From the NCBI RefSeq assembly GCF_964204865.1, contig NC_135260.1:3844001-3908000 (forward strand): a DNA stretch of 64,000 nt, written 5' to 3'. Numbering within the stretch: position 1 is the stretch's first letter; every line of letters begins with the position of its first letter. This document shows, piece after piece, positions 1 through 64,000 of this stretch. Made by a program: the position numbers and the translations under genes. This stretch comes from Styela clava. Its lineage: Eukaryota. Under the pieces are notes generated by a model, which saw only the letters and a list, made by a program, of their open reading frames with translations, was not told the origin of the DNA and ran no database searches.

Positions 1-2471
1 AAGAAACGTTTATTCATAAGTTGAAATAGCGTGTGACAGAGTATGTGAAAATCAAAGACTCCATTTATCGAGGTCACAAGAGAACGTGAACTGGGTGCGA
101 CGTGAAGTTCCAATAATGCTAGGGATTGGTAACTTTCTTGTAATGTCTTTCTTCGACCAAAGTGCTTCATCTTCGACATCCAGAATAAAAGTAGTTCGGT
201 CATTTACGCTTAAAACCCGGCGGAGAAAAACTCCTTCGAAAGCATCAACTCTTGCGACGTAGTGAACAGTTCGAGATTTTCCACTAATCTTGACTATGAC
301 AAAATCGCCCTCGATAATATTTTGATCTTCCTCCTCTAAGTCATCAGTATCGTCGCACAATACATTCTCGTTAGATTCACTTTCACTCGAAGAAGTGCTA
401 CATCCGGATGGTGCTACCCTCACTCTAACTGTTTTCTTGTTTGCAAAGAGCATTTTTTTAGCCCGACCGAAGTTCCTTGATCTATTTTTTCTATCCTAGC
501 CACTGATTTCGCTGCTATTTCCTCTCTAACTGGCGTGTCTGTCAAAATTTTCGTGCTACCTTTTTTCCTATTGGAAGCTTTCACCTTCTTTGGCCCTGCT
601 TTCGGTAAAGGTAGTATATAACTTGGAGACACATAAGGAGTTTCCGCGTTGGTAGTCTGCACTGCTCTAGTCCAACCAGTATTGCTCTCAACGCCAGTTG
701 CTGATTGAATTGTGTTATCTTTTTGGTTCGTGGGAGTATCGGGATTTCTCTGTAAACCTGACACGCTTTCAACATTGTCTACTGCCGAGAAAACTGGATT
801 TTCGCGATCTGTAACTGAAGATGGCGCATAGTCTTCTGAGAATACGTCGCTGTTGAAAGGCATAATACCAGTGCTGTGGAAGCCAGCTAGGATATTACGC
901 GGTACAAATGCGCAGATGTGAGCTTCGTTCACCAAATGAGCTATATCGTATATAGACACAGTCTTACCCGGATTGGACCTCATCCAATTATCCATCGCGC
1001 GCGCGTAGGCTTTTTTGTATGTCCATAAACAGTCTTGTCTAAAGGCTGGAGTTTGTGGGACGTGTGTGGAGGGATGGTCAACACCACAACTCCGTTCGCC
1101 TTTGCCTTGTCAACAGCTGTCAGTGAAACGTGGGCCTCGTGATTGTCTAAGATGAGCAATACCTTTCTGTCGGGTGTACAGCGTGTATGCTTAATGAAGT
1201 GATCGAGATAGTTGACAAACGTTTCCTCGTTAATCCAACCCGCACCGTCAGATCCCAGTGGCGCACCTCGTATGAAATAATTACGATAATTGACACGGGG
1301 AAATACCATGTAGGGCGGAATAAATCCACCAGCAGCGTTGATCGCATTGACTACGGTTACCAGCTCACCTCTTTCACCTGATGTGACAGAACCAATCTGC
1401 TTAACCCCTTTTTCCGTAACAATGCTCTCAGGCTTTTGCACCGTATGGCACCCTGTTTCGTCGATGTTATATACGCCTTGTGCCTCGAATTTGTGTTGGT
1501 CCATTACTTTGGCAAGGTTTTTGTGGAACTGTCCCACTGTATGGCGATTAAACGCCGTTGCTCTGGCTAATGAAGTAGCTTCTGGACTTCGAAAGGTTAT
1601 TGCGTGCTTTCAATCCAAGCCAAAACCCTTGACCAGCTTTTTTGTTGATTTTCCAAATTTCTGGCACATCGACACTGTTTCTTTCTGCAAACTCATACGC
1701 CAAACATCGGCATTTATCTTTGGATAGGCCATGGTAGTTTGCTGCAAGTGTTTTGATGTGACTAGCTAGTTCAGCTTCCATTTCAGGTCTGAATATCATA
1801 TTCTTGAGCTTGCAATTCTTGTATCCGCTTGTACCAAGCGGGTCATGTTTTTGTTTATCCATGTATCGCTTAAGCGTCATTCGGTCCACATCAAATGTTC
1901 TCGCTGCCGATCTAATACTGCATCCCTCTTTTACTGCTTCTGCCACCCTTTCGACAATTGACGGATCACTTCCACGGGTTGATTTTCTTTTGTATGTTTG
2001 CGGCATCGTCTGATAAAGAAAAAATAGGATGAAAAATATATCCAATGCAGGAGCGTTGAGCCACGGCGAAACCCTCCTGGTGACCGCTGGATCAACCCTC
2101 CCATGATCGGCCATCTTCCTATTTGAGCTCCGCTACTGCCGAATGACTACTCGACGTGCGCTACAATAGTCTCCATTAGAGCATCACAACATGGACTACA
2201 CAATGACTTAATGTGACTAAACCACGACCTGTAATATTATTAATAGTAAACATATTACCTGAGACCATGAAATTCACTTTTTGCTGCGATTCCAGCTTTT
2301 TCATTACCTGTTTTCCACCAGAGCTACAGAACGTCTGCTTCTCACAGCCAAATATAAAGTAATGACACAACCTACCAACAGAGGGCGCGCGAGCATTCTA
2401 TTACTAATGCAAGTTGCTAATTTTGGGGGTGGAACAAGTCTCCTCGTGGCTCAAGTCACCCGCATCTCCCC
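1..2471 (-). mobile_element. pogo/Fot1-like (Tc1-mariner superfamily, DDE_1) DNA transposon, other end outside window
   Basis: Minus-strand transposase fragments. The terminus reads TA|GGGGAGATGCGGGTGACTTGAGCCAC on the minus strand (TA at 2472-2473 is the likely TSD). It interrupts the ORF of a second transposon. Confidence 0.8.
52..2006 (-). pseudogene. Frameshifted pogo/Tigger-like transposase (psq-type HTH, CENP-B-like region, DDE_1 domain)
   Basis: Consecutive ORFs: MPQTYKRK..SIRSAARTFDVDRMTL (HTH), VYNIDETG, LLILDNHEAH, IPPHTSHKLQPLD. At least three frame breaks. The likely ATG at 2006 follows a polypyrimidine-CAG acceptor. Confidence 0.85.
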
Positions 2472-2473
2472 TA

Positions 2474-4371
2474 CCCCATAACAGATTTGATTCAGAAAAA
2501 GTGGAAAAGGTAATAGAACATATTTGTATATATAAAACAGTTCAAAGTCACTATGTCCGAAAGGAGTCTAAATATCAATATTTGCCTCCAACATTAGATG
2601 TGGCTACTATTCACCGAATGTACATACGATTCTGTGCAGAAAATAACATTGAGAATCCTTTGAAATACGGAACTTACTTATACATTTTTAATGAAAATTT
2701 TAATATAAAATTTCATCAACCCAAAAAGGATCGATGTGACGTATGTGATGCATGGAACAATACAAAAGAGTCATTGAGAACTACAGAAATATTAAAATCA
2801 AAGGCAGAGCATGATCATGAAAAGAACTTGAGCAGGGTGTTCAAAGCACAAATAAAATTAATAGCACAAGACAATAGGCATATTCAAGCATCAGCATTTG
2901 ACTTTCAAAAAACCTTCCTGGCACCTGCAGGAGAGAGTTTCTCATTTTATTATAGCATGGGACTGCGAAACTACAAATTCACAGTTTTGGCGGCTTTTAA
3001 AAAAGTTCATTGTTACTTGTGGAATGAGGAAGAAGCAAAAAAGGGCTCAAATGAGGTGGCGTCTGCACTGTTGCTCTACTGGAAATTTTTACAAAAAAGG
3101 GGCGTGAAGAGTGTGTACCTTTTTTGTGACAGATGCGCAGGACAAAATTGCAACCGCATGGTATACAATATGCTATCCCTTGCCCTTAATTGGTTTGGAT
3201 TTTCAGATATAAAGTTAAGCTTTTTTGTTACAGGGCATAGCCAAAACGAGAATGACTGTGCACATTCTCTTATTGAAAAAGATTCAAAACGGCTGCACAC
3301 CTTTACCACTGATCAGTGGGAATCTGACAACATACGAGCATTTACTAAAGGGAATAAACATAGAAACATAACTATGGCTAGAATGTCTCATAGTGAAATC
3401 CTGGATTTCAAATTTCAAAACTCACCATGTTTCAAGACGTTTACAAATCAAACCTAAAAGTGAATGGCTCAAAGATCAAATGGTTGAAGATCATGCAGGC
3501 CAAGTATTCTGGTGGAAAACCTGATAAGTTTTTCTTCAAGTACTTATATGCAGAAGAAGAATATCAGGAAGTTTCATTCATAAAAAAGTCGAAGAATTTC
3601 AGGAACCCTGGACATGTTACCCAGGATGAATGAAAAGAGGAGAAGCTACAAAAAAAATGGGAATTACAATGGAAAAATATGATGCCTTAATGAAGCTGTG
3701 TAAAAAAAATCTCATTTCACCGCAATATCATACGTATCATATGACAGTCTCACCATTCGAAATGATGAAACAGATGAATCAGATAGTGATGATGAATCTT
3801 CCTCTATTTAGATCGATTCACCAGTTTCAAAGACACAGGGTTTCAAACCCTTTGAAATGTTTTTTGATTTTTCATATTCAGTTTCTTTTTTGTTCCTTTT
3901 TTGAAAACTTCACATTCACAATTTGTAGTTCGTTAGTTGTTCTGTTGTTTTGATTCAATACACAAGTCAAAAACAACAACAAGGCTGCTGTGAAACTTGG
4001 GCAAACTGGCATTAGTAAGCAGAGATATGTTAGGCCAACTAGACCTAAGTCACAATCATAGGAATTTGCGTAGTGCATCTTGGGCCTAAGAACCAATGGG
4101 TGACAGAAAGGGCCTAAGTCCGTCAATTATCACTGAGACCAGAATAGGCCAAATTCCTCTAGGGGGGTAAAAAATGGAAACGAATCGAAGTTGAAGTGCC
4201 AAAAGATGTTGAATAAAAAGCTATTATCAGGGACATTATCCTAGCCAAAGCTCAGATCTTCACTAGATATACATAACTAGATATTCAAGTATGATAAAAT
4301 TCAAAATTGTTTTTTGCGATTTTCTCAAAACTCAAAAATGTGACTTAGCCCCGTTCTGTTCTCATCCGGCG
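2474..4371 (+). mobile_element. Sola1-like DNA transposon (3' part), degenerate transposase
   Basis: ORF motifs QSHYVR, FHQPKKDRCDVC, AFDFQK, YLWNEEEAKKGSNEVAS, CDRCAGQN, GHSQNENDCAHSLIE. Frameshifts near 3430-3630. Subterminal (G)CCTAAGTC-type repeats. Terminus ..CTCATCCGGCG is followed by ATAT, an AWWT-type target. Confidence 0.7.
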
Positions 4372-4389
4372 ATATATATATATATACTT

Positions 4390-5160
4390 GTATATATATT
4401 ATGAACATTAAATTTACAGATTGAAGGATTTTTCTTCATCCTTTGTTTTCTGTAATCCAGCATCTGTATTTTTTTTGTTTGAACCTATATATTTATAATC
4501 AATATTTCAAATTTTTAATCATAAATCATTGTTCATGTCCAAAATGCGCAGAATTGAAAAACTAGATTTTTTGCATTGCTATTCAAAGCATCTACAGTTG
4601 TTGTTTGATTATGCAATTTTAAACATAACAATGTTTCAAAGTGTGTGTACTATCTAATAAATACGCAATTATTAATTTCTTAGTGATATAGATTAAACTG
4701 TAGCTAGGTTGCCAGTAAGTAGTCTGTACACAAAGACAGGACTTGTATGACAGTCTTGTGTGTATTGAAGAAGAGTTGACAGTGACCTAAACTCGAGTGT
4801 GTTTGAAACGATCGCTCGAAACCCGGATTCTGGATATGTAAGGATTGAATATGGTGCACCTGGACAACCCACTTACAAGTTAGATACATACGACCAGCAA
4901 TGAACTTCTTCAGCAGGTGTGAGGCCAAAGACGGTACACAAAAAACTTTTGTATGAACTTGGAAGCGTTGAAGTTATTCTTCACATCTTGCACATCCTCG
5001 ACACCGAATGACCTGACTTGCAAATGGTCAATATATGATGGCACCTGCCAATGAATCTCAAGATTTACCCATGAATGCCTGTAGCGCAACGAGCGTTTGT
5101 TGTTTTCACAGGAAATCATTTCCTCTACCACTGACAGGAGAGCCACCCTTTTCAACAATG
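4390..5160 (+). repeat. Kelch 3'-flank / companion module, orphan copy
   Basis: Reverse-complement similarity to 25080-25840 and direct similarity to 62780-63200 (ggttgccagtaa..aaagacaggact..gtattgaagaagagttgac..aaatggtcaatatatgatg). Confidence 0.8.
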
Positions 5161-6399
5161 CGCTACAATCACTGTTGGTGTTTCCTATTAACAGTTTGGG
5201 AATTAAACCTATAAAATTTGTTTGCGATATGGCAAAGTTCTCAGTGTTTTAGTTTTCTTGTCATACCGTGCATCAAATGTATAAGATAATGAGTATTTTC
5301 ATCCTTCCTTCCATACCACAGTTAGTGGTCTGGGAAAACTAATAGTTTTTTAAAGCAGCCGAACTGTCTACTTCGGGTTGGCAATAATTTGGACTCAGAC
5401 TTCAATTTTAGAAAAAAAACTTGGGAAAATCTTCTTCAATAAACGGCTAAAAATACTTAGCCATGGTACACTACGGGTTTCAGTCAGAAATTTGGATCCC
5501 TCTTGGTTTTGAAATACGACTTCACAGTCACACATATAAAGAATATTAGTTTATTCAAACACATCCTATTATTTCAATTCACTCATAGTATCACTGCTAT
5601 TACTGCTTGTTCTTTGCCTTCTATTATTTACTTTTATTGCAATCATCTCATCCTTCTGTGTTGTATTTACGTTGACAAGTTCCATGCTCTATGCTTTGCA
5701 ATTTTATTCCTCTCGTGTAGTTATATATGAAGAATGTCCCTTATGTTAATGTGAAATTGGTTTAATTTGAAATGTATTCTAATACTGCTATTCAATTTAT
5801 TTTATATATCACATATTAAGTATCTATGTTCTTTATTTTTGCATTTAGTTTATTCCATAAAAAGTTGATAAATCTGTTATACATATTCTACCAAGGTCAA
5901 AGATCATGTGTATATGCTCTGTTACTCATACTTTTTGGAACTCAAAAGTTCATGATAATATTTTCGACTTCAATTACAGTATTTTCGTATACCGTAACAG
6001 GCTTGTCTTATTTGCCGAGTAGATTTATTCTCCGGAAAATACGGTATTTCTTGACCATATTTCAATATTGTGTTTGCAATTTCAATTAATTAGATTTTAA
6101 AACCATGGGTGTCTCTGCTTCATAACCGACTTCCCATCCGTGGTAAAATTATTTGTTCATTTATTTGTTCAACATTTTTGCGCAATTTTGTATTCATATC
6201 GCATTTTATTTTACTGGCAGGAATAAGGAAACTTGACAATGACATCATACATCCCGGGGGAGAGGAAGGAATTACTCGCATGTACTAGATTGAACTAAAT
6301 TTAAAAACTTGCCGCACACCATTCAAAATGGGCACTTCTCCGATGGCCGCACAATTTTTTCCTGGGCCGCAGTTTGCACACCTTTTCCGTATGTGAAAA

Positions 6400-7800
6400 A
6401 AAAACTAGCACGAGAAAATTTGTCGACGTGTACGACTGAATTGAAATCTCTAATTTGTCAAAATCGCTATCAGAAAGAATAAGTTATTTTTACACAACGC
6501 TTAATCGCGTCTTTCACTCCGAACAAGACCCTGTACAAGCAGCCACTGATATCTATCATTTCAATTGTTTTAGGCGACATTTTATATATCAGATAGATTA
6601 GATAAATAGTTCATTTTTAAATCCGTCATGATAAAAAACAACGACGCACATAGGATTGAAATTCACGGAAATTGAGTAAAACTTTGATTAGATTTAAAAA
6701 CACCAGACATATAAGTACTTCATGCGAAATTTCACCTTGTGATATTTAATATATACAAAATCACGATTAGATACTCAAGAATCGGGTTTAAAGTTTGTGA
6801 TCATTGCGATAGTATGCAGATATAAATGAAAAAAAATACGATGATATATAAACTCACTAATCGGGCTTTGAGCTTGTGAGCACTGCTAAATTATACGCCT
6901 GTGTGATGCACGCATGAGCAGGATTTAGGTACTGGAGTACCTAAAAGGTGCTCCAGAAGTATGTGCACCATTATGTCGCACAACCCGAACCCTAACCGGT
7001 ACACACATACTATGTTCAGGTTGTGAGCATACTCCTGGAGCTCCCATATATTAACCCTGTTTGACTATTTTAGCCCAATTACAGCGAAATTAAATTTACA
7101 ACTGATTTGTCACAAAAATGACCAATTAAAGAATCAAGACAACAAAAATTTGGTGACATTTTGTAAAAACAGTATAATATGAAAATCAAGTCTTTCCGTG
7201 TTACGAGTCGCCATTGAAGTCGGTAATTGTAAAATTATTCAAATTACGCAACATTATGTAACGTTCACTGCCCCGCAATCAAGTAACAATGAGTTTCCAT
7301 TTAAATTATAAAGGTGTTGTTTATTCATACCACAGCCCCCTACACACCCCTGCGTTGTAGCATCTTTAGTACTTTTCCATTATGTTCACCTTTGTTCCAG
7401 GCTTACAAAGTAAATGAATCTTTTTTGTAATTTGAGGTTCTTTATGTTCCGACGTTTTGTTGATGAGAATAGTCGCCGTTTTGACAGACGAAAGATTGAG
7501 GTTTTTATATCTATAGCAATGGGCTCATTTTGTCCAGATCGGAAGTTCGTCATTCTGAATCACAATATATTATTCAGTTTAATATTCCATACACAGGCTT
7601 GTGTCGTTGTACCTGGGACCTTATGAACAGTTTAAAATTTAGAAAATTAAGATCAGGGTTATGAATATTTATTTGTTGGTTAATATTTTAGAATTCTTGT
7701 TTGAAATTTGTTTAGTTGTTTGTTTTCTGAATTGATATGTTGAATTATACTTTGGCTAGCTCTATTTCGTGATTATGATGGTGCAGTGACGTAACTTTTG
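6400..7800 (+). repeat. Duplicated far-upstream non-coding block of kelch genes
   Basis: Clear similarity to 17560-18740 (same strand) and ~38640-39710 (reverse), e.g. gatatttaatatatacaaaatcacga..atactcaagaatcggg and cctgtttgactattttagcccaatt. Confidence 0.8.
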
Positions 7801-8301
7801 AATGACGTAGTCAGGTAGGGGTCATTAATGACTTATTTATTGCAAGAAGACCAGATACAAGTACCTGGGTAAAGCCGCGGGCCACAATTTTATTTAAGAT
7901 AGATATAGGGGAGTCCATGCCTAGAGGGTGAGTTGAAACGCATAAATTTCTAAAGAAAACCACTATTCAAATTTATTTTCACACCGACTACGAATTCAGT
8001 GAGAAACACGTTTTTATAACATTGTGTATTTTGCAACATATTATTGCTAGCTGTTTTTGCTAATATGACAGTGGTACTTGGTGGCAACGCAAGAAGATTG
8101 GAATTGCTCGCACATACCAGATTAACTAAACTAAAAACCCGCGTGCACGCTATTCAAAATTGGCCCTTTTCCGCTGGCAGCACAATTTTTCCTTATGAGC
8201 CGCATTTGGTCCGCAGTTTACACACCTTTGGACTAAACAGTCGGTAGGAGCGATGGGTATGCTCCATTAATTACTGTAGATTTGACATTTTAAGTCTAAA
8301 T

Positions 8302-8610
8302 CAGGACTACTCAACTGGCGGACCGAGGTCCAAATCCGGACCTTTCGAGTATTTGATTCGGACCGCACCTGCTTTATTTTGGATCATCAGCCCTACTCTT
8401 GTAGTTTCCTTCTATAAAATGACTTTTATAGTTACGAATATATATATGTAAAGAACTATAACATCATAATAAACAATCCTGATTTGCTAATATTCATTAG
8501 CCGGTCGGGGTAGTGCGCCTTTAAGGATGCCGAAATATAATTTCTGTAAAGACCGGACCTAAATAACTTTGAAGTTTTGGATCTTCGGTGAAAATAGTTG
8601 AGTAGTCCTG
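8302..8610. mobile_element. hAT-type MITE
   Basis: Perfect 15-bp TIR caggactactcaact / agttgagtagtcctg; 8-bp flanks gtctaaat / gcctaagt (6/8 match). Confidence 0.8.
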
Positions 8611-9014
8611 GCCTAAGTCTTATTGGGTTTCTCAATGCAGAGCTTTAATTGGGCGAAAGGCTTGTTTGTGACTGTGACTATTCAATCCGTTCTTGCCTTT
8701 CCTTTGAATTAGTATAAATATTTGCATCCCAAATATTATGTCATCTCTGCATCTTTACATTTTGTTGGAACAAATATGAAATCTTCTGTCCCCTTCTCGC
8801 CCCTTTTATCCTAATTACCCAACGCTTGCGCACCTTTCTGAGTTGTGATATATATTTAATACAAATTAAATAATTAAAATATTCTTATGAAGTGAAATTG
8901 ATGCTATGTTTTAGGTTAGGATAGACGTATAATTTAGGGCTTGCTGGAATAATTATAAAATATTTGGTGTCTCAAAGATGTTTTTCCCATTGATATATGT
9001 CTCACACTCATTCG

Positions 9015-9480
9015 CAGACTTGTCCATGCGACATATTTTACGTCCCATTCCCATCCCATAGCAATTATGCCTGTCTCATCCTATCCCATGGGATTCCCAT
9101 TAAAATAAAATTCAATAAAATTTGTTAAATTTAGGTTTAGCGTCTAATAAATAGGACTTTCTGTACAAAGAGACATGCAGAACAACAAAATTTACGGACT
9201 TTGTTAACTATTTATTCATAACTATAATACATGTGTTCATCAGCCCTTTCACGAAGTATATTGTTGATGCTGAATATATTTTGTTCTTTATAACTAACAA
9301 TAGAGCTATTATCAAATATATGGACACAAAGTCCATAACGAAATGTTTTACAATCATTTCAACGAAAATCATACGTTTTTCGTGTCCTACGTGTCCCATG
9401 GTAAATACAAATGTGTGCTGTACTGCTGTCCCTTCCCATCCCATGAGACGTTTGCCAAGGGATTCCCGTGGACAAGCCTG
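9015..9480. mobile_element. hAT-like MITE with subterminal CCCAT repeats
   Basis: Imperfect TIR cagacttgtccatg / cgtggacaagcctg; cccatcccat motifs near both ends; TSD not clear. Confidence 0.6.
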
Positions 9481-9534
9481 CTTATGTTCGTTTTACTGCG
9501 CATGCATATTTTAGGACTGAGCAGAGTCTTAAAT

Positions 9535-9874
9535 CAGGGGTGTGCAACCTTCAATACAGTTGGGATATAAATATATAGATATAAATATACAGATATAAAT
9601 AACAGAGTGAAACCGCGGGCCACACCATTATTAAACATAGGCTTACTATTGGTTTCAGGCAAAAATTTTTGGTTTATTGATCTTATGGATGAGGGTGTTC
9701 CTTTTCCACAAGCTCCGTCATAGAACTCAGGCTTAGGCTTTGCAACGCAAAGGGATTGGTATTACTCACACGTACTACTAGATTAAACTAAATTAAAAAC
9801 TAGTTTCGCGGGAAACTCACTATTAAAAATTGGCAATTGTCCGCGGTTTGCATTCTGCAGGTTGCACACCCCTA
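9535..9874. mobile_element. hAT-type MITE
   Basis: TIR caggggtgtgcaacct / aggttgcacaccccta; perfect 8-bp TSD tcttaaat. Related fragments near 6290-6385, 8100-8230, 44240-44556 and 59273-59345. Confidence 0.85.
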
Positions 9875-10447
9875 TCTTAAATGATTGACATACTACGTGA
9901 AATATTACAATAATTAATAGAGTGCGCTGGAATTGTGGGCTCGGCTAAAACTAGCCCTTCCAAATGATTTTTGAGCATTCAATACACCTGGTATGTGACA
10001 TCACAATGGACAGTGGCAAGCAAACTACCTATGAAGCGTGGAATGAGCATTCTAGCTAGACAATAGAAAATATGAGTCAGAACCGCGATTTGAAAGCGTA
10101 ATGTTGCAAGGGCGCAAGAATGAAAATTCAACTGCACAAAAGGTCTGGTGCCACCCATACTTTTGCTCAGAGATGAGTATTCTTTACTCCTGATTGAATG
10201 CACATAATGCACCGCCATAATTTAAAATAGTTTCAGTAGCTCTTGGCATTTCAGTTGTTGTCTGTGGCGTAACTTATAGGCGAGTTTCCATCACCATTGA
10301 CTAGTGCGTATAATGCACTACCAACATTTTGAATACCCCCAAAAGCATTTGACATTTAGGTGGTTTCCAGCCGGTAACTTCGCTCAGATATGAGTCCCAT
10401 TCTTTACTGAGCGAGTGCGCACACTGTACTACAATAAATCTATAGTC

Positions 10448-12026
<1,579 letters not shown>

Positions 12027-12811
12027 CTATAGTGTTTCTGCACCCCATTGGCATTTCAGTGGTCGCTATATTGCTCAGAGATGAGTCTCGTTCAGTACTG
12101 AGTGAGTTCGCATACTACACTACCATAATTATAGTTTTCGTAGCTCTTGACAATTCAGTGGTAACTTTGATCTAAGATGGGACTCTTTTACTTCTGAGTG
12201 AGAGCTTGTAATGTGCTGCCTTAGTTGTAAATAGTATCTTCAGCTATTGAAATTTCACTCAATAATGAGCCCTTTTTACTTATTTGTGAGGGCCCATATT
12301 TCACCACCATAATTCTAAATAGAATCAGTTTCTCTTGGAATTTCAGTGATTGTTCGTAACATTGCGCAGAGATGAGTCCATTCTCTTACTGAGTGAGTGG
12401 ATGATGTACTACTAAACATTGGTATGGCTGACAGGAAAGCCAAGTTTGTCCAATATTGAATAGTCAGCTCTGTCTCTCGCTAATCAGAAAGACACATTGC
12501 AATATGTGTTGTTTATAAGAAAGACTATAACTTGAGAAAGTAGATATTAATCAAGTAGATAGAAAATTTCAATCTTATGTCGCAGGAATGTTTGAAAATC
12601 GCTGCACTAGGACATCTATATTACAAATTTGGATTTGACGTTTTTGTAACCTTGAATGATGTTTCAATCTCTCCTCTATATTGTGTTGCAAAATTGAAAT
12701 TCTCCAGTACTTCCAATATTTACCTAATATTTACAGAATCTAGTTAGATAAGAATCTTGCTGTCATCCACACTTATTATTGAAGTTTTGTCTTTTGTAAA
12801 TCTGTTCCAAA

Positions 12812-14776
12812 ATGGCTGATTTTGAAAAATCCGTAAAGATTACCCACTCATTGAATGTACTTACATCATTTAATGAACTAAAACAATCCAACTGCATTTG
12901 TAACTTCACAATCAAAGTTGGTGACAAATCTTTCAGAGTCCATCGAGACCTGCTTGGCGCAGTATCAAAGTACTTCAAAGGCATGTTTTCGAGTAACATG
13001 GTTGAGGCTCGGAATGGTTTTGTCATTATGAAAGACATCTGTGCTGATGCTGTAGGGCAGTGTGTAGATTTCATGTATACTGGTGAAGCAAATCCATCCA
13101 TGGAATCTGTTGAAAATACTTTGTATGCTTCCAACTTAATGCAGCTTGAAATATTATCAGGTATATGCTTCAATTTCATGAAAAACAATTTGTCAGTGCA
13201 GCATTGCTTTCTCGTGGTCAGGTTGGCAAGACTTTATAATTGCACAGAGCTACAAACCATTTCTGAGCGATTCATTGTGGATAATTTTGAGTCTCTGATT
13301 TTGGGTGAAAATTTTCTACATCTGAGCAAAGAAGAACTCGTATTTTATCTGCAAAAGTTGGATAAAAAACATGGAGTAGTTTGGCATGCTGTGAGAAGTT
13401 GGATTTCAAACAAAGATGAAACAATTGGATCAGAATTAATGGCGACTTTGCATTTTGAAGAGTTTCCTTATAAATTTTTGCTCACTGATCTTCTAAATGA
13501 TTTTTTGGTAGAAAGTTCTCCAGATGCAAAAAGTTTTGTCATCAAGAATTTGCTTTCGAATATTGATGGGTTGAAAGAGAATTTGTCTCTCGACACTTTA
13601 TTTCTTTTGAGGAAGATTAATCGGATCGATAACAAAGTTTGCTCAGAGAATGTGAGAAATATAATCAATGAATTTATGGCTCAGAATTTTGAACAGATTG
13701 TACCGCTGGATGAATTTGTCGAGTTGGAAAAAGATGAAATTTATATCTTGTTCAAATCTCCGGAAACAAAATATTCTTCAGAGAAAATTAAATGGGAAGC
13801 TGCACTGAAATGGGCCAAACAAAGTCGTCGTCATCGGAAAGTTTTTCCAGACTTGTTCGAGTTGATAAAACTTGAGGATTTTCCTGGTGATTTTATTCGA
13901 CAAACAGTCAGAAATGAACCTTTGGTTAAGGATTCGCACAAGTGTAAAGATTTATTGCTTGATGTCTTTGTCAGAGCCCCTGTGACTAAACTGGTGCCAC
14001 ACATTGCTGTCTCAACAGAGACTGACATAAAAACTCTGAATCTCCAAACAAATCAATGGTCTAGTTTGCATTCAGATTATAATGTTGGAATTCATCTTGT
14101 CAATGTTAAGGGACAATTGTATGCTTCAGATGGGAATGAATTGTCTTTGCTACAAGACGGTCGGTGGACTAAGAAGGCTAAGATTGGGAGTAAGAGTGAT
14201 GGATTGGATAAGATTGTTTATCTCAAGGGTGGGATTTATATTATCAACTTAGATCAGCATACAATGCGATATAACATTGCCGAAGACAGATGGGATAAGA
14301 ATTTACCTTCATGTTGTCTTGATTATCGTTTTTGTGCTGCTGCCTCTGATGAGTTTATATATGCGATGGGAGGTTGGTCAACACAAAAAGAAGCAAAAGT
14401 ATACGATCCTGGAACAAAGAAATGGTCTTCCCTGCCACAGATGATTTATGGAACAGCAGATGGAGCAGCAGTCGTTTTTCAAAGTATGGTTTATGTACTG
14501 GGAGGTTGGAATGGAGAGCGCTCCCACAACCTTGTTCAATGTTATAACCCTGTTGTTCGATCATGGGCACAAATTGCAAGTATGAAGATGAATAGAAGTT
14601 GGTTGAGTGCATGTGTTGCTGATAATAAAATGTATGCTATCGGTGGTGCTAGATGTGAAAACCAGACTGAGGATTCTATTGAAACATTCAATGAAGAAAC
14701 TGGTGAATGGGAAATAGTCTGTGAAATGAATTGGCCCGGGGTGGACTGGGTTCATTGCTGTAGCTTTGCTCGATAG
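12812..14776 (+). CDS. K1: kelch-like protein, BTB-BACK-BACK-Kelch, 654 aa, single exon
   Basis: BTB (FTIKVGDKSFRVHRDLLGAVSKYFKGMFSSNMVE..VDFMYTG), two BACK-like segments and kelch blades (IYAMGGW, VYVLGGW, MYAIGG). Open ATG to TAG. Confidence 0.93.
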   Translation: MADFEKSVKITHSLNVLTSFNELKQSNCICNFTIKVGDKSFRVHRDLLGAVSKYFKGMFSSNMVEARNGFVIMKDICADAVGQCVDFMYTGEANPSMESVENTLYASNLMQLEILSGICFNFMKNNLSVQHCFLVVRLARLYNCTELQTISERFIVDNFESLILGENFLHLSKEELVFYLQKLDKKHGVVWHAVRSWISNKDETIGSELMATLHFEEFPYKFLLTDLLNDFLVESSPDAKSFVIKNLLSNIDGLKENLSLDTLFLLRKINRIDNKVCSENVRNIINEFMAQNFEQIVPLDEFVELEKDEIYILFKSPETKYSSEKIKWEAALKWAKQSRRHRKVFPDLFELIKLEDFPGDFIRQTVRNEPLVKDSHKCKDLLLDVFVRAPVTKLVPHIAVSTETDIKTLNLQTNQWSSLHSDYNVGIHLVNVKGQLYASDGNELSLLQDGRWTKKAKIGSKSDGLDKIVYLKGGIYIINLDQHTMRYNIAEDRWDKNLPSCCLDYRFCAAASDEFIYAMGGWSTQKEAKVYDPGTKKWSSLPQMIYGTADGAAVVFQSMVYVLGGWNGERSHNLVQCYNPVVRSWAQIASMKMNRSWLSACVADNKMYAIGGARCENQTEDSIETFNEETGEWEIVCEMNWPGVDWVHCCSFAR

Positions 14777-16379
14777 ATGAGTAGCCAGTGATAAGAGTTG
14801 ATGTCGATAAAATATTCTTGTTTTTTGTAAATAGGCTACTATCTGTATTAAATTTTTTTATTGGGTCATTGGGGGTGATTCAACTTCAAATAATATTCTA
14901 ATATCGATGCGTGATATTACTAGCTGTATCATCAATGATAATTTTTCATTTCATGATGTTTTTAATTTGCTATAAATCTACATAATAAAATTTCCACAAT
15001 TTTATATGAATTCTGGATACAACGTTGTGATGTGATTTAGTTTTCTTTTTTTCATAATTACCAAGAAACTTCAATATCACCCATAATTGCGACTTGGCTC
15101 ACTTGCTATCAATTAGCAAAATTGCTGTTAATAATATAAGTTTACTTTTAAAGAATATTTTAGTCTCAACAGTCAAATCACTTTGTTTTAATTCGTCAGA
15201 GATAACAGTGTTTTTAAAACTAAATTTCCGACTTTACAAACTTAATTAAATATCGAACCTTGGTTGTCGCTTTGGTCCCCACTGCTCCCGCGACTTCCTT
15301 TTCCGGTAAAAATGTTTTTTGAATTTTATTTTTTATCAATTTGTATGTTATCATTTACTGAATGGTAAAAAAAACTTGAGTATGACTATTCTATCTTTAC
15401 TCATTATTTCACGGTTCAGGAAGTCATGATGAAATGCATCGACTAAATACCTAAACTTCTAGGTAAAGATCATCTCATTTAAGTCATTGGTATTGATATA
15501 ACTGTAACAAATCCTTTCTGCACAAAATGTTGGTGTTTTATTTCTTTCTTATCAAGTTTGCACTTTTAGGGTTAAATTACACTACTTATTTTATATATTA
15601 TACACACTTATGTGCATTGTATTTATTGATTTATTTTGCTTGATTTCACTCATATTTTGCAACTAATATGGAATACAGAATTTCAGTTTTTGTGAGGCAT
15701 TTTAATACTAATAATATTTCGAATTCATTTATTATACAGTTCAGTTTCATTTTCTCTCCCTCCATATGCATTTGCATACTCCATTTGTAATATCATAGTT
15801 CATCCAAGTCTGTATTTTGTAAGAAAGAACAATGGATAATTTTTTTCACACTGAAAAATAAGTAATTGTGACAAGTTGGAATTTTTTTGAATGTTTTTGT
15901 AAGTTATTTTCTTTAATTGCTAATCCGAGTTTTTGTATATTTAGCTTTGGTATATATATATTTGATTTATTGCTGTTTTCTTAGTTTTTATTTGTTTTTA
16001 GTTTCTTCTGTACACTGTTGGGGCAAGCTGTGCATCTTCATAACTATATACCGTAATTACCATTCGTAGGAAGCTCAAGTTTCATCGAACTGTTTTTGTA
16101 GCTATTTTCACATATTCTATTTTCCACTGTGATAGCAAGTTGTGCGATTCCTAAATATTCTGGTTTTCTTACATATTTCATTTTGATCTCTGCACTTAAT
16201 ACTTTGTAATTAATTTTTATATTATCATTTTTGGGATTCTCAAGAACCCTTCAAGATTGAATTTCTGACATTTGCACTACAGTTGTTAATACATAGCTGT
16301 TTATTTATTTTGGTGACAGAATAACTGATTTAATCGTGTGAATTTGTTATCGAATGTGAATATATTTATTATTTTTTCG

Positions 16380-16570
16380 ATCTATAGATTAAACCGTAGC
16401 TATGTTAACAGTAATCTGTTCACAAAGACAGCAGTATTGAAATAGATTTGATTATTTAGTGACCCACACTCAAGTTTGTTTAAAACTGATGGCTCGGTAC
16501 TATATGCGACGATTCGATATGATACGCCTGAAGACTTAATATTTACACAGTTGATCTTCAATATATGATA
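16380..16570 (+). repeat. Partial companion module downstream of K1
   Basis: tatagattaaaccgtagctatgttaacagtaatctgttcacaaagacag..agtgacccacactcaagtttg matches the module start at 4690 and 62790. Confidence 0.7.
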
Positions 16571-16644
16571 TCGGAGAGAAGAAAAGTGATAAGCTTATAT
16601 ATGAAAATCTGGGGAAGGAAGAGTTAAAATAAATAGTAAATCTG

Positions 16645-16735
16645 TTGGGTTAGTGACCGAGTAGCTGAAACACTCTACTTAACCATTTCGCATTGTATCA
16701 GCGGGTAAAACCTCAGGCTCAAATCCATCATCCAT
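16645..16735 (+). mobile_element. Possible degenerate tRNA-derived SINE head
   Basis: A-box-like tgaccgagtag and B-box-like ggctcaaatcc; no cloverleaf recognisable. Confidence 0.3.
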
Positions 16736-19039
16736 CGTTGAGTCTGGGCAAATTAACATGTACTAGCTATGTACAAATAGTCCTGACATCTTGCTCTTAG
16801 ACGCCAAAAAGTTGAAAAAATTCCTTGAGAAAGGTTTTTTGAATTTTGTGTTGGAAATGCTGAGATGTTTTTTTAGTTCGGTTGTAAATTTTGATTTTCA
16901 CCGTTAGAATCTGAAATTCTGACTATGAGAAGTTTGAAAATAGGACTCGACAGTTGACAGCCCTGTTTTATATGTATGATATCTTTGACTATCTGAGCTG
17001 GACCATGGCGAAATTGAAAAAAATAGTTAAAAGCGGGTAAATACTCAAACGGAGGCGATTTTCTGAGAACGGAACAATATCAAAAACAGTACTATAACTA
17101 TGGGCAAAACGACGTTGGAAAAAATAAAGGACAACTAGTATCTTTTCTAAATACTAGGAAAGGACAAGTACATGAAAGCTTAATTAAAGGATTGTCCTTT
17201 GAAATAAAGGACGGTTGGCAACCCTAGTACCAGGTTAGGGCTTCGGGTTATGCGACATCTTGGTGCACAAACTTCTTGAGCGCCAAATTACGTGTTTCAC
17301 ATATCATGTGTATTAATCACGCGCAAACGTTCCACCTGTGTTCAGTAAAAGCACTTAAACCCTGAGTCCCGATGCATTCTAGTCTCCAGTCGTTCAACCA
17401 CTAAACCAACTGGTTGTTGACGAGATAACTCGAGTAACTTTGTCAGGGTGAAGGTATGTTTCCACGAAACTCCTCAACACTGCATTCTATAGATAATTAT
17501 TGAATGGCACGGGGGGAACTGCTATAGTTCATTTGTCAGGATAAACTCGCTATTAGAAAGAATCAGACCAGATTAAACTTTTTACTATACGACGCTTGAT
17601 CGCGCTTTTAACTCCGAACAAGGCCTTGTACAGGCAGTCACTGATATCTAACGATTTAAAGAATTTAGGCGACGTTCTGTATATCAAATGGTTTTGATAT
17701 ATAGATGATAATTTATTTTCAAGTCCGCCATGATAAACAACGACACATAGTACTGAAATGCATGAAAATTGAGCAAAACTTCAATAAGGTTTAAAAACAC
17801 CAGACATATAAGTACAACATGAGAAATCTCATATTGTGATATTTAATATATACAAAATCACGATGATATACTCAAGAATCGGGTTTTAAGTTTGTGATCA
17901 TTGTGATAATATACAAATATAATTGAAAAACACGATAATATATAATCTCACTAATATGGCTTTAAGCTTGTGAGCATAGTTAAAAATATACGCCTGTGTT
18001 ATGCACGCAGGAGAAGTAGAAATACGAACAATTAAGTAACAATCACGGACATATATTTCCCCTGTTTGACTATTTTAGCCCAATTTTAGCAAAATTATAC
18101 TTTTAGCTGATCTGTTACAAAAATTGCTTATACGACAAATTGAACCTTATTAAAAAAGTTTGGGTGAAATTTTGTAAATTCAATGTAATATAAAAAACAA
18201 ATCACTCTACGAGTTGCCATTGAAGTCTGTAATTGTAAATTATTTTGAATAACGCAACATTATGTATCGTTCACTGCCCCGCAATCCAGTATAAATTCCC
18301 TCTAAATTACAAAGGTGTTGTTTATTCGGACCACAGCCCCATACACACCCCGTCGCCAGTACTTTTCCATTATGTTCACCTTTGTCCCAGACTGACAAAG
18401 TAAATAAATCGTTCTTTATGTTCAGACGTTTTGTCGATAAGAATAGTCGCCGGACGAAGGATAATGTTTTTATATATTTAGCAATGGGGAGGGAAAGGCC
18501 GATCTTATAATCTCTTTTAGTCCGGCTCATAGTCCAGGTCGGAAGTTCGTCATTCTGAATTATACAATATATTATTTAGTTTAATATTCTAGATAGGCAG
18601 GCTTTTGTTTTTGTACCTGGGCCTTTATAAATAGTTTAAATTTAGAAAATTAAGATCAGTGTTATGGATATTAATTTGTTGGTCGATATTGATAAACAAC
18701 TATACTCTGGCAAACTTCATTTCGTGATTGTGACATTGCAGTGCCGCAGGTTGCACACCCCTTTTCTAAATGATTCAGTGAAATATGATAATAATGGAAT
18801 GCGCTGGCATTGTAGGCTCGGGTGAAACTAGCCCTTTCCAAACAATTTCCAAGAATTCAAGGCACTTGGTATGTGACATCACAATGAACAGTGGTAAGCA
18901 AACTACATATGAAGCGATAGGTGAGCATTCTAGCTAGGCGTTAGAAAATATGAGTCGGGGCCATGATTTGACATTAATATGTTGCAAGTGCGGGAGAATG
19001 GAAAATTGAACTGTATAAATGGTCCGGTGGCAAACATTA

Positions 19040-19680
19040 CTTTTCTCAGAGATGAGCGTTCTTTACTCCTGATTGATTGCACATAATGCACCACCAGACT
19101 TTCAAATAGTTCCAGTAACTCTTAGCATTTCAGTGGTCGCATGTGACATGATTTATAGGTGAGTTTCCTTCACTATTGTGTAAGTGCGTATAATGCACCA
19201 CCAATATTTTAAATATCCCCAATAGCTATTGACATTTGGGTGATTGCCATCCAGTAACTGCGCCTAGAGATTCTGAGATGAGTCCCATTTACTACTGAGT
19301 GAGTGCGCTTAATGTACTACAATAATTCTATATAATTTCTGTAACCCGTTTTCATTTCAGTGTTTGCTCTTTCGCTCAGAAATGAGTCTTATTTACTACT
19401 GAGTGAATTTGCTACACTATAATAATTATAGTTTTCGTAGCTTTCGTAACTCACCACCATAATTCAGAATAAAATCAGTCGATCTCGGCATTTCAGTGGT
19501 CGGTCGTAACGTTGCACACGAATGAGTCTCCTACTGATGAGTGCGCGTAATTCATTTAAAAAAATTTAAATAATTTCTGTAGATCTTGGCGATTGGGTCA
19601 CCAGTTCCATCGGTCGCTTTGCTCTGAAATGAGTCTATTCTACTACTGAGTGAGTGTGTATGATGCACTACTGAACATTG
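19040..19680 (+). repeat. Degenerate ~105-bp tandem array upstream of K2
   Basis: Unit cores (a/g)tgag at about 19052, 19159, 19278, 19382, 19522 and 19629; same consensus as the K1 array. Confidence 0.8.
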
Positions 19681-19774
19681 GTATGCCTGAGAAAAGCCAA
19701 GTTTGCCAATTGTTGAAAAGTCAGCTTTGTCTATAGAAAATGACTAGGTTGAGAAATTAGATTGCAATGTACAG

Positions 19775-20270
19775 CAGGGGTGGCCAACACATCAATCAAC
19801 TCGAAGTTATTGTCTCATTCCAAGAGTAGTGTGATAAATTTTATTCGCATCGGAAGCAATAGCATCAGAATGCCCATATTTTTCTAATTCTAAACAAGTG
19901 AAGAATCGGAGTAGATTTAAATCAGATTCTAAAGTTTGAGCAGTCTTGTAACATTTGTGGTTATGAAATATTGTTTTTGCTGTTTAGATAATACATGAAT
20001 ACTGGGCAAGGATTTTTAAGAAATTTTCGACACATCAACTGGAAAGATTGAAATTAACAAAGTAAATCGGACAGAAAATTCACAAATTAGTGTGATCATT
20101 TCATTAAAAACTTGCCCAGAGAACCGAGCTCATGGGCAGCTGTGGAATTTCATTTGTGCGCATGTGCAGTTATCTGAGTATTCAATACTCGTTCGTTTTG
20201 TGTATTATCGATCGGGAGCTATTTTGACAATTTTAGTCAATTAAGGTCGAGAGCAAGTTAGCCAGCCCTG
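19775..20270. mobile_element. hAT-type MITE in the K2 upstream region
   Basis: TIR caggggtggccaac / gttagccagccctg; TSD atgtacag / gtgtacag. The empty site is visible upstream of K7 (~59425 ggttgcagtgtacatgatagg). Confidence 0.85.
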
Positions 20271-20552
20271 GTGTACAGGATAGGTTTTTGATATTTATCC
20301 CGAAGATAGAAAAGTGCAATCTTATGAAGAATGAAGGTTTGACAATCACCGCAACAGGACATCTTTATCAAAAAGTCTGTTTTGTAACCTTGAATGTTTT
20401 TTCAATCTCTTCTTCTCTTTATTGTATTGCAAAATTGAAATTCTGTCAAACTAATTAATTTACTTAATACAAATATTACACAAGCTAGTTAGACATCTTA
20501 CTGTCATCTACACTTATCATCGAAGCTTTGCCATTTGTGAATCTCTTTCAGG

Positions 20553-23500
20553 ATGGCTGATTTTAAAAAATCTGCAAAGATCAAGACTTTATGATCGTAC
20601 AGAGCTACAAATCATTGCTGAGCGATTTATTGTGGATAATTTTGAGTCTTTGATTTTGGGTGAAGATTTTCTACATTTCAGTGAAGAAAATCTTGTATTT
20701 TATCTGCAAAAGTTGAATAAAAAGCATGAAGTAGTTTGGCATGCTGTGAGAAGATGGATTCTAAACAAAGGTGGAAAGATTGGATCAGAACTGATGGGGA
20801 CTTTGCATTTTGGAGAGTTTTCTTATAACTTTCTGCTCACTGTTCTGCTAAATGATTCTTTGGTAAAAACCTCTCCAGAAGCAAAAAGTTTTGTCATCAA
20901 AAAATTGCTTTCGAATATCGATGGGTTGAGAGAAAATTTGTCTCTCGACACTTTATTCATTCTGAGGAAGATTAATCGTCTTGAAAACAAAGTTGACTCA
21001 GATAATGTCAGAAAAATATTCAATGAATTTATGGCTCAGAGTTTTGAACAGATTGTACCAATGGATGAATTTATTGAATTAGAGCAAGATGAAATTTTCT
21101 TCTTGTTCAAATCTCCGGTAACAAAATATTCTTCAGAGAAAATTAAATGGGAAGCTGCACTGAAATGGGCCAAACGAAGTCGTCGCCATAAGAAATTTTT
21201 TCCAGACTTATTTGAGTTGATAAAACTTCAGGATTTTTCTGATGATTTTATTCAACAAACAGTCAGAAATGAACCTTTAGTTAAAGAGTCGCATGAATGT
21301 AAAGATTTATTGCTTGATATTCATTTTCCCAGAGCTCAGATGGGAATACTTGTCCCACATATTGCTGTCTCGACAAGAACAGGTATAAAGACTCTGAATC
21401 TCCAAACAAATCAATGGTCTAGTTTGCAGTCAGATGATGATGTTGGCATTCATCTTGTCAATGCTGAGGGACGATTGTATGCTTCAGATGGGAATGAATT
21501 ATCTTTGCTGCAGGATGGGCAATGGATTAGGAAGACCAAGGTTAAAAGAAAGAAAGTAAACGATAATACAGTTTATCTCAAGGGTGGGATTTATATTATC
21601 GGCTTTGATCAGCATACAGTGCGTTATGACATTGCCAAAGACAAATGGAATAGGAATTTGCCCCCATGTCTCCTTGATTATGGATTTTGTGCTGCTGCCT
21701 CTGGTGGGTTCTATATGTTCTAATATTTAAGCCCAGAGTATTCTACTACCTACCAGTATATTTATTGTTATTATGTGTAACATATTGTTGTGTTTGGAGT
21801 TAGAAATAAATTAGTAGAGAATAGATGACCACCACTGCCAGCGCGCAGCCGGGATTTTCAAAATCGGAAATTCTCATTGCCGCCTGCAACACCCACCGCG
21901 ATTCCGCGCTTGTTAAAAGAGCCGTCTTGTCAGCGTATAATGATCATTCTGTTACGTAAAATATTCAATCCATGACAACTACGAGATTCTAAAATATCTT
22001 TGTATATTAATTTAATGTGTCCAACATAACTCGCGGTTGCTTCTTCTTACGTCAAAAAAAAACATTACTATTCGGTCCACGGAAATCTGTGACCTAAAAT
22101 TACGAGATAAACTGCTTGATGTATTTAATTTTAATATGTATTTTTGCAATCTTGCCAACTCGTTATTGCCGTTAGAAAAATCTCAAACAATTATATAAAA
22201 TCCTGTTAAGTGTAGAGAATAATTCATTTCATACAATGAATATACATATAAAGTTTAGCAGTAAATTAAAAATACATATTCATCGCCGCGATTATGCCAC
22301 CTGTTAGAAGAGTCGACTTTTACAACAAATAATATAACAACAAATATATATTTTTCTGTTGTGCAAAGTGATGAATTCGTGACCAACACGGGCATATTTA
22401 AAATGTCTTGCTCTTATTAATTTAATTGTCTTCAATTTAAACTGCGGTTGCGTCGACAAAATAAAATCCTCACCACTCTTATATACCATTGCAATCAGCG
22501 GCCATAAAAATAAAAACGTGAGGTAAACTGTCCGATTAAATATTGTTTTTATCCGTATTTTGCGAATTCGGCAAATATTTAGATGTACTTGTTAACAGTG
22601 ACTCCGCTCGATCGAAATGCTCAGAGTAAAATATCTCAGAGTAAAATTTATTTCATCACAATAAAATTGATTGAATATACCTCAGAATAACTATAATATA
22701 ACATTCTCACAACCAGGGAAAAAGTCGTGTTTTAAACCTTGTATCGTGTTAACCCGAAAATATTTGACGGCAATTTAAAGTAAAGGATAATCAGGCAAAT
22801 CCCGCCCTCAGTGACGATACGTTCCTAAACGCTGACCAAACATAATGTGCACACGAAATTTTGTGATTTTCACTGCCTAGAAAAGCGTTTTTTAAATTTT
22901 CGCGGGACTCAATAAAACTTATGTTGTTTACGGTTTTGTTTTCAGTATTTTAAATTGCCGCTTTTCAATCAAAAAGTTGCGTTGTCTTTAGAAACTCGCC
23001 GCCTATGAACGTATTTACCAGATTCACAATTCCGTGCGCATACAAAAATAAAATAAATGTTATCGTTATCGTGGAACAAATTTGTGGAAAATTTTCGTTT
23101 TAGAGAAAATAACACAATCGTAATAGCGTTTACGGGCCTAAATAACACGTTACGCTGATGAGTGATAAAAACAATCGCGCGCAAGTTTCTATCGAGAATG
23201 TTTTCATTCAACGGAAACGTCTTGAAAGCGGCGTCGAAAATGTGTGACGTCACACAAATATCCGATATTCTTATGAACGTGAATTCCGATATTCGAATAA
23301 TGAGATATTCGAATACATTCGAATACTTCATTCGAATTGGCCATCCCTGGTTATAACCCTGTTGTTCGCTCATGGACAGAAATTGCAAAAATGGAGATGA
23401 ATAGATTCAGATTCAGTGCATGTGTTGTTGATAATAAAATGTATGTAGTAGGTGGTGCTAAAGATAAAGGTCTGAATAAGGAATCTATTGAAACATTCAA

Positions 23501-23585
23501 TGAATTATCTGGTGAATGGGAAATAGTCTGTGAAATGGATCGACCTAAGCTGGAATGGGTTTATTGCTGTAGCTATGCTCAATAG
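20553..23585 (+). pseudogene. K2: kelch-like pseudogene (BTB deleted, propeller interrupted)
   Basis: The ATG at 20553 is fused to the BACK region by a 386-bp deletion relative to K1, giving MADFKKSAKIKTL*. Homology breaks at ~21717 and resumes at 23351 (YNPVVRSW..CCSYAQ*) after ~1.6 kb of foreign DNA, with ~190 bp of kelch sequence lost. Confidence 0.9.
21718..23349 (-). mobile_element. Insertion in K2 ending in a hAT-like terminus
   Basis: The right end reads CAGGGATGGCCAATTCGAAT.. on the minus strand, with clustered TTCGAATA subterminal motifs. No matching left TIR or TSD. Confidence 0.6.
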
Positions 23586-23611
23586 ATGTGTAACCATTGG
23601 TTCAAGTTGAA

Positions 23612-24880
23612 AATGCTATATGTTTTGTCGAACAAATTTTGATTATTTGGAAAGGGCTATTGATCAACTAACATTACATGATACTCATGGAGTTAAAAAT
23701 GGGGCAAAACTTCTTTATGGATATGTTATCAAAAGGGCTTTAAAGGTCTTCAAAAGTGAATACTTAAAAAAGGGAGATGATGAAAAAGCAAAAGTTATAG
23801 ATCAATTTTTCAATTTGAATTGGTGTGCTATATTTGGAGATGCTGAAGCGAAATCAATAACCAGCAGACAAAAAAAAAACTAAGAACACCAGAGGATTTA
23901 CCCATAGGAATAATTCAAACTAATATATCAAGAAGGCAAAGGAACCGGACGCCTTGTGCCAAACCTGGTCCCGCCTGGTATTTTGTTTGGTTCAAAAATT
24001 TTGTCCGATGCTGAAGTTCGGATAAAATGTGCAGTCAACGTAGAAAATCAATTTCTATTTCCATCTTTGACTGGAACATGTCAATGGGCCTTATTGCACT
24101 AGTTAGTACAATTGCAAAATCTGCTGGTGTGACATCAAACTTGGCGGCTACTAAAATGAGGCACAGAGTGTCGACGTTGTTTGCAAATTTGGATGTACAT
24201 GAGCCCCAAAGAGCTATTTTTTATGAACATATGGGACACAGTGCGGACATGAATTCTATGGTTTATCAATGTCCGAAGGCAGTTCAAGAAGTTACAACAG
24301 TTGAAAAGTATCTATCTGGCATTGATGGCGAACAATCTGGTGAAGTCATAGCAGGTACTCATTACAATAAAAGCACATAATTTCTTACATTCAACAAGGA
24401 AAAGCCTCAGATTGAAGCTCAATTCCATGTGACAATCTTTCTTTGTGGGTTTCGTGTGTATCGTTTGAGATCATATTGTAATTTGATTTTTTGTGTCTTC
24501 TTATTGTATTATTTATTACACGCCGGAAGAGTTGTTTAGTTTAAATCAATTAGATCTCACACATTAAAGATTCATGCTTTTTTTCGATTTGTTTAAAAAC
24601 AATTCAATGTAAATGGACCGCATTCAATTGTATTCAAAAGTCGGTAACTATATTTTTATTTTTCAGTTTTTAGATTAAAACTTGTTGTATTTAGAATCTC
24701 ATGTCGTACAAGACAACATGACTTCAAGTCCATCGCATACTGGTGAGAAGAATAAAGAAACAATACTGAGTTCAAAAGATGAAGACTCTGAATATGAATC
24801 CAAGTGTATCAGCGATGATGAAGTTAGTGAAGAAGAGGCATATCTTCTCAGGAGGAAAAAGCTAAAATATGGGAGTAAGC
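23612..24880 (+). pseudogene. Relic of a tyrosine-recombinase (Crypton-like) element gene
   Basis: Fragments NFDYLERAIDQLT..VKNGAKL and LAATKMRHRVST..FYEHMGHSADMNSMVYQCP (the R..HMGH..Y catalytic tail of tyrosine recombinases). Broken by frameshifts and deletion; a possible further exon lies at 24700-24875. Confidence 0.65.
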
Positions 24881-24984
24881 ATTCTATTTGTATATCGTCT
24901 GTTTGTTTATCATTTCACATAGTTAGTTAGTTATCAGTGCTGCATTCATATTCGTTCAGTTATTTATATATGACCCTCTTATTT

Positions 24985-25840
24985 TGCAGTTGGGTTCGTG
25001 GATCGGAAGACATTTTGAGACATCGTGACTGTGAAGCCTGCCTGTCTCGGTGGGCGTTGGTGTATAATGGTAATGTGGCCTCCTGTCATTGGCTGAGGAA
25101 ATACTTGTCTTGGGGGAACAATTACAGCTTTTCGTGCAACAGGAATTTTGCATAACTAGGTAACTTCATAAATTGACCATTCACAAGTCGAGAATATGCA
25201 ATCTGTGAAGTATAACTTCAACGGTTCAAGTTTATACAAAATTTATTTGTGTACTAACTTTGGCTTCACATGGGTTGAGGAAGTTCATTACTGGCCATTG
25301 TACGTAACTGGTGAGCGGTTGAACTTCGTTAGAGATTGTCCAGGTGCACCATGTTCAATCCTCACATATCCAGAATTAGAGTTCCGAGCCATTGTTTTGA
25401 ACGAACTTGAGTGTAGGTCACTAGATAGTCAAATCTTCTTCAATACACAATACTTCAACAAGTCCTGTTTTTGTGGATTACTGGCAACCTAGCTACAGTT
25501 TTATTCTATATCACTGAAATATTAATAATTGCATATTTATTAGATAGTGAACATACAATCACACAAATTTAAATATTCAGAACATTAAAGTGATTGAAAT
25601 TCTTTAATCAAACAAAAACTATGGATGACAAAAATCAAAAAAATATACAGTTCTTCAAATCAGAAAATTCAGCCTTTTTGAAGCAATCAAAATTATTGAA
25701 CAATGAATAGATTTCAAATTAGAACATTTAAAATAATGAATATATAAGTTCAAACCAAAAAAATACAGATGCATGATCACAGAAAACAAAGAATGAAGGA
25801 AAATCCTTTGATCTGTAAATTTAATGTCCATAATATATAT
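24985..25840 (-). repeat. Companion module and 3' flank downstream of K3
   Basis: Homologous to 44560-45330, 33233-33660, 54640-55090 and (reverse) 4390-5160. Confidence 0.85.
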
Positions 25841-26683
25841 AAGTACCGGTATATAATATAAACATAATAGTCAAAAATGTGTCTGTGGATTCAAAATATT
25901 ATACAAGTTAATAACTGGAGTTGAAATTTGCATCATCGTCGAGCCGAAGTCTTAAAATGTTTATCAGGTTTGGAGTTGAATGTAAAATCTCTACGATTTC
26001 ACCACAACAGAATTACAATTTGGAACATTCTCATATTATAAATTATGTCGATAACTGTTAAAAATATCCACATAACTCAAATTTCATACTGGCATTAAAA
26101 GCCACATAAATCATTTTCACAAGAAATCTTGGAGTTTTATATTTGTATTATTTTGATATAAATTTTTGCAGCAGTCTTCAAACTTCATGAAATATTTTAA
26201 AATTCTCTCAAATAAATAATGTTAAAATTTATTATATATAATGAAATGTTGCATATGGAGAAAAGTAAAAGCATATGAATAATATGAAGCAAAAATAATA
26301 TGGCTGCCCGTGAGCTTATGAGCTCAACTCTGCAATTCCATGGCAATGAGGTTCGAACCGATGTTATTCATCTCATGCTGAACACCTCTACCAGAATGTG
26401 TGGCAAATGGTACTGCTCAACTTTAGATAGATTGCTTGTTGTGAAAATATGTGGGGTTTACTTTTTTTCATGGGAGAGGAAAGTCAATAAGACGGCTCAA
26501 TCATATTGCCTCTCATCCGGCAAAAAATAAAATGGTTGAAATGAGAAAATATCAAGAGTGATACAGCTAGGATAGTCAAAAACCTATCTGGGAAGGTTCA
26601 CCCAATGGAAAAGTTTATATAAAATAGTATTTACAAGCAACAAATATATTTCCTCGTTATCAACTTTTACCAAGGTTACACAT

Positions 26684-28642
26684 CTATTGAGCATAGCTAC
26701 AGCAATAAAGCCATTGTAGCCCATCCATTTCACAGACTATTTCCCATTCACCAGTTTTCTCATTGAATTTTTCAATAGAATCCTTATTCAGGCCTTTACT
26801 TCCAGCACCACCGACTGCATACATTTTATTATCAATAACACATGCACTGAACCAACCTCTTTTCATCTTCATTTTTGCAATTTCTGTCCATGAGTGAACA
26901 ACAGGGTTATAACATTGAACATTCCTGTTAAAGCGATTTTTATCATAACCTCCCAGTATATAAACCATACTTTGAGAAACGACTGCTGCACTACCTGCTG
27001 TTTTATAAATCATCTGTGGCAGGAAAGACCACTTATTTGTTCCAGGATCGTATACTTTTGCTTCTCTTCCTGTTGACCATCCTCCCATTGCATATATGAA
27101 CCCATAAGAGGCAGCAGCACAAAATCCATGATCAAGACCACATGAAGGCAAATTTTTATCCCATCTGTCTCTGGCGATATCATATCGCACTGTATGCTGA
27201 TCATGGCTGATAATATAAATTCCACCCTTGAGATAAAGCATCTTATCTGACCAGTGACTCTCTTTTTCAACCTTAGCTTTCTCAATCCATCGACCATCTT
27301 GTAGCAAAGACAATTGATTACCATCTGAAGCATACAATCGTCCCTCAGCATTGACAAGATGAATGCCAACATCATAATCTGACTGCAAACTAAACCATTG
27401 ATTTGTTTGGAGATTCAGAGCCTTTATACCAGTATCTGATGAGACAGCAATACGTGGGACAAGTGTTCCAATCTGACCTTTGAAATAAGCATCAAGTAAC
27501 AAATCTTTACACTTATGCGACTCTTTAACCAACGGCTCCTTTCTGATTGTCCGCCGAATAAAATCATCAGAAAAATCCTGAAGTTTTATCAACTCGAATA
27601 AGTCTGGAAAAACTTTCTGATGACGACGACTTTGTTTGGCCCATTTCAGTGCAGCTTCCCATTTAATTTTCTCTGGAAAATATTTTGTTTCTTGAGATTT
27701 GAACAAGAAGAACATTTCATCTTTTTCCAACTCGATGAATTCATCCATTGGTACAATTTGTTCAAAATTCTGAGCCATAAATTCATTGACTATATTTCTG
27801 ACAGTCTCTGAGAAAACCTTGTTTTCGATCTGATTAATCTTCCTCAAAATGAATAAAGTGTCGAGCGACAAATTCACTTTCAACCCATCAATATTCGAAA
27901 GCAATTTTTTGATGAGAAAACTTTTTGCATCTGGAGAAATTTCGAATAAAGAATCATTTAGCAGAACAGTGAGCAAAAATTTATACGGGAACTCACCAAA
28001 ATGCAAATTCTCCATTAATTCTGATTCAATCTTTTCACCTTTGTTTGAAATCCATCTTCTCACAGCATGCCAAACTACTTCATGATTTTTATTCAACTCT
28101 TGCAGATAAAATACGATTTCTTCTTTGCTCAGATGTAAAAAATCTTCAACCAAAATTAGAGACTCAAAATTATCCACAATGAATCGTTCAGCAGTGGTTT
28201 CTAGCACCTTGCGATCATAAAGCCTTGCCAACCTGACCACTAGAAGGCAATGCTGCACTGACAGATTATTTTCCATGAAATTAAAGCATATACTTGATAA
28301 TACATCAAGCTGCATTAAGTGGGAAGCATACAAGGTATTCTCAACAGATTCCATGGATGGATTTGCTTCACCAGTATACATGAAATCTACACACTGCCCT
28401 ACAGCATCAGCACAGATGTCTTTCATAACGACAAAACCATTCTGAGCCTCAACCATGTTGCTTGAAAACATGCCTTTGAAGTACTTTGATACTGCGGCAA
28501 GCAGGTCTCGATGGACTTTGAAAGATTTGTCACCAACTTTGATTGTGAAGTTACAAATGCAATCAGATTGTTTTAGTTCATTGAATGATGAAAGTACATT
28601 CAATGAGTGGGTAATCTTTGCAGATTTTCCAAAATCAGCCAT
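26684..28642 (-). CDS. K3: kelch-like protein, BTB-BACK-BACK-Kelch, 652 aa
   Basis: Intact ORF colinear with K1. Confidence 0.93.
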   Translation of the reverse strand: MADFGKSAKITHSLNVLSSFNELKQSDCICNFTIKVGDKSFKVHRDLLAAVSKYFKGMFSSNMVEAQNGFVVMKDICADAVGQCVDFMYTGEANPSMESVENTLYASHLMQLDVLSSICFNFMENNLSVQHCLLVVRLARLYDRKVLETTAERFIVDNFESLILVEDFLHLSKEEIVFYLQELNKNHEVVWHAVRRWISNKGEKIESELMENLHFGEFPYKFLLTVLLNDSLFEISPDAKSFLIKKLLSNIDGLKVNLSLDTLFILRKINQIENKVFSETVRNIVNEFMAQNFEQIVPMDEFIELEKDEMFFLFKSQETKYFPEKIKWEAALKWAKQSRRHQKVFPDLFELIKLQDFSDDFIRRTIRKEPLVKESHKCKDLLLDAYFKGQIGTLVPRIAVSSDTGIKALNLQTNQWFSLQSDYDVGIHLVNAEGRLYASDGNQLSLLQDGRWIEKAKVEKESHWSDKMLYLKGGIYIISHDQHTVRYDIARDRWDKNLPSCGLDHGFCAAASYGFIYAMGGWSTGREAKVYDPGTNKWSFLPQMIYKTAGSAAVVSQSMVYILGGYDKNRFNRNVQCYNPVVHSWTEIAKMKMKRGWFSACVIDNKMYAVGGAGSKGLNKDSIEKFNEKTGEWEIVCEMDGLQWLYCCSYAQ

Positions 28643-30059
28643 ATTCAGAATCCTGGAAAATCTTCCCAGATAGTGAAGCCTTTATAACAGTTAAATATGC
28701 TGATGTAACTAGATTCTGTTATATTTGTGTAGTAAGTAAATATTTGAGTCAGAATTTTGTTTTTGCAACACAATATATATAAATGAGAATAGTAGTAGTA
28801 GAATATAGTAGTATGTATTAAAATAACATTCAAGGTAACAAAATAGTCAAATTCTAATTTATAACAGCAATGTCCTGGAGCAATGCTTTTCAAACATTGC
28901 AACCTAATTTTTCGAGGAATCCTGACTTAGGAACAAGATTTGTCAGATACATGACTCCGACTCGATTATGACAGTAACGATCGAATATTCCTTAAAGCGT
29001 TCCAAATTTAAGAGACTTCGAAAAGCCCAAACTGGAAATTTAGCTAAAACCTAATATTTTATCTCAATATTGCTTTACTTGAGTTTGCTATGGATGTTCC
29101 ATCTTACTCTTACCATATTCCCCCGAAAATAAGACCTAGCCGAAATATAATACCTAGCCTGATTTTTGAAAAGGTTTTTAAATCGAGCCTTCCCTAAAGT
29201 AATACCTAGTCGATAGCGCGAAATTTTGATTTGAAAATTTATGAATCTAGTGACTTGCAAGACATTCCAGATGATGATGATATGGTCATTTTTAAATAAT
29301 CTATATTCATCAATGAATATCGGTTTTTATATTTTGTATATTTGAAAATCTAGAATTTCTCAGCTTTGTCATTTTGATAGATGAAAATAAAAGACATCTC
29401 TGAAAATAAGCCCTAGTGTTATTTTTCGAAAGGAAATTTACATAACAGCCTGTTCTGTTTTTGTTTAAATTCAAGCATTTCTGAATGAAAACAAATTCGT
29501 GGCAAACATTTAAGTAGCAGCTTGATATTGGGCCATATGCTCCGTTAAATTCAGCATTGGCCCACCAGAGTGAAAATAAATTTTTTGTATTTGGCAATAA
29601 TGAAGGACTTGCAAGGAATATATGAGTCAGTGGCATTATATAAAATATAGAGTTTACAAAGATGTGAATGGAACATTGCTGTCAAAGGCTATAAAACAGT
29701 TTTCTCTCATCTAATTCGATTAGCTGGCAGCTCTCCCTTGTTCACTGTCAGGATACCTTACAGGCAAAAAAAAAAACTAAGCTAAAATTTTTATCCAATA
29801 GCTTCAATTATGTGGAATTCATGACCTAAAAGCTAAATAATTAACATATATTGCCTGAAGTTTTGAGTCAATCGGAACTCACTAATGCTCGATTCTACAT
29901 TATAATGATTTATAGTCCCAGGCACTGTAGTCCAACCTCGCTCAGAAATTATTCTCTCTTAAATTTCTGAATTAGTGCGCGTGGACTTGCTTTGAGCACA
30001 TTTTCATCAAAAAATCTGTAACGTTTATTATCTCTACACCACACTATAGTCCTAACTCG

Positions 30060-32220
30060 AGCAATAAAATAAGTTTAAGCTGAATCGAGATATAACAGTT
30101 TGTTTTTCGTCAACTCCAGCCATCAAATTACCTATTGGCGTCATATTACCAATTTATTTAAAAATTGTGTTTACCAAACATGGCCAGTGTCTCAGCAGTG
30201 TGTTTTACCAACGGACCATGCTCGATCTTACAAATGTAAATTATTACACTATTAACTTATCGAATAACGTCACTTAATCTATTTCCTTATGAGCTATGAC
30301 TAGTTAACCAGCATGACTCGATGCAATATGCAATGCACAAATATATGTACACAAAGGTTGATATGTCATTACAATATGAGAAGAATTACAGCCAAATTAT
30401 ATAAGGATTGCACTGTATGTCATTTAACTTGGGATAAATATATGAAGTCGATGGCTAGAAGGTGATCACTAGCAAAAGCATTTTATAATTCGATTCGAAC
30501 CGTTTTCCTATCATCAATTCTGACTAGACTCTGAATAATCTGTCACTGGTGCATGAGGAACCCATATTCTCTTTTTTTAACATAAGATTACCCCCCTTAA
30601 TACTCTTTTAGGACTGGCATAGATATCATTTCTGAGTCATATCTTTATCATACAATGCATTTTCGCACTGCTCATTACGACCAAAGAAGGCACTGTAACA
30701 GAAATGTAAGGTGCTAATATTTATGGTAGGCCCCGAATATTTCCAATTCGGCAATAGTCTATCTTTAACACTTTCATCGTAAGTACAGGGTGCCAAGGAA
30801 TTGGATTATTTGGAATATATTCTAGAACTGGAGTGGACAAAGGTTTTTTCAAGGGACGCACCAAAAAACGTCCGCACTAAGAAACATTGACTGTGTACCA
30901 CTGTGCAGAGCTTTGTTGAAAGTGAATTCCAGGGATTACGGTTTATATACTTCATAAGCTCACTAGAATACAGTATTGCGATTTGTTCTAAGAAACATTA
31001 GTAAATTGGATTTTCTGTAAATATACTCTTACAGTTTTAAGGGCAAGGGCATGGTTTTTCATCTGAATAAGCTGTTTTATCGACTTCCCTGAACCTCGGG
31101 ATATATATTCTATCCCATATGAACAGAAAGAAAAAAAGGTTATGGTGGGGCATAAACAGCATATGTAATTCGACACTAACAATAATGCCATCCTATACAT
31201 TTCATTGATTCCCCAGGTTTGGTCAAACATAAATTGTACGAAGTATGATGGACCTTAACTATGTATTACTCTTAGGCCATTATTCATTTATTTTATTCAA
31301 TGCAATAAAATAATCCAATCTAAGCTGCATAGAAATATAACTGTTTGTTATTTCGTCAACTCCGGTCATTAAATTACCTATTGGCGTCATATTACCAATT
31401 TATTTAGAAATTGTGTTTCCAAACATGGTCAGTGTTTCAGCAGTGTATTCAACCAACGCACCATGCTCGATCTTACAAATGTAAATCATTATACTATTAA
31501 ATTATCGAACAACGTCAGCAAATCTATTTCCTTATGAGCTATGACTAGTTTATTAGCACGGCTCTATGCAATATGCAAAGGTTGATTTGTCATTAAAATA
31601 TGAGCAGAATTTCAGCCACATTTTATAAGGATTGGTCTGTATGGCATTTGACTTGGGATAATTACATAAAGTCAATGGCTAGGTGACCAATAGCAAAAAC
31701 ATCTTATAATTCAATTTGAGGCGTTTTCCCACTTTCCGCGTTTTCCCACTTTCAATTCTGATTGGGCTCTGAATAATCTGCCACTGATGCAAGAAGATCA
31801 ACTATTCTCTCTTTTTTATCAGATTACCTCCTTTGATACTCTTTTAGCGCGTGCACAGATATCATTTCTGAGTCATATATTTATCATACGATGCATTTTC
31901 ACACTGTTCACTACGAGCAAGACACTGTCATAGAAATTTAAGAAGTTAATATTTATGGTAGGTCCAGAATTTTCTCATTCGACATTTGCCTTCCCAATCT
32001 AACACTTTCATCATAAGTACAGGGTGCCTCCCAGAGCTTGGGTTATTGAGAACATATTCTAGAACCGTGGTGGGCAGGCAACGTTTTTCTAAGGGCCGCT
32101 CTAAAAAAAAATTTGACTGTGTCACCACAGTGCAGAGCTTTGTTGAGAGTGAATATTGGGGAATAGGATTTATATACTTCAAATAAGATCTTTAGAATAC
32201 AGTAATGCGGGTTGTTCTGT
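30060..32220. repeat. Older ~1.24-kb-period tandem duplication within the intergenic region
   Basis: 30062-30990 resembles 31304-32220 (caataaaata..ttcgtcaactcc..aaattacctattggcgtcatattacc..gtgcagagctttgttga). Repeated again at 49183-51372. Confidence 0.85.
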
Positions 32221-34100
32221 TTAAAAACTATTGTTTGATAGAGTAGATGGGTGAAACAAAACACAAACTTGGCAGCAAATGCGTTTTTTTTTGTGGCGTG
32301 AAGATTGGAGGTGTATACTAAGGATCAATGTTTTTTTAATACAATAATATTTCACTTTCCACAATGATATCATGTGAACAAGGTTTCTCACATATTTTCA
32401 ATATTATTGACAGTGATGAACTTTTCAAAGTCCCTTGCCAACTGCTATATCCTTCACATTACTCTTAAGTCTCAACCATCGGTGTCACTTGCAATCTTTC
32501 TTTAGACTACCATCATCTATGTACTTGTATACTGCACCCAAGCAATTTGTATGCAATTCTAGAGAATGTATTTGGTGGTAATAAAAGTATATTATCGCAC
32601 ATCATGGGAGCAGTGATTATAAATGACCTTTGACCCAGACAAAAGTTATTATTAAGAATCATTAAAACAAATATTTGATTAAGAATCATTCAAACAATAT
32701 TTTTTAATGAATATAACATACAGATCCTTGATATGTGATAGTTCCTATATTGATCGAATACCAACATTTTATTAATTCACATTGATCTAATATAAGAGCC
32801 ATTTAATCAAGCCATACATATCAGTGTACAATCGATATTTACATGTATTGAATATGATCTGCATTTAGTTTAGATGGTTCCAGTGAGTTTCATAACCAAC
32901 CCAAGTCACAAAACACCAGTACGTGATGGAAATGGAGTTCATTGCAGAGTGGTTGCCTGGGGTATTCAGAAAGCCATCGTTGGTAGGGAGCACTGGAATG
33001 GACTTGTGTAGAGGGTACAGGCTGTGATCGTGAATTCATTGGTGAGTGGTATTGGGTGAATCGGAAGCATCTGTCCTGGTTGGTGATAATACCAGCATTG
33101 AAGTGTACGATGGAACTCTTGTCACTAGTTGAGAATGTACTCGTTCTGGTGGAACAACTACAGCTAACTACAACAAAACGCGAAATAATCAATGTTATGT
33201 GAGAGCATGTTCACGATAGTTGTCTGGAATCTACTTGCCTTGGTGCATCGGGCATTCCTGGGTAATTCAGCATTGACAGGTACTATCATATATGGACCAT
33301 TTGTAAGTCAAAATATGCAATCTGCAAACTTCAATATGTCAAGTTTATACAAAAGTTATTTGTGTACTGTCTTTGGCTTCACATGGGTTAATGACTGTGA
33401 GCATATACCTAACTGATGAGCGGGTTGAAATCTGAATTATAGATTGCTAAGGTGTCTGTTCATATTCAATCCTCACATATACAAAATCGGGTTCCGAGCC
33501 ATTATTTTGACCAAACTTGAGTTTGGGTCACTGGATTGTCAACTCTTCTTCAATACACAAGACTTCAACTAGTCCTGTCTTTGAAACAGATTACTGGCAA
33601 CCTACCCACAGTTCAATCTATATCACTAAAGTTAATAATTGCTTACATATTAGATAGCTATCTACATTTGAATTAGTAGCATATAAAGTATAGAGCACAC
33701 TAAGTAAATAAATTTGCTGCTCAATGAATAAAAAAGTCCTCTCTGCAGTGGAGTATTGAAGTTGAAAAATTTAAAAATATATTTCCACTGAAATTGTCAA
33801 CATTATCAATCTTATGATATGAGAAATCAAATATCTATTACATCAAACACATATGGAGTGCAATATTACATAAAAAACAAGTGCATATGAACAACATGAA
33901 GCAAAGTAATGCAATAAATGCCGATATAAGTGTGAGATAAAATGAACACCAAGCAGTGAAACGTAACCATTCAAAAATTAAAACTCGATGAGGAGGAAAT
34001 AAAAAACAGAGGGAGAGTTCAGGATGAATTTGTTACAGTTACAATGCCAATGACTTAATGAGATGATATTTATCTAGAACTGCATTTCTTCGGTTAATTA

Positions 34101-34712
34101 CAGGGGTCGGCAACCTTTTGTCGCTCGCGGGCCAAAATAATGGTTGCAAGTAATTGGCGGGCCGCACATATTTTTAGAAAGTTGAAAACCGAACGAATGA
34201 TACTTTTTATAATAAAAATGAAGCAGTGAGACATCTCTAGAATAGAATATAGATTTATTTCCTCATTGCATTGCATTTTTGGCGCCTTTTGAACCCTTTG
34301 CACTTAGCATCAACTATTCTACATTTTGTTGCCATTTGTCTAATTATATTTAAATTATAGCCTCATTAAACGAGTAATTGTGAATTTTATACTTGTTAGA
34401 TTATAATATAATTACTATTATTTTATATTATATTACTATAATTCAGTGAAGCGTCGCGGGCCGGATTATGTTACTGGGGGTGTGGGGGGGTTCTCAAATT
34501 TTTTTTCGCCAAGTTAGATCGAAACAGCTAGCGGGTCCGATCAAACGCTGGAATACGCGTGTTTTTAGTAGCCTTGAGGGTCTAAAAAGCATTTTAAGCT
34601 ACGGTGCTATCTACGATACAGAAAAATTATTTTTAATTTTTTTACATTTAAAAAGGGGGGGGAGGTCGACCCGCAAAACCACCCCCTGGCTACGTCACTG
34701 TGCCGACCCCTG
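34101..34712. mobile_element. hAT-type MITE (internally deleted copies at 55541-55817 and ~62030-62306)
   Basis: TIR caggggtcggca / tgccgacccctg; flanks gttaatta / gattaata. Confidence 0.75.
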
Positions 34713-35037
34713 GATTAATACATTCTATTACAGTGCTTACTGAATCGTGGAAAAATGAGAAAAAGACTAGAGCACATCTATTTACTAAGGAAAGGTAACG
34801 AATAAAGTTTGGCTAATTGATACCAAATGAGCCAAATCACAACATGTCTGATATTGAAGTTTCTTGGTAATTATAAACAAAAGTCAACTAAATCACATTA
34901 TTATGTACAATTTTGTATCTGAAATTGATATTGAATTGAAGGAAAATATTGAATCGTCAGATTCATTGCCATATAGTCAGTATATATAAGAAACAAGTGT
35001 ATTTCCTCGTTATCCACTTTTAACATTGATTACTTAT

Positions 35038-37001
35038 TTATCGAGCAAAGCTACAGCAACAGACCCATTGAACATGAAGCGGATCCATTTCACAGACTAT
35101 TTCCCATTTACCAGTTTTCTCATTGAATGTTTCAATAGAATTCGTCAGGTCTCGATAACTATCCCCACCGACTGCATACATTTTATTATCAACAACACAT
35201 GCACTGAAATATTGTCTACACATCGCCATTACTGCAATTTCTGTCCATGAGCGAACAGTAGGGTTATAACATTGAACATAACAGTGAGGATACCCAATAT
35301 CATCTCCTCCCAATACATAAACCATACTTTGAAACACGACTGCTGCACTATCATATGCTTGATGAGACATCTGTGGCAGTGGAGACCATTTCTTAATTCC
35401 ACGATCGTATACTTTTGCTTTCCTCCATGCTGCCCAACCTCCCATCGCATATATAAACTCATCAGAGGCAGCAGCACAAAAACCATCACCAAGATCACAT
35501 GAAGGCAAATTCTTATCCCATCTGTCTTTGGCAATGTCATATCGCATTGTATTCTGGTCACGGTTGATAATATAAATCCCACCCTTAAGATAAACCATCT
35601 CATACCTCTCATCACTCTTCCTTTCAACCTTGGCCTTCTTAGTCCATCGACCATCTTGTAGCAATGACAATTTATTTCCATCTGAAGCATACAATCGTCC
35701 CTCAACATTGACAAGATGAATGCCAACATCATAATCTGACTGCAAACTAGACCATTGATTTGTTTGGAGATTCAGAGCCTTTATACCAGTCTTTGTTGTG
35801 ACAGCAATATGTGGAACAAGTTTTCCCCCCTGAGCTTTGGCATGGAGAATATCAAGCAATAAATCTTTACACTTATGCGACTCTTGAACTAAAGGTTCAT
35901 TTCTGACTGTTTGTCGAATAAACTCATAAGAAAAATCCTGAAGTTTTATCAACCCGAACAAGTCTGAAAAAAATTTCTGATGACGGCGACTTTGTTTGGC
36001 CCATTTCAGTGCAGCTTCCCATTTAATTTTCTCTGAAGAATATTTTGTTTCCTGAGATTTGAACAAGAAAAAAATTTCAATTTTTTCCAACTCGATAAAT
36101 TCATCCATCGGTACAATCTGTTCAAAATTCTGAGCCATGAACTCATTGATTATATTTCTGACATTCTCTGAGCAAACTTTGTTTTTGATCCGATTAATCT
36201 TCCTCAAAACGAATAAAGTGTTGAGGGATAAATTCACTTTCAACCCATCGATATTTGAAAGCAATTTTTTGATGACAAAACTTTTTGCATCTGGAGAACT
36301 TTGTACCAAAGAATCATTTAACAGATCAGTGAGCAAAAATTTATGAGGAAACTCTCCAAAATGACAATTCTCCATTAATTCTGATCCAATCTTTTCACCT
36401 TTGTTTGAAATCCATCTTCTCACAGCATGCCAAACTACTTCATGCTTTTTATCCAACTTTTGCAGATAAAATACAAGTTCTTCTTTGCTGAGATGTAGAA
36501 AATCTTCACCCAAAATCAGAGACTCAAAATTATTCACGATGAATCGCTCAGCAATGGTTTCCAGCTCTGTACGATTATAAAGCCTTGCCAACTTGACCAC
36601 TAGAAGGCAATGCTGCACTGACAGATTATTTTCCATGAAATTAAAGCATATACTTGATAATACATCAAGCTGCATTAACTGGGAAACATACAAAGTATTT
36701 TCAACAGATTCCATGGATGGATTTGCTTCACCAGTATACATGAAATCTACACACTGCCCTACAGCATCAGCACAGATGTCTTCATAACGACAAAACCATT
36801 CCGAGCCTCAACCATGTTGCTTGAAAACATGCCTTTGAAGTACTTTGATACTGCGCCAAGCAGGTCTCGATGGACTTTGAAAGATTTGTCACCGACTTTG
36901 ATTGTGAAGTTACAAATGCAGTCAGATTGTTTTAGTTCATTGAATGATGTAAGTACATTCAATGAGTGGGTAATCTTAGCAGATTTTTTAAAATCAGCCA
37001 T
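35038..37001 (-). pseudogene. K4: kelch-like gene with a single 1-bp frameshift in BTB
   Basis: Span is 1964 bp (1965 minus 1). It reads ATGAAGACATC where all paralogs retaining the BTB read ATGAAAGACAT (~36781). Otherwise fully open, so it could be a sequencing error. Confidence 0.8.
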
Positions 37002-37396
37002 TTCTGAATTGCTTCAAGATTTTTACTGATAATAGAGGCTTTACTGTAGAATGATAATTGAACTAGATAGTTTAATTACGGTATGTTAAGAGTAAATATA
37101 ATAATAATCAAATATATATAAATAAATACAAAAAAGCAGCTTAAGGACCTTATACGAGTCTGGTGTAGTTTCGTACCACAAGTCTGTCTGGTTGGCGTAG
37201 CATAACGATTTTTGTACATCTCAATCCTAACCCTCCCCCCCCCTGACTACGCCATCCAAAAATTACGTCACTACGACATCACAATCACGTCATAGAGCTT
37301 GCCAAATATACCTATTATCGCGTGAAATAGCATCTGCGCCGACGATAAGAAACTCACTTTCGGCAGCGATCTCTCTAGTCGTCGAGTAATCTAGAC

Positions 37397-38497
37397 CAGT
37401 GGTTCCCGAACTTTTTAGAGTTGGGACCTACTATTTATTACCACAGCTTATGGCGACCCATTTAACTTTTTATGACATACCACAGAACACAGCAATGGCT
37501 AATCATCGCAAAACTACCATGTTTGCTCTAAAATAGGACCTGGCCTGAAAATAAGACCTAATTTGATTTTAAAAATGATTTTAATTAAACCCTAACCTTA
37601 AAATAAATTTAAAATGTGTGGGACAGGAAAGGTTCAATAACCTGAGGTAAGGTGAAGATGACACCACTATTCAAGATTGTGTGATTTCACAATCACAATT
37701 ATGATATTTGTCACTTGATTTTTGTATAGGAAATACAAATAAAAACGATGGATGTCGGTTTTTATATAATGTTTATATTAAAAAATTTCGTGATTTTCTA
37801 CAATGTAATTTTATTTTTAATAAATGAACACAAAAGACCGCATCCGAAAAAAAACATAGTGTTATTCTTCAAAGGAAAATAAATCTAAATCCTGTCTAAA
37901 TTTCGGGGAAACACGATAGGAAGCGCTGTGCAGTGTACAAAACTGCTATGCGTAAAAAAACCAAATGGTCATTCTTCGTGTAACAAATTTTTGTTCCTTT
38001 GAGAAGATCGTAAGAAGGAAACTTTCACAGATTAGAATTTAAATTCTATTTAATTTCTTTTTTTTTTTGAAGATTTACATATTCGAGTCGCCACCGATCC
38101 TAATAACCAGTATATTCAATCAAAGTTTTCTAAATCTTTTCACGACCAACCAAGATTCCTTTTGAAACAATTACAGCTTTCTGTGCAACAGCAATTCTGC
38201 ATAACTCGGTAACATCATATATTGACCATTTGCAAGTCGAGAATATACAATCTGTGAAGTAAAACTTCAACGGTTCAAGTTCATACAAAATATTTGTGTA
38301 GCAACTTTGGCTTCACATGGGTTGAGGAAGTTCATGACTGGGCGTATGCAGTGGTGCGATTCAATTTTTTGTCAGCCGGTTCCATCACAGAAGTCATATT
38401 TTTTAGTAAATAAACTGATTAATGCGGTTCGCTGGTTAACAGGTTCGCTGATCTCATAGAATTCCGTGACTCGCGACCAATAGTTTGGGAACCGCTG
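37397..38497. mobile_element. Composite non-autonomous hAT element
   Basis: TIR cagtggttcccgaact / agtttgggaaccgctg; flanks atctagac / atctggag. Contains a pogo-type MITE (37517-37916, TA-flanked) and a companion-module fragment (38165-38349). Confidence 0.7.
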
Positions 38498-39832
38498 ATC
38501 TGGAGAAATAGCTTCGCACGACTTGGATGACAGTTCGTATTTTAACGATAATAATAACAAATATTAATTGTTGTTCTACAGCAAATACTACGCAAAATTT
38601 CTCACCAAAAAAAATCCTCCTTGGTTGGGTATAGTTGGAATAAGCCGCCTTATCGACTTCCCTCAACATTGCTACATAAAAACCTCATCCTTTGATACGG
38701 CAACTATTCTTATCGACAAAACGTCTGAACATAAAGAACATCAAATTGCGGAATAGAAAAAGGTGAACGTGATGGAAAAGTACTAGCTATAATATTCCTA
38801 CAGCTCACGAGGTGAACAGGGGCTGTGGTCCGAAACGCCACACCTTCATAATTTTGAAAAATTCTTTGATCCTATTGTGTGGCAGTGAACCATGCTTACG
38901 GTTGCGTGACAAGTAATTCACTGTTTAGACGTCATTGGGGGACACGGTAGGTTCACAAGTATTACAATTTACAAAGTGATTTAGTTTTCATATTACACTT
39001 GATTTACAAAATTTCAGCTAAACATATTTGATCAAGTTTAGTCAGTCTTGATTCTTGTATAAGAAATTTTTGTGATGAATCAGTTGAAAGTTTAATTTCG
39101 CTGTAATTGGGCTAAAATAGTCAAAAAGGGTTAATATATGTCCGTCATTGTTACCTAATTATTTGCATTTCCTTTGCTCTGAGTGCATAACATAGGCGTA
39201 TATTTTAACAATGCTCACAAGCTTAAAGTCCGATTAGTGAGTGCTTATATATCATTGTAATTTTTCATTGTATTTGTATACTATCGCAATGAGCACAAAC
39301 TTAAAACTCGATTCCTGAGTATCTAATTGTGATTTTGCTTATATTAAATATCACTAAGGTGGGATTTCTCATGTAGCACTTTCATGTCTGGTGTTTTTAA
39401 ATCAAAGTAAAGTTTTGCTCAATTCCCATGAATTTCAGTCCTATGTGTCACCGTTTCTGTACCATGGCAGACTTCAAAACGACTTATCTATCTATCTAAT
39501 CTATTTGAAATACTGTCACCCAAATTCTTTAAACCCTTACAAATCAGTGGTGCTTGTTCAGGGCCTTGTTCGGAGTGGATGACGCAATTGGGCGTCTTAT
39601 AATAGAAAGTTATGGTTCTGATTCTTTTTGATAACGATTTTGACAATTAGCAATTTCAATTCAGTCGCACACGTCCGTAGCTTTTTCGCGAGCTTGTTAT
39701 TTTTCATCTATAGCAGGGGTGTGACCCACAAGAAAAAAATGGTCCGCCCGGGGAAATATTCCCAATGTGAATGGTGTGCGGCCCTCGAAACAAGTTGTAA
39801 TTTCAGTTCAATCTAGCATTGATGCATAAAAT

Positions 39833-42800
39833 AATTATTGGACACGTAGTGGACATAACGATCGTTTCAATATTATGTTGTTGTTGTTGTTCTTGTTCTT
39901 TGACACGTTTTTAAAAAGTCGCTTTTCTCTTCGAATACTGGACCAATTGCTTTGAAATTTTCAGTGGTTAAAGATTAATTTTTTCGCTAGAAGGCTATTA
40001 CTTTTGTTTATTCTTAAATTTTATATGAATCCTATGAGATATGATATTTCATACAAAATTTCGCGGTATTTATTTTTACTCATGGGAACACTGTTTTACA
40101 CTTATTTCAAGCGGTTTCGCGATCGATTGTCTTGCTCAGTACTAGGCTTGCACGTAATTGACAAAAATCAATTCCGTAATTACGGCAAAATCAATTACGT
40201 AATGACCCCGTAATTGCGATATTTTTCCACGCATTTAAACCTATCATAACAACCAATTGAATCCACTTCTTTTCCGAATGGGACATTGAAGTTGGGTTTT
40301 CATATTCTTGGCAGTACTACACGCCGGCGGCAGATGTTAAAGACAAATATCAAGGAGTGAATTCAAATTAATTTTATTCTGATTTATATCTTTTGTGTTA
40401 GCTTTGGTTTTCTTTTATCACCTTCGCAAATTAACCGTCCCATTTTTATGCGATCAATTTATCATTACCGACACTGGTATACGGATATTTATGGAAACGA
40501 TAGTTTTTTAAAATCGACTTTCGTACTGAATAAAAATTACGGGTTTCTAATTTATTAACCAACGACGAGAGTATTCTCTCGTTTGAATATACCTGCGATT
40601 TCCTCGCGACGAAGACTTGTTTTTGTAGCGTTTTCGGCATTATCCGACATTACTGCCTTGTTAGCATTTTATAATAATAATTATTGATGTCGACTTGTTG
40701 ACGATATTCCGATTACCATGCTTCATTTTACATTTAATCATTTCGCGGACTGAATGTTTATAACGTTATTTGCGATAAATTTAGATCAAATATTATTTAT
40801 TTGCGTATAATTTAAATACCGAACTTATATGATATGATACAAATTTGGTCGAGTGCCGGTGGTATTCAAGTCGACGATAAATCAAAATAAGTTGCCGCAT
40901 TTGGTAAGACAGTTAATCAAATATGGCCGAAATATTGCGAGGAATTGTGAAAAACATCATGAGCAAGGCCAGGTCCGGACTGATATATAACGATAAAACC
41001 GTTAACAGAACATCAAGATTTTGTAATAGAAAATGGATCTCGCACAGAATAAACCTGGCTCATATTTGATTATATACGATAGCAGTTAAATTTTTTAGCG
41101 GTCCGCGAGGAACCCGTCGTTTTGTTGTTTCTCTGTCGTCTCAATCGCTTTACCGATGCCGAAAAGACGAAGTTGCGTTGGTTCATTACGTAATCTCTCT
41201 TTTGTCGTCTTATTGCTATTTGATAAGCGCGACATTAATTATCACGGCGCTGTATTGGCGCTAGTGATCAATCGCACTTTTCGCTTATTTGGTTCCAGTT
41301 CTTCGCGAAAGCTCTTCGTTAAATTTCACAAGATCGTCGTGTTGAAAGGTTATGGATATTTTCCTGTTTATACCCCAAGTCTGAAATAAAACAGCCAAAA
41401 GCAGTATGATATTCCATGTTCATATATCAAGTGTTGATATTAACAATGGTGGGGAATCCCCACTATTTAAACGCGTGACTATAAAATAGAATAAAATAGA
41501 AACGGAACATATATACCATAAGTAACGGGAAACTGGAACAAGTGAATAATAAATAAAAGTAAAATGGATACAAATGTTTGATAGACCATGTTTGATAGAT
41601 TGATCTCCTGCGTTCATTAGTCATTTCACCCGAAGAAGTTGAAACCGGGCGTGTTAGCGTCCATCGGTCTTAACACAATTCTTCCCCCTATCTACGGTTA
41701 TTATGTACATTGGCCATGACCATGCTAGATAAGATGCGGGAGAAGTTAAAACCAGGTGTGTTGGCGTCAAACGGCAGTTCTTCCCCCTTAACTACGTTAA
41801 TAATTTACATTGGCCATGCCAGATAAGTTGATAATAGGTTAGTAAATGGCAACGCGTCATGCCTTCCTTCACCTACGTAACGAGAGAGAAAAACGGCTGC
41901 GAATACCGGAACTCTAACTTCTTCTACTTGTTGAGCTTTCATTTTTCGCAATCGACGAAATTGACTGCTTTGAAGAAAGCTCGTTTCAATGCAATAATTA
42001 CGACTTTACGTAATTTGTAACTTCCCTTCCGTAACTCCAAATAATTACGTAATTCCGTAAATTACGTGCAAGCCTACTCAGTACTACAGCTACTGTAGGT
42101 CGGTACTGGTAAATTGCCATACAGGTACCGTAACGCAGTGAAATTGTCTTATTCCTTCCGCGGTATTACTAATGCTGCAATGCAAGTTTTATAGCCTATC
42201 GTATGCGGAACGGAATATCAGACCTACAGGTTCGGTACCGGTACTGGTAGCTCAGTACGTAAGTACGATACTGGTACTGGTGCCGGTGTCTTACCACAAT
42301 GAAATTACCGTAACCTATTCTTTCACGGTCCTACCAGTGCAGTAATGCAAGCGTTGTAGCCTACTATATTTGTTTATTTTAATGAGAGTCTACTGGAAAC
42401 AACATAAAATTTGAAAGGGAAGAATTGTTCTGTGATCAATTATCTGTCCTAAAGTGTAAACAACATAAAATTTGCAAGGGAACAACTGTTCTGTGATCAA
42501 TTACCGTATATGGCCTACAGTGTACAGGTAAGATGCTGGCTGACTGCTAACCGGTACTGGTAGCTCAGTACGTAAGTACGATACTGGTACTGGTGCCGGT
42601 ACCGGTGTCTTACCACAATGAAATTACCGTAACTTATTCTTTCACGGTCCTACCAGTGCAGTGATGCAAGCGTTGTAGCACTTGTAGCCTACTATATTTG
42701 TTTATTTTGACGAGAGTCTACTGGAAACAACATAAAATTTGAAAGGGAAGAATTGTTCTGTGATCAATTATCTGTCCTAAAGTGTAAACAACATAAAATT

Positions 42801-43072
42801 TGCAAGGGAACAACTGTTCTGTGATAAATTACCGTATATGGCCTACAGTGTACAGGTAAGATGCTGCCTGACTGCTAACTCAGTACCGGTACCGCTTGAC
42901 ACGTTTTACAAAAGTCGCTTTTCTCTTCGAATACTGGACCAATTGCTTTGAAATTTTTAGTGGTTAAAGATAAAAATTTTCTCCAGAAGGCTATTACTTT
43001 TTTTTTCGCTATGACGTCATCAAAATTATGTGACTCTACGTGTCCATATATTTGAGCATAGCTCTCTTGTTT
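39833..43072 (+). mobile_element. Helentron-associated (HINE/DINE-1-like) non-autonomous element
   Basis: Subterminal inverted repeats tggacacgtag (39839-39849) / ctacgtgtcca (43036-43046); (TTG)n microsatellite near the 5' end; ~105-bp direct repeat (39901 vs 42897); internal ~315-bp tandem (42237 vs 42551); 3' hairpin gagcatagctc followed by a T-rich end. Confidence 0.65.
40143..42076. mobile_element. Young non-autonomous hAT element (1.9 kb) nested in the HINE
   Basis: Perfect 17-bp TIR taggcttgcacgtaatt / aattacgtgcaagccta; perfect 8-bp TSD ctcagtac; subterminal aattacgtaa motifs. Confidence 0.92.
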
Positions 43073-44559
43073 CTTTTATACTTATCCTAGGTTGTCCTTA
43101 TGGCTACGGCTTGATCGTGTACAGTACTTAAAATTCCCAATATTATTTCAGACAAGTCTACGAAAACAAGAGCGGAACAAGTCTACTAGCTCTTATATGT
43201 TTCTTAGCACACGCTAATCCCCTACAACATTTGAAATAGCAATATGCCATATTGGTTTTGTACAATTACTTTTTTTCATGAATCTTTTTTTAATTAAAGT
43301 CAGTGAAAAAAATTGCAAAGAATAGATCATGGAACTTCTAAAGGTAAACATGACATAACAAAGCGATATGATTGCAATAAAAGCTAATTGCAGTATGCAT
43401 GCCAATATATCTATACATATGAAACAGGACTGTCGAGTCGAATTTCCAAACTTCACAGAGTCAGGGCCGCTTGTAGATAGTTGTCAGGAGTTTGACATGT
43501 TAATTCTCCAAGACTTAACAACTTAAATATGGAAGCTTATTCAATACAGCCCTACAATATGTCAAGAAAAAATGAACATTTGGAATTGCATACAAAAAGT
43601 TCAAAGTTTTTTATTGGCAACTCATAAATAAATATAATAAATAGTGATTGAAAGCTACTATAATAACAAATCCAGTTATATAAAAGAGAAAGAGTAAGAC
43701 TATTACAGAGCAATAATATTCATCCAAGATATAATAAATTGGGTAGAAAGTGATTATGACCACCACACAAAAGTACTGTACAATATTACATACACAAATG
43801 GGCACTCCTGAAGTATGTGTACCAGTATGGAGATATCTAATTTGGTATGCCTACGTTACATCAAGTTATGTAAAAAAAGGGCCTAAAACCTATGGGCATG
43901 GGGTATATCCACTTGGCTAACACACACAGTCCTCTAACACGTAATATAACTAGAATAAGAAAAATGGTTATGCCATAACCTGGTACACACACTGGAATAC
44001 CCACAACCGATCTATTTTAACAATCTCATACAAGTAACAAATCACAAAAAAATATTTTGTCTGTTTGCACACCGCCAGGTATATTTCTATAATTTCGGAT
44101 ACTGTAAATTAAAAATAAATATGAAAATTAAAAACTCTGAATATTAAAACCAAAATCTGATGGGCCATTAAAAGCTAGTTATTATGCAACTATAAATATC
44201 TCGGTTTCAAACTAAAAAAATGCAAGGTTGTTGCTTTAGGCTAGAGTGTGCCAAGTGCCCCGCGGTAAAGTGCCAATTTTGAATGATGTGCCGCGCTTGA
44301 TATAATTTTTTAATTTAGTTTAATATGGTATGTGTGAGTAATTCTAATTCCTTTTGCGTTGCCTGAGTCCAATTTATTATCTATGCATATGAGGTTACAA
44401 TGTCCTAACAGCTAGCTTGTGCAGTGTCATAATGTCGATAACCAAAATGTTTGTGCTGCAGCTACTAGGAAGCCTATGTTAAATAAATGTGCAACCCGCG
44501 GTTTCGTCCAGTTATTTGTATATGGCCCTCCTGTAATATAGGTTGCACACCCCTGCTTT

Positions 44560-45330
44560 AGGGTTTGCAGTTGGGTTTGTGGATCGGAGGACATGTTGAG
44601 ACATCGTGATTATGAAGCCTGTCTCTCCCGGTGGGTGTTGGTGTATAATGGTAGGGTGGCTAGGAAGGAAATACTTTTCCTGGGGGAACAATTACAGCTT
44701 TCTGTGCAACAGGAATTCTGCATAACTCGGTAACATTATATATTGACCATTTGCAAGTCAGGATATGCAGGCTGTGAAGTATACCTTCAATGCTACAAGT
44801 TCATACACAATATTTGTGTACTGTCTATGGCTTCACATGGGTTGAAAAAGTTGATTACTAGGCTTATGTATTTAACTGGTGAGTGAGTTGAAATTTATTG
44901 TAGATTGTCCAGGTGCATCATATGCAACCCTCGCATATCCAGAATTAGGGTTCCGAGCAATCGTTTTAAACAAACTTGAGTTTGCGTCACTGGATTGTCA
45001 ACTGTTCTTCAATACACAAGACTTCAACCAGTTCTGTCTTTGTTGACAGATTAATGGCAACCTAGGTATTTTAATTTATATCTCTGAGAAATTAATAATT
45101 AATATGTGCATATTCATTAGATATTCATCCAATTGAATTGAAATATTCAGAACATTAAGGTGATTAAAATTGCACAATCGAAAAAAACTATAGATGCTTG
45201 GAATAACGATGTCAAAAATCAAACAATCACACAATTTTTACAAACAAAAAAATTCAGTTGTTTTAAAGCAATCAGAAGTTTCATGAAATCTGACTTTAAC
45301 AATGATTGAGTAGAATTTAAATTCAGAACA
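44560..45330 (-). repeat. Companion module downstream of K5
   Basis: Colinear with 24985-25740. Confidence 0.85.
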
Positions 45331-45550
45331 TTTAAAATAATGAAATAAATATATAAACCGGTAAGTACAAAGACCAAATCTTGAATAGAAAGATATTTCA
45401 TTCTTTGGTCAGGGCTGTGAAGATAGAGTCAAGTTTTGGCATGTTGTGAGTATTTTATTGATATGATTCAATAGGTGAGTTGATACAGTCAGTATATACA
45501 AGCCCATTTAAAGCATACTTCATCATCAAATTTTATCACTGATTACTCAT

Positions 45551-47506
45551 TTATTGAGTAGAGCAACAGCAATAAACCCAGTCCACCTCAGGCCGATCCA
45601 TTTCACAGACTATTTTCCATTCACCAGTTTCTTCATTGAATGTTTCAATAGAATCCTCAGTCAGGCCTTGAGCACCACCGACTGCATACATTTTATTATC
45701 AGCAACACATGCACTGAACAAACCTCTACTCATCTTCATTTTTGCAATTTCTGTCCAAGAGCGAACAACAGGGTTATAACATTGAACAAGGTTACCACTC
45801 CGTCCTGCAATACCTCCCAGTACATAAACCATACTTTGAAATACGACTGCTGCACTACAAAATGTTTTATAAATCATCTCTGGCAGTGAAGACCATTTGT
45901 TCGTTCCAGGATCGTATACTTTTGCTTCTCTCTCTGTTGACCATCCTCCCATGACATATATGAACTCATCAGAGGCAGCAGCACAAAAATCAACACCATG
46001 ACCACATGAAGGCAAATTCTTATCCCATCTGTTTTTGGCAATGTCATATCGCACTGCATGCTCATCACAGCTGATAATATAAATCCCACCCTTGAGATAA
46101 ACCATCTTATCGTTTTCATCACACAGTCTTTCAATCTTGGTCTTCTTAATCCATCGACCATCTTGTAGCAAAGACAATTCATTCCCATCTGAAGCATATA
46201 ATCGTCCCTCACCATTGACAAGGTGAAAGCCAACATCATAATCTGAATGCAAACTAGACCATTGATTTGTTTGGAGATTCAGAGACTTTATAACAGTATT
46301 TGTTGAGACAGCAATATGTGGGACAAGTTTTCTAACCTGACCTCTAAAATAAGCATCAAGTAACAAATCTTTACACTTATGCGACTCTTTAACCAAAGGT
46401 TCATTCCTGACTGTTTGTTTAATAAAATCATCAGAAAATTCCTCAAGTTTCATCAACTCGAACAAGTCTGGAAAAACTTTCTGATGACGACGACTTTGTT
46501 TGGCCCATTTCAGTGCAGCTTCCCATTTAATTTTCTCTGAAGAATATTTTGTTTCCGGAGATTTGAACAAGAAAAAAACTTCATCTTTTTCCAACTCAAT
46601 AAATTCATCCATCTGTACAATCTGTTCAAAATTCTGAGCCATAAATTCATTGATTATATTTTTGACATTTTCTGAGCAAACTTTACTTTTGATTTGATTA
46701 ATCTTCCTCAAAACGAATAAAGTGTCGAGAGACAAATTCTCTTTCAACCCATCGATATTCGAAAGCAATATTTTGACGACAAAACTTTTCGCATCTGAAG
46801 AACTTTCGACCAAAGAATCATTTAGCAGATCTGTGAGTAAAAATTTATACGAAAACTCTCCAAAATGCAAAGTCTCCATTAATTCTGATCCGATCTTTTC
46901 ACCTTTGTTTGAAATCCATCTTCTCACAGCATGCCAAACTACTTCATGCTTTTTATCCAACTTTTGCAGATAAAATACAAGTTCTTCTTTGCTCAGATGT
47001 AGAAAATCTTCACCCAAAATCAGAGACTCAAAATTATCCACAATGAATCGCTCAGCAATGGTTTGTAACTTTGTACGATCATAAAGTCTTGCCAAACTGA
47101 CCACTAAAAGGCAATGCTGCGCTGACAGATTATTTTCCATGAAATTAAAGCATATACTTGATAATACGTCAAGCTGCATTAGGTGGGAAGCATACAAAGT
47201 ATTCCCAAGAGATTCCATGGATGGATTTGCTTCACCAGTATACATGAAATCTACACACTGCCCTACAGCATCAGCACATATGTCTTTCATAATGACAAAA
47301 CCATTACGAGCCTCAACCATGTTACTTGAAAACATGCCTTTGAAGTACCTCGATACTGCGGCAAGCAGGTCTCGATGGACTTTGAAAGATTTGTCACCAA
47401 CTTTGATTGTGAAGTTACAAATGCATTCAGATTGTTTTAGTTCATTGAATGACGTAAGTACATTCAATGAGTGGGTAATCTTTGCAGATTTTGCAAAATC
47501 AGCCAT
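45551..47506 (-). CDS. K5: kelch-like protein, BTB-BACK-BACK-Kelch, 651 aa
   Basis: Intact ORF. Start placed at the ATG homologous to all paralogs (MADFAKSAK), not at the upstream non-ATG start given in the ORF track. Confidence 0.92.
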   Translation of the reverse strand: MADFAKSAKITHSLNVLTSFNELKQSECICNFTIKVGDKSFKVHRDLLAAVSRYFKGMFSSNMVEARNGFVIMKDICADAVGQCVDFMYTGEANPSMESLGNTLYASHLMQLDVLSSICFNFMENNLSAQHCLLVVSLARLYDRTKLQTIAERFIVDNFESLILGEDFLHLSKEELVFYLQKLDKKHEVVWHAVRRWISNKGEKIGSELMETLHFGEFSYKFLLTDLLNDSLVESSSDAKSFVVKILLSNIDGLKENLSLDTLFVLRKINQIKSKVCSENVKNIINEFMAQNFEQIVQMDEFIELEKDEVFFLFKSPETKYSSEKIKWEAALKWAKQSRRHQKVFPDLFELMKLEEFSDDFIKQTVRNEPLVKESHKCKDLLLDAYFRGQVRKLVPHIAVSTNTVIKSLNLQTNQWSSLHSDYDVGFHLVNGEGRLYASDGNELSLLQDGRWIKKTKIERLCDENDKMVYLKGGIYIISCDEHAVRYDIAKNRWDKNLPSCGHGVDFCAAASDEFIYVMGGWSTEREAKVYDPGTNKWSSLPEMIYKTFCSAAVVFQSMVYVLGGIAGRSGNLVQCYNPVVRSWTEIAKMKMSRGLFSACVADNKMYAVGGAQGLTEDSIETFNEETGEWKIVCEMDRPEVDWVYCCCSTQ

Positions 47507-48158
47507 TTTCGATTTCCTGCCAAATCTTCTCATATCGTGAGACCTTATGTAACAGTTAAAGATGCTGATGTAACTAGATTCTGTAATATTTCTATAGTAA
47601 GTAAATATTTGAGTCAGAATTTCGTTTTTGTAACACAATATAGATAAGTAGAAATTGATTAATAGTATAAAGATAGTAGTAGTAATAGAAATTTAAATAA
47701 AATTCAAGGTTACAAAACAGTCAAATTCTAATTTATAACAGCAATGTCCTGGAGCAATGCTTTTCAAACATTGTACCTTAATTTTTCAAATTTTAGTCTT
47801 TTCTTATACACAACTCGCATTGCTGTGTGTCTATCTACCTATGTTTAGTACTTTTATTGTAACACTACGCAGCATGTAATAATATATTTGAGGGATGATA
47901 TAGCACTAACCCATGATTATAAATAACCATGCACAAACAAGCGATTTTGTGGAATCCTCACTTAGGAACAAGATTTGTCAGATACATGACTCCGACTCGA
48001 TTATGACAGTAACGATCGAATATTCCTAAAACTTCCTAAAAGCGTTCCAAATTCAAAGAGACTTCGAAAAGCCCAAACTGGAAATTCAGCTAAAACTTAA
48101 TATTTTATCTTAATATTGCTTTACTTGAGTTTGCTATGAATGTTCCCTCTTACTCTTA

Positions 48159-48519
48159 CCATATTCCCCCGAAAATAAGACCTAGCCGAAATATAATACC
48201 TAGCCTGATTTTTAAAAAGGTTTTTAAATCAAACCCTTCCTAAAGTAATACCTAGTCGATAGCGAAAAATTTTGAATTCAAAAATTTATGAATCTAGTGA
48301 CTTGCAAGACATTCCAGATGATGATGATATGATCATTTTTGAATAATCTATATTCATCAATTAATATCGGTTTTTATATTTTGTGTATTTGAAAATCTAG
48401 CATTTCTCAACTTTGTCATTTTGATAGATGAAAATAAAAGACATCCCCCAAAAAGCCCTAGTGTTATTTTTCGAAAGAAAATTTACATAACAGCCTGTTC
48501 TATTTTCACGGAAACACGG
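48159..48519. mobile_element. pogo/Tigger-type MITE (truncated copy 29113-29458; relatives at 37517-37916 and ~53560-53860)
   Basis: TA|ccatattcccccgaaaataagacc ... ttttcacggaaacacgg imperfect TIRs. Confidence 0.65.
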
Positions 48520-51500
48520 TGGAATCAGAAGTAATTGGATATGATATGTTTCACCTAACTTGTGTTTTACAAGTGAATTTGTTTAAATTTAAGCATTTTT
48601 GAATGAAAACAAATTCGTGGCAAACTTTCAAGTAGCAGCTTGATATTGGGCCATATGCTCTGTTGAATTCAGCATTGGCCCACCAGAGTGAAAATAAATT
48701 AATTGTATTTGGCAATAATGAAGGACTTGGAAGGAATATATAAGTCAGTGGCATTATATAAAATATAGAGTTTACAAAGATGAGAATGGAACATTGCTGT
48801 CAAAGACTATAAAACAGTTTTCTCTCATCTAATTTGATTAGCTGGGAGCTGTCGTTTACTGTCAAGGGTACCTCACAGACAATAAAAACATGCTCAAATA
48901 TTTTTAACCAATAACTTCAATTATGTGGATTTCACGACCAAAAAGCTGTTTTATTGGTCATAGTTAACATATATTGCCTGAAGTTTTGAGTCAATCGGAA
49001 CTCACTAATGCTCGATTCTACATTATAATGATTTATAGTCCCAGGCACTGTAGTCCAACCTCGCTCAGAAATTATTCTCTCTTAAATTTCTGAATTAGTG
49101 CGCGTGGACTTGCTTTGAGCACATTTTCATCAAAAAATCTGTAACGTTTATTATCTCTACACCACACTATAGTCCTAACTCGAGCAATAAAATAAGTCTA
49201 AGCTGCATCGAGATATAAGAGTTTGTAGTTTCGTCAACTCCAGCCATCAAATTACCTATTGGCGTCATATTACCAATTTATTTGAAAATTGTGTTTACCA
49301 AACATGGCCAGTGTCTCAGCAGTGTGTTTTACCAACGGACCATGCTCGATCTTACAAATGTAAATTATTACACTATTAACCTATCGAATAACGTCACTTA
49401 ATCTATTTCCTTATGAGCTATGACTAGTTAACCAGCATGACTCGATGCAATATGCAATGCACAAATATATGTACACAACGGTTGATATGTCATTACAATA
49501 TGAGAAGAATTCTAGCCAAATTATATAAGGATTGCACTGTATGTCATTTAACTTGGGATAAATATATGAAGTCGATGGCTAGAAGGTGATCACTAGCAAA
49601 AGCATTTTATAATTCGATTCGAACCGTCTTCCTATCATCAATTCTGACTAGATTCTGAATAATCTGTCACTGGTGCATGAGGAACCCATATTCTCTTTTT
49701 TTAACATAAGATTACCCCCCTTAATACTCTTTTAGGACTGGCATAGATATCATTTCTGAGTCATATCTTTATCATACAATGCATTTTCGCACTGCTCATT
49801 ACGACCAAAGAAGGCACTGTAACAGAAATGTAAGGTGCTAATATTTATGGTAGGCCCCGAATATTTCCAATTCGGCAATAGTCTACCTTTAACACTTTCA
49901 TCGTAAGTACAGGGTGCCAAGGAATTGGATTATTTGGAATATATTCTAGAACTGGAGTGGACAAAGGTTTTTTCAAGGGCCGCACCAAAAAACGTCCGCA
50001 CTAAGAAACATTGACTGTGTACCACTGTGCAGAGCTTTGTTGAAAGTGAATTCCAGGGATTACGGTTTATATACTTCATAAGCTCACTAGAATACAGTAT
50101 TGCGATTTGTTCTAAGAAACATTAGTAAATTGGATTTTCTGTAAATATACTCTTACATTTTTGAGGGCAAGGGCATGGTTTTTCATCTGAATAAGCTGTT
50201 TTATCGACTTCCCTGAACCTCGGGATATATATTCTATCCCAAATAAACAGAAAGAAAAAAAAGGTTATGGTGGGGCATAAACAGCATATATAATTCGACA
50301 CTAACAATAATGCCATCCTATACATTTCATTGATTCCCCAGGTTTGATCAAACATAAATTGTACGAAGTATGATGGACCTTAACTATGTATTACTCTTAG
50401 GCCATTATTCATTTATTTTATTCAATGCAATAAAATAATCCAATCTAAGCTGCATAGAAATATAACTGTTTGTTATTTCGTCAACTCCGGTCATTAAATT
50501 ACCTATTGGCGTCATATAACCAATGTATTAGAAATCGTGTTTCCCAGACATAGTCAGTGTTTCAATCGTGTTTCCCAGACATAGTCAGTGTTTCAGCAGT
50601 GTATTTTACCAACGGACCATGCTCGACCTTACAAATGTAAATTATTACACTATTAAATTATCGAATAACGTCAGCTAATCTATTTCCTTATGAGCTATGA
50701 CTAGTTTATCAGCACGGCTCTATGCAATATGCAAAGGTTGATTTGTCACTAAAATATGAGCAGAATTTCAGCCACATTTTATAAGGATTGGTCTGTATGG
50801 CATTTGACTTGGGATAATTACATAAAGTCAATGGCTAGGTGACCAATAGCAAAAACATCTTATAATTCAATTTGAGGCGTTTTCCCACTTTCCGCGTTTT
50901 CCCACTTTCAATTCTGATTGGGCTCTGAATAATCTGCCACTGATGCAAGAAGATCAACTATTCTCTCTTTTTTTTATCAGATTACCTCCTTTGATACTCT
51001 TTTAGCGCGTGCACAGATATCATTTCTGAGTCATATATTTATCATACGATGCATTTTCACACTGTTCGCTACGAGCAAGGCAGTGTCATAGATATTTAAG
51101 GAGTTAATATTTATGGTAGGTCCAGAATTTTCCCATTCGACATTTGCCTTCCCAATCTAACACTTTCATCATAAGTACAGGGTGCCTCCCAGAGCTTGGG
51201 TTATTGAGAACATATTCTAGAACCGTGGTGGGCAGGCAACGTTTTTTTAAGGGCCGCTCTAAAAAAAATTTGACTGTGTCACCACAGTGCAGGGCTTTGT
51301 TGAGAGTGAATATTGGGGAATAGGATTTATATACTTCAAATAAGATCTTTAGAATACAGTAATGCGGGTTGTTTAAAAACTATTGTTTGATAGAGTAGAT
51401 GGGTGAAACAAAACACAAACTTGACAGCAAATGCGTTTTTTTGTGGCGTGAAGATTGGAGGTGTATACTAAGGATCAATGTTTTTTTTATACAATAATAT

Positions 51501-54439
51501 TTCACTTTTCACAATGATATCATGTGAACAAGGTTTCTCACATATTTTCAATATTATTGACAGTGATGAACTTTTCAAAGTCCCTTGCCAACTGCTATAT
51601 CTTTCACTAGGATAAGTCTGTGCATAGCTCTTAAGTCTCAACCATCGGTGTCACTTGCAATCTTTCTTTAGACTACCATCATCTATGTACTTGTATACTG
51701 CACCCAAGCAATTTGTATGCAATTCTAGAGAATGTATTTGGTGGTAATAAAAGTATAATATCGCACATCATGGAAGCAGTGATTATAAATGACCTTTGAC
51801 CCAGACAACAGACAAAAGTTATTATTAAGGATCAATAAAACAAATATTTTATTAAGAATCATTCAAACAATATTTTTTAATGAATATAACACACAGATAC
51901 TTGATATGTGATAGTTCCTATATTGATCGAATACCAACATTCTATTAATTCACATTGATCTAATATAAGAGCCATTTAATCAAGCCATACATATCAGTGT
52001 ACAATCGATATTTACATGTATTGAATATGATCTGCATTTAGTTTAGATGGTTCCAGTGAGTTTCATAACCAACCCAAGTCACAAAACACCAGTACGTGAT
52101 GGAAATGGAGTTCAATCTCTTATTTAAATAGCAGATTGCAGAGTGGTTGCCTGGGGTATTCAGAAAGCCATCGTTGGTAGGGAGCACTGGAATGGACTTG
52201 TGTAGAGGGTACAGGCTGTGATCGTGAATTCATTGGTGAGTGGTATTGGGTGAATCGGAAGCATCTGTCCTGGTTGGTGATAATACCAGCCTTGAGTGTA
52301 CGATGGAACTCCTGTCACTAGTTGAGAATGTACTCGTTCTGGTGGAACAACTACAGCTAACTACAACAAAACGCGAAATAATCAATGTTATGTGAGAGCA
52401 TGTTCACGATAGTTGTCTGGAATCTTTGTTTGTTTATTATGTGCGCGAAACTGTTTCTCGCTCGTTCAAAATACTTATCTTTGAAGTAATGACAAATTCT
52501 TTCATGTAATTCTAAGCTTTGAAATACTTACCCAAATAAAATTGAATTAGTAGTAAAATAAAAAATTTACAAAAAAAATATGTTGACGTCATCGTGGATA
52601 CGAACACTCGGCTCAAGCATGGATCATAGTTGGATGCCTAAAATGATTTTAGTTAGTGCGGGAATACTTCACAAAACATAAACCTAAAGGTAAAATAGCC
52701 CGAAAATAACTAATATTGCCATATTATGACCAAGGATGCGAGTGCGAATATATGAGAGATCCGGAAACAAAGAGTAGGTTATGCACATCCACTAATAAAG
52801 GAGACAGGACTCTGAGAAAAGTTACAGATGAGCACTGAAGAGAGACATGATACAGAAACTATATTGTGGTGGGGCATACCAACGTATAAAATTTGAAACA
52901 AACTATAATGCCATTATATACCTTTCATTGATTCCCCAGGTTTGGTCAAGCGTAAATTGTACCAAATCTGATGGACCTTGGCTATGTATTACTTTTAAGC
53001 CACAAAAACCATTGTTCATTCATTTTATCTAATCTTACTGAGAAATATAAGTTTTGTCATTGTGATCTGACAATGATTAAAACTTAATTAAATCCCTCTC
53101 TCAATTCAGTCATCATTAATAAATAACTTCAATATAGTAATGGATACCAGAACTGCAACAAACTCAATGACGCATAATTCAACCCAGAACAACATATAAG
53201 TCTGAAGAGGTTCAAAGTTCACCCTGCAGCCGATAACAAATGTTTATTTAGCTGATGCCAGTTCGAACATTAATTTCCTCTCTACTGTAGTACCAGTATG
53301 AGTAACCTTAATAACATCATCCTTAACTTAACAGTCATAAATCTCTTCGCTAAGATGGATTGTACCCCAGCACCCAGCTATATCAATACCTTATAAATTA
53401 AAAGTTATTTATTTTCGATATAGTATGGTTAACCTTACCATGTTCCCTAATTTTTGTTTAGCTAAGATGGATTGTGCACCCTGTTATATCAATGACTTAT
53501 ACCAGGACATGCACAAATTCTTATGTGTGGGCGGGGGTGTCTCAAACATATCGAAACTGTGTTCCCCCGAAAATGTGGCATGGTCCTATTTCTTTACAAA
53601 GAATAACACAAGGGCCTATTTGTAGGGTATTTAGTTTATTTCATTTATCAACAACAAAATTACAAAGTACATAATTACGAGATTTTATTTAATTATAAAT
53701 TAAATGTTTAACTAAAAAACAACTGACCATATCATAATCCTCTGAAATGCCATGCAAGTCAATAGATTCATAAATTTTAATGAAGATTTCATTTAACTGA
53801 AATTTCTGGCGAATTTTTGCATCTACAAAATTTCGCGCTATCGAGTAGGTCCTATTTTGAGGGAATGGAATTTGTCTCTGATTTTAGGACTAATTCCGAT
53901 TATCTTATTCAAAAATTCATTATTTAGAGCAGATGTGTGTAACCTGCGGCCCGCGAAATGAGTTTTTAATTTAATTTGGTAAATCCGATGAAGCTTACCA
54001 AAAATCAATTATAAATAAAATTTGAGCCGATTTCGAATATTTGATCTCTTTTCTACTAACAGTCAGTCTGCAAAAACATCATTCTTAAATTTACAGACTC
54101 ACATCGGTGGGGTGTTAGTGAAGTTATTACTGCAAAAAGGAAATGGCAATTGTTTTATATCAATTGACACTTATCCGAGTCTTTCTCTTAGAACATGGCC
54201 CTATAGAAGCATCGACTGAAATCTAATGACATTTCAGAATAATTTTTTATTGACAAACCGCAATCTTTCCGGTTCGAGACTACTCCATTTATCACACACT
54301 AAATGAGGTGGTGGACTTGTGATTTGGACCAATGATTAACAACCTGTAACAAGGTCATCGTGCCCACAAATTAATCTGTCTGTTAGCTTGCTTTTCACTG
54401 GGATGTGTTATAAGCTTATTACTTCAATTATTCTGGATA

Positions 54440-55090
54440 AATAGAGATCGCTGTGTAGGGAGCACTGGGATTGACTTGTGTAGACGTCGCAGATAATGGC
54501 GAGAATACATTGGCGAATCAGCTATTCCGACTACTGGTTGGTTTGGAAGCGTTTGTCCGAAGGAATGAATTATCGTGGATTGTGAAGCCATCTGGCTCGA
54601 TGGGTGATAGTGTGGTCTTACTACTTGAATAGAGGGGTATGGTGGCCTCCTGTCATTGGTACTTGCCTTGGTGCATCGGGCATTCCTGGGTAATTCAGCA
54701 TTGACAGGTACCATCATATATGGACCATTTGTAAGTCAAAATATGCAATCTGCAAACTTCAATATGTCAAGTTTATACAAAAGTTATTTGTGTACTGTCT
54801 TTGGCTTCACATGGGTTAAGGAAGCTCATGACTGTGAGCATATACCTAACTGATGAGCGGGTTGAAATCTGTATTATAGATTGCCAATGTGTCTGTTCAT
54901 ATTCAATCCTCACATATACAAAATCGGGTTCCGAGCCATTATTTTGACCAAACTTGAGTTTGGGTCACTGGATTGTCAACTCTTCTTCAATACACAAGAC
55001 TTCAACTAGTCCTGTCTTTGAAACAGATTACTGGCAACCTACCCACAGTTGAATCTATATCACTAAAGTTAATAATTGCTTACATATTAG
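54440..55090 (-). repeat. Companion module downstream of K6 (mirror copy ~62757-63407)
   Basis: Homologous to the other module copies; its distal part also resembles 52130-52360 and 32940-33170. Confidence 0.85.
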
Positions 55091-56149
55091 ATAGCTATCT
55101 ACATTTGAATTAGTAGCATATAAAGTATAGAGCACACTAAGTAAATAAATTTGCTGCTCAATGAATAAAAAAGTCCTCTCTGCAGTGGAGTATTGAAGTT
55201 GAAAAATTTAAAAATATTTTTCCACTGAAATTGTCAACATTATCAATCTTATGATTTGAGAATTCAAATATCTATTACATCAAACACATATGGAGTGCAA
55301 TATTACATATAAAGCAAGTGCATATGAACAACATGAAGCAAAGTAATTCAATAAATGCCGATATAAGTGTGAGATAAAATGAACACCAAGCAGTGAAACG
55401 TAACCATTCAAAAATTCAAACTCGATGAGGAGGAAATAAAAAACAGAGGGAGAGTTCAGGATGAATTTGTTACAGTTACAACAATGCCAATGACTTAATG
55501 AGATGATATTTATCTAGAACTGCATTTATTCGGTTAATTACAGGGGTCGGCAACCTTTTGTCGCTCGCGGGCCAAAATAATGGTTGCAAGTAATTGGCTC
55601 AAATTTTTTTTGCCAAGTTAGATCGAAACAGCTAGCGGGTCCGATCAAACGCTGGAATACGCGTGTTTTTAGTAGCCTTGAGGGTCTAAAAAGCATTTTA
55701 AGCTACGGTGCTATCTACGATACAGAAAAATTATTTTTAATTTTTTTATATTTAAAAAGGGGGGGGGGGTCGACCCGCAAAACCACCCCCTGGCTACGTC
55801 ACTGTGCCGACCCCTGGATTAATACATTCTATTATAGTGCTTACTGAATCGTGGAAAAATGAGAAAAAGACTAGAGCACATCTATTTACTAAGGAAAGGT
55901 AACGAATAAAGTTTGGCTAATTGATAGCAAATGAGCCAAATCACAACATGTCTGATATTGAAGTTTCTTGGTAATTATAAATAGGAGTCAACTAAATCAC
56001 ATTATTATGTACAATTTTGTATCTGAAATTGATATTGAATTGAAGGAAAATATTGAATCGTAAGATTCATTGCCATATAGTCAGTATATACAAGATAACA
56101 AGAAACAAGTGTATTTCCTCGTTATCCACTTTTATCATTGATTACTTAT

Positions 56150-58114
56150 TTATCGAGCAAAGCTACAGCAATAGACCCATGGAACCTGAAGCCGATCCAT
56201 TTCACAGACTATTTCCCATTTACCAGTTTTCTCATTGAATGTTTCAATAGAATCCGTCAGGTCTCGATAACTATCCCCACCGACTGCATACATTTTATTA
56301 TCAACAACACATGCACTGAAATATTGTCTATACATCGCCATTACTTCAATTTCTGTCCATGAGCGAACAGTAGGGTTATAACATTGAACATAACAGTGAG
56401 GATACCCCATATCATCTCCTCCCAATACATAAACCATACTTTGAAACACGACTGCTGCACTATCATATGCTTGATGAGACATCTGTGGCAGTGGAGACCA
56501 TTTCTTAATTCCACGATTGTATACTTTTGCTTCTGTCGCAGTTGAATAACCTCCCATCGCATATATAAACTCATCAGAGGCAGCAGCACAAAAACCATGA
56601 TCAAGATCACATGAAGGCAAATTATTATCCCATCTGTCTTTGGCAATGTCATATCGCATTGTATTCTGGTCACGGGTGATAATATAAATCCCACCCTTAA
56701 GATAAACCATCTCATACCTCTCATCACTCTTCCTTTCAACCTTGGCCTTCTTAGTCCATTGCCCATCTTGTAGCAAAGACAATTTATTTCCATCTGAAGC
56801 AAACAATTGTCCCTCACCATTGACAAGGTGAAAGCCAACATCATAATCTGACTGCAAACTAGACCATTGATTTGTTTGGAGATTCAGAGCCTTTATACCA
56901 GTCTTTGTTGTGACAGCAATATGTGGAACAAGTTTTCCCCCCTGAGCTTTGGCATGGAGAATATCAAGCAATAAATCTTTACACTTATGCGACTCTTTAA
57001 CTAAAGGTTCATTTCTGACTGTTTGTCGAATAAACTCATAAGAAAAATCCTGAAGTTTTATCAACCCGAACAAGTCTGAAAAATTTTTTTGATGACGGCG
57101 ACTTTGTTTGGCCCATTTCAGCGCAGCTTCCCATTTAATTTTCTCTGAAGAATATTTTGTTTCCTGAGATTTGAACAAGAAAAAAATTTCAATTTTTTCC
57201 AACTCGATAAATTCATCCAACGGTACAATCTGTTCAAAATTCTGAGCCATGAACTCATTGATTATATTTCTGACATTCTCTGAGCAAACTTTGTTTTTGA
57301 TCCGATTAATCTTCCTCAAAACGAATAAAGTGTTGAGGGATAAATTCACTTTCAACCCATCGATATTTGAAAGCAATTTTTTGATAACAAAACTTTGTGC
57401 ATCTGGAGAACTTTGTACCAAAGAATCATTTAGCAGATCAGTGAGCAAAAACTTATAGGGAAACTCCCCGAAATGCAAAGTCTCCAATAATTCTGATTCA
57501 ATTTTTTCACCTTTGTTCGAAATCCATCTTCTCACAGCATGCCAAACTACCTCATGCTTTTTATCCAACTTTTGCAGATAAAATACGAGTTCTTCTTTGC
57601 TCAGATGTAGGAAATCTTCGCCCAAAATCAGAGACTCAAAATTATCCAAAATGAATTGCTCAGCAATGGTTTGTACCTCTGTGTGATCATAGAGTCTTGC
57701 CAACCTGACCACTAAAAGGCAATGCTGCACTGACAAATTATTTTCCATGAAATTGAAGCATATACTCGATAATACATCAAGCTGCATTAAGTGGGAAGCA
57801 TACAAGATATTTTCAACAGATTCCATGGATGGATTTGCTTCACCGGTGTACATGAAATCTACACACTGCCCTACAGCATCAGCACAGATGTCTTTCATAA
57901 TAACAAAACCATTCCGAGCCTCAACCATGTTACTTGAAAACATGCCTTTGAAGTACTTTGATACTGCGCCAAGCAGATCTCGATGGACTTTGAAAGATTT
58001 GTCACCAACTTGGATTGTGAAGTTACAAATGCAGTCAGATTGTTTTAGTTCATTGAATGATGTAAGTACATTCAATGAGTGGGTAATCTTTGCAGATTTT
58101 TTGAATTCATCCAT
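56150..58114 (-). CDS. K6: kelch-like protein, BTB-BACK-BACK-Kelch, 654 aa
   Basis: Intact ORF colinear with K1. Confidence 0.93.
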   Translation of the reverse strand: MDEFKKSAKITHSLNVLTSFNELKQSDCICNFTIQVGDKSFKVHRDLLGAVSKYFKGMFSSNMVEARNGFVIMKDICADAVGQCVDFMYTGEANPSMESVENILYASHLMQLDVLSSICFNFMENNLSVQHCLLVVRLARLYDHTEVQTIAEQFILDNFESLILGEDFLHLSKEELVFYLQKLDKKHEVVWHAVRRWISNKGEKIESELLETLHFGEFPYKFLLTDLLNDSLVQSSPDAQSFVIKKLLSNIDGLKVNLSLNTLFVLRKINRIKNKVCSENVRNIINEFMAQNFEQIVPLDEFIELEKIEIFFLFKSQETKYSSEKIKWEAALKWAKQSRRHQKNFSDLFGLIKLQDFSYEFIRQTVRNEPLVKESHKCKDLLLDILHAKAQGGKLVPHIAVTTKTGIKALNLQTNQWSSLQSDYDVGFHLVNGEGQLFASDGNKLSLLQDGQWTKKAKVERKSDERYEMVYLKGGIYIITRDQNTMRYDIAKDRWDNNLPSCDLDHGFCAAASDEFIYAMGGYSTATEAKVYNRGIKKWSPLPQMSHQAYDSAAVVFQSMVYVLGGDDMGYPHCYVQCYNPTVRSWTEIEVMAMYRQYFSACVVDNKMYAVGGDSYRDLTDSIETFNEKTGKWEIVCEMDRLQVPWVYCCSFAR

Positions 58115-58529
58115 ATTCTGTATCTTGGAAGTGATTCACAAATGACAAGGCTTTAATAGTAATATAGATGACAGCAAGATGATTACCTAACTAGATTCTG
58201 TGGTATTTGTATATTAGGTAAATATTTGTAGTATTGGAGAATTTCAAATTTGCAATACAATATAAAGAGAGGAGAGATAGAAACAAGATTCAAGGTTACA
58301 AAAAGGTCAAATCCTAATTTGTTATATAGATGTCCTGGTGCAGTGATTTTCAAACATCCAATCGCCATGAGATTGCGATTTTAGGATTAATATGAAAATC
58401 CTATCATGTACACTGCAACCTACTTTCTCAAGTAGGTTGTTATTTCGTATAGATAACAGACATTTCAATGCGTCTCTTTCATTAGAGACAAAGCTGACTA
58501 TTCAGTAAGGGGCAAACTTGGTTTCCTGT

Positions 58530-59010
58530 TAGTAAGTTCAGTAGTGCATCATGCACTCAGTAGTAGAATAGACTCATTTCAGAGCAAGGTGACCGTTGGC
58601 ATTGGTGGCTGAAACGCTAAGAGCTACCAAAACTATTTAGAATTTTGAAATTCCATTCAGTAGGAGACTCATCTCTGTACAGCGTTACGAAAACCACTAA
58701 AATACCAAGAGCAACTGATTCTATTCAGAATTCAAAGCGATTGATGGTGAATTACGCGTCCTCACTCAGAAGTGTAAAAGTCTCATCTCAGAGCACAGTT
58801 ACGAACAATCATCTAAACTTCAAAACCTACTGGGGGGATTTAAAATGTTGGTGGTGCAATATACGTATTTACACAATAGTGAAGGAAACTCACCTTAAGT
58901 TAAGTCACAGGCGACCACTGAAATGCAGGGAGCTACTTGGAGACTATTTGAAAGTATGGTGGTGCATTATGTGCACTCAATCAGAAGTGAAGAACACTCA
59001 TCTCTGAAAA
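58530..59010 (-). repeat. Degenerate ~105-bp tandem array in the palindrome spacer
   Basis: Reverse-complement unit cores (ctcat/ctcac) near 58571, 58666, 58781, 58887 and 58996. Confidence 0.75.
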
Positions 59011-59731
59011 ATGTAATGGGTGCCATCAGACTATTTGTGCAGTTGAATTTCAAGTCTTGCACACTTGCAACATTATTCTTTCAAACCATGGCTCCCGACT
59101 CATATTTTCTAACGTCTAGCTAGAATGCTTGTTCCACGTTTCATATGTACTGCTTGCTACTGTTTATTGTGATGTCACATACCAAGTGACTTGAATTCTG
59201 GAAATGCATTTGGAAAGGGCTAGTTTTAGACGAGCCTACAATGCCAGCCCATAGTACGTGAATCATTTAAGACAGGGGTTTGCAACTTTCGGCCGGGGGC
59301 AAAATGCGGTTTGCGGACAAGTGCCAATTTTGAATAGTGAGTGTTTGAATAGCTTTGTCTCTAATGAAAGAGACGCATTGAAATGTCTGTTATCTATACG
59401 AAATAACAACCTACTTGAGAAAGTAGGTTGCAGTGTACATGATAGGATTTTCATATTAATCCTAAAATCGCAATCTCATGGCGATTGGATGTTTGAAAAT
59501 CACTGCACCAGGACATCTATATAACAAATTAGGATTTGACCTTTTTGTAACCTTGAATCTTGTTTCTATCTCTCCTCTCTTTATATTGTATTGCAAATTT
59601 GAAATTCTCCAATACTACAAATATTTACCTAATATACAAATACCACAGAATCTAGTTAGGTAATCATCTTGCTGTCATCTATATTACTATTAAAGCCTTG
59701 TCATTTGTGAATCACTTCCAAGATACAGAAT

Positions 59732-61696
59732 ATGGATGAATTCAAAAAATCTGCAAAGATTACCCACTCATTGAATGTACTTACATCATTCAATGAACTA
59801 AAACAATCTGACTGCATTTGTAACTTCACAATCCAAGTTGGTGACAAATCTTTCAAAGTCCATCGAGATCTGCTTGGCGCAGTATCAAAGTACTTCAAAG
59901 GCATGTTTTCAAGTAACATGGTTGAGGCTCGGAATGGTTTTGTTATTATGAAAGACATCTGTGCTGATGCTGTAGGGCAGTGTGTAGATTTCATGTACAC
60001 CGGTGAAGCAAATCCATCCATGGAATCTGTTGAAAATATCTTGTATGCTTCCCACTTAATGCAGCTTGATGTATTATCGAGTATATGCTTCAATTTCATG
60101 GAAAATAATTTGTCAGTGCAGCATTGCCTTTTAGTGGTCAGGTTGGCAAGACTCTATGATCACACAGAGGTACAAACCATTGCTGAGCAATTCATTTTGG
60201 ATAATTTTGAGTCTCTGATTTTGGGCGAAGATTTCCTACATCTGAGCAAAGAAGAACTCGTATTTTATCTGCAAAAGTTGGATAAAAAGCATGAGGTAGT
60301 TTGGCATGCTGTGAGAAGATGGATTTCGAACAAAGGTGAAAAAATTGGATCAGAATTATTGGAGACTTTGCATTTCGGGGAGTTTCCCTATAAGTTTTTG
60401 CTCACTGATCTGCTAAATGATTCTTTGGTACAAAGTTCTCCAGATGCACAAAGTTTTGTTATCAAAAAATTGCTTTCAAATATCGATGGGTTGAAAGTGA
60501 ATTTATCCCTCAACACTTTATTCGTTTTGAGGAAGATTAATCGGATCAAAAACAAAGTTTGCTCAGAGAATGTCAGAAATATAATCAATGAGTTCATGGC
60601 TCAGAATTTTGAACAGATTGTACCGTTGGATGAATTTATCGAGTTGGAAAAAATTGAAATTTTTTTCTTGTTCAAATCTCAGGAAACAAAATATTCTTCA
60701 GAGAAAATTAAATGGGAAGCTGCGCTGAAATGGGCCAAACAAAGTCGCCGTCATCAAAAAAATTTTTCAGACTTGTTCGGGTTGATAAAACTTCAGGATT
60801 TTTCTTATGAGTTTATTTGACAAACAGTCAGAAATGAACCTTTAGTTAAAGAGTCGCATAAGTGTAAAGATTTATTGCTTGATATTCTCCATGCCAAAGC
60901 TCAGGGGGGAAAACTTGTTCCACATATTGCTGTCACAACAAAGACTGGTATAAAGGCTCTGAATCTCCAAACAAATCAATGGTCTAGTTTGCAGTCAGAT
61001 TATGATGTTGGCTTTCACCTTGTCAATGGTGAGGGACAATTGTTTGCTTCAGATGGAAATAAATTGTCTTTGCTACAAGATGGGCAATGGACTAAGAAGG
61101 CCAAGGTTGAAAGGAAGAGTGATGAGAGGTATGAGATGGTTTATCTTAAGGGTGGGATTTATATTATCACCCGTGACCAGAATACAATGCGATATGACAT
61201 TGCCAAAGACAGATGGGATAATAATTTGCCTTCATGTGATCTTGATCATGGTTTTTGTGCTGCTGCCTCTGATGAGTTTATATATGCGATGGGAGGTTAT
61301 TCAACTGCGACAGAAGCAAAAGTATACAATCGTGGAATTAAGAAATGGTCTCCACTGCCACAGATGTCTCATCAAGCATATGATAGTGCAGCAGTCGTGT
61401 TTCAAAGTATGGTTTATGTATTGGGAGGAGATGATATGGGGTATCCTCACTGTTATGTTCAATGTTATAACCCTACTGTTCGCTCATGGACAGAAATTGA
61501 AGTAATGGCGATGTATAGACAATATTTCAGTGCATGTGTTGTTGATAATAAAATGTATGCAGTCGGTGGGGATAGTTATCGAGACCTGACGGATTCTATT
61601 TAAACATTCAATGAGAAAACTGGTAAATGGGAAATAGTCTGTGAAATGGATCGGCTTCAGGTTCCATGGGTCTATTGCTGTAGCTTTGCTCGATAA
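59732..61696 (+). pseudogene. K7: inverted copy of K6 with two nonsense substitutions
   Basis: CGA>TGA at 60818-60820 and GAA>TAA at 61601-61603. Otherwise the same protein as K6 except KIGSE vs KIESE. Confidence 0.88.
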
Positions 61697-64000
61697 ATAA
61701 GTAATCAATGATAAAAGTGGATAACGAGGAAATACACTTGTTTCTTGTTATCTTGTATATACTGACTATATGGCAATGAATCTTACGATTCAATATTTTC
61801 CTTCAATTCAATATCAATTTCAGATACAAAATTGTACATAATAATGTGATTTAGTTGACTCCTATTTATAATTACCAAGAAACTTCAATATCAGACATGT
61901 TGTGATTTGGCTCATTTGCTATCAATTAGCCAAACTTTATTCGTTACCTTTCCTTAGTAAATAGATGTGCTCTAGTCTTTTTCTCATTTTTCCACGATTC
62001 AGTAAGCACTATAATAGAATGTATTAATCCAGGGGTCGGCACAGTGACGTAGCCAGGGGGTGGTTTTGCGGGTCGACCCCCCCCCCCCTTTTTGAATGTA
62101 AAAAAATTAAAAATAATTTTTCTGTATCGTAGATAGCACCGTAGCTTAAAATGCTTTTTAGACCCTCAAGGCTACTAAAAACACGCGTATTCCAGCGTTT
62201 GATCGGACCCGCTAGCTGTTTCGATCTAACTTGGCAAAAAAAATTTGAGCCAATTACTTGCAACCATTATTTTGGCCCGCGAGCGACAAAAGGTTGCCGA
62301 CCCCTGTAATTAACCGAATAAATGCAGTTCTAGATAAATATCATCTCATTAAGTCATTGGCATTGTTGTAACTGTAACAAATTCATCCTGAACTCTCCCT
62401 CTGTTTTTTATTTCCTCCTCATCGAGTTTGAATTTTTGAATGGTTACGTTTCACTGCTTGGTGTTCATTTTATCTCACACTTATATCGGCATTTATTGAA
62501 TTACTTTGCTTCATGTTGTTCATATGCACTTGCTTTATATGTAATATTGCACTCCATATGTGTTTGATGTAATAGATATTTGAATTCTCAAATCATAAGA
62601 TTGATAATGTTGACAATTTCAGTGGAAAAATATTTTTAAATTTTTCAACTTCAATACTCCACTGCAGAGAGGACTTTTTTATTCATTGAGCAGCAAATTT
62701 ATTTACTTAGTGTGCTCTATACTTTATATGCTACTAATTCAAATGTAGATAGCTATCTAATATGTAAGCAATTATTAACTTTAGTGATATAGATTCAACT
62801 GTGGGTAGGTTGCCAGTAATCTGTTTCAAAGACAGGACTAGTTGAAGTCTTGTGTATTGAAGAAGAGTTGACAATCCAGTGACCCAAACTCAAGTTTGGT
62901 CAAAATAATGGCTCGGAACCCGATTTTGTATATGTGAGGATTGAATATGAACAGACACATTGGCAATCTATAATACAGATTTCAACCCGCTCATCAGTTA
63001 GGTATATGCTCACAGTCATGAGCTTCCTTAACCCATGTGAAGCCAAAGACAGTACACAAATAACTTTTGTATAAACTTGACATATTGAAGTTTGCAGATT
63101 GCATATTTTGACTTACAAATGGTCCATATATGATGGTACCTGTCAATGCTGAATTACCCAGGAATGCCCGATGCACCAAGGCAAGTACCAATGACAGGAG
63201 GCCACCATACCCCTCTATTCAAGTAGTAAGACCACACTATCACCCATCGAGCCAGATGGCTTCACAATCCACGATAATTCATTCCTTCGGACAAACGCTT
63301 CCAAACCAACCAGTAGTCGGAATAGCTGATTCGCCAATGTATTCTCGCCATTATCTGCGACGTCTACACAAGTCAATCCCAGTGCTCCCTACACAGCGAT
63401 CTCTATTTATCCAGAATAATTGAAGTAATAAGCTTATAACACATCCCAGTGAAAAGCAAGCTAACAGACAGATTAATTTGTGGGCACGATGACCTTGTTA
63501 CAGGTTGTTAATCATTGGTCCAAATCACAAGTCCACCACCTCATTTAGTGTGTGATAAATGGAGTAGTCTCGAACCGGAAAGATTGCGGTTTGTCAATAA
63601 AAAATTATTCTGAAATGTCATTAGATTTCAGTCGATGCTTCTATAGGGCCATGTTCTAAGAGAAAGACTCGGATAAGTGTCAATTGATATAAAACAATTG
63701 CCATTTCCTTTTTGCAGTAATAACTTCACTAACACCCCACCGATGTGAGTCTGTAAATTTAAAAATGATGTTTTTGCAGACTGACTGTTAGTAGAAAAGA
63801 GATCAAATATTCGAAATCGGCTCAAATTTTATTTATAATTGATTTTTGGTAAGCTTCATCGGATTTACCAAATTAAATTAAAAACTCATTTCGCGGGCCG
63901 CAGGTTACACACATCTGCTCTAAATAATGAATTTTTGAATAAGATAATCGGAATTAGTCCTAAAATCAGAGACAAATTCCATTCCCTCAAAATAGGACCT

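What the first reader, a model, noticed from the sequence alone, without database searches (positions are those of the whole stretch)
12812..61696. Diversifying array of intronless BTB-kelch genes with hypervariable substrate-binding loops: candidate variable-receptor ubiquitin-ligase system
Seen: seven paralogs whose BTB is almost invariant while variation and indels concentrate in kelch loops. After the GG motifs: WSTQKE/WSTGRE/WAAWRK/WSTERE/YSTATE; WNGERSHNL/YDKNRFNRN/DDIGYPHCY/IAGRSGNL; ARCENQTED/AKDKGLNKE/AGSKGLNKD/DSYRDLTN/AQGLTED. Between blades: GSKSDGLDK/EKESHWSDK/ERKSDERYE/ERLCDENDK; YGTADG/YKTAGS/HQAYDS/YKTFCS; NRSWL/NRFRF/KRGWF/CRQYF/SRGLF. Established: in KLHL/Keap1 proteins the B-C and D-A loops form the substrate-binding face and BTB plus 3-box binds CUL3. 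Nematode F-box and MATH-BTB families show the same constant-scaffold, variable-binder pattern, which has been interpreted as defence. Inference: this cluster is a birth-and-death repertoire of CUL3 adaptors aimed at fast-evolving (pathogen, transposon or allorecognition) targets.
Basis: partly seen in the sequence, partly recalled or inferred. Interest (0 to 1): 0.85.

Follow-up and report, generated by a model that had tools for sequence, protein, structure and literature searches.

The report
Diversifying BTB-Kelch gene array, sea squirt
The sea squirt Styela clava carries a 115-kb cluster of single-exon BTB-BACK-BACK-Kelch genes (the type that hands substrates to cullin-3 ubiquitin ligases) whose front end is conserved while a few residues on the predicted substrate-binding face change faster than neutral and are swapped between copies, which is the pattern expected of a receptor repertoire chasing fast-changing targets.

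Summary
The window holds seven paralogs: four intact (K1, K3, K5, K6), one with a frameshift (K4), one with two nonsense codons (K7) and one fragment (K2). The cluster runs beyond the window: 13 loci over about 115 kb, plus one copy on another chromosome. Hit names identify the genome as Styela clava.

On nine intact copies, dN/dS is 0.27 in BTB-BACK-BACK, 0.56 in Kelch strands and 0.39 in loops of the opposite face. In the B-C and D-A loops it is about 1.1 (local dS) to 1.5 (domain-wide dS). My own codon site models favour a class with omega about 5 covering about 13% of Kelch codons (LRT 89; N-terminal control 6). The signal survives other trees, segment trees, indel removal and synonymous-rate variation (bootstrap p<0.002). 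Thirteen of 15 selected sites lie in B-C/D-A loops of blades III-VI.

Paralogs are mosaics: loops move as gene-conversion patches. Seven full-length family proteins recorded for S. clava only under nr/UniRef mostly have no counterpart here. K1 is probably transcribed.

CUL3 binding and a defence role remain inferred. The scan reported a sibling array elsewhere in this genome (s1-822910). This is a new variant of a known kind, comparable to MATH-BTB, F-box and TRIM expansions.

The parts
12812..14776 (+). K1: intact 654-aa BTB-BACK-BACK-Kelch gene with a single coding exon
   Evidence: ORF. Pfam finds BTB, two BACK stretches and Kelch. AF2 model has pLDDT 85 and six blades. Foldseek matches KBTBD2/KLHL22-CUL3 and Keap1.
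14204..14659 (+). K1 codons 465-616: the stretch holding the 13 positively selected loop codons (465, 480, 505, 525, 547, 549, 566, 570, 571, 596, 597, 614, 616) in B-C and D-A loops of blades III-VI
   Evidence: M2a posterior at least 0.9. Loops were defined from DSSP on the model. Five of the sites also pass the dual-rate model.
14777..16464 (+). Probable K1 3' UTR
   Evidence: Contigs of 1454 and 1790 nt in runs X1 and X2 run from 14699 to 16152 and 16464. There is no coverage at 12400-12799 or beyond 16464.
20581..21711 (+). K2 fragment 1 (K1 residues 139-515); the BTB domain is missing
   Evidence: tblastn; Pfam finds BACK only.
23352..23582 (+). K2 fragment 2 (K1 residues 578-654), about 1.6 kb downstream of fragment 1
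   Evidence: tblastn.
26684..28642 (-). K3: intact, 652 aa
35038..37001 (-). K4: full length with one frameshift near codon 75. It is K6-type from about codon 248 on; its 5' third is of different origin.
35404..35514 (-). Gene-conversion patch in K4, carrying the D-A loop III-IV and the B-C loop IV. Here K4 matches L005 at the positions where it differs from K6.
   Evidence: Codon-by-codon comparison; windowed differences.
45551..47506 (-). K5: intact, 651 aa counted from the Met shared with the family (an in-frame ATG lies 27 nt upstream). Its 3' end is nearly identical to L003.
56150..58114 (-). K6: intact, 654 aa; lies in one arm of the inverted duplication
59732..61696 (+). K7: differs from K6 at three nucleotides. 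Its two private changes are both nonsense (codon 363 CGA to TGA, codon 624 GAA to TAA).
53847..64000 (.). Inverted duplication: arms 53847-58495 and 59351-64000 are 99.85% identical with an 855-bp spacer. It reaches the window end.
   Evidence: Self-blastn.
26626..58123 (.). Two-gene segmental duplication: K3-K4 (26626-37009) corresponds to K5-K6 (45483-58123). Intergenic DNA is 95-97% identical, but K3 and K5 are only 88% identical.
   Evidence: Self-blastn.

Best explanation
This is one cluster of a Styela clava-specific family of BTB-BACK-BACK-Kelch proteins with single coding exons. They are built like KLHL/KBTBD substrate adaptors of cullin-3 RING ligases.

Inferred mechanism: the conserved BTB domain dimerises and, together with the first BACK (3-box), docks CUL3. 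The six-bladed Kelch propeller presents its B-C/D-A loop face to a substrate, which is then ubiquitinated.

Shown here:
- The scaffold half is under purifying selection.
- About a dozen codons in the binding-face loops of blades III-VI are under positive selection.
- Small indels fall in the same loops.
- Loops are moved between paralogs by short gene-conversion patches.
- Copies are gained by tandem, inverted and segmental duplication.
- Copies are lost by frameshift, nonsense mutation and truncation.
- The set of copies differs from the other S. clava protein set on record.

The likeliest purpose (inference) is recognition of fast-changing intracellular targets such as viral or other pathogen proteins, or selfish-element proteins.
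For: Architecture:
- Pfam finds BTB, BACK twice and Kelch.
- The AF2 model has pLDDT 85 and six blades.
- Foldseek top hits are KBTBD2-CUL3 and KLHL22-CUL3 complexes; the Kelch domain matches Keap1/KLHL12 at target TM 0.77-0.82.
- The phi-x-E motif M-V-E is invariant in 16 proteins.
- BTB homodimer model: score 0.65, best of 3 controls 0.01, at least 96% contact agreement between runs, pLDDT at least 84. The mark was reached by 21 of 30 solved homodimers and 0 of 23 solved single chains. The pass may come from memory of solved BTB dimers.

Selection:
- dN/dS is 0.27 in the N-terminal half, 0.56 in strands, 0.39 in A-B/C-D loops and 1.12 in B-C/D-A loops.
- M2a against M1a gives LRT 89 in Kelch (omega2 5.0, 12.7% of codons) and 6.1 in the N-terminal half.
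- 13 of 15 sites with posterior at least 0.9 lie in B-C/D-A loops (Fisher p=3e-5).
- The signal is robust to a star tree, the N-terminal tree, indel removal and segment-specific trees.
- With synonymous-rate variation allowed, 2dlnL is 24.7, against a maximum of 16.8 in 502 null simulations.
- Independent set: in seven proteins recorded only under nr/UniRef, entropy is 0.85 bits in those loops against 0.25 elsewhere, and 1.61 at my selected sites (p=2e-9).

Turnover and mosaicism.

Different repertoire in the other protein set.

Probable transcription of K1.
Against: - No binding to CUL3 or to any substrate was tested.
- As a class, the binding-face loops have dN/dS 1.12 (bootstrap 0.78-1.53) against their own dS, so omega above 1 rests on site models.
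- Site models can be inflated by gene conversion and multi-nucleotide changes, and both occur here.
- The codon-model code is my own, not PAML or HyPhy.
- The runs taken as RNA are only guessed to be RNA, and their tissue is unknown.
- The near-allelic pair P0003/L002 shows no enrichment of differences in the loops (3 of 21).
- A defence role rests on analogy only.
Confidence: 0.7

Rival explanations
1. The architecture and diversifying selection are the same, but the targets are endogenous. The adaptors would co-evolve with other fast-evolving host proteins, or take part in intragenomic or reproductive conflict (transposon control, gamete self-incompatibility, drive-like systems), rather than pathogen defence.
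For: The genome holds hundreds of BTB-BACK genes (510 first-look candidates), so potential partner families exist. Transposon remains surround the array. The repertoire differs from the other S. clava protein set, as at self-recognition loci.
Against: Nothing links these genes to any partner. The proteins have no signal peptide or membrane domain by Pfam, which argues against direct cell-surface allorecognition.
Confidence: 0.3
2. The loop variability is relaxed constraint in redundant duplicates, plus patchy gene conversion and multi-nucleotide changes. These would fool site models, and there would be no adaptive diversification.
For: - Class-level dN/dS in the loops is about 1.
- Recombination is detected (AU p about 0.02-0.04; PHI-like p=0.013).
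- Clustered changes exist, for example ten substitutions in 18 bp.
- Local dS is higher in loops (0.28-0.37) than in strands (0.13).
Against: - Recombination cannot create new amino-acid states, yet selected sites carry 5-6 residues among 8 distinct copies, with 60 minimal amino-acid changes against 6 synonymous.
- The signal holds with segment trees and with synonymous-rate variation.
- Loops on the opposite face stay constrained (0.39).
- Nine copies keep 650-codon frames at dS of about 0.2-0.29.
Confidence: 0.1
3. The proteins work without CUL3, for example as cytoskeletal or scaffolding Kelch proteins, or as decoys that bind targets without ubiquitinating them.
For: CUL3 binding was not tested. 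The doubled BACK domain is not seen in the solved KLHL/KBTBD chains that matched, which are 511-569 residues long against 654 here. It could alter cullin docking.
Against: The invariant phi-x-E motif and strong purifying selection on BTB and both BACKs (omega 0.19-0.30) fit a conserved partner such as CUL3.
Confidence: 0.1

Closest known systems
KLHL/KBTBD BTB-BACK-Kelch adaptors of CRL3 ligases (Keap1, KLHL12, KLHL20, KLHL22, KBTBD2)
   Same: Same domain order and fold. Six-bladed Kelch with target TM 0.77-0.82 to Keap1/KLHL12. Full-length matches to KBTBD2-CUL3 and KLHL22-CUL3. phi-x-E motif present. Predicted BTB dimer.
   Different: - BACK is doubled (helical region 132-388).
- The coding region is a single exon.
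- Sequence identity to solved relatives is only about 13-22%.
- The genes form a species-restricted tandem family, not single conserved orthologues.
- The binding face is under positive selection.
MATH-BTB and F-box adaptor expansions of nematodes and grasses (Thomas 2006, Genome Res, cited from my own knowledge; the grass expansion is reviewed in PMC4091423)
   Same: A constant cullin-docking module joined to a variable substrate-binding module; tandem arrays; birth-and-death turnover; positive selection focused on the binding surface.
   Different: The variable module is a Kelch propeller, not MATH or FTH/FBA. The host is a tunicate, the sister group of vertebrates. Loop-sized gene-conversion patches between paralogs are documented here.
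TRIM5 and fish finTRIM B30.2 families (own knowledge)
   Same: E3-linked intracellular receptors with hypervariable surface loops under positive selection and lineage-specific expansion.
   Different: Those are RING E3 ligases in one chain. Here the adaptor must recruit a separate cullin-RING core.
Sibling BTB-BACK-Kelch array in the same genome (scan finding s1-822910)
   Same: Same genome, same architecture and the same reported pattern of a constant front end with a few fast-evolving binding-face residues.
   Different: It lies on a different piece of the genome. I do not know whether it is the chromosome-13 arrays, which are only about 34-37% identical to K1. I did not re-test that array.

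Membership tests
KLHL/KBTBD-type CRL3 substrate adaptors | N-terminal BTB/POZ domain | tested here: met
   Pfam PF00651, E 1e-20 to 1e-22 in all complete copies.
KLHL/KBTBD-type CRL3 substrate adaptors | BACK/IVR domain following the BTB domain (carries the 3-box) | tested here: met
   PF07707 matches twice (about 132-224 and 278-366). The model is all-helical over 132-388. The doubling departs from the norm.
KLHL/KBTBD-type CRL3 substrate adaptors | C-terminal six-bladed Kelch propeller | tested here: met
   24 strands in six blades, with C-terminal strand closure. Foldseek to Keap1/KLHL12 Kelch: rmsd about 3 A, target TM about 0.8.
KLHL/KBTBD-type CRL3 substrate adaptors | phi-x-E motif of the BTB domain that contacts CUL3 | tested here: met
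   M63-V64-E65 is invariant in 16 family proteins. The role of the motif comes from established KLHL-CUL3 structures (own knowledge).
KLHL/KBTBD-type CRL3 substrate adaptors | Physical binding to CUL3 | not testable with these tools
   Five multi-exon cullin loci were found. Exons were not joined, so no complex was modelled.
KLHL/KBTBD-type CRL3 substrate adaptors | BTB-mediated homodimer | tested here: inconclusive
   The model supports a dimer: score 0.65 against best control 0.01, at least 96% contact agreement, pLDDT at least 84, with 21 of 30 solved homodimers and 0 of 23 single chains reaching the mark. The pass may reflect memory of solved BTB dimers.
Diversifying E3-adaptor repertoires (MATH-BTB / F-box type) | Lineage-specific tandem expansion with pseudogenes | tested here: met
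   13 loci in 115 kb: 8 intact, 3 lesioned, 2 fragments. Only S. clava proteins match at 68% identity or more.
Diversifying E3-adaptor repertoires (MATH-BTB / F-box type) | Positive selection confined to the substrate-binding surface, with the cullin-docking part conserved | tested here: met
   Caveat: class-wide dN/dS is about 1.1.
Diversifying E3-adaptor repertoires (MATH-BTB / F-box type) | Role in defence or conflict | not testable with these tools
   The runs are coded, so no tissue or challenge information was available.

The most novel reading that the evidence does not exclude
Tunicates may have a germline-encoded repertoire of intracellular receptors that varies between haplotypes. 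Dimeric CRL3 adaptors with near-invariant BTB interfaces could pair combinatorially. Their Kelch binding loops would be diversified by positive selection and by shuffling of loop cassettes between paralogs through gene conversion. The system would act as a restriction-factor-like defence against viruses or selfish elements.
Probability: 0.25. Interest if true: 0.85.

Novelty: new variant of a known kind. Interest (0 to 1): 0.6.

Why it matters
Expanded, positively selected ubiquitin-ligase adaptors are known from nematodes, plants (MATH-BTB, F-box) and vertebrates (TRIM). I found no paper describing a Kelch-based version or any BTB/Kelch expansion in Styela clava. The S. clava genome paper does not mention BTB, Kelch or ubiquitin.

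If these genes are defence or conflict receptors, the closest invertebrate relatives of vertebrates have a large, individually variable repertoire of intracellular recognition proteins built on CRL3.

The system is also directly testable. The selected residues are named. The constant half offers a single handle (the M-V-E motif) for making cullin-dead substrate traps. The loop patches give natural specificity swaps.

Tried and rejected
I could not get DNA or gene order for the S. clava proteins recorded only under nr/UniRef, so they entered the protein-level analysis only.
- A profile search with alignment A2 returned the same 21 S. clava proteins. The word-based candidate step does not reach relatives at 30-40% identity, so 'species-restricted' holds only for close kin.
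- CUL3 complex: the cullin loci are multi-exon.
- Class-level tests gave mixed results. Against local dS the loop ratio is 1.12 and not significant. Against the Kelch-wide synonymous scale it is 1.49. That figure is confounded by the higher local dS, so I do not rely on it.
- The near-allelic pair P0003/L002 shows no loop enrichment.
- The loose-end sequence at 12206 does not occur elsewhere in the window. The 5' UTR structure is unresolved.
- Only K1 was laid against reads (one call, 6 kb limit). Expression of K3, K5 and K6 was not tested.
- Mapping onto Keap1 contact residues was not attempted. No model coordinates are available, and loop alignment at 22% identity is unreliable.
Full report
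**What is there.** The window is G000:C14:3844001-3908000 of a 377-Mb genome. The names attached to identical and near-identical database proteins say Styela clava, TaxID 7725.

- K1 (12812-14776, +), K3 (26684-28642, -), K5 (45551-47506, -) and K6 (56150-58114, -) are intact frames of 651-654 codons.
- K4 (35038-37001, -) is full length with one frameshift near codon 75.
- K7 (59732-61696, +) has two in-frame stops.
- K2 is two fragments (20581-21711 and 23352-23582), lacking the BTB domain and residues 516-577.

**Extent of the cluster.** The cluster is larger than the window. It runs from 8 kb upstream to 43 kb downstream and holds 13 loci: 8 intact, 3 full length but lesioned, and 2 fragments. 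One more intact copy lies on chromosome piece C4, and an old pseudogene with 21 stops lies on C10. The array is surrounded by transposon remains: a DDE transposase and DUF7869 at the left end, and a LINE reverse transcriptase beyond the right end.

**Architecture.** Pfam finds BTB, BACK twice and Kelch. An AlphaFold2 model of K1 has mean pLDDT 85. It shows a BTB domain, an all-helical region from 132 to 388, and 24 strands forming six blades closed by the C-terminal strand.

Foldseek's best full-length matches are KBTBD2-CUL3-RBX1 and CUL3-KLHL22 complexes. The propeller superposes on Keap1, KLHL12 and KLHL20 Kelch domains at about 3 A, with target TM 0.77-0.82.

The M-V-E triplet at residues 63-65 occupies the place of the phi-x-E motif that contacts CUL3 in solved KLHL complexes (own knowledge). 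It is invariant in all 16 family proteins examined.

A model of residues 1-235 as a homodimer scored 0.65 against 0.01 for the best of three controls. Contact agreement between runs was at least 96% and pLDDT at least 84. That mark was reached by 21 of 30 solved homodimers and 0 of 23 solved single chains. The tool warns that such a pass may come from memory of solved BTB dimers.

The double-BACK layout is shared by more distant Styela BTB-Kelch genes and by Kelch-less BTB-BACK-BACK arrays on C5 and C6.

**Where the variation lies.** I defined strands and loops from DSSP on the model, not from variability. On nine intact copies the mean pairwise figures are as follows:

| Region | dN | dS | dN/dS |
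|---|---|---|---|
| BTB-BACK-BACK | 0.069 | 0.253 | 0.27 |
| Kelch strands | 0.073 | 0.130 | 0.56 |
| A-B and C-D loops (opposite face) | 0.101 | 0.256 | 0.39 |
| B-C and D-A loops | 0.314 | 0.282 | 1.12 (bootstrap 0.78-1.53) |
| B-C and D-A loops, blades IV-VI only | 0.354 | 0.268 | 1.32 |

The variation is therefore concentrated on the face that binds substrate in Keap1 and KLHL complexes. As a class, however, the loops cannot be told from neutral. A tree-free count of minimal changes gives the same picture.

**Site models.** PAML and HyPhy are not installed, so I wrote GY94-type M0, M1a and M2a models with F3x4 frequencies and full branch-length optimisation.
- Kelch partition: M2a beats M1a by LRT 89.2, with omega 5.0 on 12.7% of codons.
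- N-terminal partition: LRT 6.1.
- Fifteen codons have posterior at least 0.9. Thirteen lie in B-C or D-A loops of blades III-VI, two lie in the linker before blade I (387, 392), and none lies in strands or opposite-face loops (Fisher p=3e-5).
- The LRT stays large on other trees: 147 on a star tree, 106 on the N-terminal tree, 77 after removing columns near indels, and 83 summed over three 90-codon segments each with its own tree.
- Allowing synonymous-rate variation (a grid of alpha and beta fitted by EM) reduces the signal to 2dlnL 24.7 in Kelch, against 2.6 in the N-terminal part. Five sites remain, all in the binding-face loops.
- In 502 simulations under the fitted null, the largest value was 16.8 and the 95th percentile 8.4.

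**Independent check.** Seven full-length S. clava proteins are recorded in the database only under nr/UniRef, not on this genome's contig. I take them to come from another assembly or individual, which is an inference. Their entropy is 0.85 bits in B-C/D-A loops against 0.24-0.27 elsewhere. At my 15 sites it is 1.61 against 0.43 for the other Kelch positions (p=2e-9).

**Recombination and turnover.** The paralog tree is star-like, with dS of 0.20-0.29 for almost all pairs. The N-terminal and Kelch halves reject each other's trees (AU p=0.04 and 0.02). A four-gamete PHI-like test gives p=0.013.

Mosaics can be seen directly.
- K4 is K6-type from codon 248 on. Across 35404-35514 it carries the D-A loop III-IV and the B-C loop IV of L005, which lies 58 kb away.
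- K5 and L003 share their last 60 codons, including a two-codon deletion.

K3-K4 and K5-K6 form a two-gene segmental duplication. Its intergenic DNA is 95-97% identical, yet K3 and K5 are only 88% identical, with dS about 0.2. This means the gene bodies have exchanged sequence with other paralogs since the duplication.

K6 and K7 sit in a 99.85%-identical inverted duplication, and a third near-identical copy lies 9.5 kb further on. K7's only two private changes are both nonsense. About 5% of random substitutions would create a stop, so two of two has p about 0.003.

**Variation between individuals.** Of the nr/UniRef family proteins, only two have near matches here (96.8% and 94.5%). Six full-length ones are at most 79-86% identical to anything in this genome, both by blastp and by six-frame search of the whole genome.

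**Expression.** Four runs, guessed to be RNA from their roughly 55-80 Mb of contigs, were laid on 10800-16790.
- In two runs of one study, contigs match K1-specific hypervariable stretches with no mismatch. One contig of 1454 or 1790 nt continues from 14699 to 16152 or 16464.
- Nothing covers 12400-12799 or beyond 16464.
- This looks like a K1 mRNA with a 3' UTR of 1.4-1.7 kb. However, the RNA label is a guess and the tissue is unknown.
- Runs of two other studies hold pieces only 95-99% alike, suggesting other alleles or copies.
- Only K1 was tested.

**Comparison with what is known.** The family passes every sequence and fold criterion of KLHL/KBTBD CRL3 adaptors that I could test. CUL3 binding itself was not testable: five cullin loci exist, but all are multi-exon and I left the joining step out.

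Functionally it resembles the MATH-BTB and F-box expansions of nematodes and grasses, and the TRIM B30.2 families.

I found no paper on BTB or Kelch expansion in S. clava or other tunicates. The genome paper PMC7540406 does not contain the words kelch, BTB or ubiquitin.

The scan has already reported a sibling array elsewhere in this genome (s1-822910). I did not re-test it.

**Verdict.** The reading as a diversifying birth-and-death repertoire of CUL3-type adaptors is supported in its evolutionary part. CUL3 binding, substrates and purpose remain inferred. I rate it a new variant of a known kind, with interest 0.6.

Noticed in passing
window 59732-61696 (K7) against 56150-58114 (K6): K7's only two private nucleotide changes in 1965 nt are both nonsense mutations (CGA to TGA at codon 363, GAA to TAA at codon 624). 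About 5% of random substitutions would make a stop, so two of two has p about 0.003. This may be chance, or selection for silencing one arm of the palindrome.
   Followed up: partly
window 26626-37009 against 45483-58123: In a two-gene segmental duplication, the intergenic DNA is 95-97% identical but the K3/K5 gene pair is only 88% identical, with dS about 0.2. The gene bodies have diverged, or been converted by other paralogs, faster than their neutral flanks.
   Followed up: partly
Kelch region of all paralogs (K1 13997-14773): Synonymous divergence is uneven: 0.13 in strands against 0.28-0.37 in binding-face loops. This would fit homogenised frameworks with old loop lineages, as at MHC peptide-binding regions. 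It could also reflect multi-nucleotide patches.
   Followed up: no
window 13205-13975 (K1 residues 132-388): The BACK domain is doubled in this family. It is also doubled in distant Styela BTB-Kelch genes and in Kelch-less BTB-BACK-BACK arrays on C5 and C6 (about 440-480 aa ORFs, dozens of copies).
   Followed up: partly
window 420-3457: Decayed DDE_1 (pogo/Tigger-like) transposase ORFs lie on the minus strand, and a DUF7869 ORF on the plus strand, at the left edge of the window.
   Followed up: partly
L045:436-8747 (window 108936-117247, beyond the right end of the array): A CD20/MS4A-like ORF, a 1066-aa LINE reverse transcriptase ORF and a weak GDSL-lipase-like ORF flank the last family member.
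   Followed up: partly
window 12071-12211: Contigs of all four runs show a back-joint from 12201 or 12211 to 12071, with 2 or 12 extra letters. This suggests a tandem-repeat length variant or a repeat element upstream of K1. Its relation to the K1 5' UTR is unknown.
   Followed up: no
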